Positions 1 to 39,006 of a stretch of 39,006 nucleotides of DNA are shown in pieces; position 1 is the first letter of the stretch, and the number at the start of each line of letters is the position of its first letter. The translations under genes and the position numbers were made by a program. The notes below the pieces were generated by a model that saw only the letters and a program-made list of their open reading frames with translations, did no database searches and was not told where the DNA came from. Source of the DNA: a virus; IMG/VR virus record IMGVR_UViG_3300025659_000312. One strand, 5' to 3'.

Positions 1-389
1 AAGCCTTTACTAATATTCATAGAATGTTCTTTAGAACGAATTCTTCCTTTTAATGATTTGCTTTTTTTCTTATTTGATTCTTCCGAAAAAATATGATTAA
101 ATCCACCAGTAGTCATATTATATCCGGTTCCCTCATCCATAAAAGTATTATATTCTTTAATATAATATGATTCCATTTTATTTAACTCATCCATAGAATT
201 ACACTCACATATAATACCCCACTTAAAATTTTCTATGCCATATTTACGAAGTGCATTATGAAAATAAAAATTTGAATTTCCATTAAATGCGCTCTGGCAA
301 TGACCTTTTTTTCTATCTTCCAATGTCTTAATCGTCTGACCAATATAAGATTTATCATTTATTTCATTGTGTGCTCGATAAATAATCAT
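1..389 (-). CDS. GIY-YIG homing endonuclease with NUMOD3-like motif (partial, runs off left edge; absent from ORF track)
   Basis: Hand translation from ATG 389: MIIYRAHNEINDKSYIGQTIKTLEDRKKGH...ALRKYGIENF...NKMESYYI...GYNMTTGG...EESNKKKSKSLKGRIRSKEH. IY..YIG, conserved R, E and N of the GIY-YIG fold. SD GGAGA 7 nt upstream. Confidence 0.92.
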   Translation of the reverse strand, partial: MIIYRAHNEINDKSYIGQTIKTLEDRKKGHCQSAFNGNSNFYFHNALRKYGIENFKWGIICECNSMDELNKMESYYIKEYNTFMDEGTGYNMTTGGFNHIFSEESNKKKSKSLKGRIRSKEHSMNISKG

Positions 390-390
390 T

Positions 391-474
391 TTAATTTCTC
401 CAGCTTATCATGAGATTTTTGAACTTCCCCGTTTTGATCACATCTCCCACGGAAACATCTATTGTAATTGCCAT
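391..474 (-). other. 27-codon ORF, probably the 5' fragment or exon of a small phage gene interrupted after ...GKFKN
   Basis: MAITIDVSVGDVIKTGKFKN-LMISWRN*. ATG overlaps the upstream stop (TAATG); its last codons contain the endonuclease SD. Resembles, from recollection only, a phage family ..GDTILxG(R/K)FKNKK... Confidence 0.55.
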
Positions 475-1154
475 TATTTTTTCCCCTTTGGTAATAAATC
501 AACTAATTTATTTCCTTTCCATTCTCTACTATCTACTCTACCACCTATTCTATGGTCTACCCATTTTCCCCATAATTTTTCATTTTTAGCAAATATAGAC
601 TGACCACCTTTTTGAACTTGTCTATATCCACTTGCACTTCCCATTTCCTTAGAACCCGGTTCTGGTGTTGGATCGATTCCACCACTTTTAGTTCCCTCTG
701 GAGGTGTAGTTGGTTTAATCAAAGTTTCCGACGTTGAATGGAAGTTTGAGGTTTCTGGTGGAATTGTATATTCTTGTTTTCTATGAAATCCGTGGATTCC
801 ATACATTCTCTGTTTTGGTGCTAATGGTGGAGTGTCGTCTCGTAATTCATTTGCCATTATTGATGCGTATTCTTCTGGACCACTTAAATAACGATATACC
901 ATTGCTTTATCTCGTTCTGCCCGTTTTAAATTATTTAGACTTCCGTTACCACCGTAAATATTGTCCGATGCTGGAAAATCAATTTGTGTCATACCACGAG
1001 TTAAACTTGCAGGTCCCACTACTCGTCTCTCTCCACGTTTAGTGTAAAGACCGTCTGGCCATCCATCTCCAATTTCACCTAAACCTGTACCATGTCCGCC
1101 AGCTGATGACCCTTCATTTATAAGTTTTAACATTTTCGTTTCAAATTTATTCAT
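474..1154 (-). CDS. Hypothetical protein, Gly/Pro-rich, N-terminal LINE-G motif
   Basis: 226 aa ORF coupled to both neighbours; no family recognised. Confidence 0.8.
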   Translation of the reverse strand: MNKFETKMLKLINEGSSAGGHGTGLGEIGDGWPDGLYTKRGERRVVGPASLTRGMTQIDFPASDNIYGGNGSLNNLKRAERDKAMVYRYLSGPEEYASIMANELRDDTPPLAPKQRMYGIHGFHRKQEYTIPPETSNFHSTSETLIKPTTPPEGTKSGGIDPTPEPGSKEMGSASGYRQVQKGGQSIFAKNEKLWGKWVDHRIGGRVDSREWKGNKLVDLLPKGKK

Positions 1155-1724
1155 TCAATCTTCCAATAAGTTAGTCTTCCACCATTCAGGTGATAAATTC
1201 TCTACATGAAGTCGCGGTCTACCTCCACTAAATTTTGGTGATTTCTTTGCGGGGTCTGATGTATTACGTATGTTATCTTCTATACGACCTTCAGCGTCAA
1301 TTCCAGATGCTACAGGTGGACCAGCAAATAATACATTCTTATCATCTACTCCCAACCATTTAATTACACTCCAACCTAAATTTTCTATCACATCACGTAA
1401 TCTGTTTTTATATTTTTTCTTAGCTCCGTATGAAATTGCTGGAACTTCTCTGTAGTCCATAGTATAATCTTCTTCTGGATCCATTGCACCGTCACTTAAA
1501 ATATATCCAATTACCTTATATCCTAAATCATTCTGTAATTGCTTAACCCAGTCTTTGGTTTCTTGTTTATATTGATCCAATGATTTGTAAAATGTTCCTG
1601 GACCGTCATCTACTGGTGCTTTTCTGGTACCTGCACCTTCTTTTATGATAGAAATTATATCATTTTCTACTATAAAATCTCCTATTTTATCACCACTAAA
1701 CTCATTTAAAATCTTTTTATGCAA
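1155..1724 (-). CDS. Hypothetical protein
   Basis: 189 aa, TTG start with GGAGA SD 6 nt upstream; ILNE and IIKE-G motifs near the N-terminus. Confidence 0.8.
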   Translation of the reverse strand: MHKKILNEFSGDKIGDFIVENDIISIIKEGAGTRKAPVDDGPGTFYKSLDQYKQETKDWVKQLQNDLGYKVIGYILSDGAMDPEEDYTMDYREVPAISYGAKKKYKNRLRDVIENLGWSVIKWLGVDDKNVLFAGPPVASGIDAEGRIEDNIRNTSDPAKKSPKFSGGRPRLHVENLSPEWWKTNLLED

Positions 1725-1753
1725 TAATCTTCTCCAAGATATACTTTATCACT

Positions 1754-1762
1754 TATAAATAT
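1754..1762 (-). promoter_or_regulatory. Intergenic ATATTTATA motif (candidate promoter; TATAAATAT on + strand)
   Basis: Same 9-mer in three intergenic gaps (1754, 12145, 20042), about 20-40 nt upstream of a start codon. Confidence 0.4.
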
Positions 1763-1770
1763 CAATTTAC

Positions 1771-2328
1771 TTAACTATTAGACAATTCTTCCTCAACTTC
1801 TATTTTCATTTTGAGTAAATCTTTGAGTGCGTCATCTGCCATTTCTTTTACTTTCTCGTCACTTTGAGTCCATTTCTCTTTCTCTATTTCTACTGACTGG
1901 ACTCCAACTTGATTGTAAAATTCGGGTGTGGTCTGTGTTTTCCAATCTTCTACACTTTCTATTTGTTCGTTTAACCATGAAAGTTTATTTTTCAACACTT
2001 TTTGATTTTCCCAATCTTCAAATGTTCCATCTACCCGAAGTTTATTCTCAAATTTTACTTGACAATCAAAACATTGATTGTATAATCTATACATCTTATC
2101 ATCAAGTTTCAATTTCATTATTTTATCACACTTTGGACAAAACCATGGCATCTTTGCTTCTTGTAATACCTCCATTCTTCCATTTATTCTGTCTCTTTCG
2201 TCTTGTATCTCTTTTTTACGAGCTTTCTTTTCTTTTTTATCTTCCGTGACCACCATTATTCTTTTATTTGGCGTTTCATTTCGTAAAATGGATTCTCTTG
2301 CCTCTACGTGTCTTTGATGTTCTCCCAT
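1771..2328 (-). CDS. Hypothetical protein with CxxC...CxxC zinc-binding motif
   Basis: WFCPKCDKIM...NQCFDCQV within a charged, helical 185 aa ORF. Confidence 0.8.
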   Translation of the reverse strand: MGEHQRHVEARESILRNETPNKRIMVVTEDKKEKKARKKEIQDERDRINGRMEVLQEAKMPWFCPKCDKIMKLKLDDKMYRLYNQCFDCQVKFENKLRVDGTFEDWENQKVLKNKLSWLNEQIESVEDWKTQTTPEFYNQVGVQSVEIEKEKWTQSDEKVKEMADDALKDLLKMKIEVEEELSNS

Positions 2329-2333
2329 AACCG

Positions 2334-3368
2334 TTACCTCAAATGTTTGTTTACTATTTTAACTGCCTCTAAAGCATGTTTTCGTGTTTGCTTTATCATT
2401 TCAAATGACTCTGGCGTTTCTGCTTTCTTAAATTTTGAATTCGATAATTGTTTCTTTGTTTGTTTTGCGTAATTACTTCTAACATTCTTTATGAATTCCT
2501 TTGAGTTTTTCATATTACTCAATCCACCTTTACCAAGAACTCCATTTTGTTCTAATGTCTTTGCCATTCCTATAATTCCAATACAGAAACTTTTTATGGA
2601 TACATTTTCGGTATCTATTCCCTTATACTTAATAAGTAGTGGGTCAATCTTTATTTCTTTAATATTTATTTTTGGGTCGTTTAGTTTAACTAAAAAACGA
2701 GTTGCGTGATACATAAACTTACCAATATCTGTTGAAATTAACTTAAACTCTATTCCTTTTCTATTTCTTGACGTAACTAAAATGTTATTCTTGAATCTTC
2801 CCAAAACCCCCTCTGTTCCAAATGACATTGTTACTGTATTTCCAAGAGCACTATATAAATTTCCAATAGTAAACCCCTTTAATCCATATTGTGGCTTATA
2901 TCTTCCACTCATCCAGTCTGTATATGGTTTGAATGTCAATATCAAATCAACTTGACTATAAACTTCCTCTCCCAAATTGAAAATTACTGAATTTCCTTTG
3001 GTGTGTAATGTATCAGTAATCTCTACGTTTTTTGGAGCCTTTGTTTTTACATAAGTAAGAAAAGTTTCAAGATATTTTCGTCTTATTGCATTTTCCTTCT
3101 TTCTAAAATCTTTTTGGTCTATAACTGAAATTGGTATTTCTACCAACATATCAATATCACCATATATTTTATCAACTTTATGTTTCAAATCATGCTTATA
3201 GTAACTTGTAGATCCAACTGGAGTTAATTTACCAAGTGGTTGTAGTCCACTCGTTTTCAAAAAAACATTAAAATTTTTAACAAACCTCTCAAACTCTTTT
3301 ACTGACGCCTTCACTATCATTGGAGTTAATTTAGTTTTCTGGGTTTTTACTGTTTCCCATCCGCCCAT
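2334..3368 (-). CDS. Pol-beta superfamily nucleotidyltransferase-like protein
   Basis: VGSTS...YGDIDMLV (G[GS]...DxD) plus third acidic residue in SQVDLIL; 344 aa. Confidence 0.65.
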   Translation of the reverse strand: MGGWETVKTQKTKLTPMIVKASVKEFERFVKNFNVFLKTSGLQPLGKLTPVGSTSYYKHDLKHKVDKIYGDIDMLVEIPISVIDQKDFRKKENAIRRKYLETFLTYVKTKAPKNVEITDTLHTKGNSVIFNLGEEVYSQVDLILTFKPYTDWMSGRYKPQYGLKGFTIGNLYSALGNTVTMSFGTEGVLGRFKNNILVTSRNRKGIEFKLISTDIGKFMYHATRFLVKLNDPKINIKEIKIDPLLIKYKGIDTENVSIKSFCIGIIGMAKTLEQNGVLGKGGLSNMKNSKEFIKNVRSNYAKQTKKQLSNSKFKKAETPESFEMIKQTRKHALEAVKIVNKHLR

Positions 3369-3371
3369 TTT

Positions 3372-4268
3372 TTATAACTCCTTTGGAATTGGGAATTTAT
3401 ATCTTGTTAGTGTAGTTTTGTATGCATCAAATATTTTCCTATTCAACTTTTTAAATAAAAAGTCCTTTGACTTCATCAACTTATATAATTTTTCAAATGA
3501 ATCAATATCTTTAAACGTGCGTTTTGATCCGAATAAAAATTTTGCTAACTTATCCATATCCCCAATTACTTTTCTTATTTTTAGTTTAACTCGTTTTCCC
3601 TTTTCGTTTGTGGTAAAATCAACTAACTCTACACCATTTTTCCAATTCATTTGAAATTTTCTCTTAACGTCAGGATCTTTTGTTTTTAATATCGTTTGAG
3701 AAAAAATATCTGCAATTAATAAATTACGATATACTGCTTTGTATTTACTTCTATAATCTGATGCAGAAAGTGCTTTTTTCATGAATTCTAAATCACCAAT
3801 CATAACATCAATCTGAACATATCCAGGATCACCTAAATCATTTCCATCTTTATCTACAGCGTTTAGTTGAGTACCACTTTTATCTACAAGTGGGGTGATG
3901 AAGTGAGCCTGTTTTAATCCCTTATTAATTTTATGATCCTTAATTTTAGTTCTACCTAAAAACTTATCTAACTCTCCCCAAAATTCAGTTGCTTCACCGT
4001 TAAACTTCATAATTTTAGCCATGACTGATACATCTACTGCAATATCAATATCCCCTAAAAATGGTTTTTTATAGTTTCCTATGATTGTGTATTTTAATTT
4101 TTTTAGACCAGCATCTACGAGAGATTTTTTGATTGTAGCATCCAGATGTTCACTTGGGACTACTGAATTTACATCACTAAAAACATTACCACCTTCAAGT
4201 AATAAACGTTTAAAATGTCTCTTTATTTCTTCTCGTATTAATTTTCTTACACTATTTTCCGTTATCAT
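3372..4268 (-). CDS. Second Pol-beta superfamily nucleotidyltransferase-like protein
   Basis: IIGNYKKPFLGDIDIAVD and YVQIDVMIG motifs; leader LIREEI..LLLE-GGNVF. ATG at 4268 preferred over the track's TTG at 4271. Confidence 0.65.
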   Translation of the reverse strand: MITENSVRKLIREEIKRHFKRLLLEGGNVFSDVNSVVPSEHLDATIKKSLVDAGLKKLKYTIIGNYKKPFLGDIDIAVDVSVMAKIMKFNGEATEFWGELDKFLGRTKIKDHKINKGLKQAHFITPLVDKSGTQLNAVDKDGNDLGDPGYVQIDVMIGDLEFMKKALSASDYRSKYKAVYRNLLIADIFSQTILKTKDPDVKRKFQMNWKNGVELVDFTTNEKGKRVKLKIRKVIGDMDKLAKFLFGSKRTFKDIDSFEKLYKLMKSKDFLFKKLNRKIFDAYKTTLTRYKFPIPKEL

Positions 4269-4279
4269 CAATTCTCTCC

Positions 4280-5983
4280 CTAATCTACATTACGGTCTAA
4301 ATACATTTGAGATACAACTTCTGGAGTATTTTTCTTTAATAAGTTTTTCATATTCTTAATTCTATTAATTGTCAATATTATACTTTTTCGTGTATCTTCA
4401 CGTTTCTTTGGAATGGTTACTAATTCATCACCATCACTTTTAAATTCAGCGGCTATTGATTTAACACTTGCTTCAAGTTTAACCAAATAACCTTCAAGTC
4501 CAGTTGGGTCTACCTTAATGCGTTTAACCAACTCTTTTTCTGCGTTCTGTAAATCATTCATGTATTTCCAATTGCGTTCTTTACGAGCAGTAAACTGATT
4601 TTTATCTACTATCTTGACCACATTTCCATCAGGAACATATAATACAAGTCCTTCATCTTCTTCACCAAATGCACGTTGAAAATCTACTTTCAATACTTTA
4701 CCTTTCATCTTTTTACCAATCAAATTTGCTATTCTCTGTATTTGATATTTGATTTTTTTATGGTGTGGTTTTCTTGCTGGGGTATTTAATAAATTTCCAT
4801 ATTTTTCAATCATCTTACTTAACAAAATTTCATAACTTTCTTCAAAATGAACTTGTTTTAAATTTACTTTTGGATTTGAAAAGAATTTAATGGTAGTTTT
4901 CTTATTTGCTTCTTTAGCAAATACATCGTGAAATGCTATTGGAGTTTCTACACCATCAACTATTATTTTAAATAATACTACTATACCATCACCAATTTTT
5001 TCTGGATCATATAATACTATATTGTAATCCCATGATGGTATTGCCTCACATTCAATAGATATGTTTTTAGTATTACCTTCAATGCCAAATTTCTTTGCAT
5101 ATTTATCTACTATTTTCTTATATGGAATTTTCTTTAATAATTTATGATACTTTACGAAATCTTCATAAAAATATAATGAAGGATAATCTTTTTCGTGTTT
5201 AACAGTTTTAGTTTTTGATCCTGAATAAAACCCTCCACCCCTTATTCCAAATTGGAAAAAGTGACCATCTACCTTTTCATTAACTTCAAATTTTGTATTG
5301 TCGGCATTCCACAGTTTTAAGAAGTTTAATAAATCCTTTGGTTTCATATCCTCTATATGTTTAATACCTTCTGTTAAAACTCCCTCTGTGATACCAAATT
5401 TCGTCTTAAAGATACCATATACGGACTTATTAACTTTACCGTATAGAGTTTTAAATGCATCCTTTGGATTATCACCTTTGAATGCATTTCTAACAACAGT
5501 TCCACTAATAGTTTTTCCATCAATTTTCATTTGAAGTTGTGGGACAGTAATTACATATCCTTTTGTTTCAAAACTTTCCATATCTTTACCTGTATATGGG
5601 TTATAATACTTTCCACTTAATCTACCAGCATCCTTTTCACCGAGACCAACTACCAACGCAGTAGTTTTCTCATCAAACTTAGACTTTATCTCTACAGTAT
5701 TATATGGATTTTTAACTTGAATGATGTTAGATTTTGGAACTTTAAACATTTTAGATATTATAGCTTCTTTTTCCTTAAAATCAAATGGTGATTTACCATC
5801 AGTTTTATTTGAAGTTCCTATAAATACATTTTTCTTACCGAATTTTTTAACTAAGAATTCGTATGCGTGATGATGTCCTTTATGATATGGTTGGAATCTA
5901 CCGGAGTATACTGCTATGGTTTTTTTTATTTCACCAGTATCTTCCAATAATTCTTGTATTAACTGTGTTGCTAATTTACTCAT
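4280..5983 (-). CDS. HIGH-class cytidyltransferase-like domain fused to an ATP-dependent (RNA) ligase-like domain
   Basis: N-half YSGRFQPYHKGHHHAY (HIGH-type). C-half NEKVDG (motif I KxDG), DEGLVL (motif IV), VKIVDK (motif V). Confidence 0.7.
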   Translation of the reverse strand: MSKLATQLIQELLEDTGEIKKTIAVYSGRFQPYHKGHHHAYEFLVKKFGKKNVFIGTSNKTDGKSPFDFKEKEAIISKMFKVPKSNIIQVKNPYNTVEIKSKFDEKTTALVVGLGEKDAGRLSGKYYNPYTGKDMESFETKGYVITVPQLQMKIDGKTISGTVVRNAFKGDNPKDAFKTLYGKVNKSVYGIFKTKFGITEGVLTEGIKHIEDMKPKDLLNFLKLWNADNTKFEVNEKVDGHFFQFGIRGGGFYSGSKTKTVKHEKDYPSLYFYEDFVKYHKLLKKIPYKKIVDKYAKKFGIEGNTKNISIECEAIPSWDYNIVLYDPEKIGDGIVVLFKIIVDGVETPIAFHDVFAKEANKKTTIKFFSNPKVNLKQVHFEESYEILLSKMIEKYGNLLNTPARKPHHKKIKYQIQRIANLIGKKMKGKVLKVDFQRAFGEEDEGLVLYVPDGNVVKIVDKNQFTARKERNWKYMNDLQNAEKELVKRIKVDPTGLEGYLVKLEASVKSIAAEFKSDGDELVTIPKKREDTRKSIILTINRIKNMKNLLKKNTPEVVSQMYLDRNVD

Positions 5984-6132
5984 CTTCGTCCACCTTTATC
6001 AAAGTCCTTTGAAAACTTCTGTAATTTACCAAATGCTCTAAACTTTTTCATTTTCTCTTGTTTACTCCATTTCATTTTATCAAATACTTTCATTCTCTCC
6101 GTTAGTGGAAGTAGTGATGACAATTTAATCAT
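5980..6132 (-). CDS. 50 aa basic protein with MIKL leader (absent from ORF track)
   Basis: MIKLSSLLPLTERMKVFDKMKWSKQEKMKKFRAFGKLQKFSKDFDKGGRR*; overlaps both neighbours and fills the gap exactly. Confidence 0.7.
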   Translation of the reverse strand: MIKLSSLLPLTERMKVFDKMKWSKQEKMKKFRAFGKLQKFSKDFDKGGRR

Positions 6133-6649
6133 ATTTTACCAACTGTGACTTCATTTTTATATGTGGATATTTCCGTTTTAATTTCTTTACTGCATTTACA
6201 TTTTTATTGGAATCATCGAAAAATGCTATATCATCGTATCCTTTTTTGATTTGGCCTTCTACCCAATCCGCTTTCTTTTGTGGATTTGCATCTGCAAGTG
6301 CTACTACAAATACATCTCCGTGGCCACTATCCTTAAAAAATTGTCTGACTGGTTTATATTTTGATCTGGCTGTAAGTATAGTTAGACGACGATTTCCAAC
6401 TGCACTATGTATTCTCTTAAATACCTTAAACATACTTTTTATTTTTTTAGGGTCTATTACTTTATCAAATTCTGAAAAATCTATTTCATCACCTGGTTCT
6501 GGTTTATATACTGCGTATAGTCCTGGTGTCATTGTTATTTTCTTTCCATTACGCATTAAATAAACTTTAGAATTAGATTTTACTAGTGTATCATCAAAAT
6601 CAAATACTCGGAGTTTTTTTTCTATTAATAAATCTTTAAGTTTTATCAC
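6125..6649 (-). CDS. HAD-superfamily phosphatase (possibly PNKP 3'-phosphatase or nucleotidase-like)
   Basis: Motif I VFDFDDTL, motif II LTAR, motif III K (PQKKADW), motif IV FFDD; GTG start; MIKLKDLLIE leader. Confidence 0.85.
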   Translation of the reverse strand: MIKLKDLLIEKKLRVFDFDDTLVKSNSKVYLMRNGKKITMTPGLYAVYKPEPGDEIDFSEFDKVIDPKKIKSMFKVFKRIHSAVGNRRLTILTARSKYKPVRQFFKDSGHGDVFVVALADANPQKKADWVEGQIKKGYDDIAFFDDSNKNVNAVKKLKRKYPHIKMKSQLVKYD

Positions 6650-6740
6650 TACCTAATTCCATCACATAATATAGTATTACAAACACCACCGCACTCAATA
6701 ATAAAAAATCAAATTTTGCTACTATGAAATCACTAAACAT
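6636..6740 (-). CDS. 34 aa single-pass membrane micro-protein (absent from ORF track)
   Basis: MFSDFIVAKFDFLLLSAVVFVILYYVMELGSDKT*; TAATG-coupled to the upstream gene. Confidence 0.5.
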   Translation of the reverse strand: MFSDFIVAKFDFLLLSAVVFVILYYVMELGSDKT

Positions 6741-7102
6741 TACTTATCTAGCTTCCAACGTTTATCTGCTATTTTCTTCATACTTTTAAGAATAGTTTCT
6801 AATGCAACTACACTCTGATAATTATGTTTCCAATTTGGTTTAACAAAATCTTTATTTGTCCTGTTGGCCGTATTAAATATTTTATTAGCATGACCAAGAA
6901 CTGTTTTAGCATATATTCTAAATTTTTTAGTTAGTTCTTCCCTTCCACTTTCACTAATAATCTCTCTAATCTTTTTTCGTAATACTCGTTCTTGTAATTC
7001 ATCTTTTGCCATCATCATCTCCCGTTTAGATATTTTAACTTTTTGTTTTCCGATTTCTCTCGGTTTGTCTATGTGAAATTGTGCTATTATTTTATATCCC
7101 AA
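6740..7102 (-). CDS. Hypothetical protein; real start probably an ATG at 7012-7018
   Basis: GGGAG directly precedes ATG ATG ATG GCA; LRKKIREIISE-S leader-like motif. Confidence 0.65.
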   Translation of the reverse strand: MGYKIIAQFHIDKPREIGKQKVKISKREMMMAKDELQERVLRKKIREIISESGREELTKKFRIYAKTVLGHANKIFNTANRTNKDFVKPNWKHNYQSVVALETILKSMKKIADKRWKLDK

Positions 7103-7323
7103 GTTTTAATAGATTTTAAAACATAAGTAAGCGTTCCAACCTCATAATTAAATGCCTTTGCTAATTTATCATTTTTAAGATGTAAAATCATTGAGTATTT
7201 CTTAAATGTTTCTATTGAAGATTTAAGTGTTTTTACTATAGCCATTTTATTTCCAGCACCTGCATATTCATTCAAAAGTTCTTCTCTGATGAGTTCTCTT
7301 AGTTGTGTTTTAGTTATTTTCAT
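7087..7323 (-). CDS. Hypothetical protein with MKITKTQLRELIREELLNE leader
   Basis: 78 aa; SD GGAGA upstream. Confidence 0.8.
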   Translation of the reverse strand: MKITKTQLRELIREELLNEYAGAGNKMAIVKTLKSSIETFKKYSMILHLKNDKLAKAFNYEVGTLTYVLKSIKTWDIK

Positions 7324-7345
7324 TTTATTTCTCCATTAAAGTGTA

Positions 7346-7606
7346 TCACTCAAATTTCATTGGTTCTTGTGCCACTTTGTCTGCAAGTGTACCTATACCA
7401 AAACTGACCTGGGATAAAAGTTCAAGCCAAGAATCCAAATTTTCCTTTCCTTTTATTGAAGATTTTACCTCTTTGATAGCCTTACCCAACATCTTTTCAT
7501 AAACCAGTAAATGTTTTAATAATTCCTTTTTCCTCGTTGGGTCATCCCACCCCTCATTTAACTCTTCCCGAATCATTTCTTTTAATTGTGTTTTAGTTAT
7601 TTTCAT
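7346..7606 (-). CDS. Hypothetical protein with MKITKTQLKEMIREELNE leader
   Basis: ATG 7606 has GGAGG 8 nt upstream, preferred over the track start at 7621. Confidence 0.8.
   Translation of the reverse strand: MKITKTQLKEMIREELNEGWDDPTRKKELLKHLLVYEKMLGKAIKEVKSSIKGKENLDSWLELLSQVSFGIGTLADKVAQEPMKFE
7562..7606 (-). repeat. 45-nt direct repeat, copy 1 (leader-coding)
   Basis: ATGAAAATAACTAAAACACAATTAAAAGAAATGATTCGGGAAGAG; 43/45 identical to 8819-8863. Confidence 0.9.
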
Positions 7607-7610
7607 TCTA

Positions 7611-7892
7611 CTATCCTCCAAACCTACTGTTTTTCCACATCAACTTCTGCAATCTTTCATACTCACGTTGTTGTTCTGGTGATATTTTAATTGTTTTCAA
7701 TGGCCCAAATATTCTTTGTTTTCTACTGTTTTGTTTATAAACATCATCCATCTTCTTTTCATCTTTATCTACTGCAATTACTTTTTTAAGGTTGCTACTT
7801 ACCACTATCCAATATCCAGCCTTTCTCATTTCTTGTGCCTTGTCAATAGTAATGTCTACTTTTTCGTTTAGTAAATCTATTAGTTTAATCAT
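7611..7892 (-). CDS. Hypothetical protein with MIKLIDLLNE leader
   Basis: 93 aa, overlaps the upstream stop. Confidence 0.8.
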   Translation of the reverse strand: MIKLIDLLNEKVDITIDKAQEMRKAGYWIVVSSNLKKVIAVDKDEKKMDDVYKQNSRKQRIFGPLKTIKISPEQQREYERLQKLMWKNSRFGG

Positions 7893-8446
7893 TTTATACC
7901 CATCAACTCTAATTCTTTTTCCCAGAATAATCCGTATACGGCTAATGCATTGACTTTAACTAACACATTCATTGTGTTTCCAACGTGAAATACTTCTTGT
8001 TCATTTCTTTTTAATCCAACTTCTTTTCCAATCTTACCTAACCACTTATAATTACCAACAAAATTATTATCTATTTTAGTAATAATAATTGATTCTGGAT
8101 AATCGGGCTTAGCATTATATTTAGCAAACTTTTGAGCTAAATCAAAATTATATGTAAATGATTGTACTGGTCGTCTTGACCTATACTTCATTTTTAAAAA
8201 CAACCATTTGTCATCTCGTTTAGCTATTTTTAGTTTTTTTAAATCTTTTTTAGATATAGCCGTTCCTCTATACACTTCACCACTAATCGGGTTTAATTCT
8301 TTTGAGTATTTAGATTTTTTTGAATACAAAGATTTAATAGTAGAATCTATTTTAGTAGTTCTTTCACCGCCAGCTTTCATATACTTTTTTAACATTTCTA
8401 TTTCAGTATCTAAGTTTTCTGTCAATAAATATTTTAGTTTGATCAT
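7889..8446 (-). CDS. ADP-ribosyltransferase-like protein (R-S-E class) with MIKLKYLLTE leader
   Basis: VYRGT ... VQSFT...AQKFA ... NEQEVF matches the R, S-x-S/T and E-x-E order of ART-fold toxins. Confidence 0.6.
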   Translation of the reverse strand: MIKLKYLLTENLDTEIEMLKKYMKAGGERTTKIDSTIKSLYSKKSKYSKELNPISGEVYRGTAISKKDLKKLKIAKRDDKWLFLKMKYRSRRPVQSFTYNFDLAQKFAKYNAKPDYPESIIITKIDNNFVGNYKWLGKIGKEVGLKRNEQEVFHVGNTMNVLVKVNALAVYGLFWEKELELMGIK

Positions 8447-8482
8447 AATTTATCTCCTAATAATAAAAAGCTATGTTTAGTT

Positions 8483-8578
8483 TCAGTTCTTACAATATGT
8501 ACGTACTTTTGCCAATTGCCGTTTTGTAATGATATCCGCATCTAATAATAGGTGCCCTAATTTTGCATCACCATTCAC
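8483..8578 (-). CDS. 31 aa ORF with one MshEN-like half motif (possibly truncated)
   Basis: GTG start with AGGAG SD 7 nt upstream; MNGDAKLGHLLLDADIITKRQLAKVRTYCKN*. Confidence 0.5.
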   Translation of the reverse strand: MNGDAKLGHLLLDADIITKRQLAKVRTYCKN

Positions 8579-8593
8579 TTTACTTCTCCTTAT

Positions 8594-8863
8594 TTACCCC
8601 TTTAATAATTCGTGATATAATTTGTCAAGCATAATTTTGGTAAAAGCGTCATATTCACTTAATGCACTTTTAATCAATTTATTTGAAGCACTCGAATATT
8701 CTTTTGATTTGGATTTAGCGAACTTTTTTAATTCCTTACCAAAATCTTCAGCTTTATTTCCAATAGCCAAATACTCATCGTCATCATGTGGATGATAATA
8801 ATCATTCTCATTCAAGAGCTCTTCCCGAATCATTTCTTTTAATTGTGTTTTAGATATTTTCAC
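8594..8863 (-). CDS. Hypothetical protein with MKISKTQLKEMIREELLNE leader
   Basis: 89 aa, GTG start, GGAGA SD. Confidence 0.8.
   Translation of the reverse strand: MKISKTQLKEMIREELLNENDYYHPHDDDEYLAIGNKAEDFGKELKKFAKSKSKEYSSASNKLIKSALSEYDAFTKIMLDKLYHELLKG
8819..8863 (-). repeat. 45-nt direct repeat, copy 2 (leader-coding)
   Basis: GTGAAAATATCTAAAACACAATTAAAAGAAATGATTCGGGAAGAG. Confidence 0.9.
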
Positions 8864-8864
8864 T

Positions 8865-9467
8865 TCATTTCTCCAATGAATTTACAATGTTCATAATGCC
8901 CTTATTTCGTTTTTGGGCTCCATTATGTGTGGATAATCCCTTTTTACCTGCAAAATTCTTTTCCAATGACTTGACTATTTTTGGGTATGCTATTCCACCA
9001 CCACTTTCGGCCCATTTTCTACTTCCCCTTTCTATTAATTTAGAGGCTTTATTTAATTTCATCGTCATTATCTTGGAAGTCTTTTCATGCCAAAATTTAA
9101 CTTCATTATCTTCAATTTGTAATATGACTATTTTACTAATACCATTTAACTCAATCCAATATACAGTTAAGGGGGCAATATACATTGATTCATTTAATGT
9201 ATTTTCTTTAACTAAAATTTTTGATATATACGTTGAAATTCTGAATTTAGTTCCGGCTACAGGGACCAAACCCTTATCTTTAACTTTCTGTGTAATATCA
9301 TATTTACCATTTCCCAATTCTTTAATGAACCAATCACTTTTACCGACTCTACCTTTCCATATTTGTTTTTCTATCATATGTTTAATGGCTCGCTTGTCGG
9401 TAGCGGTAAGGTGTCCGTCTAATACTTTTATCTTTATTTCATTGAGTAGGTCTTTGAGTTTAATCAT
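8865..9467 (-). CDS. Hypothetical protein with MIKLKDLLNE leader and an internal TLNE-S motif
   Basis: 200 aa; may be two fused modules. Confidence 0.8.
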   Translation of the reverse strand: MIKLKDLLNEIKIKVLDGHLTATDKRAIKHMIEKQIWKGRVGKSDWFIKELGNGKYDITQKVKDKGLVPVAGTKFRISTYISKILVKENTLNESMYIAPLTVYWIELNGISKIVILQIEDNEVKFWHEKTSKIMTMKLNKASKLIERGSRKWAESGGGIAYPKIVKSLEKNFAGKKGLSTHNGAQKRNKGIMNIVNSLEK

Positions 9468-9479
9468 AATTTATTCCTA

Positions 9480-10388
9480 TTAAAAGTAGGCGTCACCACC
9501 TCTATCTGAAATCCATTTGTTGATGTCTTTGGGTTCATTTGTTATTTCTATTTTATTGCCAAACATCTTTTTAGCTTTTTCTATTTCTTTTCTTTTTTGT
9601 TTACCTTCAGTTGAATTATAGTCATCTTCAAATACTTCGTCGTCATAGTAATACATATCTTCTATATACCCCAATACATCCACTACCATAATTTTGTCAA
9701 CCACTAATTCGTTCCACCACCAATCACCTGTAAATGGGTGTGGTTCTCCGAAATGTTTATTTAATTGTTTTTGATGTGTCTTTATTACTTTGACAACACC
9801 CTTCTCATATAAATTGAATACTTTTTTCACTCCCCTTTTATCTAACGTATTTCCATCTTTATCTTCTAAGTGACTAAACAGGCCGTGTACATTTCTTTTA
9901 TATTTTAACTTTAACTTGCGTATAATGTCATCAAAAATAAAAGTCATCTTTCCTTTTATTTTATCACCTATTTTACTATCTGATGCTTTATTTAATAAAT
10001 AAGTCAATGACGATGAAAATTGTGGTTCAGTTGATACCCACCTCATTCCAGTTTCATCTGGTCGAGACATTATATCATCGGAAGAAGCTATTTTCAATTT
10101 ACCTATCATATGGACAAGAAACCCACCATCGGTTCTAATTCCACTTAGATTTCCTATATTACTTTGAGAAGTTGTAGTAAATGTTGAAAGTGCCTTTGAT
10201 GTACCTTGAAGTTTTTTTAGATTTACCAATCCTTTAAAATCCGTTACATGAAATGTTGGAATATCTACATCACCTACAATTACATCTACCACTTTTTTTG
10301 ATAATGGAATCATAGTAGAATCCATCATATTTAGTTGAGAGTCTTCCCAAGATATTACTTCATATAATAAATCTTTTAATTTAATCAT
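9480..10388 (-). CDS. Hypothetical protein with MIKLKDLLYE leader, possibly ART-fold
   Basis: 302 aa; FHVTD...LSTFT...WNELVV is weakly ART-like. Confidence 0.75.
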   Translation of the reverse strand: MIKLKDLLYEVISWEDSQLNMMDSTMIPLSKKVVDVIVGDVDIPTFHVTDFKGLVNLKKLQGTSKALSTFTTTSQSNIGNLSGIRTDGGFLVHMIGKLKIASSDDIMSRPDETGMRWVSTEPQFSSSLTYLLNKASDSKIGDKIKGKMTFIFDDIIRKLKLKYKRNVHGLFSHLEDKDGNTLDKRGVKKVFNLYEKGVVKVIKTHQKQLNKHFGEPHPFTGDWWWNELVVDKIMVVDVLGYIEDMYYYDDEVFEDDYNSTEGKQKRKEIEKAKKMFGNKIEITNEPKDINKWISDRGGDAYF

Positions 10389-10391
10389 AAT

Positions 10392-10712
10392 TTATCTCGG
10401 TGGGTTATAATCCCACGGTCCCCAATGTTCGTGTTTTAACATATTTATCATTGTTTCTTCAACTGAATATTTGTGAATCTTTTTACCATTCGCTGGTATT
10501 CCACCTAACTCATAGTATTTCTTTTTATTAAGTATTATTTTTCTATTATTACTGAAATCTAATACCATCCCACCTTTCTCAATCCAACAATGACCGAATG
10601 GTTTGCCATTAGTGGATAGTATCGCAAGACCATGACACAATACTAAATCTTTATCGTGTCCTTTACTAACAAATCTACCGTTAGCTTCGTAGCAATCACC
10701 TTTACCTGCCAC
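10392..10712 (-). CDS. Small transglutaminase- or papain-like Cys-His-Asp protein
   Basis: GDCYEAN ... GHCWIE ... VLDFSN; 106 aa, GTG start. Confidence 0.5.
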   Translation of the reverse strand: MAGKGDCYEANGRFVSKGHDKDLVLCHGLAILSTNGKPFGHCWIEKGGMVLDFSNNRKIILNKKKYYELGGIPANGKKIHKYSVEETMINMLKHEHWGPWDYNPPR

Positions 10713-11488
10713 TATCTCTTCTTCAACATTTTTTGTTTTTCAATCCACTTTTTAGCTTGTCTATTCTTAATAGGTGCCTTTATAAATTTACCAATACCTT
10801 TACCGACCAACATATTAAATTTACTTGTTGCTTGTTTTGTACTTAAATGTTTATTATTGTCAACTAATAGGAAATTGGCATTTCCAAATAACCCCTGGAA
10901 ATAAGCCATATTCTTTTGAACTGAATGCCAATATTTTTCAACAACATGAGCTGGTAATCTTCGTGGTCTTTCTTCATTTCGCTGTTGTGCAATTTCCAAT
11001 GAAGTATTTACAAATACCATGAATGTATCATATCCCAATTTCATTAAATCTTGTCGTTCATTCTTTACATCTTTAAATTTATGACCCGTACCATCAATAA
11101 TAACACCCAATCTACCTTCTGTATAATTTTTTAGTCGTTGTTTACTTAATGCTTTTGTACGAGTTCTCATACCACTGTAATCATCGTATTCTGGGTCAGT
11201 AAGTTGTTTGAATAACTCTTCTGGCATATTGTCAATGTCGACAGTTCCAAAATATTTTTTCATAAATTTTTCTAATTCAGTATCTTGATTAACCATTTTT
11301 AATCCGGTATAGGATACGCTAACTTTTTTGGGTATTCCGAATAATTGAGATGCAACGTAGGTTTTGCCTGAATTGTGGACATTAACTTCTGATTTTCCCA
11401 CATAATAATTATGATTATTATTTATTCGTAAATCATATACATATTTTTTATCATATTTTATTAGCTTAATTGATTTAATTTTCACCAT
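10712..11488 (-). CDS. Split-intein C-part (39 aa) fused to the C-terminal extein of a P-loop kinase (AAA_33 or zeta-toxin-like)
   Basis: MVKIKSIKLIKYDKKYVYDLRINNNHNYYVGKSEVNVHN|SGKT...VIIDGTG...FMVFVNTSLEIAQQRNEERPRRLP. Confidence 0.92.
   Translation of the reverse strand: MVKIKSIKLIKYDKKYVYDLRINNNHNYYVGKSEVNVHNSGKTYVASQLFGIPKKVSVSYTGLKMVNQDTELEKFMKKYFGTVDIDNMPEELFKQLTDPEYDDYSGMRTRTKALSKQRLKNYTEGRLGVIIDGTGHKFKDVKNERQDLMKLGYDTFMVFVNTSLEIAQQRNEERPRRLPAHVVEKYWHSVQKNMAYFQGLFGNANFLLVDNNKHLSTKQATSKFNMLVGKGIGKFIKAPIKNRQAKKWIEKQKMLKKR
11372..11488 (-). mobile_element. IntC of naturally split intein
   Basis: Block F VYDLRINNNHNYYV; block G HN followed by +1 Ser; own ATG with GGAG upstream. Confidence 0.92.
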
Positions 11489-11741
11489 ATTCTCCGTGAT
11501 TTTTAATAAATCTAATATTTTGTTTTTCTGACCAAAATATTTCTTTATTTTTTAATAGTGATTTTATATTTACCATTGATATATGACAATAATCACCATC
11601 CCATTTTTTACGTGAATTAACATAGCTACAGTAACGTCTATTATTAAATTTAAAATTACACCTATCACATTTATATGATATACTTTGACCTGTATGTGGG
11701 TTTCCTGTTTTAGTATAAATTAAATCAGTTGCTAATAACAT
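11475..11741 (-). CDS. 88 aa Cys-rich ORF between the intein halves (possible homing endonuclease remnant)
   Basis: YKCDRCNFKF...YCSY...YCH; overlaps the IntN stop by 10 nt and the IntC start by 14 nt. Confidence 0.55.
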   Translation of the reverse strand: MLLATDLIYTKTGNPHTGQSISYKCDRCNFKFNNRRYCSYVNSRKKWDGDYCHISMVNIKSLLKNKEIFWSEKQNIRFIKNHGEYGEN

Positions 11742-12103
11742 AATACGTCATCACCATCTTTCAAATCCTTTGCCATAATCCAGTTACCATTCGATAGTCT
11801 TATTTCATGATCTAATGTACAAACAACAGTTTCACCAGTTTCCAATTCTATATTTACCATTTCAGTATCAGCATCGTACTTAAAAAGTTCAACTACTTCT
11901 GAAATTTCTGATTTACCTTTTGTGTTCAATGTCCAAACTCTTTCACCTTTAATTACTTCAGATATTTTAGTATATCCAGTTTCAGTTTTTATTAATGTAT
12001 TTTCATCGAAGCAACCTGGACCACCGGCAAGGAATACCGCTTTGAATATGCCTGGATCATTTACTCCCTCGTTTAATTGTATAAGATCTTTTAATTTAAT
12101 CAT
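11732..12103 (-). CDS. N-terminal extein of P-loop kinase (30 aa) fused to split-intein N-part (93 aa)
   Basis: MIKLKDLIQLNEGVNDPGIFKAVFLAGGPG|CFDENTLIKTETG...VCTLDHEI...WIMAKDLKDGDDVLCY*. Confidence 0.92.
   Translation of the reverse strand: MIKLKDLIQLNEGVNDPGIFKAVFLAGGPGCFDENTLIKTETGYTKISEVIKGERVWTLNTKGKSEISEVVELFKYDADTEMVNIELETGETVVCTLDHEIRLSNGNWIMAKDLKDGDDVLCY
11735..12013 (-). mobile_element. IntN of naturally split intein
   Basis: Block A starts with Cys1 (codon 12011-12013); block B TxxH (TLDH). Confidence 0.92.
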
Positions 12104-12144
12104 TGTCCTTGTCCTTATTCATAAAAAATATATTATCCATCAAC

Positions 12145-12153
12145 TATAAATAT
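12145..12153 (-). promoter_or_regulatory. Intergenic ATATTTATA motif (candidate promoter)
   Basis: About 42 nt upstream of the kinase-IntN start, at the boundary of blocks A and B. Confidence 0.4.
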
Positions 12154-12179
12154 AAGAGAATGGAAAAGTTAGATATTAT

Positions 12180-13670
12180 TTAGAATACTTTGACATCGTA
12201 TTTTTTAGAAAACTGGAAGCCGTCCTGTTTAGTATTTACTATTGGATGCCCTTTTATGTTTAGACTTGTGTTTAAAACCATAGGACAACCTGTTTTCTCA
12301 TAAAACTCTTTAATAAGTTTATAATAACCTGGATTATCTTCTTTACTGACTGTTTGAACTCTGGAAGTATTATCCACGTGACATATTGCCGGATACTTAT
12401 CTGGCCACTTACACTTTGCAGTGAATTGCATAAATTGGGATTTACGAACTGGCATATCAAAAATTTCATGAGCATGTTCTTCCAATACTGATGGGGCGAA
12501 TGGTCTAAATTTTTGTCGATGCTTTATAACATTTACTTTATCTTTTATATCATCACCTCTTGGGTCTGCTAATAAACTTCTATTTCCAAGTGCTCGTGGA
12601 CCAAACTCAGCTCGTCCATTTGCCACCCCTACTATGTTTCCTTTAAGTAGTTCATTTAATACTTTTTTAACTGGATATTTTCCATCTATGTTATGTCCTG
12701 TGAATGGAGTCTCCCAATTTATATGTTTTCCATAAACATATGCCGCAGAACCGAGTGATGAACCAGCATCACCAGGATTTGGTAATATCCATAAGTCAGG
12801 ATAGTAATCACGGGCTATAATAGAGTTAGCTACACAATTCAGTGCAACTCCCCCCATATAAACACAATTATTAGTTTCAGGAACAAGTTTTTGAGTGAGA
12901 CTGAATACCTTACGGATTTCTTCTTCGCATATCCATTGGACATTTGCTGCTATATTAAACTTCCAATCATCACTATCATCATCTGGGTAGTATTCTGGAT
13001 TCCAATCTAAACAACCTCTATGTAAATTGTTCTTTAAATCAATCGGTTTATCGGAGTCATTAAAGAAATCTTCACGAATACTATTCTTTAGTTTGTGGTC
13101 TTGTGTTCCCCAACCTGCCATTCCCATTAAGATGTATTCATCTTCTTGTGGTTTTAATCCAAGTCGTTGTGTCATTGCACTATACCAAAGACCAAGTGAG
13201 TTTGGATATTTTAGTGTATATCGCTTCTCAAAATGACTTCCCCACGCATACCAAATACTACACGTCTCAAACTCACCTATTGCATCTATAACTACGATAG
13301 CTGATTCTTCATATGGACTTGTGTAGTATCCCGCCGCAGCGTGAGATTGGTGATGTTGAACATATTCTATTTCTACATTACCAACGTAATCTCGTAGATA
13401 ATAAGAAGGTAAATTTTTACGAGATAAAACCTCTCCATATTGACCTGCTCTTAGTTGTCTTAACTTTTTTAAGTATGGTCTTTCAAAATATACTACCTTG
13501 TCTGGTTTACCACCAAGTCTATAACAATCGGCAAATAATGTGCTATTCAAATCTGAATCATTCTTGATTCCACTATATCTTTCACTGTGACCGGCAAACA
13601 AAATCTCACCGTCTTGTATAAGTGTAACCGCTGCATCATGATTTAATGCATTTATTCCTAATATTTTCAT
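12180..13670 (-). CDS. Carbamoyltransferase (NodU/CmcH/TobZ family)
   Basis: ILGINALNHDAA, HHQSHAAA, VVIDAIGE, MGMAGWG, GGVALNC, PGDAG, EFGPRALGNRS, FRPFAP, HVDNTSRVQTV, LNTSLN. Confidence 0.95.
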   Translation of the reverse strand: MKILGINALNHDAAVTLIQDGEILFAGHSERYSGIKNDSDLNSTLFADCYRLGGKPDKVVYFERPYLKKLRQLRAGQYGEVLSRKNLPSYYLRDYVGNVEIEYVQHHQSHAAAGYYTSPYEESAIVVIDAIGEFETCSIWYAWGSHFEKRYTLKYPNSLGLWYSAMTQRLGLKPQEDEYILMGMAGWGTQDHKLKNSIREDFFNDSDKPIDLKNNLHRGCLDWNPEYYPDDDSDDWKFNIAANVQWICEEEIRKVFSLTQKLVPETNNCVYMGGVALNCVANSIIARDYYPDLWILPNPGDAGSSLGSAAYVYGKHINWETPFTGHNIDGKYPVKKVLNELLKGNIVGVANGRAEFGPRALGNRSLLADPRGDDIKDKVNVIKHRQKFRPFAPSVLEEHAHEIFDMPVRKSQFMQFTAKCKWPDKYPAICHVDNTSRVQTVSKEDNPGYYKLIKEFYEKTGCPMVLNTSLNIKGHPIVNTKQDGFQFSKKYDVKVF

Positions 13671-13771
13671 TTATATATAAACGGGTCTCGTTTTTTTAAT
13701 TCTTTAATTTTTCTTTTAAATTTGATATGTAATTTTAACCTCAAATACAAATTTTTAATCCATTTAATCAT
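13667..13771 (-). CDS. 34 aa basic micro-protein ending KRDPFIYK (absent from ORF track)
   Basis: MIKWIKNLYLRLKLHIKFKRKIKELKKRDPFIYK*; ATGA overlap with the carbamoyltransferase. Confidence 0.7.
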   Translation of the reverse strand: MIKWIKNLYLRLKLHIKFKRKIKELKKRDPFIYK

Positions 13772-13856
13772 AATAACATAACTCCCTTATAAAATCGAAA
13801 TGTGACTTATCAAAAACAGGGCACTTTCTTTCTACATCATATAACCATTTTTTCAT
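13764..13856 (-). CDS. Possible 30 aa micro-protein
   Basis: MKKWLYDVERKCPVFDKSHFDFIRELCYYD*; fills the gap and overlaps the next start. Confidence 0.35.
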   Translation of the reverse strand: MKKWLYDVERKCPVFDKSHFDFIRELCYYD

Positions 13857-13883
13857 TATAACCCTTTTTAATTAAAATAGTTA

Positions 13884-14168
13884 CTATTCCACTTCTGTAT
13901 TGTTTTCATGATACCATGCACCATGATGATTTTGCCTGTTCTGACTAACTTCGCATTCACAGGAATCACACGCGATTAATATTTCGACTTCCATGTATGT
14001 AAGATTCTCACCATCGTCCCTTGCATCGCCACACCTTGGAGTATCTTTTCCTCCACTTGTACTATCCATTCCATTCTCATCGATACATTTATCACAGCAT
14101 AATTCTCCTTTATTTCCTATCCCTGCTTCAGTTACAATACCTTCACTTATTAAATTTTCAAGTGCCAT
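13884..14168 (-). CDS. Small acidic Cys-rich (zinc-binding) protein
   Basis: ATG 14168 with AAGGAG SD; LISE-GIVTE-AG leader-like motif, CCDKC and CDSCEC. Confidence 0.7.
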   Translation of the reverse strand: MALENLISEGIVTEAGIGNKGELCCDKCIDENGMDSTSGGKDTPRCGDARDDGENLTYMEVEILIACDSCECEVSQNRQNHHGAWYHENNTEVE

Positions 14169-14207
14169 TTTTTTCTCCTTTAATTGGTTACGACTCATTA
14201 ATAAATA

Positions 14208-14897
14208 TCATACGTTTGCCCTTTTTAGTAATTTTTTATACTCTTGAGGATTTCTAACTTTATTAATTACATTTTGAGCAATCCCCGAATCATTACTCAA
14301 ACCTATATACTTTAAATAATGTGGAATTAAAGAATGTCCTATAGGTAACATATTGTAATCATCACTCAAATATAAATGATTATATATCGAAGAAAATATA
14401 TCCATTGTTGATGATGTTCCATAAACTGCAGTATCCATAGTTCCTATGCCAAAAAATTCTTCTTCGTAAGTTATCTCTGATGAATAAAGAACCAATTCAT
14501 CAAGTTTATATGTTGAAATTTCTTTAATTAAATTTTTATCATGATAAACATCAGGTCTTGTCATTATTACACAATCATATTTAAAATCATTGTCTAATTC
14601 ATATTGTGTTTTTAATAAATTACCCCTATGAACTAAATAATAATATTTTGGGATATTAAATTTAATTTTATTTTCTATTTCTCTTGATAAAAATTCATAT
14701 CCCTTTGGATTGAATATCTCTAACATCTCATCATTTATATCAGAATTTCCGTGAAATTTATATGGGTAATTATCTTCCTCTCGATTAGTAGTATCCCAAG
14801 TCGATACAAAGAAATCAACATCCCAATATTTATAAATGTGTTTCATAATTTCCCAATATCTCATTTCACCAGATATACACACCGCTATTTTACTCAC
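14208..14897 (-). CDS. Putative GT-A-type glycosyltransferase (paralog of 22123-22818)
   Basis: KIAVCISGEMR...DFFVSTWD...YDCVIMTRPDV. Confidence 0.55.
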   Translation of the reverse strand: MSKIAVCISGEMRYWEIMKHIYKYWDVDFFVSTWDTTNREEDNYPYKFHGNSDINDEMLEIFNPKGYEFLSREIENKIKFNIPKYYYLVHRGNLLKTQYELDNDFKYDCVIMTRPDVYHDKNLIKEISTYKLDELVLYSSEITYEEEFFGIGTMDTAVYGTSSTMDIFSSIYNHLYLSDDYNMLPIGHSLIPHYLKYIGLSNDSGIAQNVINKVRNPQEYKKLLKRANV

Positions 14898-15462
14898 AAT
14901 TAAATCCTAATCTTTTTATATAATTTACAAATGGTAAGTATCTTCGTTGTTCTTCTGTTATCAGAGGTTTACCTTCAAATTCATACCAAGCATTCCATTG
15001 TTCTTGTGCAAATGTATCGTGATTACCTTTATAGTATTGAGATATAGCATTAAATTCAACTGAACCACAATACCACATATCTGGAGTAAATATAGTCATT
15101 GGAATAAAATTAAATAAATCCTTTATAATTTCATCACTCTTTTGTATATTACTTTGTAAAACTACTGTACTTGTTATTTTATCTGAACCTCCCGACTGTT
15201 CAACATATTTAACATCACTCCATTGTTCAAAATCATTTCTAATTTTAATTGTTTTTTTATCAAACACCATGATAGTTTTTGGTCTTGGTTTAGTAATTTT
15301 ATCTGGCATTTCAACTCCATTTAAATATAAACAAATATCATACAAATAACCTTTTTGTAATTCAAGTTTATTTTTTTCGTGATTTAATTCTTCAAGAGAC
15401 AAACCTTTAATCGTATCAAAATTATCTAAAGAATTATTACTAATTAATAATAATTTTTTCAT
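14890..15462 (-). CDS. Hypothetical protein
   Basis: 190 aa coupled ORF; no family recognised. Confidence 0.75.
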   Translation of the reverse strand: MKKLLLISNNSLDNFDTIKGLSLEELNHEKNKLELQKGYLYDICLYLNGVEMPDKITKPRPKTIMVFDKKTIKIRNDFEQWSDVKYVEQSGGSDKITSTVVLQSNIQKSDEIIKDLFNFIPMTIFTPDMWYCGSVEFNAISQYYKGNHDTFAQEQWNAWYEFEGKPLITEEQRRYLPFVNYIKRLGFNCE

Positions 15463-16204
15463 TTTTCAAAAATTCCTTTTTTAACCCTCTATATATGTTT
15501 TCTTGTTTCATTTCCGATTCATCAGTAAACTTCTCTTGATTAATATTGTAGTATTCAATAACTTTATCTGTAATGTATTGTGGGAAAAACTCTTTGACAT
15601 AATCAAAATTATGTTTCATTGGTGGATGTCCGTCTCGACTACCATTATCTTGCCAAGTTATTTTTTCTTTCTCAAAATCATAGTTTTCATAACACCAATT
15701 TTCCATTACTGGATATTTAAATAAATTCAAACAATAATCTAACTCTTGTTTTACATCTCCACGCATTTTAAAATTACCGTGACCAAAATTGTGTTTCATA
15801 GATTGTAAAAATTCATATTTAACATTTTTAGAATCTAATATTGACTTGATTGATTGTATCACAATACAACTATCATAAACTGCTGTTGCGAAATTGTAAG
15901 TTTTTCCCATTGGGTGATCTTTTAGATTATCATCAATAATGTCACCTAAGTTGTATATGTAGAAATTATTATTATCAACATAAGACATTCTATTGAAAGT
16001 TGTAAACATAACCATTACACAATCTTCTGATGTAAATTTATATTTTTTATCTGCTTGTAAAAATTTATATAGAATATTTTTATTATCTGCTCCACCAAGA
16101 GCAAAATTATAGTATTCATCAAAACTTAACCCAATGTAGTCGTTCCAAGTCGGCCAAGACCATTTTGTAAAACTACAACCAAATGTAAATAATCTTTTAT
16201 TCAT
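15440..16204 (-). CDS. SGNH/GDSL-fold protein (paralog 1)
   Basis: FTFGCSFT, NFALGGADN, DGHP. Confidence 0.65.
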   Translation of the reverse strand: MNKRLFTFGCSFTKWSWPTWNDYIGLSFDEYYNFALGGADNKNILYKFLQADKKYKFTSEDCVMVMFTTFNRMSYVDNNNFYIYNLGDIIDDNLKDHPMGKTYNFATAVYDSCIVIQSIKSILDSKNVKYEFLQSMKHNFGHGNFKMRGDVKQELDYCLNLFKYPVMENWCYENYDFEKEKITWQDNGSRDGHPPMKHNFDYVKEFFPQYITDKVIEYYNINQEKFTDESEMKQENIYRGLKKEFLKNEKIIIN

Positions 16205-16970
16205 ATGACTTTAACTTTCTTGTAATTGAATCGGCAATTACTTTACAACCTTTTGATGATAAATGTGTATCATCTACACCAGGTAAAACATCACATATTC
16301 TTAATTTATCATCATTCTGAATAACATTTTTTTCTGTAATGCTCTCAAAACCATCATAAATGCTTCCTTTGTAGTTTATTGGTATAAAATTATTAGGATA
16401 ATGTTTTTTTAACAATTTTCCCACATCATCCCTCCAAGATAATCCTATCCAGCTTGGGTAAGGATTTTTTGGATACTTATGATCTTTTAAATTAGGATCA
16501 TCTCTAATTGCTAAACTTTCAAGGTTTTCTGCAACAGTATCTATTTGATGTAAGATAGTATTATCTATCCATTTTTGCGTCGGTATTTCCTTTATATTAC
16601 CGAAATAACGTTGTATTTTTACATCAGCCACGTCTCGTAACCAATCAGAAAATTGTACTATTGTTGTAGTAATGGAATTTGTCCGGGATGTTCTGTGACA
16701 ATGTTCAATGCTATATAAAGTGGTGGTTAAGTTAGAACCACCATTGGTGTATGTTCCTATAACAAATGCCTTATTCATTTCTTTTGCAACTAAATTTGGC
16801 CAGTTATTTTGTTTTCTATACTGATCGGCATTATAACTTAAATGTTCTAAATGATAGTTGTAGGGTAATACCTTATTTATTTCTTCGATTGACCAACCTT
16901 CTTCATTGTGAAGATACTCGTATTGTAAACCTGAACCCCAAGTGTAACTGCAACCTAAAAATAATATCAT
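16197..16970 (-). CDS. SGNH/GDSL-fold protein (paralog 2)
   Basis: LFLGCSYTWG, NGGSN, DDTHLSSKG. Confidence 0.65.
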   Translation of the reverse strand: MILFLGCSYTWGSGLQYEYLHNEEGWSIEEINKVLPYNYHLEHLSYNADQYRKQNNWPNLVAKEMNKAFVIGTYTNGGSNLTTTLYSIEHCHRTSRTNSITTTIVQFSDWLRDVADVKIQRYFGNIKEIPTQKWIDNTILHQIDTVAENLESLAIRDDPNLKDHKYPKNPYPSWIGLSWRDDVGKLLKKHYPNNFIPINYKGSIYDGFESITEKNVIQNDDKLRICDVLPGVDDTHLSSKGCKVIADSITRKLKSYE

Positions 16971-17491
16971 TTTCCGTACTCCTCTGGATATTCAACCAAT
17001 ATAATTGGTTTTTTATTTTTATATGCCTTTTTATAAGTTTCATAAATATTAGACTTATCATAAAGATTTATTACTTCAATGTCACCTAACATACTTTTTA
17101 ATCCTTCTGTGTAGTCTGCCTTGTGTTGAACACCGGGGTCTAATGGGTCATCACTTCCTTTTCCAACTCTAATAATAACGTGTGAGTCATAACCTGTCAT
17201 ATGTTTAAATTTATCTAAATGGTTAACCAATTGGTTAGTAGCACAAATTAAAAAATCCCATCTTGGATAAAAGGTAATAACACACATATTGGTCATACCT
17301 AAACCAACTGACATACCCATTTGAACTTCTTCAAACACCGGAGTTTCAATTATTTTATCTTTTGGAACATCTAAAATTGTAGTGGACATTGGATTACCTG
17401 CAAATGCAGTTTGTTGTCCTATAAAAATAGTATTTGGTTTTTCTGATAAATACTTCATTGACTTTATCAATTCTTCTTTGTAAGTTAACAT
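16967..17491 (-). CDS. TPP-dependent enzyme, E1-beta or transketolase pyrimidine-binding subunit (short)
   Basis: IFIGQ, IIETPVFEEVQMGMSVGLG, YPRWDFLICATNQLVNHLDK; 174 aa. Confidence 0.85.
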   Translation of the reverse strand: MLTYKEELIKSMKYLSEKPNTIFIGQQTAFAGNPMSTTILDVPKDKIIETPVFEEVQMGMSVGLGMTNMCVITFYPRWDFLICATNQLVNHLDKFKHMTGYDSHVIIRVGKGSDDPLDPGVQHKADYTEGLKSMLGDIEVINLYDKSNIYETYKKAYKNKKPIILVEYPEEYGK

Positions 17492-18690
17492 AGTGTCTCC
17501 AATAATTTTATTTTTTCTGTTTTAGTATTAATAAAATTTAGTAATGTTTTTTGATTGTGTTCTAATATTGGTAAAATATCTATCCACCAATCTCTTAGTT
17601 CTTGGTTTGATTTACTTCTAAATTTGTCCAGTTCGTCAAATATCATAGTCATTCTTTTTTTATGATTTTTTTCTAAATCATAAGATTCATCAATAAATGG
17701 ACTAAATGTTTTGAATCCCAATTCTTTTAACTTTTCCAAAAATAAAGGTGATGAAGTTACGATAAATGGATGCAAATTGTAAATTGGTTTTATTATTTTT
17801 TCAGAAATAAAAATATTATCCAAATCAAAAATAGTTTCCGAAACTACACTCAAAAATGTTTCTTGATACAATTTCCATTCTGACGAAAACATTACATTAA
17901 AATTTGATTTATTTGTTATTTGTTTAGTATCGAGTTCTACAATTTTCTTATCAATAACTTTTTTGTAAGATGAAAAGTATTTTTTATCTAATATCTCTGG
18001 AAAATCCGCTTGATTTGTATCCAACCCTGCCCTTAAAAAACTAATGTTGTTATTCCACAAGTTGTTGTACTCATAATAAGAAGCTAAAGCAATTCTATGT
18101 GGTCTCGCACAATTTCTCATAAAAGTTAAAAAATGTTTACTTTTAGAATCAATATCAATATCACTTACTTTTTTTACGACAAAACTATAATCAAAATTAT
18201 CATCTAATTCCATAGTATTATCTTTTAATTTATTTAATGCAAAAGAAATACCATCAACAACGTGAGTAGACTTTATTATATTGACTGGTGTTTCATTACC
18301 ACTTGATACCAAATCTCCAGATAATAAATACACCTTTGATAAATCGTAATCAACTTTATTATTTTTATACCAATGATTTAAAGATTTTATTGATAATGTA
18401 CCCTCAGATTCATATCCAACAATTATTATGCATTTTTCCTTTTTTACTAACTCTTTTACTTTTTTTGGAATATTATTTAACACCAAATATAGTCCGTTTT
18501 CTTGTATTAATTCAACAAGATAAATATATTTTTTGTTTTCTACTCTACCTATATTAGTTGAATTTACTTTAAATAAATCTTGTAAATCAGAACTATAAAA
18601 TGATCCAGTTAAACACTTCATAAAGTAATCGTTTCTATTCTTGTTATAAAAGTGTTCATCACTATTTATTATATTTAAAATATTACCCAT
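17485..18690 (-). CDS. Putative GT-B glycosyltransferase, GT10-like C-terminus (paralog 1)
   Basis: RPHR, YQETFLSVVSET, FISEKIIKPIYNLHPFI, LGFKTFSPFIDESYD. Confidence 0.55.
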   Translation of the reverse strand: MGNILNIINSDEHFYNKNRNDYFMKCLTGSFYSSDLQDLFKVNSTNIGRVENKKYIYLVELIQENGLYLVLNNIPKKVKELVKKEKCIIIVGYESEGTLSIKSLNHWYKNNKVDYDLSKVYLLSGDLVSSGNETPVNIIKSTHVVDGISFALNKLKDNTMELDDNFDYSFVVKKVSDIDIDSKSKHFLTFMRNCARPHRIALASYYEYNNLWNNNISFLRAGLDTNQADFPEILDKKYFSSYKKVIDKKIVELDTKQITNKSNFNVMFSSEWKLYQETFLSVVSETIFDLDNIFISEKIIKPIYNLHPFIVTSSPLFLEKLKELGFKTFSPFIDESYDLEKNHKKRMTMIFDELDKFRSKSNQELRDWWIDILPILEHNQKTLLNFINTKTEKIKLLETLC

Positions 18691-19304
18691 TTGCCCGTCC
18701 CATAATGTGGATATTTAGATTTATAATTATAATGAATTACATCATCTGGTATATCTCGTTTTTTATTCCAAGTTGCTATTGTTGGTGTTTGGGTAGAAAC
18801 TTCATTATCCTCAACAATAAAATATAAAGGTAAATCAAAATTTCGTGCATATTTATGACACTCATAAAATATACCAGTTTCAAAAGTCATATCACCAACA
18901 AAACACCACACTTTTTGAGATGAATTTTGTCTCTTTAATCCAATGGCAGTTCCAAGTGCTATGGATATAATACCAGTAACAATTGCTGATGAATAAAAAT
19001 TATGGTCTAAATTACATAAAGTTATAGACCTACCTTCTAATATTTCATTTTTAATCCATTCTGGAGATATACCATGACACAATGCATGATAATGTGACCT
19101 CCAAGTAGAAAAAATATGATCATCATAACTAATACGAGAAAATACTTCAATCACTTGTTCTTCATTACCATTTGATAGATGTACTGGGGCATGAATATCT
19201 CCACCTTCCCAATGTTTAACTATATCACTTTCAAAATCAATTAAATTATCAATAGTTAAATCAACATCTCTTACCTTTTTATATTGTTCTAAATTTTTTA
19301 TCAT
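18675..19304 (-). CDS. TPP-dependent enzyme, E1-alpha subunit (short)
   Basis: PVHLSNGNEE, STWRSHYHAL, TPP motif VGDMTFETG...FIVEDN; 209 aa. Confidence 0.85.
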   Translation of the reverse strand: MIKNLEQYKKVRDVDLTIDNLIDFESDIVKHWEGGDIHAPVHLSNGNEEQVIEVFSRISYDDHIFSTWRSHYHALCHGISPEWIKNEILEGRSITLCNLDHNFYSSAIVTGIISIALGTAIGLKRQNSSQKVWCFVGDMTFETGIFYECHKYARNFDLPLYFIVEDNEVSTQTPTIATWNKKRDIPDDVIHYNYKSKYPHYGTGKWVIF

Positions 19305-19307
19305 TTG

Positions 19308-20021
19308 TTACCCTTTTGTTATTGTAAACCCATTATTGGTGAATGAAGCTTTTATATTTTTTTCTTTGGTAAATTTTTTCACATCATGTAATACAGGCTC
19401 ATAGTGAATATCATCACCACCAATTACGGCACCATTCTTTAGTTTTGGCCAATAATTTTTAAGATGATTATAGACAACATCATCTCCGTGATCTCCATCT
19501 ATCCATACAAAATTAAGTGAATTATCATCATATAATCTATGTGAATAAATTTCATCACAAGTAATAAAATTTACAAAATCTACTAAATCTAAATCCCGTA
19601 GTGGATGTTTGCATATATCCACAGGTGAAATAGTGAATTCTTTGAATCTATTATAATACTCTACAAATTGATAAGGATGTCCACATTCTTTATAGGCCTC
19701 TATGGTCATTGGAATCATCCAAAATAAATCTATTGCATCAAATTTTATCTTTTTATTCGATTGTTTTATTAACTCTGCCATTCGTGTTGTAGATTGTCCA
19801 AAAAGTACTCCTATTTCGACAAAATAATCACCATCTTTTGCGTTATTGACCATTTCCTCATAAATAAATTCTGCATCATTTATCCAACCAGGTATATCTG
19901 TATAAGATTTTATTTGAAAAGGATATTTTGTTTTGAAATGAGCAGGATAGCAATGACAATCATCATACGATTTCCACCAACTTTCCTTTTTATGATTACA
20001 ATTGATATGTTTATTATCCAT
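19308..20021 (-). CDS. Class I SAM-dependent methyltransferase (Methyltransf_24-like)
   Basis: FVEIGVLFGQST, FVWIDGDH, GGDD. Confidence 0.85.
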   Translation of the reverse strand: MDNKHINCNHKKESWWKSYDDCHCYPAHFKTKYPFQIKSYTDIPGWINDAEFIYEEMVNNAKDGDYFVEIGVLFGQSTTRMAELIKQSNKKIKFDAIDLFWMIPMTIEAYKECGHPYQFVEYYNRFKEFTISPVDICKHPLRDLDLVDFVNFITCDEIYSHRLYDDNSLNFVWIDGDHGDDVVYNHLKNYWPKLKNGAVIGGDDIHYEPVLHDVKKFTKEKNIKASFTNNGFTITKG

Positions 20022-20041
20022 TTAAAACCTTCTCTTTAATA

Positions 20042-20050
20042 TATAAATAT
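20042..20050 (-). promoter_or_regulatory. Intergenic ATATTTATA motif (candidate promoter)
   Basis: About 20 nt upstream of the methyltransferase start. Confidence 0.4.
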
Positions 20051-20062
20051 TAATATAATGGG

Positions 20063-20479
20063 TTAATCGTTAAAAAAATCGCTACATATTCCAGCAACCT
20101 CAATAATTGGGTTTTCTTTCGGCAATACGGCAATCGATTTATCTGTCAGTTGTTTATTTGGATATGTCCAAATATATCCTTTACTTGTTAAAGTCACATC
20201 ATCTTCTTGATGAAAAAAACAATGTATATTTTTATTTAATAACATTTTATACAACCCTTCAATATTTTTAGCATGACACCAAAATTTTGGATTTTCTAAA
20301 TAATATTCATCAACAAGATATTGAGGTTTATCGTGGCCTAACCAAAAACCAGTATCATCAATCCACCATACATCAATTTCTACATCAAACCCTTGATTTA
20401 ATGCCTCTTGTATATATTCAGGATGATTCTCGTACGCAGATGCACCATTCAAATTTCCTCTATGTGATATCAGTATCAT
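20063..20479 (-). CDS. Small GDPD/PI-PLC-like phosphodiesterase
   Basis: ISHRGN, GFDVEIDVW, LGHD, CHAKN. Confidence 0.8.
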   Translation of the reverse strand: MILISHRGNLNGASAYENHPEYIQEALNQGFDVEIDVWWIDDTGFWLGHDKPQYLVDEYYLENPKFWCHAKNIEGLYKMLLNKNIHCFFHQEDDVTLTSKGYIWTYPNKQLTDKSIAVLPKENPIIEVAGICSDFFND

Positions 20480-21198
20480 TTATTTATATAATTTAATAGC
20501 TTTTCCCCCCAAAGGTGGTGAGCTTCTTGGTTTGGATGCCATTTATCATGACAATATAGTTCATTATCTTTAGTCCACAGATCAAAATTAAAATTATTAT
20601 CATCAATATAAAACCTATCTTTATTTATAAAAGACTCAAAGTAATCATAAGTAATCGTATCCGTTTGATTACTAAAATGACTTATCGAATCAAAAAATAA
20701 ATAATCTGCATCATTAATATCCATAAAACTTTGTAGTCCAATTAATATTTGTATTTGAGATAATTTTAAATATGATTCATTTGATAAAAAATTATCAAAA
20801 AAATTTAATCTATCTTCATAACTCCACTTAATTTTTTTATTATGTCCAATATCACCAAGATAATCACATGATAAATCTTCCTTTTCAATTAGTGATCTTG
20901 CATTAATCCTAAACCACCTTTTTAATTTATCATACCAAAATTCTATCCTAAATTCTTGAGTAAGGCCTATTAAAAATAAAGTATCTTTAATATTTTCCTT
21001 ATTATTTAAACTCCAATCATACAATTTTCTACATATTCTATAATTAGAAGTTCCACTTTTTGATAAATTAATAGAGTTTGCATCAAAATATTTTGCTATA
21101 TAATCTCCATATGTATTATAAACGCCAGAATAATCTTTCATTGCAGCAGAAAAACTACAACCTATTGATACAACATATTTATAATTTTTTTTATACAT
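20476..21198 (-). CDS. SGNH/GDSL-fold protein (paralog 3)
   Basis: VSIGCSFS, NLSKSGTSN, DKWHPNQEAH. Confidence 0.65.
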   Translation of the reverse strand: MYKKNYKYVVSIGCSFSAAMKDYSGVYNTYGDYIAKYFDANSINLSKSGTSNYRICRKLYDWSLNNKENIKDTLFLIGLTQEFRIEFWYDKLKRWFRINARSLIEKEDLSCDYLGDIGHNKKIKWSYEDRLNFFDNFLSNESYLKLSQIQILIGLQSFMDINDADYLFFDSISHFSNQTDTITYDYFESFINKDRFYIDDNNFNFDLWTKDNELYCHDKWHPNQEAHHLWGEKLLNYINK

Positions 21199-22126
21199 TT
21201 TGTAAATGAGTTAATACTGGAACTAATTCTTTATATGAACAATTTTTACAATGGTCGGTTGGATTATTTGTTTCACATCCCTGTTTTACTTCTTGATATT
21301 TTTCATTCATTCTTATCTCATCAATTGAATTTTCAAATAAATTACCAAATGATTCTGTACCCGTATTTAAACAACACATTTTTACATCACCCTCGACTGT
21401 GGTGTATAATCCATTTTTTACCCAAAAACAATCTGGAAAATCCCATTTAGATTTACCCATAATGTTTTCACTCCAATTATCTCTAAGATAATTTAATTGT
21501 TCGTGTGAATATCCTGATGTTGCAATGTCATCACTCATCTTTATATTCTCATCCCAAATCTGTGCTATATTTAATCTTAACATACCTAAATTATTTTCTT
21601 TTCTTAATCTATCTATCTTTTCAATATCTTCTATATTATAAGCATTTACAACATAGTTCACAACCACATCACAATCATAACGATTAATTGTTTCAAAATC
21701 TTTTAAGAACTGAATTAATCTACTCCATTTTGCTGGTGCTCTATCTCTTTCATAATTTTCTTTATAACCATCTATTGAAAAATATAAAATATCAATGTAC
21801 TTCATACACTCTTGAAACTTTCTTCTAAATTCCAATCCCTCTTTTATATTGTATTGACAATTTGTTGCAACAATTAATTTACACTTTGGAAATACTTCTT
21901 TAAATTTTCTACACACTCCATCAAAATGTGGATGTAATAATGGTTCTCCCATACCCATAAGTTTTACTTCTTTGATTGGGTGATGTTTTATTCCATCCAA
22001 TAACTTATCCCAATCCTCTAAACTCATATGTTTTAGTGGTCCTATTACATCTATTCTATTGCAAAAACTACAATCTAAATTACAATAATTTGTAGTTTCT
22101 AAGTATGCGTATGTTATTGGTTTCAT
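21191..22126 (-). CDS. Radical SAM protein with SPASM/twitch C-terminal domain
   Basis: CNLDCSFC, MGEPLLH, C-terminal CFW...CC...CxxC. Confidence 0.92.
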   Translation of the reverse strand: MKPITYAYLETTNYCNLDCSFCNRIDVIGPLKHMSLEDWDKLLDGIKHHPIKEVKLMGMGEPLLHPHFDGVCRKFKEVFPKCKLIVATNCQYNIKEGLEFRRKFQECMKYIDILYFSIDGYKENYERDRAPAKWSRLIQFLKDFETINRYDCDVVVNYVVNAYNIEDIEKIDRLRKENNLGMLRLNIAQIWDENIKMSDDIATSGYSHEQLNYLRDNWSENIMGKSKWDFPDCFWVKNGLYTTVEGDVKMCCLNTGTESFGNLFENSIDEIRMNEKYQEVKQGCETNNPTDHCKNCSYKELVPVLTHLQNV

Positions 22127-22818
22127 ACTTCTCTACCTTTATCTTTATCAAACAACAATAATGAATTAGCTAATCCATTACGAACATATACATCCAAATT
22201 ACTATTTTTCAATAAATAACCATGATAATTATGTAAACCAGAATGATGTTCTTTCCATATATCACTTAATTTATAATATCTTTTCCAACCATTAGAATAC
22301 AAATCAAATGCCAAAGAAGTACCAGTAAAAATATAATCTGGAGATACTACTGAATGTTTCTTTGACTCATCCACCCCCACTCCACCATACACATCAAATT
22401 GATATTTTGTTGGATTATCACTTACTTCTTCCAGGTTCCTCAAAAATAAATCTAAATCTTTAGTGATATCATAATTACTTATGGTCATTAGAACATAATC
22501 AAAAATAAAATTATTATTAAGTTCATAATTTAACTTTAACATATTAACTCGTGTAATTAAATATGAAGCTCGTTCTGGGTTATGATGAACATTTGTCCCT
22601 ACCTTTTTATCAAATTTACATATTTCTGGATTAATAAATTCTTTATCTGTGAAAAAATCAAAACAACTTTTATCTTCAAAATCATCCCAAGTAGATACAA
22701 AAAAATCAAATTGTAACTTATCAGATAATTTATTTAAAATTCTATAAACATTATTAATAATACTAAATGTTCGTGTCTGTCCATAAAAACAAACTGCTAC
22801 TCTTTTATTATCATCCAT
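22123..22818 (-). CDS. Putative GT-A-type glycosyltransferase (paralog of 14208-14897)
   Basis: RVAVCFYGQTR...FDFFVSTWD...FDYVLMT. Confidence 0.55.
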   Translation of the reverse strand: MDDNKRVAVCFYGQTRTFSIINNVYRILNKLSDKLQFDFFVSTWDDFEDKSCFDFFTDKEFINPEICKFDKKVGTNVHHNPERASYLITRVNMLKLNYELNNNFIFDYVLMTISNYDITKDLDLFLRNLEEVSDNPTKYQFDVYGGVGVDESKKHSVVSPDYIFTGTSLAFDLYSNGWKRYYKLSDIWKEHHSGLHNYHGYLLKNSNLDVYVRNGLANSLLLFDKDKGREV

Positions 22819-22910
22819 TATAAAACCTCATAATATCCACCAATACCAAATGACATCTTAGTATTAATTGTTAAATGATTATTATCTATATCATATAAAA
22901 TTTTATCCAT
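22818..22910 (-). CDS. Possible 30 aa micro-ORF or gene remnant
   Basis: MDKILYDIDNNHLTINTKMSFGIGGYYEVL*; TAATG overlap with the next gene. Confidence 0.35.
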   Translation of the reverse strand: MDKILYDIDNNHLTINTKMSFGIGGYYEVL

Positions 22911-22915
22911 ACTCT

Positions 22916-23833
22916 TTAATATTTATCCATTTCATTCAAAACATTTTTTAATAGTGATTTTATTTCAAAATCTTTACAAAATATATCAGACCTTAATTTT
23001 GATTTTCGAATCAACTTTTCATCATCTCTCAATAGAATATCTATATAATCTTTCATTTCTGATATATCCAAGAATGTTACTAAATCTTTATACCTATTCT
23101 CATCTTTTGGATAGCTATGATCTGATATAACATAAATACCCGAAGATAAAAATGGTGCAAGACGAAGAGTTTCTAATCCTTTTCTACTTCTTTCTTGTTT
23201 ACTTTCACCTGAAGCTGGTTCCTGGTGAAGATTAATTAGAATAGGATATTTTGTAATATTAAAAGCATGATCATCAAAAGTAAAACAATTATCTATATTT
23301 TTAATATTTGGCATATATCTCTTCAGTATTTTTGATCTTTTTTCATTATTATTATGTAAAAATGTTATAGGTTCTTTAAAATATTCTGTTCTATATAAGT
23401 TATGATATCTATAATCGTAAATTTTAGAATATCCTGGTGCAAAATATATAACAGGAACATCAATTTTATCTTGTATAGTATCAATATTCAAATGAGTGTA
23501 TGTCCATATAAAATCTAAATTATAAACACTATATTTTTTTTCAACTTCAGATTTATCTTTAAGTATTCTAGCCTCAGTTTCAAATATAACAGTTGTGATA
23601 TTTTTTTGATTATTAATTTTACCAATTTCTTTAGTATTTTTATCTTCTGGATTTGCCATTACAATTAATAATGTTTCAACGCCAGCATCAAATCTATAAT
23701 CAATGTTATCTAAAAATTGAGTATCATAATTTAATTGTAAAAATACATCTTTTAATGCCTCAATAAAAGGAAAACAATACCAATATAAATCGATTGGTGC
23801 AAAAATAACTATTTTATCATACTTCTTCATCAT
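22916..23833 (-). CDS. Putative GT-B glycosyltransferase (CgeB-like C-terminus)
   Basis: ILINLH...LETLRLAPFLSSGIYVISD. Confidence 0.5.
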   Translation of the reverse strand: MMKKYDKIVIFAPIDLYWYCFPFIEALKDVFLQLNYDTQFLDNIDYRFDAGVETLLIVMANPEDKNTKEIGKINNQKNITTVIFETEARILKDKSEVEKKYSVYNLDFIWTYTHLNIDTIQDKIDVPVIYFAPGYSKIYDYRYHNLYRTEYFKEPITFLHNNNEKRSKILKRYMPNIKNIDNCFTFDDHAFNITKYPILINLHQEPASGESKQERSRKGLETLRLAPFLSSGIYVISDHSYPKDENRYKDLVTFLDISEMKDYIDILLRDDEKLIRKSKLRSDIFCKDFEIKSLLKNVLNEMDKY

Positions 23834-24411
23834 TTATATATAAGTTGCTTACTTATACTCATTTTTTTGCAAATAGTAAATCCTGGATTAAACGGCAAAG
23901 TAACTTGTTCAAACTCATCACCAAACTTTTGTTTTATATAAAGAGCTGTAAGATAAACCGTATCTGAAAAATGTGGATCAATATACGATTCATCATATGG
24001 ATAAGTGTCGTGAAAAAAAATAAACCCATCCTCTACTACTCTATCCTTAACATTCATAAAATCTTTTAATGATTGTTCGTGTGAATGGTCTGCATCAATA
24101 AATACAGCATCAAACATAATACCACTTTCTAATTGTTCAAAATATTCATCTGTACTCATTGATAAATATTTTATATTTTCTGGAACAAATACATTTCTTA
24201 AATACTCAGGAATTTCAGACCAAGGTATTAAATCAACACCAATCGCTTCTTTACAAAGCGGCACAACTTTTCTAAAACAATGTCCTCCTCTAACTCCAAG
24301 TTCTAAATATCGCTCCGGTTTTAACCATTTACAAAACAATTCTAAAAATTCTGAATGATTGAGGGTTTCAGGAGGTGGTGGTATATTTCTAAGATGTATG
24401 GGGCTTATCAT
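23830..24411 (-). CDS. Class I SAM-dependent methyltransferase (Methyltransf_24-like)
   Basis: YLELGVRGG, AVFIDADHSHE, FFHDT. Confidence 0.88.
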   Translation of the reverse strand: MISPIHLRNIPPPPETLNHSEFLELFCKWLKPERYLELGVRGGHCFRKVVPLCKEAIGVDLIPWSEIPEYLRNVFVPENIKYLSMSTDEYFEQLESGIMFDAVFIDADHSHEQSLKDFMNVKDRVVEDGFIFFHDTYPYDESYIDPHFSDTVYLTALYIKQKFGDEFEQVTLPFNPGFTICKKMSISKQLIYK

Positions 24412-25959
24412 TCAAATACCTTTCCAATTATTCTCCAGAATATTATAAAATTTAGTTATAATTCTTTCAATACTTTTACATTTCCACAATAATTCTCTAT
24501 TATGATTCAAATCATCTTTGTTATTTTCAATAATACTTACAAGCTTGTCTCTATCATAACTCATTACTTTATTTACCTCTATAATGTTATGAATCATTCT
24601 TTTCCAAGTATTTTCCGTGTAGGTATTACCTTCCTCAACAATGTTATCTGAGCTCTCATCAAATAACCAATCATAAGATTTATATCCATATTTTTTAAAA
24701 TATTTTATAGTATGTCTGTGGCCAAACCATACAATTGGATGATAATTTAAAACTGGATTGAATGTAGATTGATTTAAAAAAACCATATTTGCGTGATCTG
24801 GAAGTGAAACAGACACCCAAGAAAAAATTGACTTTTTATATACATCATACGGAATGGCTTTATTTGAATGGTGTGTATTACTTATATATACACCATTTTT
24901 TTCAAAATTACTCGCTATATATGGTAAATCTGAATCTATTTTATTAAATATTTTTTCATCCTCTTCCTTTATAGCTAAATTTGGTATAGTTCCGTGTGGT
25001 TCATTATTTACAGCGAAATGGGCATCAAATATCTTTGAAATAAATGAAAAAGATTCATCTTTTTTTCCATATAATTTACCAGAATTACAGAAATTTCCAT
25101 CGTAAATTATATTTTTATAATCAAAATATTTATGTTCCACGATAGATTCTTCGAAGTATTTTAATTTATGTAAAATATATAACATCCAATCTCTCGTTGG
25201 GTGGGGCGTCCTATTTACTCGTAATAATTTAGATTCACATTTTTTTATATTTTTAATATACTCTTCTATTGGATAGTCTAAAGCATATTTATTAAATCCA
25301 GTAAATGTTCCCCCCATTTTTTGAAACGAAATAAATGATGCAAGTTCGATGGCACTATCGTGTATAACTTTTATTCTATATCTATCCTCATAGGCTTCTC
25401 CGAGTAAATTACTACATAAAATTATGATTGATGACGGTGGTAGATTATATTCTTTTAAAATAGTATCGAATAAATCATAATACCCATTAAATTTATCTTT
25501 TGGAAATGTTGATGTGGTAAAATTTTCTGCTTCCCATCCTTGATAAAAAAATAATGTTACCTTTCCATTTCTCATATTTTCTAAGATTTCACTATCTTGC
25601 AAAAGAATATCAAAAAAATATGATTTTGTGACTTCGAAGGGATTTTCGAAATTCGTCACTGGATGTAAATCGAATTGAATGATAACTTTTCTATCTGAAT
25701 TAAGTGCATCTTCTAATCTGACATCATGGCATCCGAAGTTGCCGTCATTATCTTTATTATATTCTTTTAGAAATCTCACTACCTTTTCATCGTGGAAAAC
25801 TTTTCTTTCTCCATATATTTCATACATCTCGTGATTAAGAATATTTGTAAAGAAATCACCAACACCTGCTATCAAATCACCATCCCTACTGAATTCTTTT
25901 GGAAAATGAGTAAAGTAACAGTTGTCTATTATGTCCTTTACTATATCGACATAACTCAT
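24412..25959 (-). CDS. Putative GT-B glycosyltransferase, GT10-like C-terminus (paralog 2, divergent)
   Basis: VNRTPHPTR, FLNQSTFNPVLNYHPIV, YGYKSYDWLFDESSD. Confidence 0.5.
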   Translation of the reverse strand: MSYVDIVKDIIDNCYFTHFPKEFSRDGDLIAGVGDFFTNILNHEMYEIYGERKVFHDEKVVRFLKEYNKDNDGNFGCHDVRLEDALNSDRKVIIQFDLHPVTNFENPFEVTKSYFFDILLQDSEILENMRNGKVTLFFYQGWEAENFTTSTFPKDKFNGYYDLFDTILKEYNLPPSSIIILCSNLLGEAYEDRYRIKVIHDSAIELASFISFQKMGGTFTGFNKYALDYPIEEYIKNIKKCESKLLRVNRTPHPTRDWMLYILHKLKYFEESIVEHKYFDYKNIIYDGNFCNSGKLYGKKDESFSFISKIFDAHFAVNNEPHGTIPNLAIKEEDEKIFNKIDSDLPYIASNFEKNGVYISNTHHSNKAIPYDVYKKSIFSWVSVSLPDHANMVFLNQSTFNPVLNYHPIVWFGHRHTIKYFKKYGYKSYDWLFDESSDNIVEEGNTYTENTWKRMIHNIIEVNKVMSYDRDKLVSIIENNKDDLNHNRELLWKCKSIERIITKFYNILENNWKGI

Positions 25960-26477
25960 TTATCTCTCCAATTTAATATAGGATTTTTTATAGGCCAATC
26001 TATACCTATATTTTCATCATTCCACTTTAAACACTTGTCTTGAGCCATCCAATCAACATAATCTTCTGGATAAGATTGTGTATAATGAAATAAACATTCT
26101 TCACTCAAACATAAATGTCCATTAGCAAATCCTGGTGGAACTAAAATACTCAAATGATTTCTTTCTGATATAATAAAACTATCCCACTCTAAATAATTTA
26201 CTGAATCTGGTCTATTATCTACTACAACCAAATATATCTCTCCCCAAACACAAGTAATGTTTTTCCAAGTCACATTATCTCCGTGTAATCCACGAAGAAC
26301 ATTTTTTCTTGAACGAGTAAACTTAGAAATTTTCCATTCATGTCCAGGTGATAAAACTTCATTATCTTTTTCCCAAAAAGTCCACATCTCTCCCCTATAA
26401 TCAAAGAAAGGATCGGGTTTCAATATCTTTACTTCTGGAAATACTTCTGATTCTGATATTTTTACATCAAATGTCAT
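25956..26477 (-). CDS. rfbC: dTDP-4-dehydrorhamnose 3,5-epimerase family (cupin)
   Basis: DYRGEM, SRKNVLRGLHGD, VVDNR, LVPPGFANGH, WNDENIGIDWP. Confidence 0.9.
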   Translation of the reverse strand: MTFDVKISESEVFPEVKILKPDPFFDYRGEMWTFWEKDNEVLSPGHEWKISKFTRSRKNVLRGLHGDNVTWKNITCVWGEIYLVVVDNRPDSVNYLEWDSFIISERNHLSILVPPGFANGHLCLSEECLFHYTQSYPEDYVDWMAQDKCLKWNDENIGIDWPIKNPILNWRDK

Positions 26478-27439
26478 GTTGATACTCCATAACTTAAAGG
26501 AAATGAGTTTCTATAATGTGAACTTTCCTGTGGTACAATCATTTTATATGCTTCAATTAATTCTTCTATACCACAATCTAAACTGTATTTTGGTTTCCAA
26601 CCCGTAGATTCTATTTTACTATTACTCACAATATAGTTCCTTTTATCAGGATCAACAAAATAATCAGAATGTGTTACAGATGTATCTGGTATCTGTTTTT
26701 GTATTCTCTCCACCAATTGTTGTTTATTTATGTTCGTATCGGATAAACCAACATTGAATATTTCATTTTTATATGTTTCATAATTGTCTATCATAAACTC
26801 AAACACGGAACTCACATCTTGAATATGAATAAAATTCCTTATGAATTCATGTTCAAAAAGTGTTATATATTTATCAGTTAATAACTTATACACAAATTCA
26901 TTTACTAACAAATCTAACCGCATTCTACTCGATACTCCAAATACTGTAGCCAACCTAAATATTATTCCATTACTATAAGACTTAATATAATTTTCTGCAT
27001 CACATTTAGTAACACCATAATGACTTATAGGAGTGAGTTTATTTTTTTCACTTACCTCACCATCGATTCTACTTCCATATCCACTATTTGTATTAGGAAA
27101 TAATATTTTTTGATTTGGAGATAAGGTTTCAACAATATCTACAATATGCTTATAGTTTACATCGGTGGCCAATGTTTTATCATTCTCACATACTGGAAAT
27201 CCTACTAAAGCCGCCAATGGTATTATCACATCACTTTTCTGAACTTCATCTTTTAATAGTTTAATGTTTCTGACATCTGAGTGAATAAATTTGAAATTCT
27301 TCAATCTACACAAATCAATCAATGGTGCTTGATTATACATTAAATTATCGTATACAACCACATCATGATTTTTTATTAAGTTTCTTGTAAGAACACAACC
27401 TAAATATCCAGCCCCACCTGTAATTAAAATTTTCATCAT
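26474..27439 (-). CDS. NAD-dependent epimerase/dehydratase (extended SDR)
   Basis: ITGGAGYLG, PLAALVG, YGVTK (YxxxK), RLATVFG, RNFIHIQD. Confidence 0.93.
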   Translation of the reverse strand: MMKILITGGAGYLGCVLTRNLIKNHDVVVYDNLMYNQAPLIDLCRLKNFKFIHSDVRNIKLLKDEVQKSDVIIPLAALVGFPVCENDKTLATDVNYKHIVDIVETLSPNQKILFPNTNSGYGSRIDGEVSEKNKLTPISHYGVTKCDAENYIKSYSNGIIFRLATVFGVSSRMRLDLLVNEFVYKLLTDKYITLFEHEFIRNFIHIQDVSSVFEFMIDNYETYKNEIFNVGLSDTNINKQQLVERIQKQIPDTSVTHSDYFVDPDKRNYIVSNSKIESTGWKPKYSLDCGIEELIEAYKMIVPQESSHYRNSFPLSYGVST

Positions 27440-27448
27440 AATTCCTTT

Positions 27449-28888
27449 TTAATAATTATTTATTTTTCTAAACTTTGGTAAAAAAACAATATCTGACTTT
27501 GTAATAGTCAATAAATCCAATAACTCTAAATTGTATTCAGAATGGTGTTTTGCATACTCCATAAATAGCTCATAATTATAAATAAGAATATCTTTCATAT
27601 TCCAGTACCACTCATGAATTTCATCGATAGACATATTACCAATACGAATTATTTCTTTTTCAATAATACTAAACCTTTCCGTATTATCGAATACCAAATC
27701 GTAACTTTCATCTATAAATGGATGAAAAGTTTTAAATCCAAATTTTTTTAAAAACTCTAATGATTTCGGATTGCCAACTAAAATAAATGGATGAAAAAAT
27801 GAAATAGGTTTCCAAGTTTTTTCTGATACGTATCCGGTAGGATTAGTAAAATCTGTTTCAGTTATGATGCTCAAATAAGTATTCAAATATGGTTTACAAT
27901 TTTCCCACCCATATCCATGATGGATCCCATCTTTTGCTTCCATTGCTATGGGATAATCTACATATTTAAATTTTTTCTCTTTTAATTCATGAAAATCCTT
28001 TTCATAATAGTCTCTCTTTTCATCATCAAAAATTCTATGATTATGATCAGAAACATAATACGGACAATCATCAAAAATAAATTGAAAACTTATATCATTA
28101 TTCTCTATTAAATTATTTCTATTTAAAACACATAAAGTTGCCAATCTGTGTGGTCTCATTCGCCTATTCAAACACAAAAGATTACTTTTTCTATGATTAT
28201 TTTTTGTAGAATTAAAATCTTCAATAGTCATTGCCGAATGTTTATGTTTTTTATACGGTTTACTCAAATCAAATATACCCGAATGTAAATTATTTAATAT
28301 ACAATATACTTCATTTGATTTTTCAAATAATGAATGAGAATACACTATAACATTAAACCTTTTTGTTTTGTTATTTTTATTAATCCAATTGGTATATCGT
28401 TGTGGTGCAAGATAATCATTTACGGCGACAATAGCATTTGTTATACCATATGTTTTTAATTGATAATGTAATTTTTTTAACTCTGAATCTTTTATGAAGG
28501 CCTCTTGTAGAAATCCATAATACAGTTTTAATTTGTTAGATTTAAGATATTGTTTTGCCGTATCACTCATATAATCAAATGCACTTTTATATTTTCTATT
28601 CCAGGCCTTATCATTTCCAAGTGACCTATCAGGTGAGGCAAATCCTTCAATTGGATAGATGCCTAAGTAATTACTTTCATTATTATCTTCGATATCATCT
28701 ACTAAACATAATTTAGCACCTTTGTGTTGATATAAATCACTTGGATATACTGCTGCATCAAATCCAATTTCTTCTCTAAATTCTACAGGATTAAATTGTG
28801 GTGAATAAAACTTTACCCATTCTTCTGGTATACCATTTGGCAATCTTTGTCCATCTATTATTCTATCATAAAAAATTTTAATCATCAT
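27449..28888 (-). CDS. Putative GT-B glycosyltransferase, GT10-like C-terminus (paralog 3)
   Basis: LNRRMRPHR, YLSIITET, VSEKTWKPISFFHPFI, FGFKTFHPFIDESYD. Confidence 0.55.
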   Translation of the reverse strand: MMIKIFYDRIIDGQRLPNGIPEEWVKFYSPQFNPVEFREEIGFDAAVYPSDLYQHKGAKLCLVDDIEDNNESNYLGIYPIEGFASPDRSLGNDKAWNRKYKSAFDYMSDTAKQYLKSNKLKLYYGFLQEAFIKDSELKKLHYQLKTYGITNAIVAVNDYLAPQRYTNWINKNNKTKRFNVIVYSHSLFEKSNEVYCILNNLHSGIFDLSKPYKKHKHSAMTIEDFNSTKNNHRKSNLLCLNRRMRPHRLATLCVLNRNNLIENNDISFQFIFDDCPYYVSDHNHRIFDDEKRDYYEKDFHELKEKKFKYVDYPIAMEAKDGIHHGYGWENCKPYLNTYLSIITETDFTNPTGYVSEKTWKPISFFHPFILVGNPKSLEFLKKFGFKTFHPFIDESYDLVFDNTERFSIIEKEIIRIGNMSIDEIHEWYWNMKDILIYNYELFMEYAKHHSEYNLELLDLLTITKSDIVFLPKFRKINNY

Positions 28889-28896
28889 AAAATATA

Positions 28897-29709
28897 TTAA
28901 ACATTCTTAAAACCTCTTTTTATATAATTGTGTAAATAAGTTGATAACCAGTTGTGTGCATCTTTACCTGGATGACCATCAGTTGCTAACCATTCATCTG
29001 GTGATTCGTGTGTTTGGTATCTACCATAAAGATATTCGTTCCAACTATCAATCACTTTTTTCTCGTTATAACTATATAAATAATTATCTTCAAAAGAAAG
29101 AAAGTTGGTATTTTTTCTTAAAAAATCTGTTAGTGTTATTGAATGTATGTCATCAGTAGTATCTCTTGGTAATCCCAACGAATTAAAAATAATTAAATCA
29201 ATTTTATTCTCTTTTAAATATAGCAATAACAAAGTAATTTCTCTTTTAATTTTTTCCACTCTCTCTTTATCAGAGTAAAAATATTGTAAATAAAACATTA
29301 ACCATTTTAAAACTCTATCCCTACCTGTCTTTAGTGAAGTAATATGAGTTGGAACTTTTATTCCAGTATCTCCTTCCATTGGACCAATATGATTGTCTCC
29401 CAATGAACTTAAATGTGAATCAACATATTGATTTATTTCATTCAAATAAAATTCAACTCGGGATGGATCAGTTAATCCTAAAATCAATAAAGTATCTTTG
29501 CATTTATCTTTATTGTTTTCTACCCAATCAAAAGTAGTTCTAAATATTCTATCATTAGAAGCTCCTGTTTTTGATAAGTTTATATCTTCACATAATAATT
29601 TATTTGATAATAAATTAGAAAACCTATATTTGAAGTGTTCTTCCGTATTGCCTAATCCATCACCAAAAACAAAACTACATCCATTTGTTACTAAATATTT
29701 ATAACTCAT
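28897..29709 (-). CDS. SGNH/GDSL-fold protein (paralog 4)
   Basis: VTNGCSFVFG, NLSKTGASN, DGHPGKDAH. Confidence 0.65.
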   Translation of the reverse strand: MSYKYLVTNGCSFVFGDGLGNTEEHFKYRFSNLLSNKLLCEDINLSKTGASNDRIFRTTFDWVENNKDKCKDTLLILGLTDPSRVEFYLNEINQYVDSHLSSLGDNHIGPMEGDTGIKVPTHITSLKTGRDRVLKWLMFYLQYFYSDKERVEKIKREITLLLLYLKENKIDLIIFNSLGLPRDTTDDIHSITLTDFLRKNTNFLSFEDNYLYSYNEKKVIDSWNEYLYGRYQTHESPDEWLATDGHPGKDAHNWLSTYLHNYIKRGFKNV

Positions 29710-30520
29710 TTTTCAAATCCTTATATAATTCATCTGCCCACAATTGATGTCCATTTTCACTTGGATGAGGATCATTTTCACTCCACATATTTTTTTTATA
29801 TTCTAACTTTTTACTATCAGAATTTAAATCTAATAGAAAGTTTTTGAATGATATTGACTTAAAAATTCTCTCTCTTAATCTATAAAAATAATCTTTTGTA
29901 TGAGAATCATATATCTCCAAATCATCTTCAACTTGATAACCATGATGAAGTCCTAACATAGCATTACCATCTTTTTTCGTATAAAACGCATCAAAAAATA
30001 AGTGATTGATTTTATAATGAGATAGAAATTTGTGTAAATATAAATTTTGATGTATATACCTACTCATATACTCCCTTTCATTCCAAAAATATAAAAAATA
30101 TGATTCATAAAAATTATAAAGTTTTTCAGGTATATTTTTGTGCTGTTGTTTATCTAAAAACATATCTGGTCTCATGGTTTCCCAAAACTCATCATCTTCA
30201 AATTCAAAATAAAAATCTTTGCGTTCGGGTGATGTCCATCCAATAATAACAAAAATTTCCTGTTCATCATACTCCAATAATAATTTTAATGTATATTCTA
30301 CGACATCACGTACTATGGTATCGTTTGAACATCCTGCACTGGCACAATTGATAACTTTTGTATTTAATAATTTTCCTAACTTATGTGGCCAAACTTTTGG
30401 TAATCTATAATTGTCATTTTTAACATGATTCACATAGGTGATTCCTTTTTTTTGTAATTTTGGATCTATAATATCACCTGATGTCCAACTATCGCCCCCA
30501 CATAAAAGTATTTTCTTCAT
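29699..30520 (-). CDS. SGNH/GDSL-fold protein (paralog 5)
   Basis: CGGDSWTSG, NCASAGCSN, DPHPSENGH. Confidence 0.7.
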   Translation of the reverse strand: MKKILLCGGDSWTSGDIIDPKLQKKGITYVNHVKNDNYRLPKVWPHKLGKLLNTKVINCASAGCSNDTIVRDVVEYTLKLLLEYDEQEIFVIIGWTSPERKDFYFEFEDDEFWETMRPDMFLDKQQHKNIPEKLYNFYESYFLYFWNEREYMSRYIHQNLYLHKFLSHYKINHLFFDAFYTKKDGNAMLGLHHGYQVEDDLEIYDSHTKDYFYRLRERIFKSISFKNFLLDLNSDSKKLEYKKNMWSENDPHPSENGHQLWADELYKDLKNEL

Positions 30521-31266
30521 CTTTGATTAAGCTGCTTTGATACTGATTGTTCTTCTGATAAATCTATTACTTGAACTTCACTTGTACGAAATTTATTATT
30601 ATCACCGGACACATCAACATTCCACAGATGATAATGGTTAATAATATAAGATAACATTTCTTCTTGTCTTTCAGTCAACGTATTAAATGTTTCAATGCTA
30701 AAATGGGGAGTGTCCAATAATTTATTAGCATGACCATATTCACCGCCACCACCGAATACTCTATCTCGATATGGACCAGATAGTCTAACAAGTTCCATAT
30801 TTTTCATAAACTTTTCCATTAATTTAGACAAATGTAAGTTATTACTTTTTTCATAATTTTGAGTCCTTTGCAATATTACAGGATCATCAACATTATGTCT
30901 TTGTAATTCTAATGGATTCCAAAAATAATTTATAATATAATCCTTTTCCCTTTCCGTTTTATCTTTCATATAGTTATATATGGCCCAATTTAAAATTGTA
31001 AAATGTGAGGACCGTCTTGTAGAAACTGCTCTACCATCATCTGTTAACCACATTAAATTCAATCTTCCACTGATTTCATGTATAGTTCCTACATCGTATA
31101 TTTTCCAAAATTTAGTAGGGTGTTGTTGTACATCAGTCAAATCATCAGACCGAAAAAAGAATCTATCATAAGTTTCTATAACTTTATCATCTCTTACATC
31201 TAATTCAGATAAACAACCCTTTAACAATGCGAATTTCATATCCTCTACTTCTATATTAAAACTCAC
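30517..31266 (-). CDS. Hypothetical protein
   Basis: 249 aa, GTG start with GGGAG SD. Confidence 0.75.
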   Translation of the reverse strand: MSFNIEVEDMKFALLKGCLSELDVRDDKVIETYDRFFFRSDDLTDVQQHPTKFWKIYDVGTIHEISGRLNLMWLTDDGRAVSTRRSSHFTILNWAIYNYMKDKTEREKDYIINYFWNPLELQRHNVDDPVILQRTQNYEKSNNLHLSKLMEKFMKNMELVRLSGPYRDRVFGGGGEYGHANKLLDTPHFSIETFNTLTERQEEMLSYIINHYHLWNVDVSGDNNKFRTSEVQVIDLSEEQSVSKQLNQR

Positions 31267-31303
31267 TTAAAAAAACTCCCTATATCTATTACATATTTAC
31301 TCA

Positions 31304-32125
31304 TCAAATCCACTCATCATTATATTTTACGAAATGATTACCATTGTTACTCTCATCATATATTTTAAAAGAATTAACTTCTTTTAAATTACTCATAAAA
31401 ATAATTTCTCTATGACCAAAATCACCATCTTGATATGTACCACTAAAAAAAGATCCCAATGTTTTTCCATATGTAAATTGTGGAATAATATCCGTATCAA
31501 CTTGCTCTTCTCCAGATTGACTAAATTCTCTTTCAAATTCTATTCTATCCTGTGAGAGTATATCATACAAAAATATACCAACACCACTTATTGTCCCCTT
31601 AAAATTCCACCGATATTCTGGTGGACACGTTGATAATCCATTACAACACCCTAACCAAATCATAGCATCAATATACTTAACCATATCTCCATCAATATCT
31701 CTTTCTATATATTTATCATTCACTTGAAATTTAAGTTTTTGTTTATCTCTATCTACAACCATGACTATATTATACCAATCATCCTTTTTATCTGCTTTCC
31801 AATGGGGATCGTTTGATGTACCATCTTCTATTTTACAATATATAGAAACTGGGTTTTCAACTGATTTTTGTAATGCCCACATATCACATTGTAAAAATAA
31901 ATCTCCATTTTCCGTTTTTCTACATAAAATTCCAGTATGTTGTCCGTTTATTGCAAGCATTCCACCAACTTCATCGGATGCCATTTCATCCCAATCCACC
32001 TTTACCCTCATTGCAAATGAAAAAATTGATGATGTAAATAATTTTGATGGTAAAAGAGTACTTAAACCATGCTTATTACTTAATGGTAAAAAATAAGCAT
32101 CCTCATCTCCCTTAAAATTTATCAT
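31304..32125 (-). CDS. Stand-alone LamG/concanavalin A-like domain protein
   Basis: FSFAMRVK, DWYNIVMVVD, FQVND, IWLG, FKGTISGVGIF, DESNNGNH; resembles the inserts in the GT7 genes. Confidence 0.65.
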   Translation of the reverse strand: MINFKGDEDAYFLPLSNKHGLSTLLPSKLFTSSIFSFAMRVKVDWDEMASDEVGGMLAINGQHTGILCRKTENGDLFLQCDMWALQKSVENPVSIYCKIEDGTSNDPHWKADKKDDWYNIVMVVDRDKQKLKFQVNDKYIERDIDGDMVKYIDAMIWLGCCNGLSTCPPEYRWNFKGTISGVGIFLYDILSQDRIEFEREFSQSGEEQVDTDIIPQFTYGKTLGSFFSGTYQDGDFGHREIIFMSNLKEVNSFKIYDESNNGNHFVKYNDEWI

Positions 32126-33582
32126 AAAGACATCTCCAATGTTGAATAATAAAAACTTTCTAATTCCGGAAAAACATCTACAAAGTTTGTTCCCCTTCTT
32201 CTATCATGTTCTTTAAAAAACTTACCAAAATTATATCTCTGTACCTTTAACTCATCGGAATCTTGATCAACTGATATCATCCAATCGTAAATTCGTTTTA
32301 ATTTTTGAGTTTCAATATCAGAAAATCCTATATTCCTATAATCAAATAAAGGAACAGACAAATAATCCATATATTGTGCCTGTTTAAAGATATTGTCTGA
32401 CCATTCTGGTGGTAATACCTGCACGGTTTGGTGTGTTGGATGTCTCAAATAAGATGAATCCAAAAAAGTTGCAGATGGCCAATATCTATCTTCAGAACCA
32501 TATGACTTCTTTAATTCATATATTCCATTAATTAGTTTTTTATAACTCGGAACTGATAGTGCATTGTAGGTACTCATAAAAGTTAAATTTACACGACTGC
32601 ATTTTTCTAATATCTTATTACAATTATCCCAAAACCTATTAAATTCTAAACCATTTCTTATATATTCAGCCTGTGTTCCCCAAGCATCTACTGATGTATA
32701 TACAACAAATTCTTTTACTCTGTTCTCATCTTCAATTCTTTGTATTCTTTGTATTAAATTATCTATTAAAACATCTGGTACTCCTAAATTAGAATTTAGA
32801 GATAAGGATAATTCTTTATTTGGATTTGGTTCATCAATAATATAATCCAACACTTTCCACGTGTCCTTTGATAACAAAGGTTCTCCACCAGTTATTCTGA
32901 ATGTATGTAGATTACGATACAGCGCTGGCCACCATTCCCAAAATGCCTCTACATATGGATTTTCTTCACGGTGTGGTATTGGCATTTTATCTTCATTTGT
33001 TATATATTTTATGGAATTAAAATCTTCCGTTGTAGGATATCCACCATACTTTTGAGTTTCGTCCATCCAGGTAGATGAAAAAGCAGGGCCACAATAACTA
33101 CATTTGAAATTACAGGCATTGGAGAATGCCACTTCAACATATTTAGGATTAAAATTTTCTTGTGGATCCATTTTCACAATTTCTTCAAGATGGGGATGAG
33201 ACCATGATGCTCCTGATTTTAAAACTCTATCAGAAAATCTATCCGAGTTATCTTCTATATTCCAACAATAATCACATTCCTTTGGACGTTTACCGTCCAA
33301 CATTTCTTTTCGTTTTTCTTTTTTAAATTGTGTATTATGGAGTGCTGTAGGATTAACTTTTAATTCATTTAATGGTATCTTATGGGTGACCGGATGATGA
33401 CAACTATGAGTATGTCCTAAATGTAGATGCATAGTAACTTGTGTCCATTTTGCAAGACAGAATCCACATCCCGTATCATTTAGATCAGATTTTAATTTAT
33501 CGTAAAATGGATTATCACTTGTAAAATCACTTTCTCCGGGTTTTACTAATTCCAGTTGGACCTTTGTACCTTCTGATTGCAT
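32122..33582 (-). CDS. Radical SAM protein with N-terminal Cys/His-rich (twitch-like) region
   Basis: CGFCLAKW...SCHH...CDYCW, then CNFKCSYC and ITGGEPL. Confidence 0.92.
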   Translation of the reverse strand: MQSEGTKVQLELVKPGESDFTSDNPFYDKLKSDLNDTGCGFCLAKWTQVTMHLHLGHTHSCHHPVTHKIPLNELKVNPTALHNTQFKKEKRKEMLDGKRPKECDYCWNIEDNSDRFSDRVLKSGASWSHPHLEEIVKMDPQENFNPKYVEVAFSNACNFKCSYCGPAFSSTWMDETQKYGGYPTTEDFNSIKYITNEDKMPIPHREENPYVEAFWEWWPALYRNLHTFRITGGEPLLSKDTWKVLDYIIDEPNPNKELSLSLNSNLGVPDVLIDNLIQRIQRIEDENRVKEFVVYTSVDAWGTQAEYIRNGLEFNRFWDNCNKILEKCSRVNLTFMSTYNALSVPSYKKLINGIYELKKSYGSEDRYWPSATFLDSSYLRHPTHQTVQVLPPEWSDNIFKQAQYMDYLSVPLFDYRNIGFSDIETQKLKRIYDWMISVDQDSDELKVQRYNFGKFFKEHDRRRGTNFVDVFPELESFYYSTLEMSL

Positions 33583-35082
33583 TTATATCTCCACGTGATT
33601 TGGAATATCTTGTTCACATCTAAAATCTATTATTTCATGTTCTGTATTAAATAAATATTCTCGTTTAACAATATTGTAATTTAAATCCGCGAGTCCATCT
33701 TCATCTGTATTTATCATTCCACCTTTCACTTCATCTATGAATCTTCTTTCATTTATACTTGTATCTTTTTGGTGAACGAATTTGTTTCCAACAATATCAT
33801 TCCGTTTGTGGTGTTGTGAAAAATACCGACCTTTACGACTCCTATATGGTAATGTTGTGTTTGATATTTTACCTATCTCTTCATTTATTATACTACAACC
33901 ATTTATAATTCCATGATTTCCATTTCCACTTAAATCATATACTATGTCATTTTCTACTTTTGAAAAATCATAATATAATTTTGTATTTTCTGGGGTTGGA
34001 AAATCTGTTTTGTAATATTCTTGTCTTTCACTATCATCAAATATTCTATCCCACATACAAACTTGTGTAATATCACCTGCAAAGTAATTGGTGTAATCTG
34101 CTGTTTTTGGATCATTCACTCCAATGTAAAATGGATTTCCACCATATTTCTTTAATGGTGATTCAAATTTTAATGGTGATTCTGAACCATGTCCGAATCT
34201 GGAATCTGATTCTTCACCATTTAGATAAAATCTCATTTCCCCTTTATCAACATTTACCGTTATCATCAAATGTGTCCAGGTTTCTGGGTGTCGTTTTATC
34301 CACATATAAGAATGATTATTCTTTTGATTAAATAAACCAAAAGAATATGCGTTAGAATTGTCCCATGCAAATCCCATTTGGTAACTTGGTCTCCCTAAAA
34401 TATATTGATGAATAAATTCTCTGTTTTCTACATCCCCAATTAAATATGTTGGAATATCAAATCTATCTTCTGCTTTTACTAATATTGATATTGTGAAATT
34501 ACCACTCGTTAGTTCTCGTATAGAATCTGTTGGATTGATTTTGATGTAATTAGAAAGTCCATCAAATCGTGCGAAGTTTCGTGGTTCGTTTGATTCATTA
34601 TTCATAAATGTTGTTTTTGCAAGTCCTTTCTTCTTTACTCGATATAACAAATCATCATCTTCCATTCCCCAATTGAAATACCCATTTGAATATCCATTGA
34701 TTTTTTGGTAATGTTCCTTTGTGAATAAGATTGCACCTCCGAAATACTCTTGATATTTTAGCCCATAGCCGAATTGAGCAACATTTACTGCTAAATGTTC
34801 TACTTTATCAGGATAGGAATAATCACAAGTATCATCTTCTGGTAACATATCTATATCATGAAAACAGAAATAATCATATCCTTCCTTTTGGGCTACATCA
34901 AAAGCTACATTTTTTGCAGTTCCTCTATTAAATCCACTTACCGAATCAGGATAAACTTGATTGGCAACAAATATCTTGTATTCTATATCTTTGTCCTTAA
35001 AAAATTCATCCATATGTGGAATAAACTTTTTAAGATGTTCTTCTCTTTTGTAGTGTGGAACACATATTGCTAATTTCTTCAT
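33583..35082 (-). CDS. GT7 (beta-1,4-galactosyltransferase-like) with inserted LamG domain (paralog 1)
   Basis: VPHYKR, FNRG, FHDIDMLP, YFGGA, INGYSN..NWGMEDDDL; about 250 aa LamG insert; then GRYFSQHH. Confidence 0.88.
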   Translation of the reverse strand: MKKLAICVPHYKREEHLKKFIPHMDEFFKDKDIEYKIFVANQVYPDSVSGFNRGTAKNVAFDVAQKEGYDYFCFHDIDMLPEDDTCDYSYPDKVEHLAVNVAQFGYGLKYQEYFGGAILFTKEHYQKINGYSNGYFNWGMEDDDLLYRVKKKGLAKTTFMNNESNEPRNFARFDGLSNYIKINPTDSIRELTSGNFTISILVKAEDRFDIPTYLIGDVENREFIHQYILGRPSYQMGFAWDNSNAYSFGLFNQKNNHSYMWIKRHPETWTHLMITVNVDKGEMRFYLNGEESDSRFGHGSESPLKFESPLKKYGGNPFYIGVNDPKTADYTNYFAGDITQVCMWDRIFDDSERQEYYKTDFPTPENTKLYYDFSKVENDIVYDLSGNGNHGIINGCSIINEEIGKISNTTLPYRSRKGRYFSQHHKRNDIVGNKFVHQKDTSINERRFIDEVKGGMINTDEDGLADLNYNIVKREYLFNTEHEIIDFRCEQDIPNHVEI

Positions 35083-36560
35083 ATTACTGATATAAACTCA
35101 TGTTTATCTAAAAATTCTTCGTTATGTGATATCTCATACTTCAATGAACTCAACCCATCTTCCTTTATTGAAGATAATCCACGTCTTACCTTATTAAAAA
35201 ACCGTAATTGATTTTCTCGTGTTTCCCAATGTGTAAACTTTGTCTGTGACCAACCATTTTCTTCGTGTTCTAAACAAGTAAACTTTCCATCTCGTCTGTT
35301 TGGTATTAAAGCCAAACTACCAATTCTCAATTCCTTTTCTTTCTGAAGTGCTCCGTGGATTTTTGCATGATTATCATTTCCACTCTTATCAATGACCATA
35401 TCACCTACTACATTATCAAAATTCCAATATCCTACAACGTCTTTTGCAGATTTATACTTTTCATTACCTTGTTTCCACCCATCAAATTGTTTATTATCTG
35501 TAACGTTTCGTGGAAATCCACCATTATATAGATACGAGGCCTCTTCGCTACTGACACAATTTGACCAAAGTGTAATTTGTGCAACATTTCCTTTGAAATA
35601 TCCTCTATCATCTGTTCTTGCATTTGGATTTGCACAACCAATATAATATGGAATGTTACTTGCTTCTTTGATTTTACCTAAATAATCCGTTGGTGACTCA
35701 TTTACCTCTATACCGTTCACATACATCCGTAATCGTTTCAGGATGTGGTCTACCGTGTAGATCACTTGAACCCACTCGTTAGTGTGTCTATCTGAAACTA
35801 CCATATATTGTTCATTGGTATCATTCCAAATACCACCTTTGTATTGCATTCCACTTGTATATGCAATTCCTACGTGATGACCTGGTCTGGTAAATACATG
35901 AAATTCATCGTAATCTTTATTTGGATCTAACTCTAAATCATCGGATGGTTCTACCCAAGCTTCTACTGAAAATGATGAATTGACTACTTTGTTTAATGAA
36001 AGTGTATTTTTTATTTCAAGGTAGTCTCTGCCGTTAAATTCCATAACATTTATGTATCGTGGGGTTTTGTCTTTTGACGAACCAGTCCATTGTTCTTGTA
36101 ATGGAACTCCTTGTTTTCTACATCTGTATAACAAGTCGTCATCTTCAAATCCCCATCCCCAATATTTATTGGAAAATCCATTTATCCACTCAAAATGTTC
36201 TTTGTTGAATAATGTCACCCCACTAAAATACTCTGGATATACCAAACGGTAGTTGAATTTACTTAAACGGGATGCTAAGTGTGTAGGTTTATCTACCCAA
36301 GAATAATCACAAGTTTTATCTTCAGGTAACATATCTACGTCGTGGAAACAAAAATAATCAAATCCCTGTTCCTTTGCAACCATATATCCTACGTTTATGA
36401 GCCAACCACGGTTAAATGGTTTATCGTTTCCTTGTTCTATTACAAAAATTTTGTAAGGAATATCTTTATCACTTAAAAACTTGTCCATATGTGGTACAAA
36501 TCGTGATAAGTGATCTTCCCTTTCCCGGTAAGGAACAATTATTGCAAGTTTTGGGTTCAT
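35079..36560 (-). CDS. GT7 (beta-1,4-galactosyltransferase-like) with inserted LamG domain (paralog 2)
   Basis: VPYRER, FNRG, FHDVDMLP, INGFSNKYWGWGFEDDDL; LamG insert; then GKFTCLEH. Confidence 0.9.
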   Translation of the reverse strand: MNPKLAIIVPYREREDHLSRFVPHMDKFLSDKDIPYKIFVIEQGNDKPFNRGWLINVGYMVAKEQGFDYFCFHDVDMLPEDKTCDYSWVDKPTHLASRLSKFNYRLVYPEYFSGVTLFNKEHFEWINGFSNKYWGWGFEDDDLLYRCRKQGVPLQEQWTGSSKDKTPRYINVMEFNGRDYLEIKNTLSLNKVVNSSFSVEAWVEPSDDLELDPNKDYDEFHVFTRPGHHVGIAYTSGMQYKGGIWNDTNEQYMVVSDRHTNEWVQVIYTVDHILKRLRMYVNGIEVNESPTDYLGKIKEASNIPYYIGCANPNARTDDRGYFKGNVAQITLWSNCVSSEEASYLYNGGFPRNVTDNKQFDGWKQGNEKYKSAKDVVGYWNFDNVVGDMVIDKSGNDNHAKIHGALQKEKELRIGSLALIPNRRDGKFTCLEHEENGWSQTKFTHWETRENQLRFFNKVRRGLSSIKEDGLSSLKYEISHNEEFLDKHEFISVI

Positions 36561-36883
36561 TATTTACCGAACAATTTTCCTACTATTGATTGCTTTTCTT
36601 CTGGTTGACTGTTACCAAGAGCCTTTGCAATTTCACTAGCGATGTCTGTTGTTGATACTTGTGGTTGTGAAACTTGTGGGACTGATGGTCCATCTGGATT
36701 ACTTTCTACATAATTTTTCATCATATTGTAGATTTCCCAAAGTTTCCAATCAATTGCTTCCACTTTTTCTTCTAAATTAGTAAGTGATTTTACTGCTATT
36801 GCTGTAAGCTCATTACCTTCAGTTGAATCTAATGTATCTCGTGCATCTGTTTTTTTTGTTTCTGTTTTTGTTTTTGTAGCCAT
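36560..36883 (-). CDS. Hypothetical protein
   Basis: 107 aa; GGAGA SD; helical IDWKLWEIY core. Confidence 0.75.
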   Translation of the reverse strand: MATKTKTETKKTDARDTLDSTEGNELTAIAVKSLTNLEEKVEAIDWKLWEIYNMMKNYVESNPDGPSVPQVSQPQVSTTDIASEIAKALGNSQPEEKQSIVGKLFGK

Positions 36884-36894
36884 AACTTTATCTC

Positions 36895-38373
36895 CTATAT
36901 TACTACTTCAATAACTTCGTGTTTTTCCTGATAACTTTGTCTGTTTACTATCCGAAATCTTGTTGATGAAAGACCATCTTTGTCCATATCATCCATGTTG
37001 TTTCTAATTTTTTTATTAAATAAATTACGATTTGTCATAATTTCTGGATGTTCACTTCTCATCATATTTTCTAAATTTGAAAAATCTTCTTTGGGTGAAA
37101 TATAACCATAATAACCATTCCTTCTATAAGGTAAATATCGTTCTGTTTTGTTTTTTAATGTTTTATTTTCAAAACCGACGTTGTAAAATCTTGCATGATT
37201 TCCATTTCCAGTTATATCAAAAGTTATATTGTCATATCCACCTTTAAAATCCCAAACTCCAACTGGTAATGTTGATGTCGTATATTCTCCTCTATTATTA
37301 ACTATTCCTTTATTAAAAATTAACTCCATTTCATAATCTTTTATAGTATCATTCCATAACCCAACTTCTGAAACATTCCCTTTTAGAAAGTTTCTCCATA
37401 CGTTTATATTTGGATCTCCAACTCCTATGTAATATGGTTTATTTAGATAATCTATTAACTCACCTTCGTATGTCTCTTTACCGGCTTCTTTTCCATCTAT
37501 GAATAGGGTTAGAGTTTGAGCTTTATCATCTACAATCATACCAATGTGGTGCCAAATTGAATGTAGTAATGGAACTTGTATTATTACAGGGGATTTATCA
37601 CTTGTTCCGTGGGATCTAACCCAAATTACACATTTTATAAATCCACCGTGTGTATATGAAATTCCAGTGTGGTATCCAGAACGACCAAATATAAAATATT
37701 CACAGTTATTTGTGTCTCTGTCTGCACTTGTTGGTGGTTCTCCGTCTGGATAAAACCAAGAACACACACTAAAACTTTTGTTTGTTGTATTCTTTATCTT
37801 TGCATTATCTGTTGGAATTTCTATATAAGAATTTTGTCCGTTAAATGTACCATATGTTTTTGATATTTGATTTTCTATTTCTGTTCTAACTGGTAGTTGT
37901 TTTACTACACATCGTAATAATAAATCATAATCTTCATATCCACTACCCCAGTATTCATTTGAGTAACCATTTATTTTTGCAAAGTGGTCTTTTGTTAATA
38001 ATATAGAACCACCAAAATATTCGTCATATGGTAAATTAAAATGATTAAAATTCTCTATTTTTTCTTGATCACCAAATTTTATATTTAAAAGACCCCCTAC
38101 AAGACTTATTGGTTTTTCTTCATATTCATAATTACATTCATCTGAAATTGGGATCATATCAATATCGTGGAAACAGAAATAATCAAATTTATCCTTATTT
38201 AAGAAATATCCTATATTGAATAACTTACCTTTGTTTAATGGTCTATTTGATTTTTGTTTCATAAAACATAAGTTATAATAAAACTTATCTTCATTTACCA
38301 TTGTCATAAAATGATTTGTAAAGTTTTCTATGTGATATTTATCGTATGGAAGTATAACTGCTAATCTTTTCAT
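36895..38373 (-). CDS. GT7-like protein with inserted LamG domain (paralog 3, divergent active site)
   Basis: LNKG, FHDIDMIP, YFGG, INGYSNEYWGSGYEDYDL; LamG insert. Confidence 0.85.
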   Translation of the reverse strand: MKRLAVILPYDKYHIENFTNHFMTMVNEDKFYYNLCFMKQKSNRPLNKGKLFNIGYFLNKDKFDYFCFHDIDMIPISDECNYEYEEKPISLVGGLLNIKFGDQEKIENFNHFNLPYDEYFGGSILLTKDHFAKINGYSNEYWGSGYEDYDLLLRCVVKQLPVRTEIENQISKTYGTFNGQNSYIEIPTDNAKIKNTTNKSFSVCSWFYPDGEPPTSADRDTNNCEYFIFGRSGYHTGISYTHGGFIKCVIWVRSHGTSDKSPVIIQVPLLHSIWHHIGMIVDDKAQTLTLFIDGKEAGKETYEGELIDYLNKPYYIGVGDPNINVWRNFLKGNVSEVGLWNDTIKDYEMELIFNKGIVNNRGEYTTSTLPVGVWDFKGGYDNITFDITGNGNHARFYNVGFENKTLKNKTERYLPYRRNGYYGYISPKEDFSNLENMMRSEHPEIMTNRNLFNKKIRNNMDDMDKDGLSSTRFRIVNRQSYQEKHEVIEVVI

Positions 38374-39006
38374 GTTCTATATTCTAATGCCTGTGTTCTT
38401 ATTTTATCCCAATGTGGATAATCAAAATAATCTTTACCACTTCTTTCTATCATAAACCTTTCATCATTAATATCAATAGTTCCATAATTATCAATTATAT
38501 AATCAAACATATCTCTATACTCTTTGTGAAAAGTATAATCTTCTTTAATACGAGAAACTTCTCTCAATCTACCTATTACAGTTATATCCCATTTAAAATG
38601 ATGAACTTGGATAAAACAATCACCTACTGGATATCTTAAATCATTCATCCACCTATCACCATACGTATCTACACCATCTATCATTGCGTAATGTTGTCCA
38701 TTGGTAACTTGTATATTACCCTTCATCACCACCGTTTTATTTGGACAGGCATTAGAAATTGGATATCTAAATGAACCTGCCAACGGAAACTCTTCCCAAA
38801 TATCACTATCATCAAATGGAAGAATCTTTGGAAATCTACCACCTTCTCCTATTCTATCTAAAAATGCTCCTGTAATGAACTTATAACCTTTCTCATTACA
38901 ATCTTCTATAAGTTCATTTATTGGCCTTGGGTAAACGTGAAATTCATCATCATCTGCCACAATCCACCAATCATCTGGTTTTAATAACTTTGTTTCATTA
39001 TATAAC
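38370..39006 (-). CDS. GT2-like glycosyltransferase (partial, starts beyond right edge)
   Basis: Frame stays open to the window end: LYNETKLLKPDDWWIVADDDEF (DxD-type motif); later HHFKW. Confidence 0.7.
   Translation of the reverse strand, partial: LYNETKLLKPDDWWIVADDDEFHVYPRPINELIEDCNEKGYKFITGAFLDRIGEGGRFPKILPFDDSDIWEEFPLAGSFRYPISNACPNKTVVMKGNIQVTNGQHYAMIDGVDTYGDRWMNDLRYPVGDCFIQVHHFKWDITVIGRLREVSRIKEDYTFHKEYRDMFDYIIDNYGTIDINDERFMIERSGKDYFDYPHWDKIRTQALEYRT

Follow-up and report, generated by a model that had tools for sequence, protein, structure and literature searches.

A putative removable head-loading tag on unrelated proteins of an uncultured marine T4-type virus lineage

A discrete ten-residue N-terminal peptide, M-I-K-L-K-D-L-L-x-E, under selection at the protein level, was found on unrelated proteins encoded in a viral DNA stretch of 39,006 nucleotides (IMG/VR record IMGVR_UViG_3300025659_000312; hereafter, the window). 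Sequence comparisons make it rather likely that this peptide acts as a removable head-loading tag, packed and then clipped, in an uncultured marine T4-type lineage. A longer dialect, MK(I/L)(T/S)K(T/S)QLKE(M/I)IREE..(L/I)NE, probably has this function too. Among the parts of this reading, the tag may with good confidence be taken as a protease cut site, it may on balance be a capsid targeting signal, and the chances that the tagged proteins are ejected into the host are about even. The inferred course, from scaffold docking through packaging and cleavage to ejection, is as follows. Late in infection, the tag would dock its protein on the scaffolding core while the prohead assembles, via the hydrophobic residues 4, 7, and 8. 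Upon closure of the shell, a gp21-type (S77) protease would cut behind Glu10, P3 being hydrophobic, as well as at hydrophobic-x-Glu linkers within multi-module proteins. The tag peptide would exit, and the mature proteins would stay beside the DNA inside the head and reach the next host along with it. The head cargo would then comprise an ADP-ribosyltransferase (ART) fold, a 302-aa protein, a HAD phosphatase-like protein, a P-loop kinase (10712-12103), an NMNAT-like/KxDG fusion, and several small proteins. Kinases, phosphatases, and NMNAT-like enzymes, as are several of these cargo proteins, normally function in the cytoplasm once expressed, which counts against packaging. No paper mentioning the tag was found in the literature.

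Leaders and cargo in the window

All genes in the region 474-14198 are on the minus strand (Table 1; leaders are named by their start codons). Seven ORFs starting with MIKLxxL(L/I)..E and three starting with MKI(T/S)KTQL..IREE..NE, as claimed in the first-pass annotation, were all read on this strand. The form M-I-K-L-x-x-L-L-x-E occurs at starts 6649 (GTG), 7892, 8446, 9467, and 10388, and the family-1 leaders at 12103 and 6132 count 12 residues. The family-2 starts at 7323, 7606, and 8863 (GTG) read MKI(T/S)KTQL(K/R)E(M/L)IREE(L)LNE and contain L at position 8 and E at position 10 too, besides a second site at residues 16-19. The two families are better considered dialects of one scheme with L8-x-E10 in common. 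Looser hydrophobic-x-Glu leaders were present at 1154, 1724, 4268, 5983, 7018 (about 7012 in the first-pass annotation), and 14168, where related L/I/V-x-E motifs had been indicated. One entry had to be revised, as the ORF at 6132 (5980-6132; 50 aa) is no gene of its own but a remnant of a gene of the CCA-adding/poly(A)-polymerase family. Its counterparts in relatives count 528-586 aa, start with MI(K/S)L..LLPL(N/H)E, and are homologous to a PolyA_pol protein (G004 g37219; PF01743, 3e-30).

Table 1. Genes of the window with leaders or leader-like extensions, and the control block. Numbers after "Hxe" give the residue at which hydrophobic-x-Glu ends.
Position	Strand	Product	Leader	Remarks
474..1154	minus	226-aa protein	1113-1154, 14-residue extension ending LINE	Hxe 14
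1155..1724	minus	189-aa protein	1701-1724, short, MHKKILNE	Hxe 8
3372..4268	minus	298-aa protein, no family assigned	4194-4268, family-2-like extension ..SVRKLIREEI..LLLE	Hxe 13 and 25
4280..5983	minus	567-aa NMNAT/cytidylyltransferase-like + KxDG domain fusion	5942-5983, 14-residue extension ending LLE	Hxe 11 and 14; PF01467 at 1.6e-6 (NMNAT-like domain)
5980..6132	minus	50-codon remnant	6097-6132, family-1-like, 12 residues, MIKLSSLLPLTE
6125..6649	minus	HAD-type phosphatase-like cargo	6620-6649, family 1, GTG start	phrog_415, E 1.9e-8; matrix score 27.9
6740..7018	minus	~92-aa protein	MMMAKDELQE..IREIISE, family-2-like, if start is ATG 7010-7018 (start inferred)	Hxe 10
7087..7323	minus	78-aa protein	7267-7323, family 2, MKITKTQLRELIREELLNE
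7346..7606	minus	86-aa protein	7553-7606, family 2, MKITKTQLKEMIREELNE
7611..7892	minus	93-aa cargo	7863-7892, family 1, MIKLIDLLNE	Matrix score 23.8; no Pfam match
7889..8446	minus	185-aa cargo, predicted ART fold	8417-8446, family 1, MIKLKYLLTE
8594..8863	minus	89-aa protein	8807-8863, family 2, GTG start, MKISKTQLKEMIREELLNE
8865..9467	minus	200-aa two-module protein	9438-9467, family 1	Internal leader-like junction, residues 83-93 (9189-9221)
9480..10388	minus	302-aa cargo, commonest tagged family	10359-10388, family 1, MIKLKDLLYE
10712..11488	minus	P-loop kinase C-terminal piece, intein C-part + AAA_33 body	No own leader	PF13671 AAA_33 at 1.9e-6; Intein_splicing at residues 2-39
11732..12103	minus	P-loop kinase N-terminal piece + intein N-part	12068-12103, family 1, 12 residues, MIKLKDLIQLNE	Intein_splicing/Hint matches
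13884..14168	minus	94-aa Cys-rich protein, weakest member	14142-14168, 9-residue start MALENLISE	Hxe 9
12180..38960	minus	Block B, glycan-synthesis genes (29), internal negative control		Matrix scores all < -19

The bodies behind the leaders had been described as unrelated, and the family-2 bodies (7323, 7606, and 8863) indeed had no mutual similarity in blastp searches up to an E value of 10. In the HAD-type protein, the DxDxT-type motif FDFDDT comes immediately after MIKLKDLLIE. The model of the 185-aa cargo displays an R-S-ExE ADP-ribosyltransferase fold, with the motifs YRG, QSFT, and NE.E invariant among 12 homologues. The AF2 model (pLDDT 88.8; residues 1-9 below 50) matched best with the Vis ADP-ribosyltransferase in Foldseek (4xzj; E 2e-3, probability 1.00), followed by other ART toxins. 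The AF2 model of the 302-aa cargo (pLDDT 85.9; leader 58) gave weak fold matches within the ART superfamily (Tpt1, Z 6.1; DarT1, 4.7; CteC, 4.7). In both models, the leader was the least confident and unpacked part. In the kinase, the leader precedes GVNDPGIF..GGPG, and in the uninterrupted kinase homologues of G004 and other loci, GV.D.GI comes after a MIKL-type leader at the start.

Selection on the peptide

A position matrix trained on non-window leaders only scored above 5 in seven genes of the leader-bearing block A, of which five above 20, and below -19 in all 29 genes of block B; in a related complete genome, only 0.002% of internal 10-mers scored above 10. Furthermore, hydrophobic-x-Glu ended at residue 8-14 in 16 of the 21 block-A genes versus 1 of the 29 block-B genes (Fisher p = 6e-8), in line with the claim that block B nearly lacks leaders. 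A genome-wide leader scan had also been suggested; neither the glycan block nor the replication and tail genes of G004, a 95%-complete relative, bear leaders, and the tag does not occur on the capsid genes of G004 either. Among the seven family-1 genes, DNA identity was 81% over nucleotides 1-15, 56% over nucleotides 16-30, and 25-40% outside the leader, upstream sequence included. The leader Leu codons were TTA, CTA, CTT, CTC, and TTG, confirming the variation reported among the MIKL copies. Selection on the peptide, as had been claimed, is borne out by this variation of Leu codons while DNA identity stops at the leader.

AAA is nearly always the codon at positions 3 and 5, and the leader is rich in A/T, as would suit a conserved start serving translation initiation through A/T-rich, unstructured 5' codons with an early AAA. 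This explanation is hardly credible, however, as the G+C content is about 30% across the whole genome, CTC, CTT, and CTA occur among the Leu codons, conservation of Glu10 and of the hydrophobic positions 7 and 8 is at the residue level, the element is met again at internal junctions distant from start codons, and block-B genes on the same strand lack the leader. A very improbable alternative is that the common 5' ends serve chiefly as recombination handles at the DNA level for cassette swapping, the peptide having no role. The residues are 76-99% conserved while synonymous codons vary freely, the leader is retained in homologues at 25-30% identity, and hydrophobic-x-Glu is the common ending of dialects unlike each other in DNA and sequence. 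Yet, the genes at 7606 and 8863 are identical in 43 of the first 45 nucleotides, including the rare Arg codon CGG, and fall to background identity past the leader, with unrelated bodies; the T4 genes ipII and ipIII (IPII and IPIII) share an identical leader (30/30 nucleotides) on unrelated bodies; and leader positions are also sites of in-frame fusion. Recombination at leaders more plausibly results from the tag being shared.

Leader exchange and fusion junctions beyond the window

The DNA pattern of the tag matched more than 117 IMG/VR contigs, so the tag is not a local feature. The 188 distinct tagged ORFs fell into 82 body clusters without mutual similarity. Part of the leader set was gathered with a motif-requiring pattern, which was controlled by a sequence logo, a set selected by MIKL only, and leaderless body searches. 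In this set of 140 ORFs, for which only MIKL was required and search-pattern matches were left out, K5 was present in 76%, D/E/N6 in 74%, E10 in 78%, a hydrophobic residue 7 in 97%, and a hydrophobic residue 8 in 94%; conservation was absent from residue 11 onward, placing the boundary at residue 10.

A leaderless search with the body of the 302-aa protein alone against 1.84 billion representatives yielded 326 homologue clusters with several leader dialects. Among 130 full-length representatives, 22 had a MIKL-type leader, 29 a T4-CTS-type leader (M-x-x-F/Y-K-x-F/Y/H-L/I/V/M/F-x-E; for example, MKTYKQFIAE), and 13 a third type. Hydrophobic-x-Glu was located exactly at residues 8-10 in 61 and within the first 25 residues in 120 of these 130 representatives. 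In addition, 44 non-redundant junctions (21 families), at which bodies tagged elsewhere lie inside longer proteins, were compiled; hydrophobic-x-Glu occupied exactly the position of tag residues 8-10 in 23 of them (14 families; background 2.0%, P about 1e-27), with (K)ES(V/I)(N/D)E as a recurrent internal motif.

This junction pattern was found in the window's own genes as well. In the two-module protein (8865..9467), KILVKENTLNE precedes SMYIAPL; relative L137 encodes the C-terminal module as a gene of its own, starting with a MIKL-type leader and SKMYIAPL, and P0002 has the N-terminal module joined through the same junction to the body of the 302-aa family. The NMNAT-like fusion contains a double site, GITE-GVLTE-G (residues 196-206; 5366-5398), and KxDG at residue 237; its homologues (G004 g115790, P0012, P0039, P0099, P0129, and P0149) are polyproteins of 1000-1900 aa with other cargo modules behind hydrophobic-x-Glu junctions. 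Likewise, the module homologous to the 189-aa protein directly follows the junction KEIDE-F inside the G004 polyprotein, where the window reads ..ILNE-F.

Hydrophobic-x-Glu is the best-conserved feature common to leaders and internal junctions, and the upstream sequence differs greatly between lineages, which favours a propeptide only, i.e. a cut site or inhibitory cap without targeting, head entry, if any, proceeding via other parts of the protein. We regard this as quite unlikely, as a bare cut site needs no conservation of residues 2-7, whereas these residues (I, K, L, K, D, and L) are conserved like residues 8 and 10 over the 82 bodies, and the ten residues of T4 serve both jobs (PMC9026906).

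Head module of relatives and comparison with T4

The connection with a protease rests on relatives, because the window contains no head gene; neither could a late-promoter signal be shown for block A. The gp21-like protease that the first-pass annotation had recommended to look for is encoded in related records, adjoining MIKL-tagged genes. Indeed, the prohead protease of tag-bearing records is of the gp21 type (S77), and PF03420 (gp21 protease) was retrieved in three of the five large ones. In G004, the protease gene and the capsid gene are separated by tagged genes. In syntenic relatives (70-86% identity), TerL and portal genes occur within about 1.3 kb after block A. The homologue of the 226-aa protein is the final block-A gene ahead of the head module, about 1.3 kb upstream of TerL (L137, L151, L164, L167, L170, and L174), and in L151, L164, L170, and L174 the portal gene is followed by a MIKL-tagged gene of 112-115 aa and then the protease. 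LxE sites, also proposed as a check, were found as hydrophobic-x-Glu in a relative's capsid precursor and scaffold-like precursor, the latter recognised by position and acidic composition only. All in silico checks recommended in the first-pass annotation turned out favourably for its reading.

This arrangement bears on a further possibility, namely a functional but non-capsid peptide, either a shared docking helix for some other hub, such as an enzyme complex of RNA or NAD metabolism, or an N-terminal degron or timing signal for a cytoplasmic host or phage protease. It is unlikely, given the tagged genes within the head module adjoining the protease, the agreement of the tag with T4 at positions 4, 7, 8, and 10, T4-CTS-type leaders on homologous cargo of other lineages, and the retention of only the protease-type hydrophobic-x-Glu element at junctions. 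On the other side, enzymes of metabolism or nucleic acids are numerous among the cargo proteins, and several of the cargo proteins are fused together in relatives, as complex partners often are.

A head-loading tag finds its model in the capsid targeting sequence (CTS) of T4, MKTYQEFIAE (PMC8442874), in which residues 4 and 7 are important to targeting, and residues 8 and 10 to processing, gp21 cutting after L/I-x-E, so that one ten-residue sequence does both (PMC9026906). The window tag agrees with this scheme at all four positions, residue 8 being hydrophobic and residue 10 Glu, and T4 gp24 starts with MAKINELLRE. By analogy, both dialects are probably counterparts of the T4 capsid targeting sequence and the short gp24/Alt propeptides, although ten residues are too few for a proof of homology with the former. 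The tag is tied to T4-type head maturation by four independent lines, namely protease context, leader swapping, junctions, and the ART cargo. Regarding the latter, T4 Alt is a packaged, propeptide-bearing ART (PMC9026906), and the 185-aa cargo of the window is a tagged protein of predicted ART fold.

Leaders of block A and their spread in IMG/VR

All genes of the window are located on the minus strand, with a G+C content of about 30%, and the leader pattern in block A is real and highly non-random. The start positions proposed in the first-pass annotation for two leader families, a MIKL-type leader (family 1, the ten residues of which are referred to here as the tag) and an MKI(T/S)KTQL-type leader (family 2), were borne out when the ORFs of the window were read again, as was the near absence of leaders from the glycan-synthesis genes of block B, the internal negative control. 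Indeed, a position matrix trained with leaders from other DNA, the window leaders being kept out, scored above 5 in seven genes of block A and below -19 in every gene of block B. Similarly, a hydrophobic-x-Glu ending at residue 8 to 14 was present in 16 of the 21 genes of block A and in one of the 29 genes of block B (p = 6e-8), and nine of the 21 had a site ending exactly at residue 10. The three bodies behind the family 2 leaders showed no mutual relation, in line with the unrelated bodies already described. At the DNA level, identity between window leaders was restricted to the leader, with background level upstream and downstream; the leaders starting at 7606 and 8863 shared 43 of 45 nucleotides. 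Such copying of leader DNA would result from the tag being shared and would not be what the tag is for.

Coordinates of leader-bearing genes in the window and in the head module of the 168.8-kb relative G004
Feature	Position	Strand	Remark
Block A	474-14198	-	21 genes, close-packed
Block B	12180-38960, without small gene 13884-14168	-	29 glycan-synthesis genes
M-I-K-L-x-x-L-L-x-E leader	starts 6649, 7892, 8446, 9467, 10388	-	5 ORFs
12-residue version of the MIKL-type leader	starts 12103, 6132	-	2 ORFs
MKI(T/S)KTQL(K/R)E(M/L)IREE(L)LNE leader	starts 7323, 7606, 8863	-	3 ORFs, also with L8 and E10
Looser N-terminal extension ending in hydrophobic-x-Glu	starts 1154, 1724, 4268, 5983, 7018, 14168	-	6 further genes
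Tagged genes in the G004 head module	128177, 128420, 128713		between the protease gene and the MAKLKNILQE gene

A degenerate DNA pattern of the tag matched at least 117 stretches of IMG/VR DNA. When the window and one complete relative were added, the set comprised at least 188 distinct tagged ORFs, which fell into at least 82 body clusters without detectable mutual similarity. As a control for bias, MIKL alone was required and ORFs matching the search pattern were left out, which gave 140 ORFs among the matches listed. These ORFs carried K at position 5 (76%), D, E or N at position 6 (74%), a hydrophobic residue at position 8 (94%), and E at position 10 (78%); position 7, left free in this set, was L, I, V or M in 97%, and the 98% L at position 4 was imposed by the search, which fixed this position as L/I/M or as L. 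From residue 11 on, no conservation was found, the conserved part thus ending at residue 10. The leucine codons, noted earlier to vary among MIKL copies, comprised TTA, CTA, CTT, CTC, and TTG. Judged from these sequences, the tag is a discrete and widespread element that is selected as a peptide. Three features of a T4-type capsid targeting sequence (CTS) or propeptide removed by the T4 prohead protease gp21 were thereby found, namely an N-terminal peptide of about ten residues on unrelated bodies, hydrophobic residues at the targeting determinants 4 and 7 (Y4 and F7 in T4 IPIII), position 4 being imposed by the search, and the gp21 motif L/I-x-E at residues 8-10. A paralogous N-terminal domain was rejected, since conservation stops at residue 10 and the bodies are unrelated. 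Signal peptides consist of a basic N-region followed by an unbroken hydrophobic core of about 7-15 residues. By inspection, charged (K3, K5, D6, E10) and hydrophobic residues alternate over the only ten residues of the tag, which does not correspond to a Sec, Tat or lipoprotein signal peptide.

Fusion junctions, leader exchange and cargo

Evidence on cleavage came from 44 non-redundant junctions (21 families), at which a longer protein encloses a body that carries the tag in other proteins. Hydrophobic-x-Glu occurred exactly at the position of tag residues 8-10 in 23 of them (14 families), against a background of 2.0% in the same proteins (P ~1e-27), and (K)ES(V/I)(N/D)E recurred as internal consensus. 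For example, in the protein encoded at 8865-9467, KILVKENTLNE occurs internally, followed by a module that L137, a syntenic relative of the window, encodes as a gene of its own with a MIKL tag; the N-terminal module of the 8865-9467 protein is joined to the body of the 302-aa protein (9480-10388) in the homologue P0002. Likewise, KEIDE precedes the module of 1155-1724 in a polyprotein of G004. Because the element surviving at the junctions is a protease-type hydrophobic-x-Glu, their sequences argue for cleavage.

To avoid leader bias, the 302-aa protein minus its first 12 residues was searched against 1.84 billion representatives, resulting in 326 homologue clusters with 130 full-length representatives. 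A MIKL-type leader was carried by 22 of the latter, a T4-CTS-type leader (M-x-x-F/Y-K-x-F/Y/H-L/I/V/M/F-x-E) by 29, including two with MKTYKQFIAE, and a third type (MKI.ITESQ...L.E) by 13, the remainder having further variants. Hydrophobic-x-Glu was situated exactly at residues 8-10 in 61/130 and inside the first 25 residues in 120/130, and the conserved start of the body followed directly on the leader end in all leader types of this family. The same domain was found inside proteins of 1200-1900 aa that begin with an NMNAT-like domain. When such a search was run for the 185-aa protein (7889-8446), again minus its leader, the homologues retrieved were mostly MIKL-tagged, and two had other leaders. 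This swapping of leaders on homologous cargo suggests that leader dialects co-evolve with the head-assembly machinery of each lineage. Ten residues are too short for a homology test of common descent with the T4 CTS; indirectly, such descent is supported by this one cargo family, in which MIKL-type leaders in some lineages and T4-type leaders in others always stand immediately in front of the same body start. Neither the 302-aa protein nor P0121, its homologue with a T4-type leader, had relatives in the IMG/VR scans made for them, and tblastn of both proteins and megablast of 14.5 kb against cultured phages gave no match.

Among the cargo, the 185-aa protein is a predicted R-S-E ADP-ribosyltransferase, based on motifs and modelled fold. 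Pfam gave no match, and YRG, QSFT, and NE.E, which supply the ordered Arg, Ser-x-Ser/Thr, and Glu-x-Glu, were invariant in 12 homologues; with the confident model, Foldseek returned the Vis ADP-ribosyltransferase first (probability 1.00, E 2e-3, TM 0.41-0.47), followed by TreX, cholera A1, PltA, and Arr folds. In the 302-aa protein, H47, D105, D111, W117, and E227 were invariant and S68 nearly so. Assignment to the ADP-ribosyltransferase (ART) superfamily requires the ART fold with an NAD-binding triad of H/R, S/Y, and E. The model (pLDDT 85.9) had no Foldseek match below 1e-3 and only weak fold matches, to Tpt1 (Z 6.1), DarT1 (4.7), and CteC (4.7), and neither ART nor Tpt1 was adopted as a name, since matches of this strength do not prove a fold. 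The leader was the unpacked and least confident part of both models. The remaining cargo includes an HAD phosphatase-like protein, an intein-interrupted AAA_33 kinase, and an NMNAT-like/KxDG fusion; Pfam and PHROGs yielded nothing for most small cargo proteins, nor for the scaffold-like protein of the relatives.

Two tagged genes of the window were interrupted or reduced. The tagged P-loop kinase (10712-12103) was split within its Walker A motif by intein pieces, with Intein_splicing/Hint matches in 11732-12103 and at the start of 10712-11488, and an 88-aa Cys-rich ORF (11475-11741) between the two intein-bearing pieces. The 50-codon ORF at 5980-6132 was the N-terminal stump of a gene of the CCA-adding/poly(A)-polymerase family (PF01743), the intact counterpart of which (528-586 aa, tagged MI(K/S)L..LLPL(N/H)E) occurred in the relatives L167, L170, L174, and G004; this gene seems to have been deleted in the phage of the window. 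As to the host, P0164, a homologue of the 185-aa protein, was deposited in a 'Candidatus Pelagibacter sp.' metagenome bin, and the kinase and NMNAT-like genes had homologues in Pelagibacter phage HTVC008M, the kinase of which starts with MIPFILKE-G. The host of the lineage may be SAR11-like or a member of the Bacteroidota.

Head module and protease of the relatives

The gp21 prohead protease family (PF03420) was present in three of the five large tag-bearing records (G003, G004, and G005). In G004, which is 95% complete and was read whole, the head module consisted of TerL, portal, protease (125664-126335), three tagged genes, a gene starting with MAKLKNILQE, an acidic scaffold-like protein, and the major capsid protein. 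Tagged genes elsewhere in G004 coded for a P-loop kinase, an enzyme of the PolyA_pol family, a protein homologous to the 302-aa protein, and small proteins; no replication, tail or capsid gene of G004 carried the tag. A metagenome scan with the last block-A protein gave 48 relatives. Block-A genes were syntenic in L137, L151, L164, L167, L170, and L174, with TerL and portal about 1.3 kb downstream. After the portal, L151, L164, L170, and L174 carried a conserved gene, a MIKL-tagged gene of 112-115 aa, and a gp21-type protease 66-68% identical to that of G004; L137 stops inside the portal gene and L167 just past the MIKL-tagged gene. Hence, the gp21-like protease that the first-pass annotation had proposed to look for is encoded by the relatives, as is a putative scaffolding core, the scaffold-like protein being a candidate scaffold by position and composition; the window itself ends before its head module. 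Because the syntenic relatives run from block A into TerL and portal, this module almost certainly starts just past the left end of the window. In the relatives, genes of the head module start with MAKL(T/K)(K/N)(L/I)(I/L)(S/Q)E, and the capsid protein of the lineage was nearest to those of Microcystis phage Mel-JY01, Flavobacterium phage immuto, and Rhodothermus phage RM378. Scans for the T4 late-promoter motif TATAAATA, as well as sigma-70 and terminator scans, remained at chance level and were uninformative on expression timing.

Further observations concerned insertions and other repeated N-termini. A GIY-YIG homing-endonuclease gene was located at 3-389, the left end of the window, at which relatives carry small genes leading to TerL; T4 likewise has a GIY-YIG gene, segD, inside its head module. 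In L137 (8399-17039), TerL was made up of 736 + 243 + 397 aa and the portal of 1510 aa, and in G003 (67244-78749), lengths were 1004 aa for TerL, 1059 aa for the portal, and 577 aa for the protease, the S77 match of which was divided in two; such enlarged or split genes suggest that several head genes of the relatives contain inteins or other insertions. G003 (83972-87626; L136) also contained, between its protease and scaffold-like genes, at least nine small paralogues arranged in tandem and starting with MK(I/T)R.(G/K/N)FVSNSS(S/T)SS, a repeated N-terminal motif distinct from the tag. A 296-kb IMG/VR contig (L041, 1483-10900) encoded nine paralogues with the MIKL tag followed by a conserved ..P.IF(V/I)PR(R/K).EDR.., which, from their sequences, is a tagged family expanded in a jumbo-sized record. 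The cultured phage immuto (L131, NC_055915; 101829-125468) possessed two leader dialects of its own, MKKS(Q/E)L..(I/L)I(K/R).E(L) on at least four genes, including one located between the portal and protease genes, and ME(N).F(D/N)L(K/R)(K/S)FL(V/T)ENKLT on four genes.

Function of the tag and comparison with known systems

Probably, this lineage of marine phages employs the tag, in the manner of T4, to load proteins into the head and have them cleaved there; the cargo would be much larger and more enzymatic than in T4, and polyproteins would be processed as well. Among the supposed functions, support is strongest for cleavage, weaker for targeting, and weakest for ejection. The literature was searched for the tag sequence and for CTS-like tags of marine T4-type phages, and neither a publication on the tag nor a virion proteome or experiment on tagged proteins was found. 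More tentatively, and with somewhat less than even confidence, uncultured marine phages of the T4 type, forming a widespread clade, may use the portable ten-residue tag and protease-cut polyprotein linkers to pre-load the capsid with a large, fast-shuffled enzyme set, delivered with the DNA for RNA/NAD repair and host takeover before phage gene expression. This set would comprise ADP-ribosyltransferases, a kinase, a phosphatase, NMNAT/ligase-like and CCA-adding-like enzymes, and a Nudix-like protein, and the process would amount to capsid-based effector injection with interchangeable cargo. If the tag works as in T4, the capsid-travelling proteins of thousands of uncultured ocean phages could be read from sequence alone, and the question of which non-DNA content phages inject would become answerable from genomes. 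The predicted cargo, mostly enzymes and partly polyproteins, would go far beyond the few small internal proteins of T4 and would indicate pre-packaged counter-defence or RNA/NAD repair functions. The tag would also offer a ready handle to load foreign proteins into non-model phages.

In T4, the CTS (MKTYQEFIAE; PMC8442874) is carried by the internal proteins IPII and IPIII and removed by gp21. It forms the first ten residues of IPIII, of which residues 4 and 7 are chiefly needed for targeting and residues 8 and 10 for processing, and it may be a general route by which T4-like phages load varied proteins (PMC9026906). Judging by sequence, the tag fits this scheme position by position. Both occupy exactly ten N-terminal residues on otherwise unrelated proteins, positions 4, 7, and 8 being hydrophobic, position 6 acidic, and position 10 Glu in each; in both, leader DNA was copied between genes, the ipII and ipIII leaders of the T4 record being identical at 30 of 30 nucleotides in front of unrelated bodies; both phage lineages encode an S77 protease, and the 302-aa cargo of the window has homologues with near-T4 leaders. 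However, the tag differs in sequence (I2, K3, L4, K5, L7, L8), and it is found on no fewer than 82 body families, among them polyprotein modules and enzymes 170-570 aa long, whereas the CTS occurs on three small basic proteins and has an experimentally established function, that of the tag being inferred here. The ten-residue propeptide of the T4 vertex protein gp24 (MAKINELLRE in the T4 record, in which gp22, gp67, and gp68 are full of L/I-x-E sites) shares M1, K3, L7, L8, and E10 with the tag, besides I/L at 4 and E/D at 6, but gp24 is a shell protein and the tagged proteins are not capsid homologues. T4 Alt, a packaged ADP-ribosyltransferase that loses a seven-residue propeptide (PMC9026906), also cut by gp21 like that of gp24, resembles the tagged 185-aa protein in its predicted fold, although sequence similarity to Alt was looked for and not found in the latter. 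The internal proteins of T-even phages are a diverse set with only the CTS in common, interpreted as injected anti-defence proteins (PMC3012670). The tagged proteins are likewise hypervariable and unrelated, with the leader as sole common part, but belong to another lineage and form a far larger repertoire, dominated by enzymes and containing multi-module polyproteins with internal cut-type linkers. Finally, the giant phages phiKZ, 201phi2-1, and SPN3US contain many head-internal proteins, including large multi-fragment ones, that are cut C-terminal to Glu by a diverged gp21 homologue (PMC9026906, PMC10052503). Processing at Glu sites by a gp21-related protease is thus common to both; the giant phages cut after S/A-x-E, with a small P3 residue (S/A/G) that is hydrophobic here, and lack a short, uniform, and portable N-terminal tag.

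Follow-up and report, generated by a model that had tools for sequence, protein, structure and literature searches.

The window, by which we mean the whole stretch of 39,006 nucleotides analysed here, is a fragment of a large uncultured marine phage (IMGVR_UViG_3300025659_000312) rich in glycan-building genes. Between positions 10712 and 12103 it contains a kinase gene broken by a split intein, whose halves lie in separate ORFs on one strand with a third ORF in between (Table 1). This third ORF shares 10 nt with the end of gene 1 and 14 nt with the start of gene 2, both halves have good ribosome-binding sites and open frames, and the three co-oriented ORFs (N-extein-IntN, endonuclease remnant and IntC-C-extein) are probably translationally coupled. 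The promoter scan was at background (17 promoter-like sites vs 14.1 +/- 3.6 expected) and the terminator scan found none. A reading of the sequence alone had already proposed this anatomy, i.e. a 30-aa extein ending GGPG followed by a 93-aa IntN with Cys1, TxxH and a stop, and a 39-aa IntC followed by an extein starting SGKT; ORFs and translations agree with it in every element, including the HN end of IntC. The charges that it had counted by hand were returned identically by a script, IntN being acidic (20 D/E vs 10 K/R, net -10) and IntC basic (3 D/E vs 8 K/R, net +5). Its description of a fractured layout of two genes was right about the split and the phage-type arrangement but not about the number of genes, as the remnant of an endonuclease lies between them.

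Table 1 Features of the fractured kinase locus in the window
Feature	Position	Strand	Description
Gene 1	12103..11732	(-)	123 aa: 30-aa N-extein, Cys at position 31, 93-aa IntN
N-extein	12014..12103	(-)	30 codons; kinase start, beta-1 strand and first half of Walker A; ends GGPG
IntN	11732..12013	(-)	93 codons + stop; Cys1 (block A), TLDH (block B); ends LCY
88-aa ORF	11475..11741	(-)	Remnant of a free-standing TnsA-like PD-(D/E)XK endonuclease, putatively a homing enzyme
Gene 2	11488..10712	(-)	258 aa: 39-aa IntC, then 219-aa C-extein starting SGKT
IntC	11372..11488	(-)	39 codons; blocks F + G; ends HN; own ATG, GGAG 5 nt upstream
C-extein	10712..11371	(-)	219 codons + stop; Ser+1 then GKT; remaining AAA_33/PNK-like P-loop kinase

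Uninterrupted homologues of the kinase, 220-222 aa long, are found in Pelagibacter phage HTVC008M (AGE60463) and Methylophilales phage Melnitz (QZI94401). Since both read GGPGSGK[TS] straight through, alignment places the intein exactly, between residues 4 and 5 of the Walker A motif (GGPG^SGKT), the insertion point and rebuilt junction that the sequence-only reading had proposed. Excision of the intein would restore the host sequence exactly, GGPG and SGKT together giving the GGPGSGK[TS] of the intact homologues P0001, P0002 and P0006, to whose N-termini the N-extein aligns. A search of 5.8 billion proteins gave 2,786 homologues of gene 2, most of the listed matches being 246-247 aa long; all those examined were uninterrupted, and the longer ones have terminal extensions and not inteins. 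Joined by script, the exteins make 249 aa, precisely the length that had been predicted for an AAA_33 or zeta-like kinase, and the C-half matches PF13671 (AAA_33) above its cutoff (28.7 vs 27) and phrog_12810 at 5e-29. The protein is named "predicted kinase" in the sources, and it resembles polynucleotide kinase PHROGs and L-seryl-tRNA(Sec) kinase only weakly. Walker A is complete only across the extein junction and neither half alone has a complete nucleotide-binding loop; the activity of this phage kinase would come to depend, as the gene is written, on the association of two polypeptides. Among cultured phages, a distant blastn search gave only short extein matches, to the HTVC008M and Melnitz phages, and megablast of 20 kb gave no match.

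The search with intein HMMs suggested in the sequence-only reading gave both ends of the element above cutoff, TIGR01445 (intein_Nterm) on the N-half with 37.1 (cutoff 24.5) and TIGR01443 (intein_Cterm) on IntC with 17.5 (cutoff 15.6). Hint-type families of Pfam match IntN, and Intein_splicing scored 35.3 on the N-half alone, just below its cutoff of 35.8. All the features of a class 1 intein are present, namely Cys1, TxxH, the terminal His-Asn and Ser at +1. Furthermore, four split N-halves (99, 75, 65 and 57% identity) end with an identical LCY, and the matching C-halves were found downstream of them. The break lies at the identical point in L003, L005, L006, L017 and L022, and Cys1, TLDH, HN and Ser+1 are invariant in the four split alleles of the window, L003, L005 and L006.

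In L005/L022 (positions 538-1407 of L005) and L006 a gene of 289 aa lies between the intein halves, where the window has its 88-aa ORF, and it likewise shares 10 nt with the end of gene 1. Residues 1-53 of the 88-aa protein match residues 1-55 of the intact protein (P0150, 289 aa) and residues 48-85 match residues 248-285. Because only these two regions of P0150 are matched, the small ORF is, by alignment, an in-frame deletion of about 198 residues of a 289-aa endonuclease. The intact versions P0149 and P0150 match the TnsA-like family PF08722 (32.2 and 33.4 vs cutoff 26.5) and at full length combine a zinc ribbon (CxxC...CxxC) at the N-terminus with the motif NPMYG and an E...PD...ExK core of the classical type, the E, PD and ExK columns being nearly invariant in the alignment of the family, which comprises 1,872 representative clusters at E<=1e-3. 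The free-standing endonuclease is thus intact in L005, L006 and L022, while the window ORF is a remnant that lacks this core (approximately residues 56-253 are deleted) and the fourth Cys of the zinc ribbon. A Vsr-like (EDxHD) family was considered for P0149, but no Vsr or I-Bth0305I chain appeared among its PDB matches and Pfam gives TnsA-like; the endonuclease is neither GIY-YIG nor Vsr-like, PF08722 being found instead. The PDB sequence search with the endonuclease gave no meaningful match, the best nuclease match of P0149, a weak one, being T7 endonuclease I, and tblastn of the intact endonuclease found none in cultured phages. Distant members of the family with zinc ribbon, NPMYG and PD-ExK core (L025:2501-3349, L026:2501-3415 and L027:1224-2147) are free-standing among phage genes, their neighbours including a thymidylate synthase and a thymidylate-kinase-like gene.

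As the 88-aa remnant is a deleted form of an intact endonuclease, the locus can be classed with the fractured genes of Dassa et al. 2009, at an advanced stage of endonuclease decay. A free-standing Zn-ribbon/PD-(D/E)XK homing endonuclease would once have mobilised the element, and the window copy would no longer be mobile because the 198-residue in-frame deletion took away the nuclease core.

To evaluate selection on the intein, dN/dS was computed over IntN and IntC together (Nei-Gojobori) and was 0.11-0.36 in 15 of 15 pairs, with dS of 0.7-2.8. It was far below 1 in intein and extein alike, with alleles down to 41-57% identity, and in 13 of the 15 pairs the intein was more conserved than the extein (71% vs 53% between the window and L005). 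At the codon level the intein halves are under purifying selection. In addition, the complex between gene 1 and residues 1-60 of gene 2 was modelled with an ipSAE of 0.75, against 0.01 for the best of 3 controls, a pass that may reflect likeness to solved complexes because split-intein complexes have already been solved. The ipSAE mark of the model is reached by 58 of 80 solved complexes and by 2 of 110 mismatched pairs; its three runs share at least 85% of the contacts and the pLDDT of the partner is at least 64. The model supports a predicted association of IntN with IntC. Altogether we consider it very probable that this is a functional fractured gene, in which a class-1 split intein joins the P-loop kinase by predicted trans-splicing. 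The acidic IntN and the basic IntC would associate into a HINT fold, and this would trans-splice the exteins into a 249-aa kinase with an intact P-loop.

The split itself could in principle come from assembly or sequencing, for example if a false stop or a frameshift had been introduced into a contiguous intein, and contiguous alleles of the same intein do occur in other phages. However, 100% of the sampled words of the 1,392-nt stretch were found in DNA runs from at least 11 studies, and 90-100% of them in 6 metatranscriptome (RNA-library) runs, whose contigs show the presence of the locus and not its transcription. Positions 10600-12200 are covered by contigs of two DNA and two RNA-library runs with 0 substitutions and 0 indels, the four independent runs being identical over the whole stretch. 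Moreover, what parts the halves is an ORF of 267 nt that belongs to a different gene and lies in another frame, and not a single stop. The sequence-only reading had named a continuous ORF in the reads as what would speak against it; the contigs from the four runs show no difference and the stop codons of the split are real. An artefact has a negligible probability and is already effectively refuted.

Two other explanations accept the split and deny the splicing. One is that the kinase is a pseudogene, a dead gene in decay since a mobile element invaded it, as might be suspected from an endonuclease already decayed by deletion and from the rarity of the allele, most relatives being without intein. 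Yet both halves are open with good ribosome-binding sites, dN/dS is far below 1 in intein and extein, and the identical sequence recurs across many independent samples, so that we hold this to be very improbable. Only slightly less improbable is that the halves no longer splice, and serve as non-covalent dimerisation domains holding the kinase pieces together, or that the protein works as two chains. Here there is a precedent in a fractured phage enzyme known to assemble non-covalently (PMC3045599), and a fossil in which Cys1, the block-B His, the penultimate His and Ser+1 have all been replaced keeps two open ORFs (L007). Because this relative retains the two-ORF layout after losing every splicing residue, an open frame alone is no guarantee of splicing. 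Against the loss of splicing in the window stands the invariance of all catalytic residues in the window, L003, L005 and L006, and a P-loop broken by 132 residues is unlikely to bind NTP unligated.

The fossil, at L007:1437-2587 on a GC-richer IMG/VR contig, derives from the same fractured kinase and has a Walker A without GK[ST]. Its two ORFs, of 139 and 243 aa, have remained open and overlap at ATGA; the locus may encode a two-chain protein that does not splice, or be a gene in decay.

Returning to the intein of the window, its alleles form two clades. In clade 1, which uses the standard code, the halves are separated by the intact endonuclease in L005/L022 and L006 and by the 88-aa remnant in the window. 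In clade 2, in which TGA is read as Trp, L017 has the split form with the endonuclease, on a contig that is cut, the split form of L003/L004 retains a 28-codon vestige beginning with the first 11 codons of the endonuclease, and L018/L019 and L020/L021 have contiguous mini-inteins of 136-137 aa at the same site. The invariant Trp of the intein is a TGA codon throughout clade 2, and several Trp positions of the exteins are likewise TGA in L003, L004 and L017-L021; the recoded clade includes every contiguous and every vestige-bearing allele.

The linker of the contiguous forms, of 5-6 residues (YTKNN / YTKNS), matches codons 11-15 of the L017 endonuclease at the DNA level, L020 agreeing at 14 of 15 nt and L018 at 19 of 23 nt. 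These values were reached by only 20 and 1 of 20,000 shuffles, respectively, and by 0 of 130 background windows. The endonuclease frame would be put into the frame of IntN by exactly such a loss as 23 or 26 nt (each 2 mod 3), and the endonuclease N-terminal residues involved are a feature of the family in non-intein contexts too. As the linker matches endonuclease codons, re-fusion of a split form is favoured. We therefore lean, by a small degree, towards a full and partly reversible life cycle that the alleles would document, from the empty site through the intact endonuclease, the 88-aa remnant and the 28-codon vestige to re-fused contiguous mini-inteins. The series could also run in the opposite direction, with an endonuclease invading a mini-intein (step II of Dassa), which takes the same number of events as re-fusion. 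In the IntN tree only the split into two clades is supported (98/89), and the tree topology cannot settle the direction between split and contiguous forms because the order within the TGA=W clade is not resolved. If re-fusion is true, an intein split in nature can heal and splice in cis again, which is a step missing from the published model of gene breaking.

The arrangement is a known one, of which the locus is a new case. The fractured genes of Dassa et al. 2009 (gp41-1, gp41-8, NrdJ-1, NrdA-2 and IMPDH-1; PMC2677866) are likewise phage genes broken at a conserved motif by a split intein, with N-extein-IntN, an endonuclease gene and IntC-C-extein on one strand, the 3' end of the endonuclease overlapping the downstream start, an IntN of 88-105 aa, an IntC of 33-54 aa and oppositely charged halves (PMC2677866). 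The gp41-7 locus, without endonuclease, is a described precedent for its loss (PMC2677866). In several respects the window differs from these loci. Its host is a small P-loop kinase, whereas theirs are eight replication or nucleotide-metabolism enzymes; its endonuclease combines a zinc ribbon with a classical PD-(D/E)XK core (TnsA-like, PF08722), whereas theirs are GIY-YIG or Vsr-like; and the endonuclease ORF overlaps the end of IntN, where the published loci have a spacer of 27-51 nt (PMC2677866). Unlike in those loci, the endonuclease of the window is an 88-aa deletion remnant.

The best solved match of a contiguous allele (P0154) is the gp41-1 intein (PDB 6QAZ/6RIZ), with E=3.8e-10 over the whole intein but an identity of only ~30% in the alignment. 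Both inteins are split at a homologous position, IntN ending ..C-L-Y in gp41-1 and ..L-C-Y here, and they share the IntC start M-x-[LI]-K-[KS]-I, the pair Cys1 and Ser+1 and an origin in aquatic phages. The polarity of the charges is reversed, the N-half being positive and the C-half negative in gp41-1 (PMC2677866), whereas here IntN is acidic and IntC basic. The IntN of the window alone is closest, among solved structures, to NrdJ-1 (E=1.7e-4), with gp41-1 at E=0.08. Because it is only distantly related to gp41-1 and NrdJ-1, the window pair is, judged from sequence, a reasonable candidate for an additional orthogonal split-intein pair. For protein engineering it offers a natural split intein of compact size (93 + 39 aa, Cys1/Ser+1) whose halves are strongly opposite in charge, accompanied by a comparison set of at least four diverged split alleles and two natural contiguous versions (P0153 and P0154) predicted to splice in cis.

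About 70% of inteins sit in ATP-binding proteins (PMC4760082, PMC5050341). The classic P-loop inteins presented there (DnaB-b, MCM-a, RFC-S-a and TerL1-a) occupy, like the one in the window, the Walker A loop of a P-loop NTPase. The classic site, as given for TerL1-a in PMC5050341, is GK^T, between the invariant Lys and Thr/Ser, whereas the window intein lies three residues upstream, at G^SGKT, and uses the P-loop Ser as its +1 nucleophile. The small-kinase host class is absent from the tables of these surveys (PMC4760082, PMC5050341). The sequence-only reading had suspected that the host family was undescribed among split-intein sites, and it was indeed not found in Dassa 2009, in the top-15 and mobilome tables (Tables 1-3) of Novikova 2016 or in Pinto 2020; a literature search combining the host family with intein found no paper either, both searches covering publications. 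The novelty of the site class is more limited, since P-loop NTPases are favoured intein hosts (PMC4760082) and a site of this class is expected, so that the surprise is modest. What the locus adds to the fractured-gene phenomenon is the small-kinase host class, the non-classic insertion point in the P-loop and a third endonuclease family. It is of value for a split-intein pair that is likely to be new and for an unusually complete series of decay and repair, a testable case for the decay of the endonuclease and the re-joining of a broken gene.

Related inteins were also seen in other settings. In a different kinase-like host, which measures ~280 aa once the intein is discounted, P0307 and P0314 have contiguous mini-inteins at GGAG^SGKG that share 35-41% identity with the present family. 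In P0309 (267 aa) a contiguous mini-intein at G^SGK is followed three residues later by a second Cys-start IntN that runs to the end of the protein; this would be two inteins in one P-loop, the second one split. Fractured genes of DnaE (Pol III alpha) were found through intein similarity at L023:1394-3064 and L024:2-4826, the latter with a long ORF between the DnaE halves that by eye has a Vsr-like (EDxHD-type) motif, as in Dassa 2009.

Positions 12180-39006 of the window are occupied by a long co-oriented run of glycan-building genes, including a carbamoyltransferase, three GT7-LamG glycosyltransferases, radical SAM enzymes and a cytidylyltransferase. The contigs covering the locus carry further copies of the 18 nt with which gene 1 opens (12086-12103, coding MIKLKD), and the ORF at 9480-10388 and the N-terminal extensions of the homologues P0005, P0024 and P0125 begin with the same ten residues.
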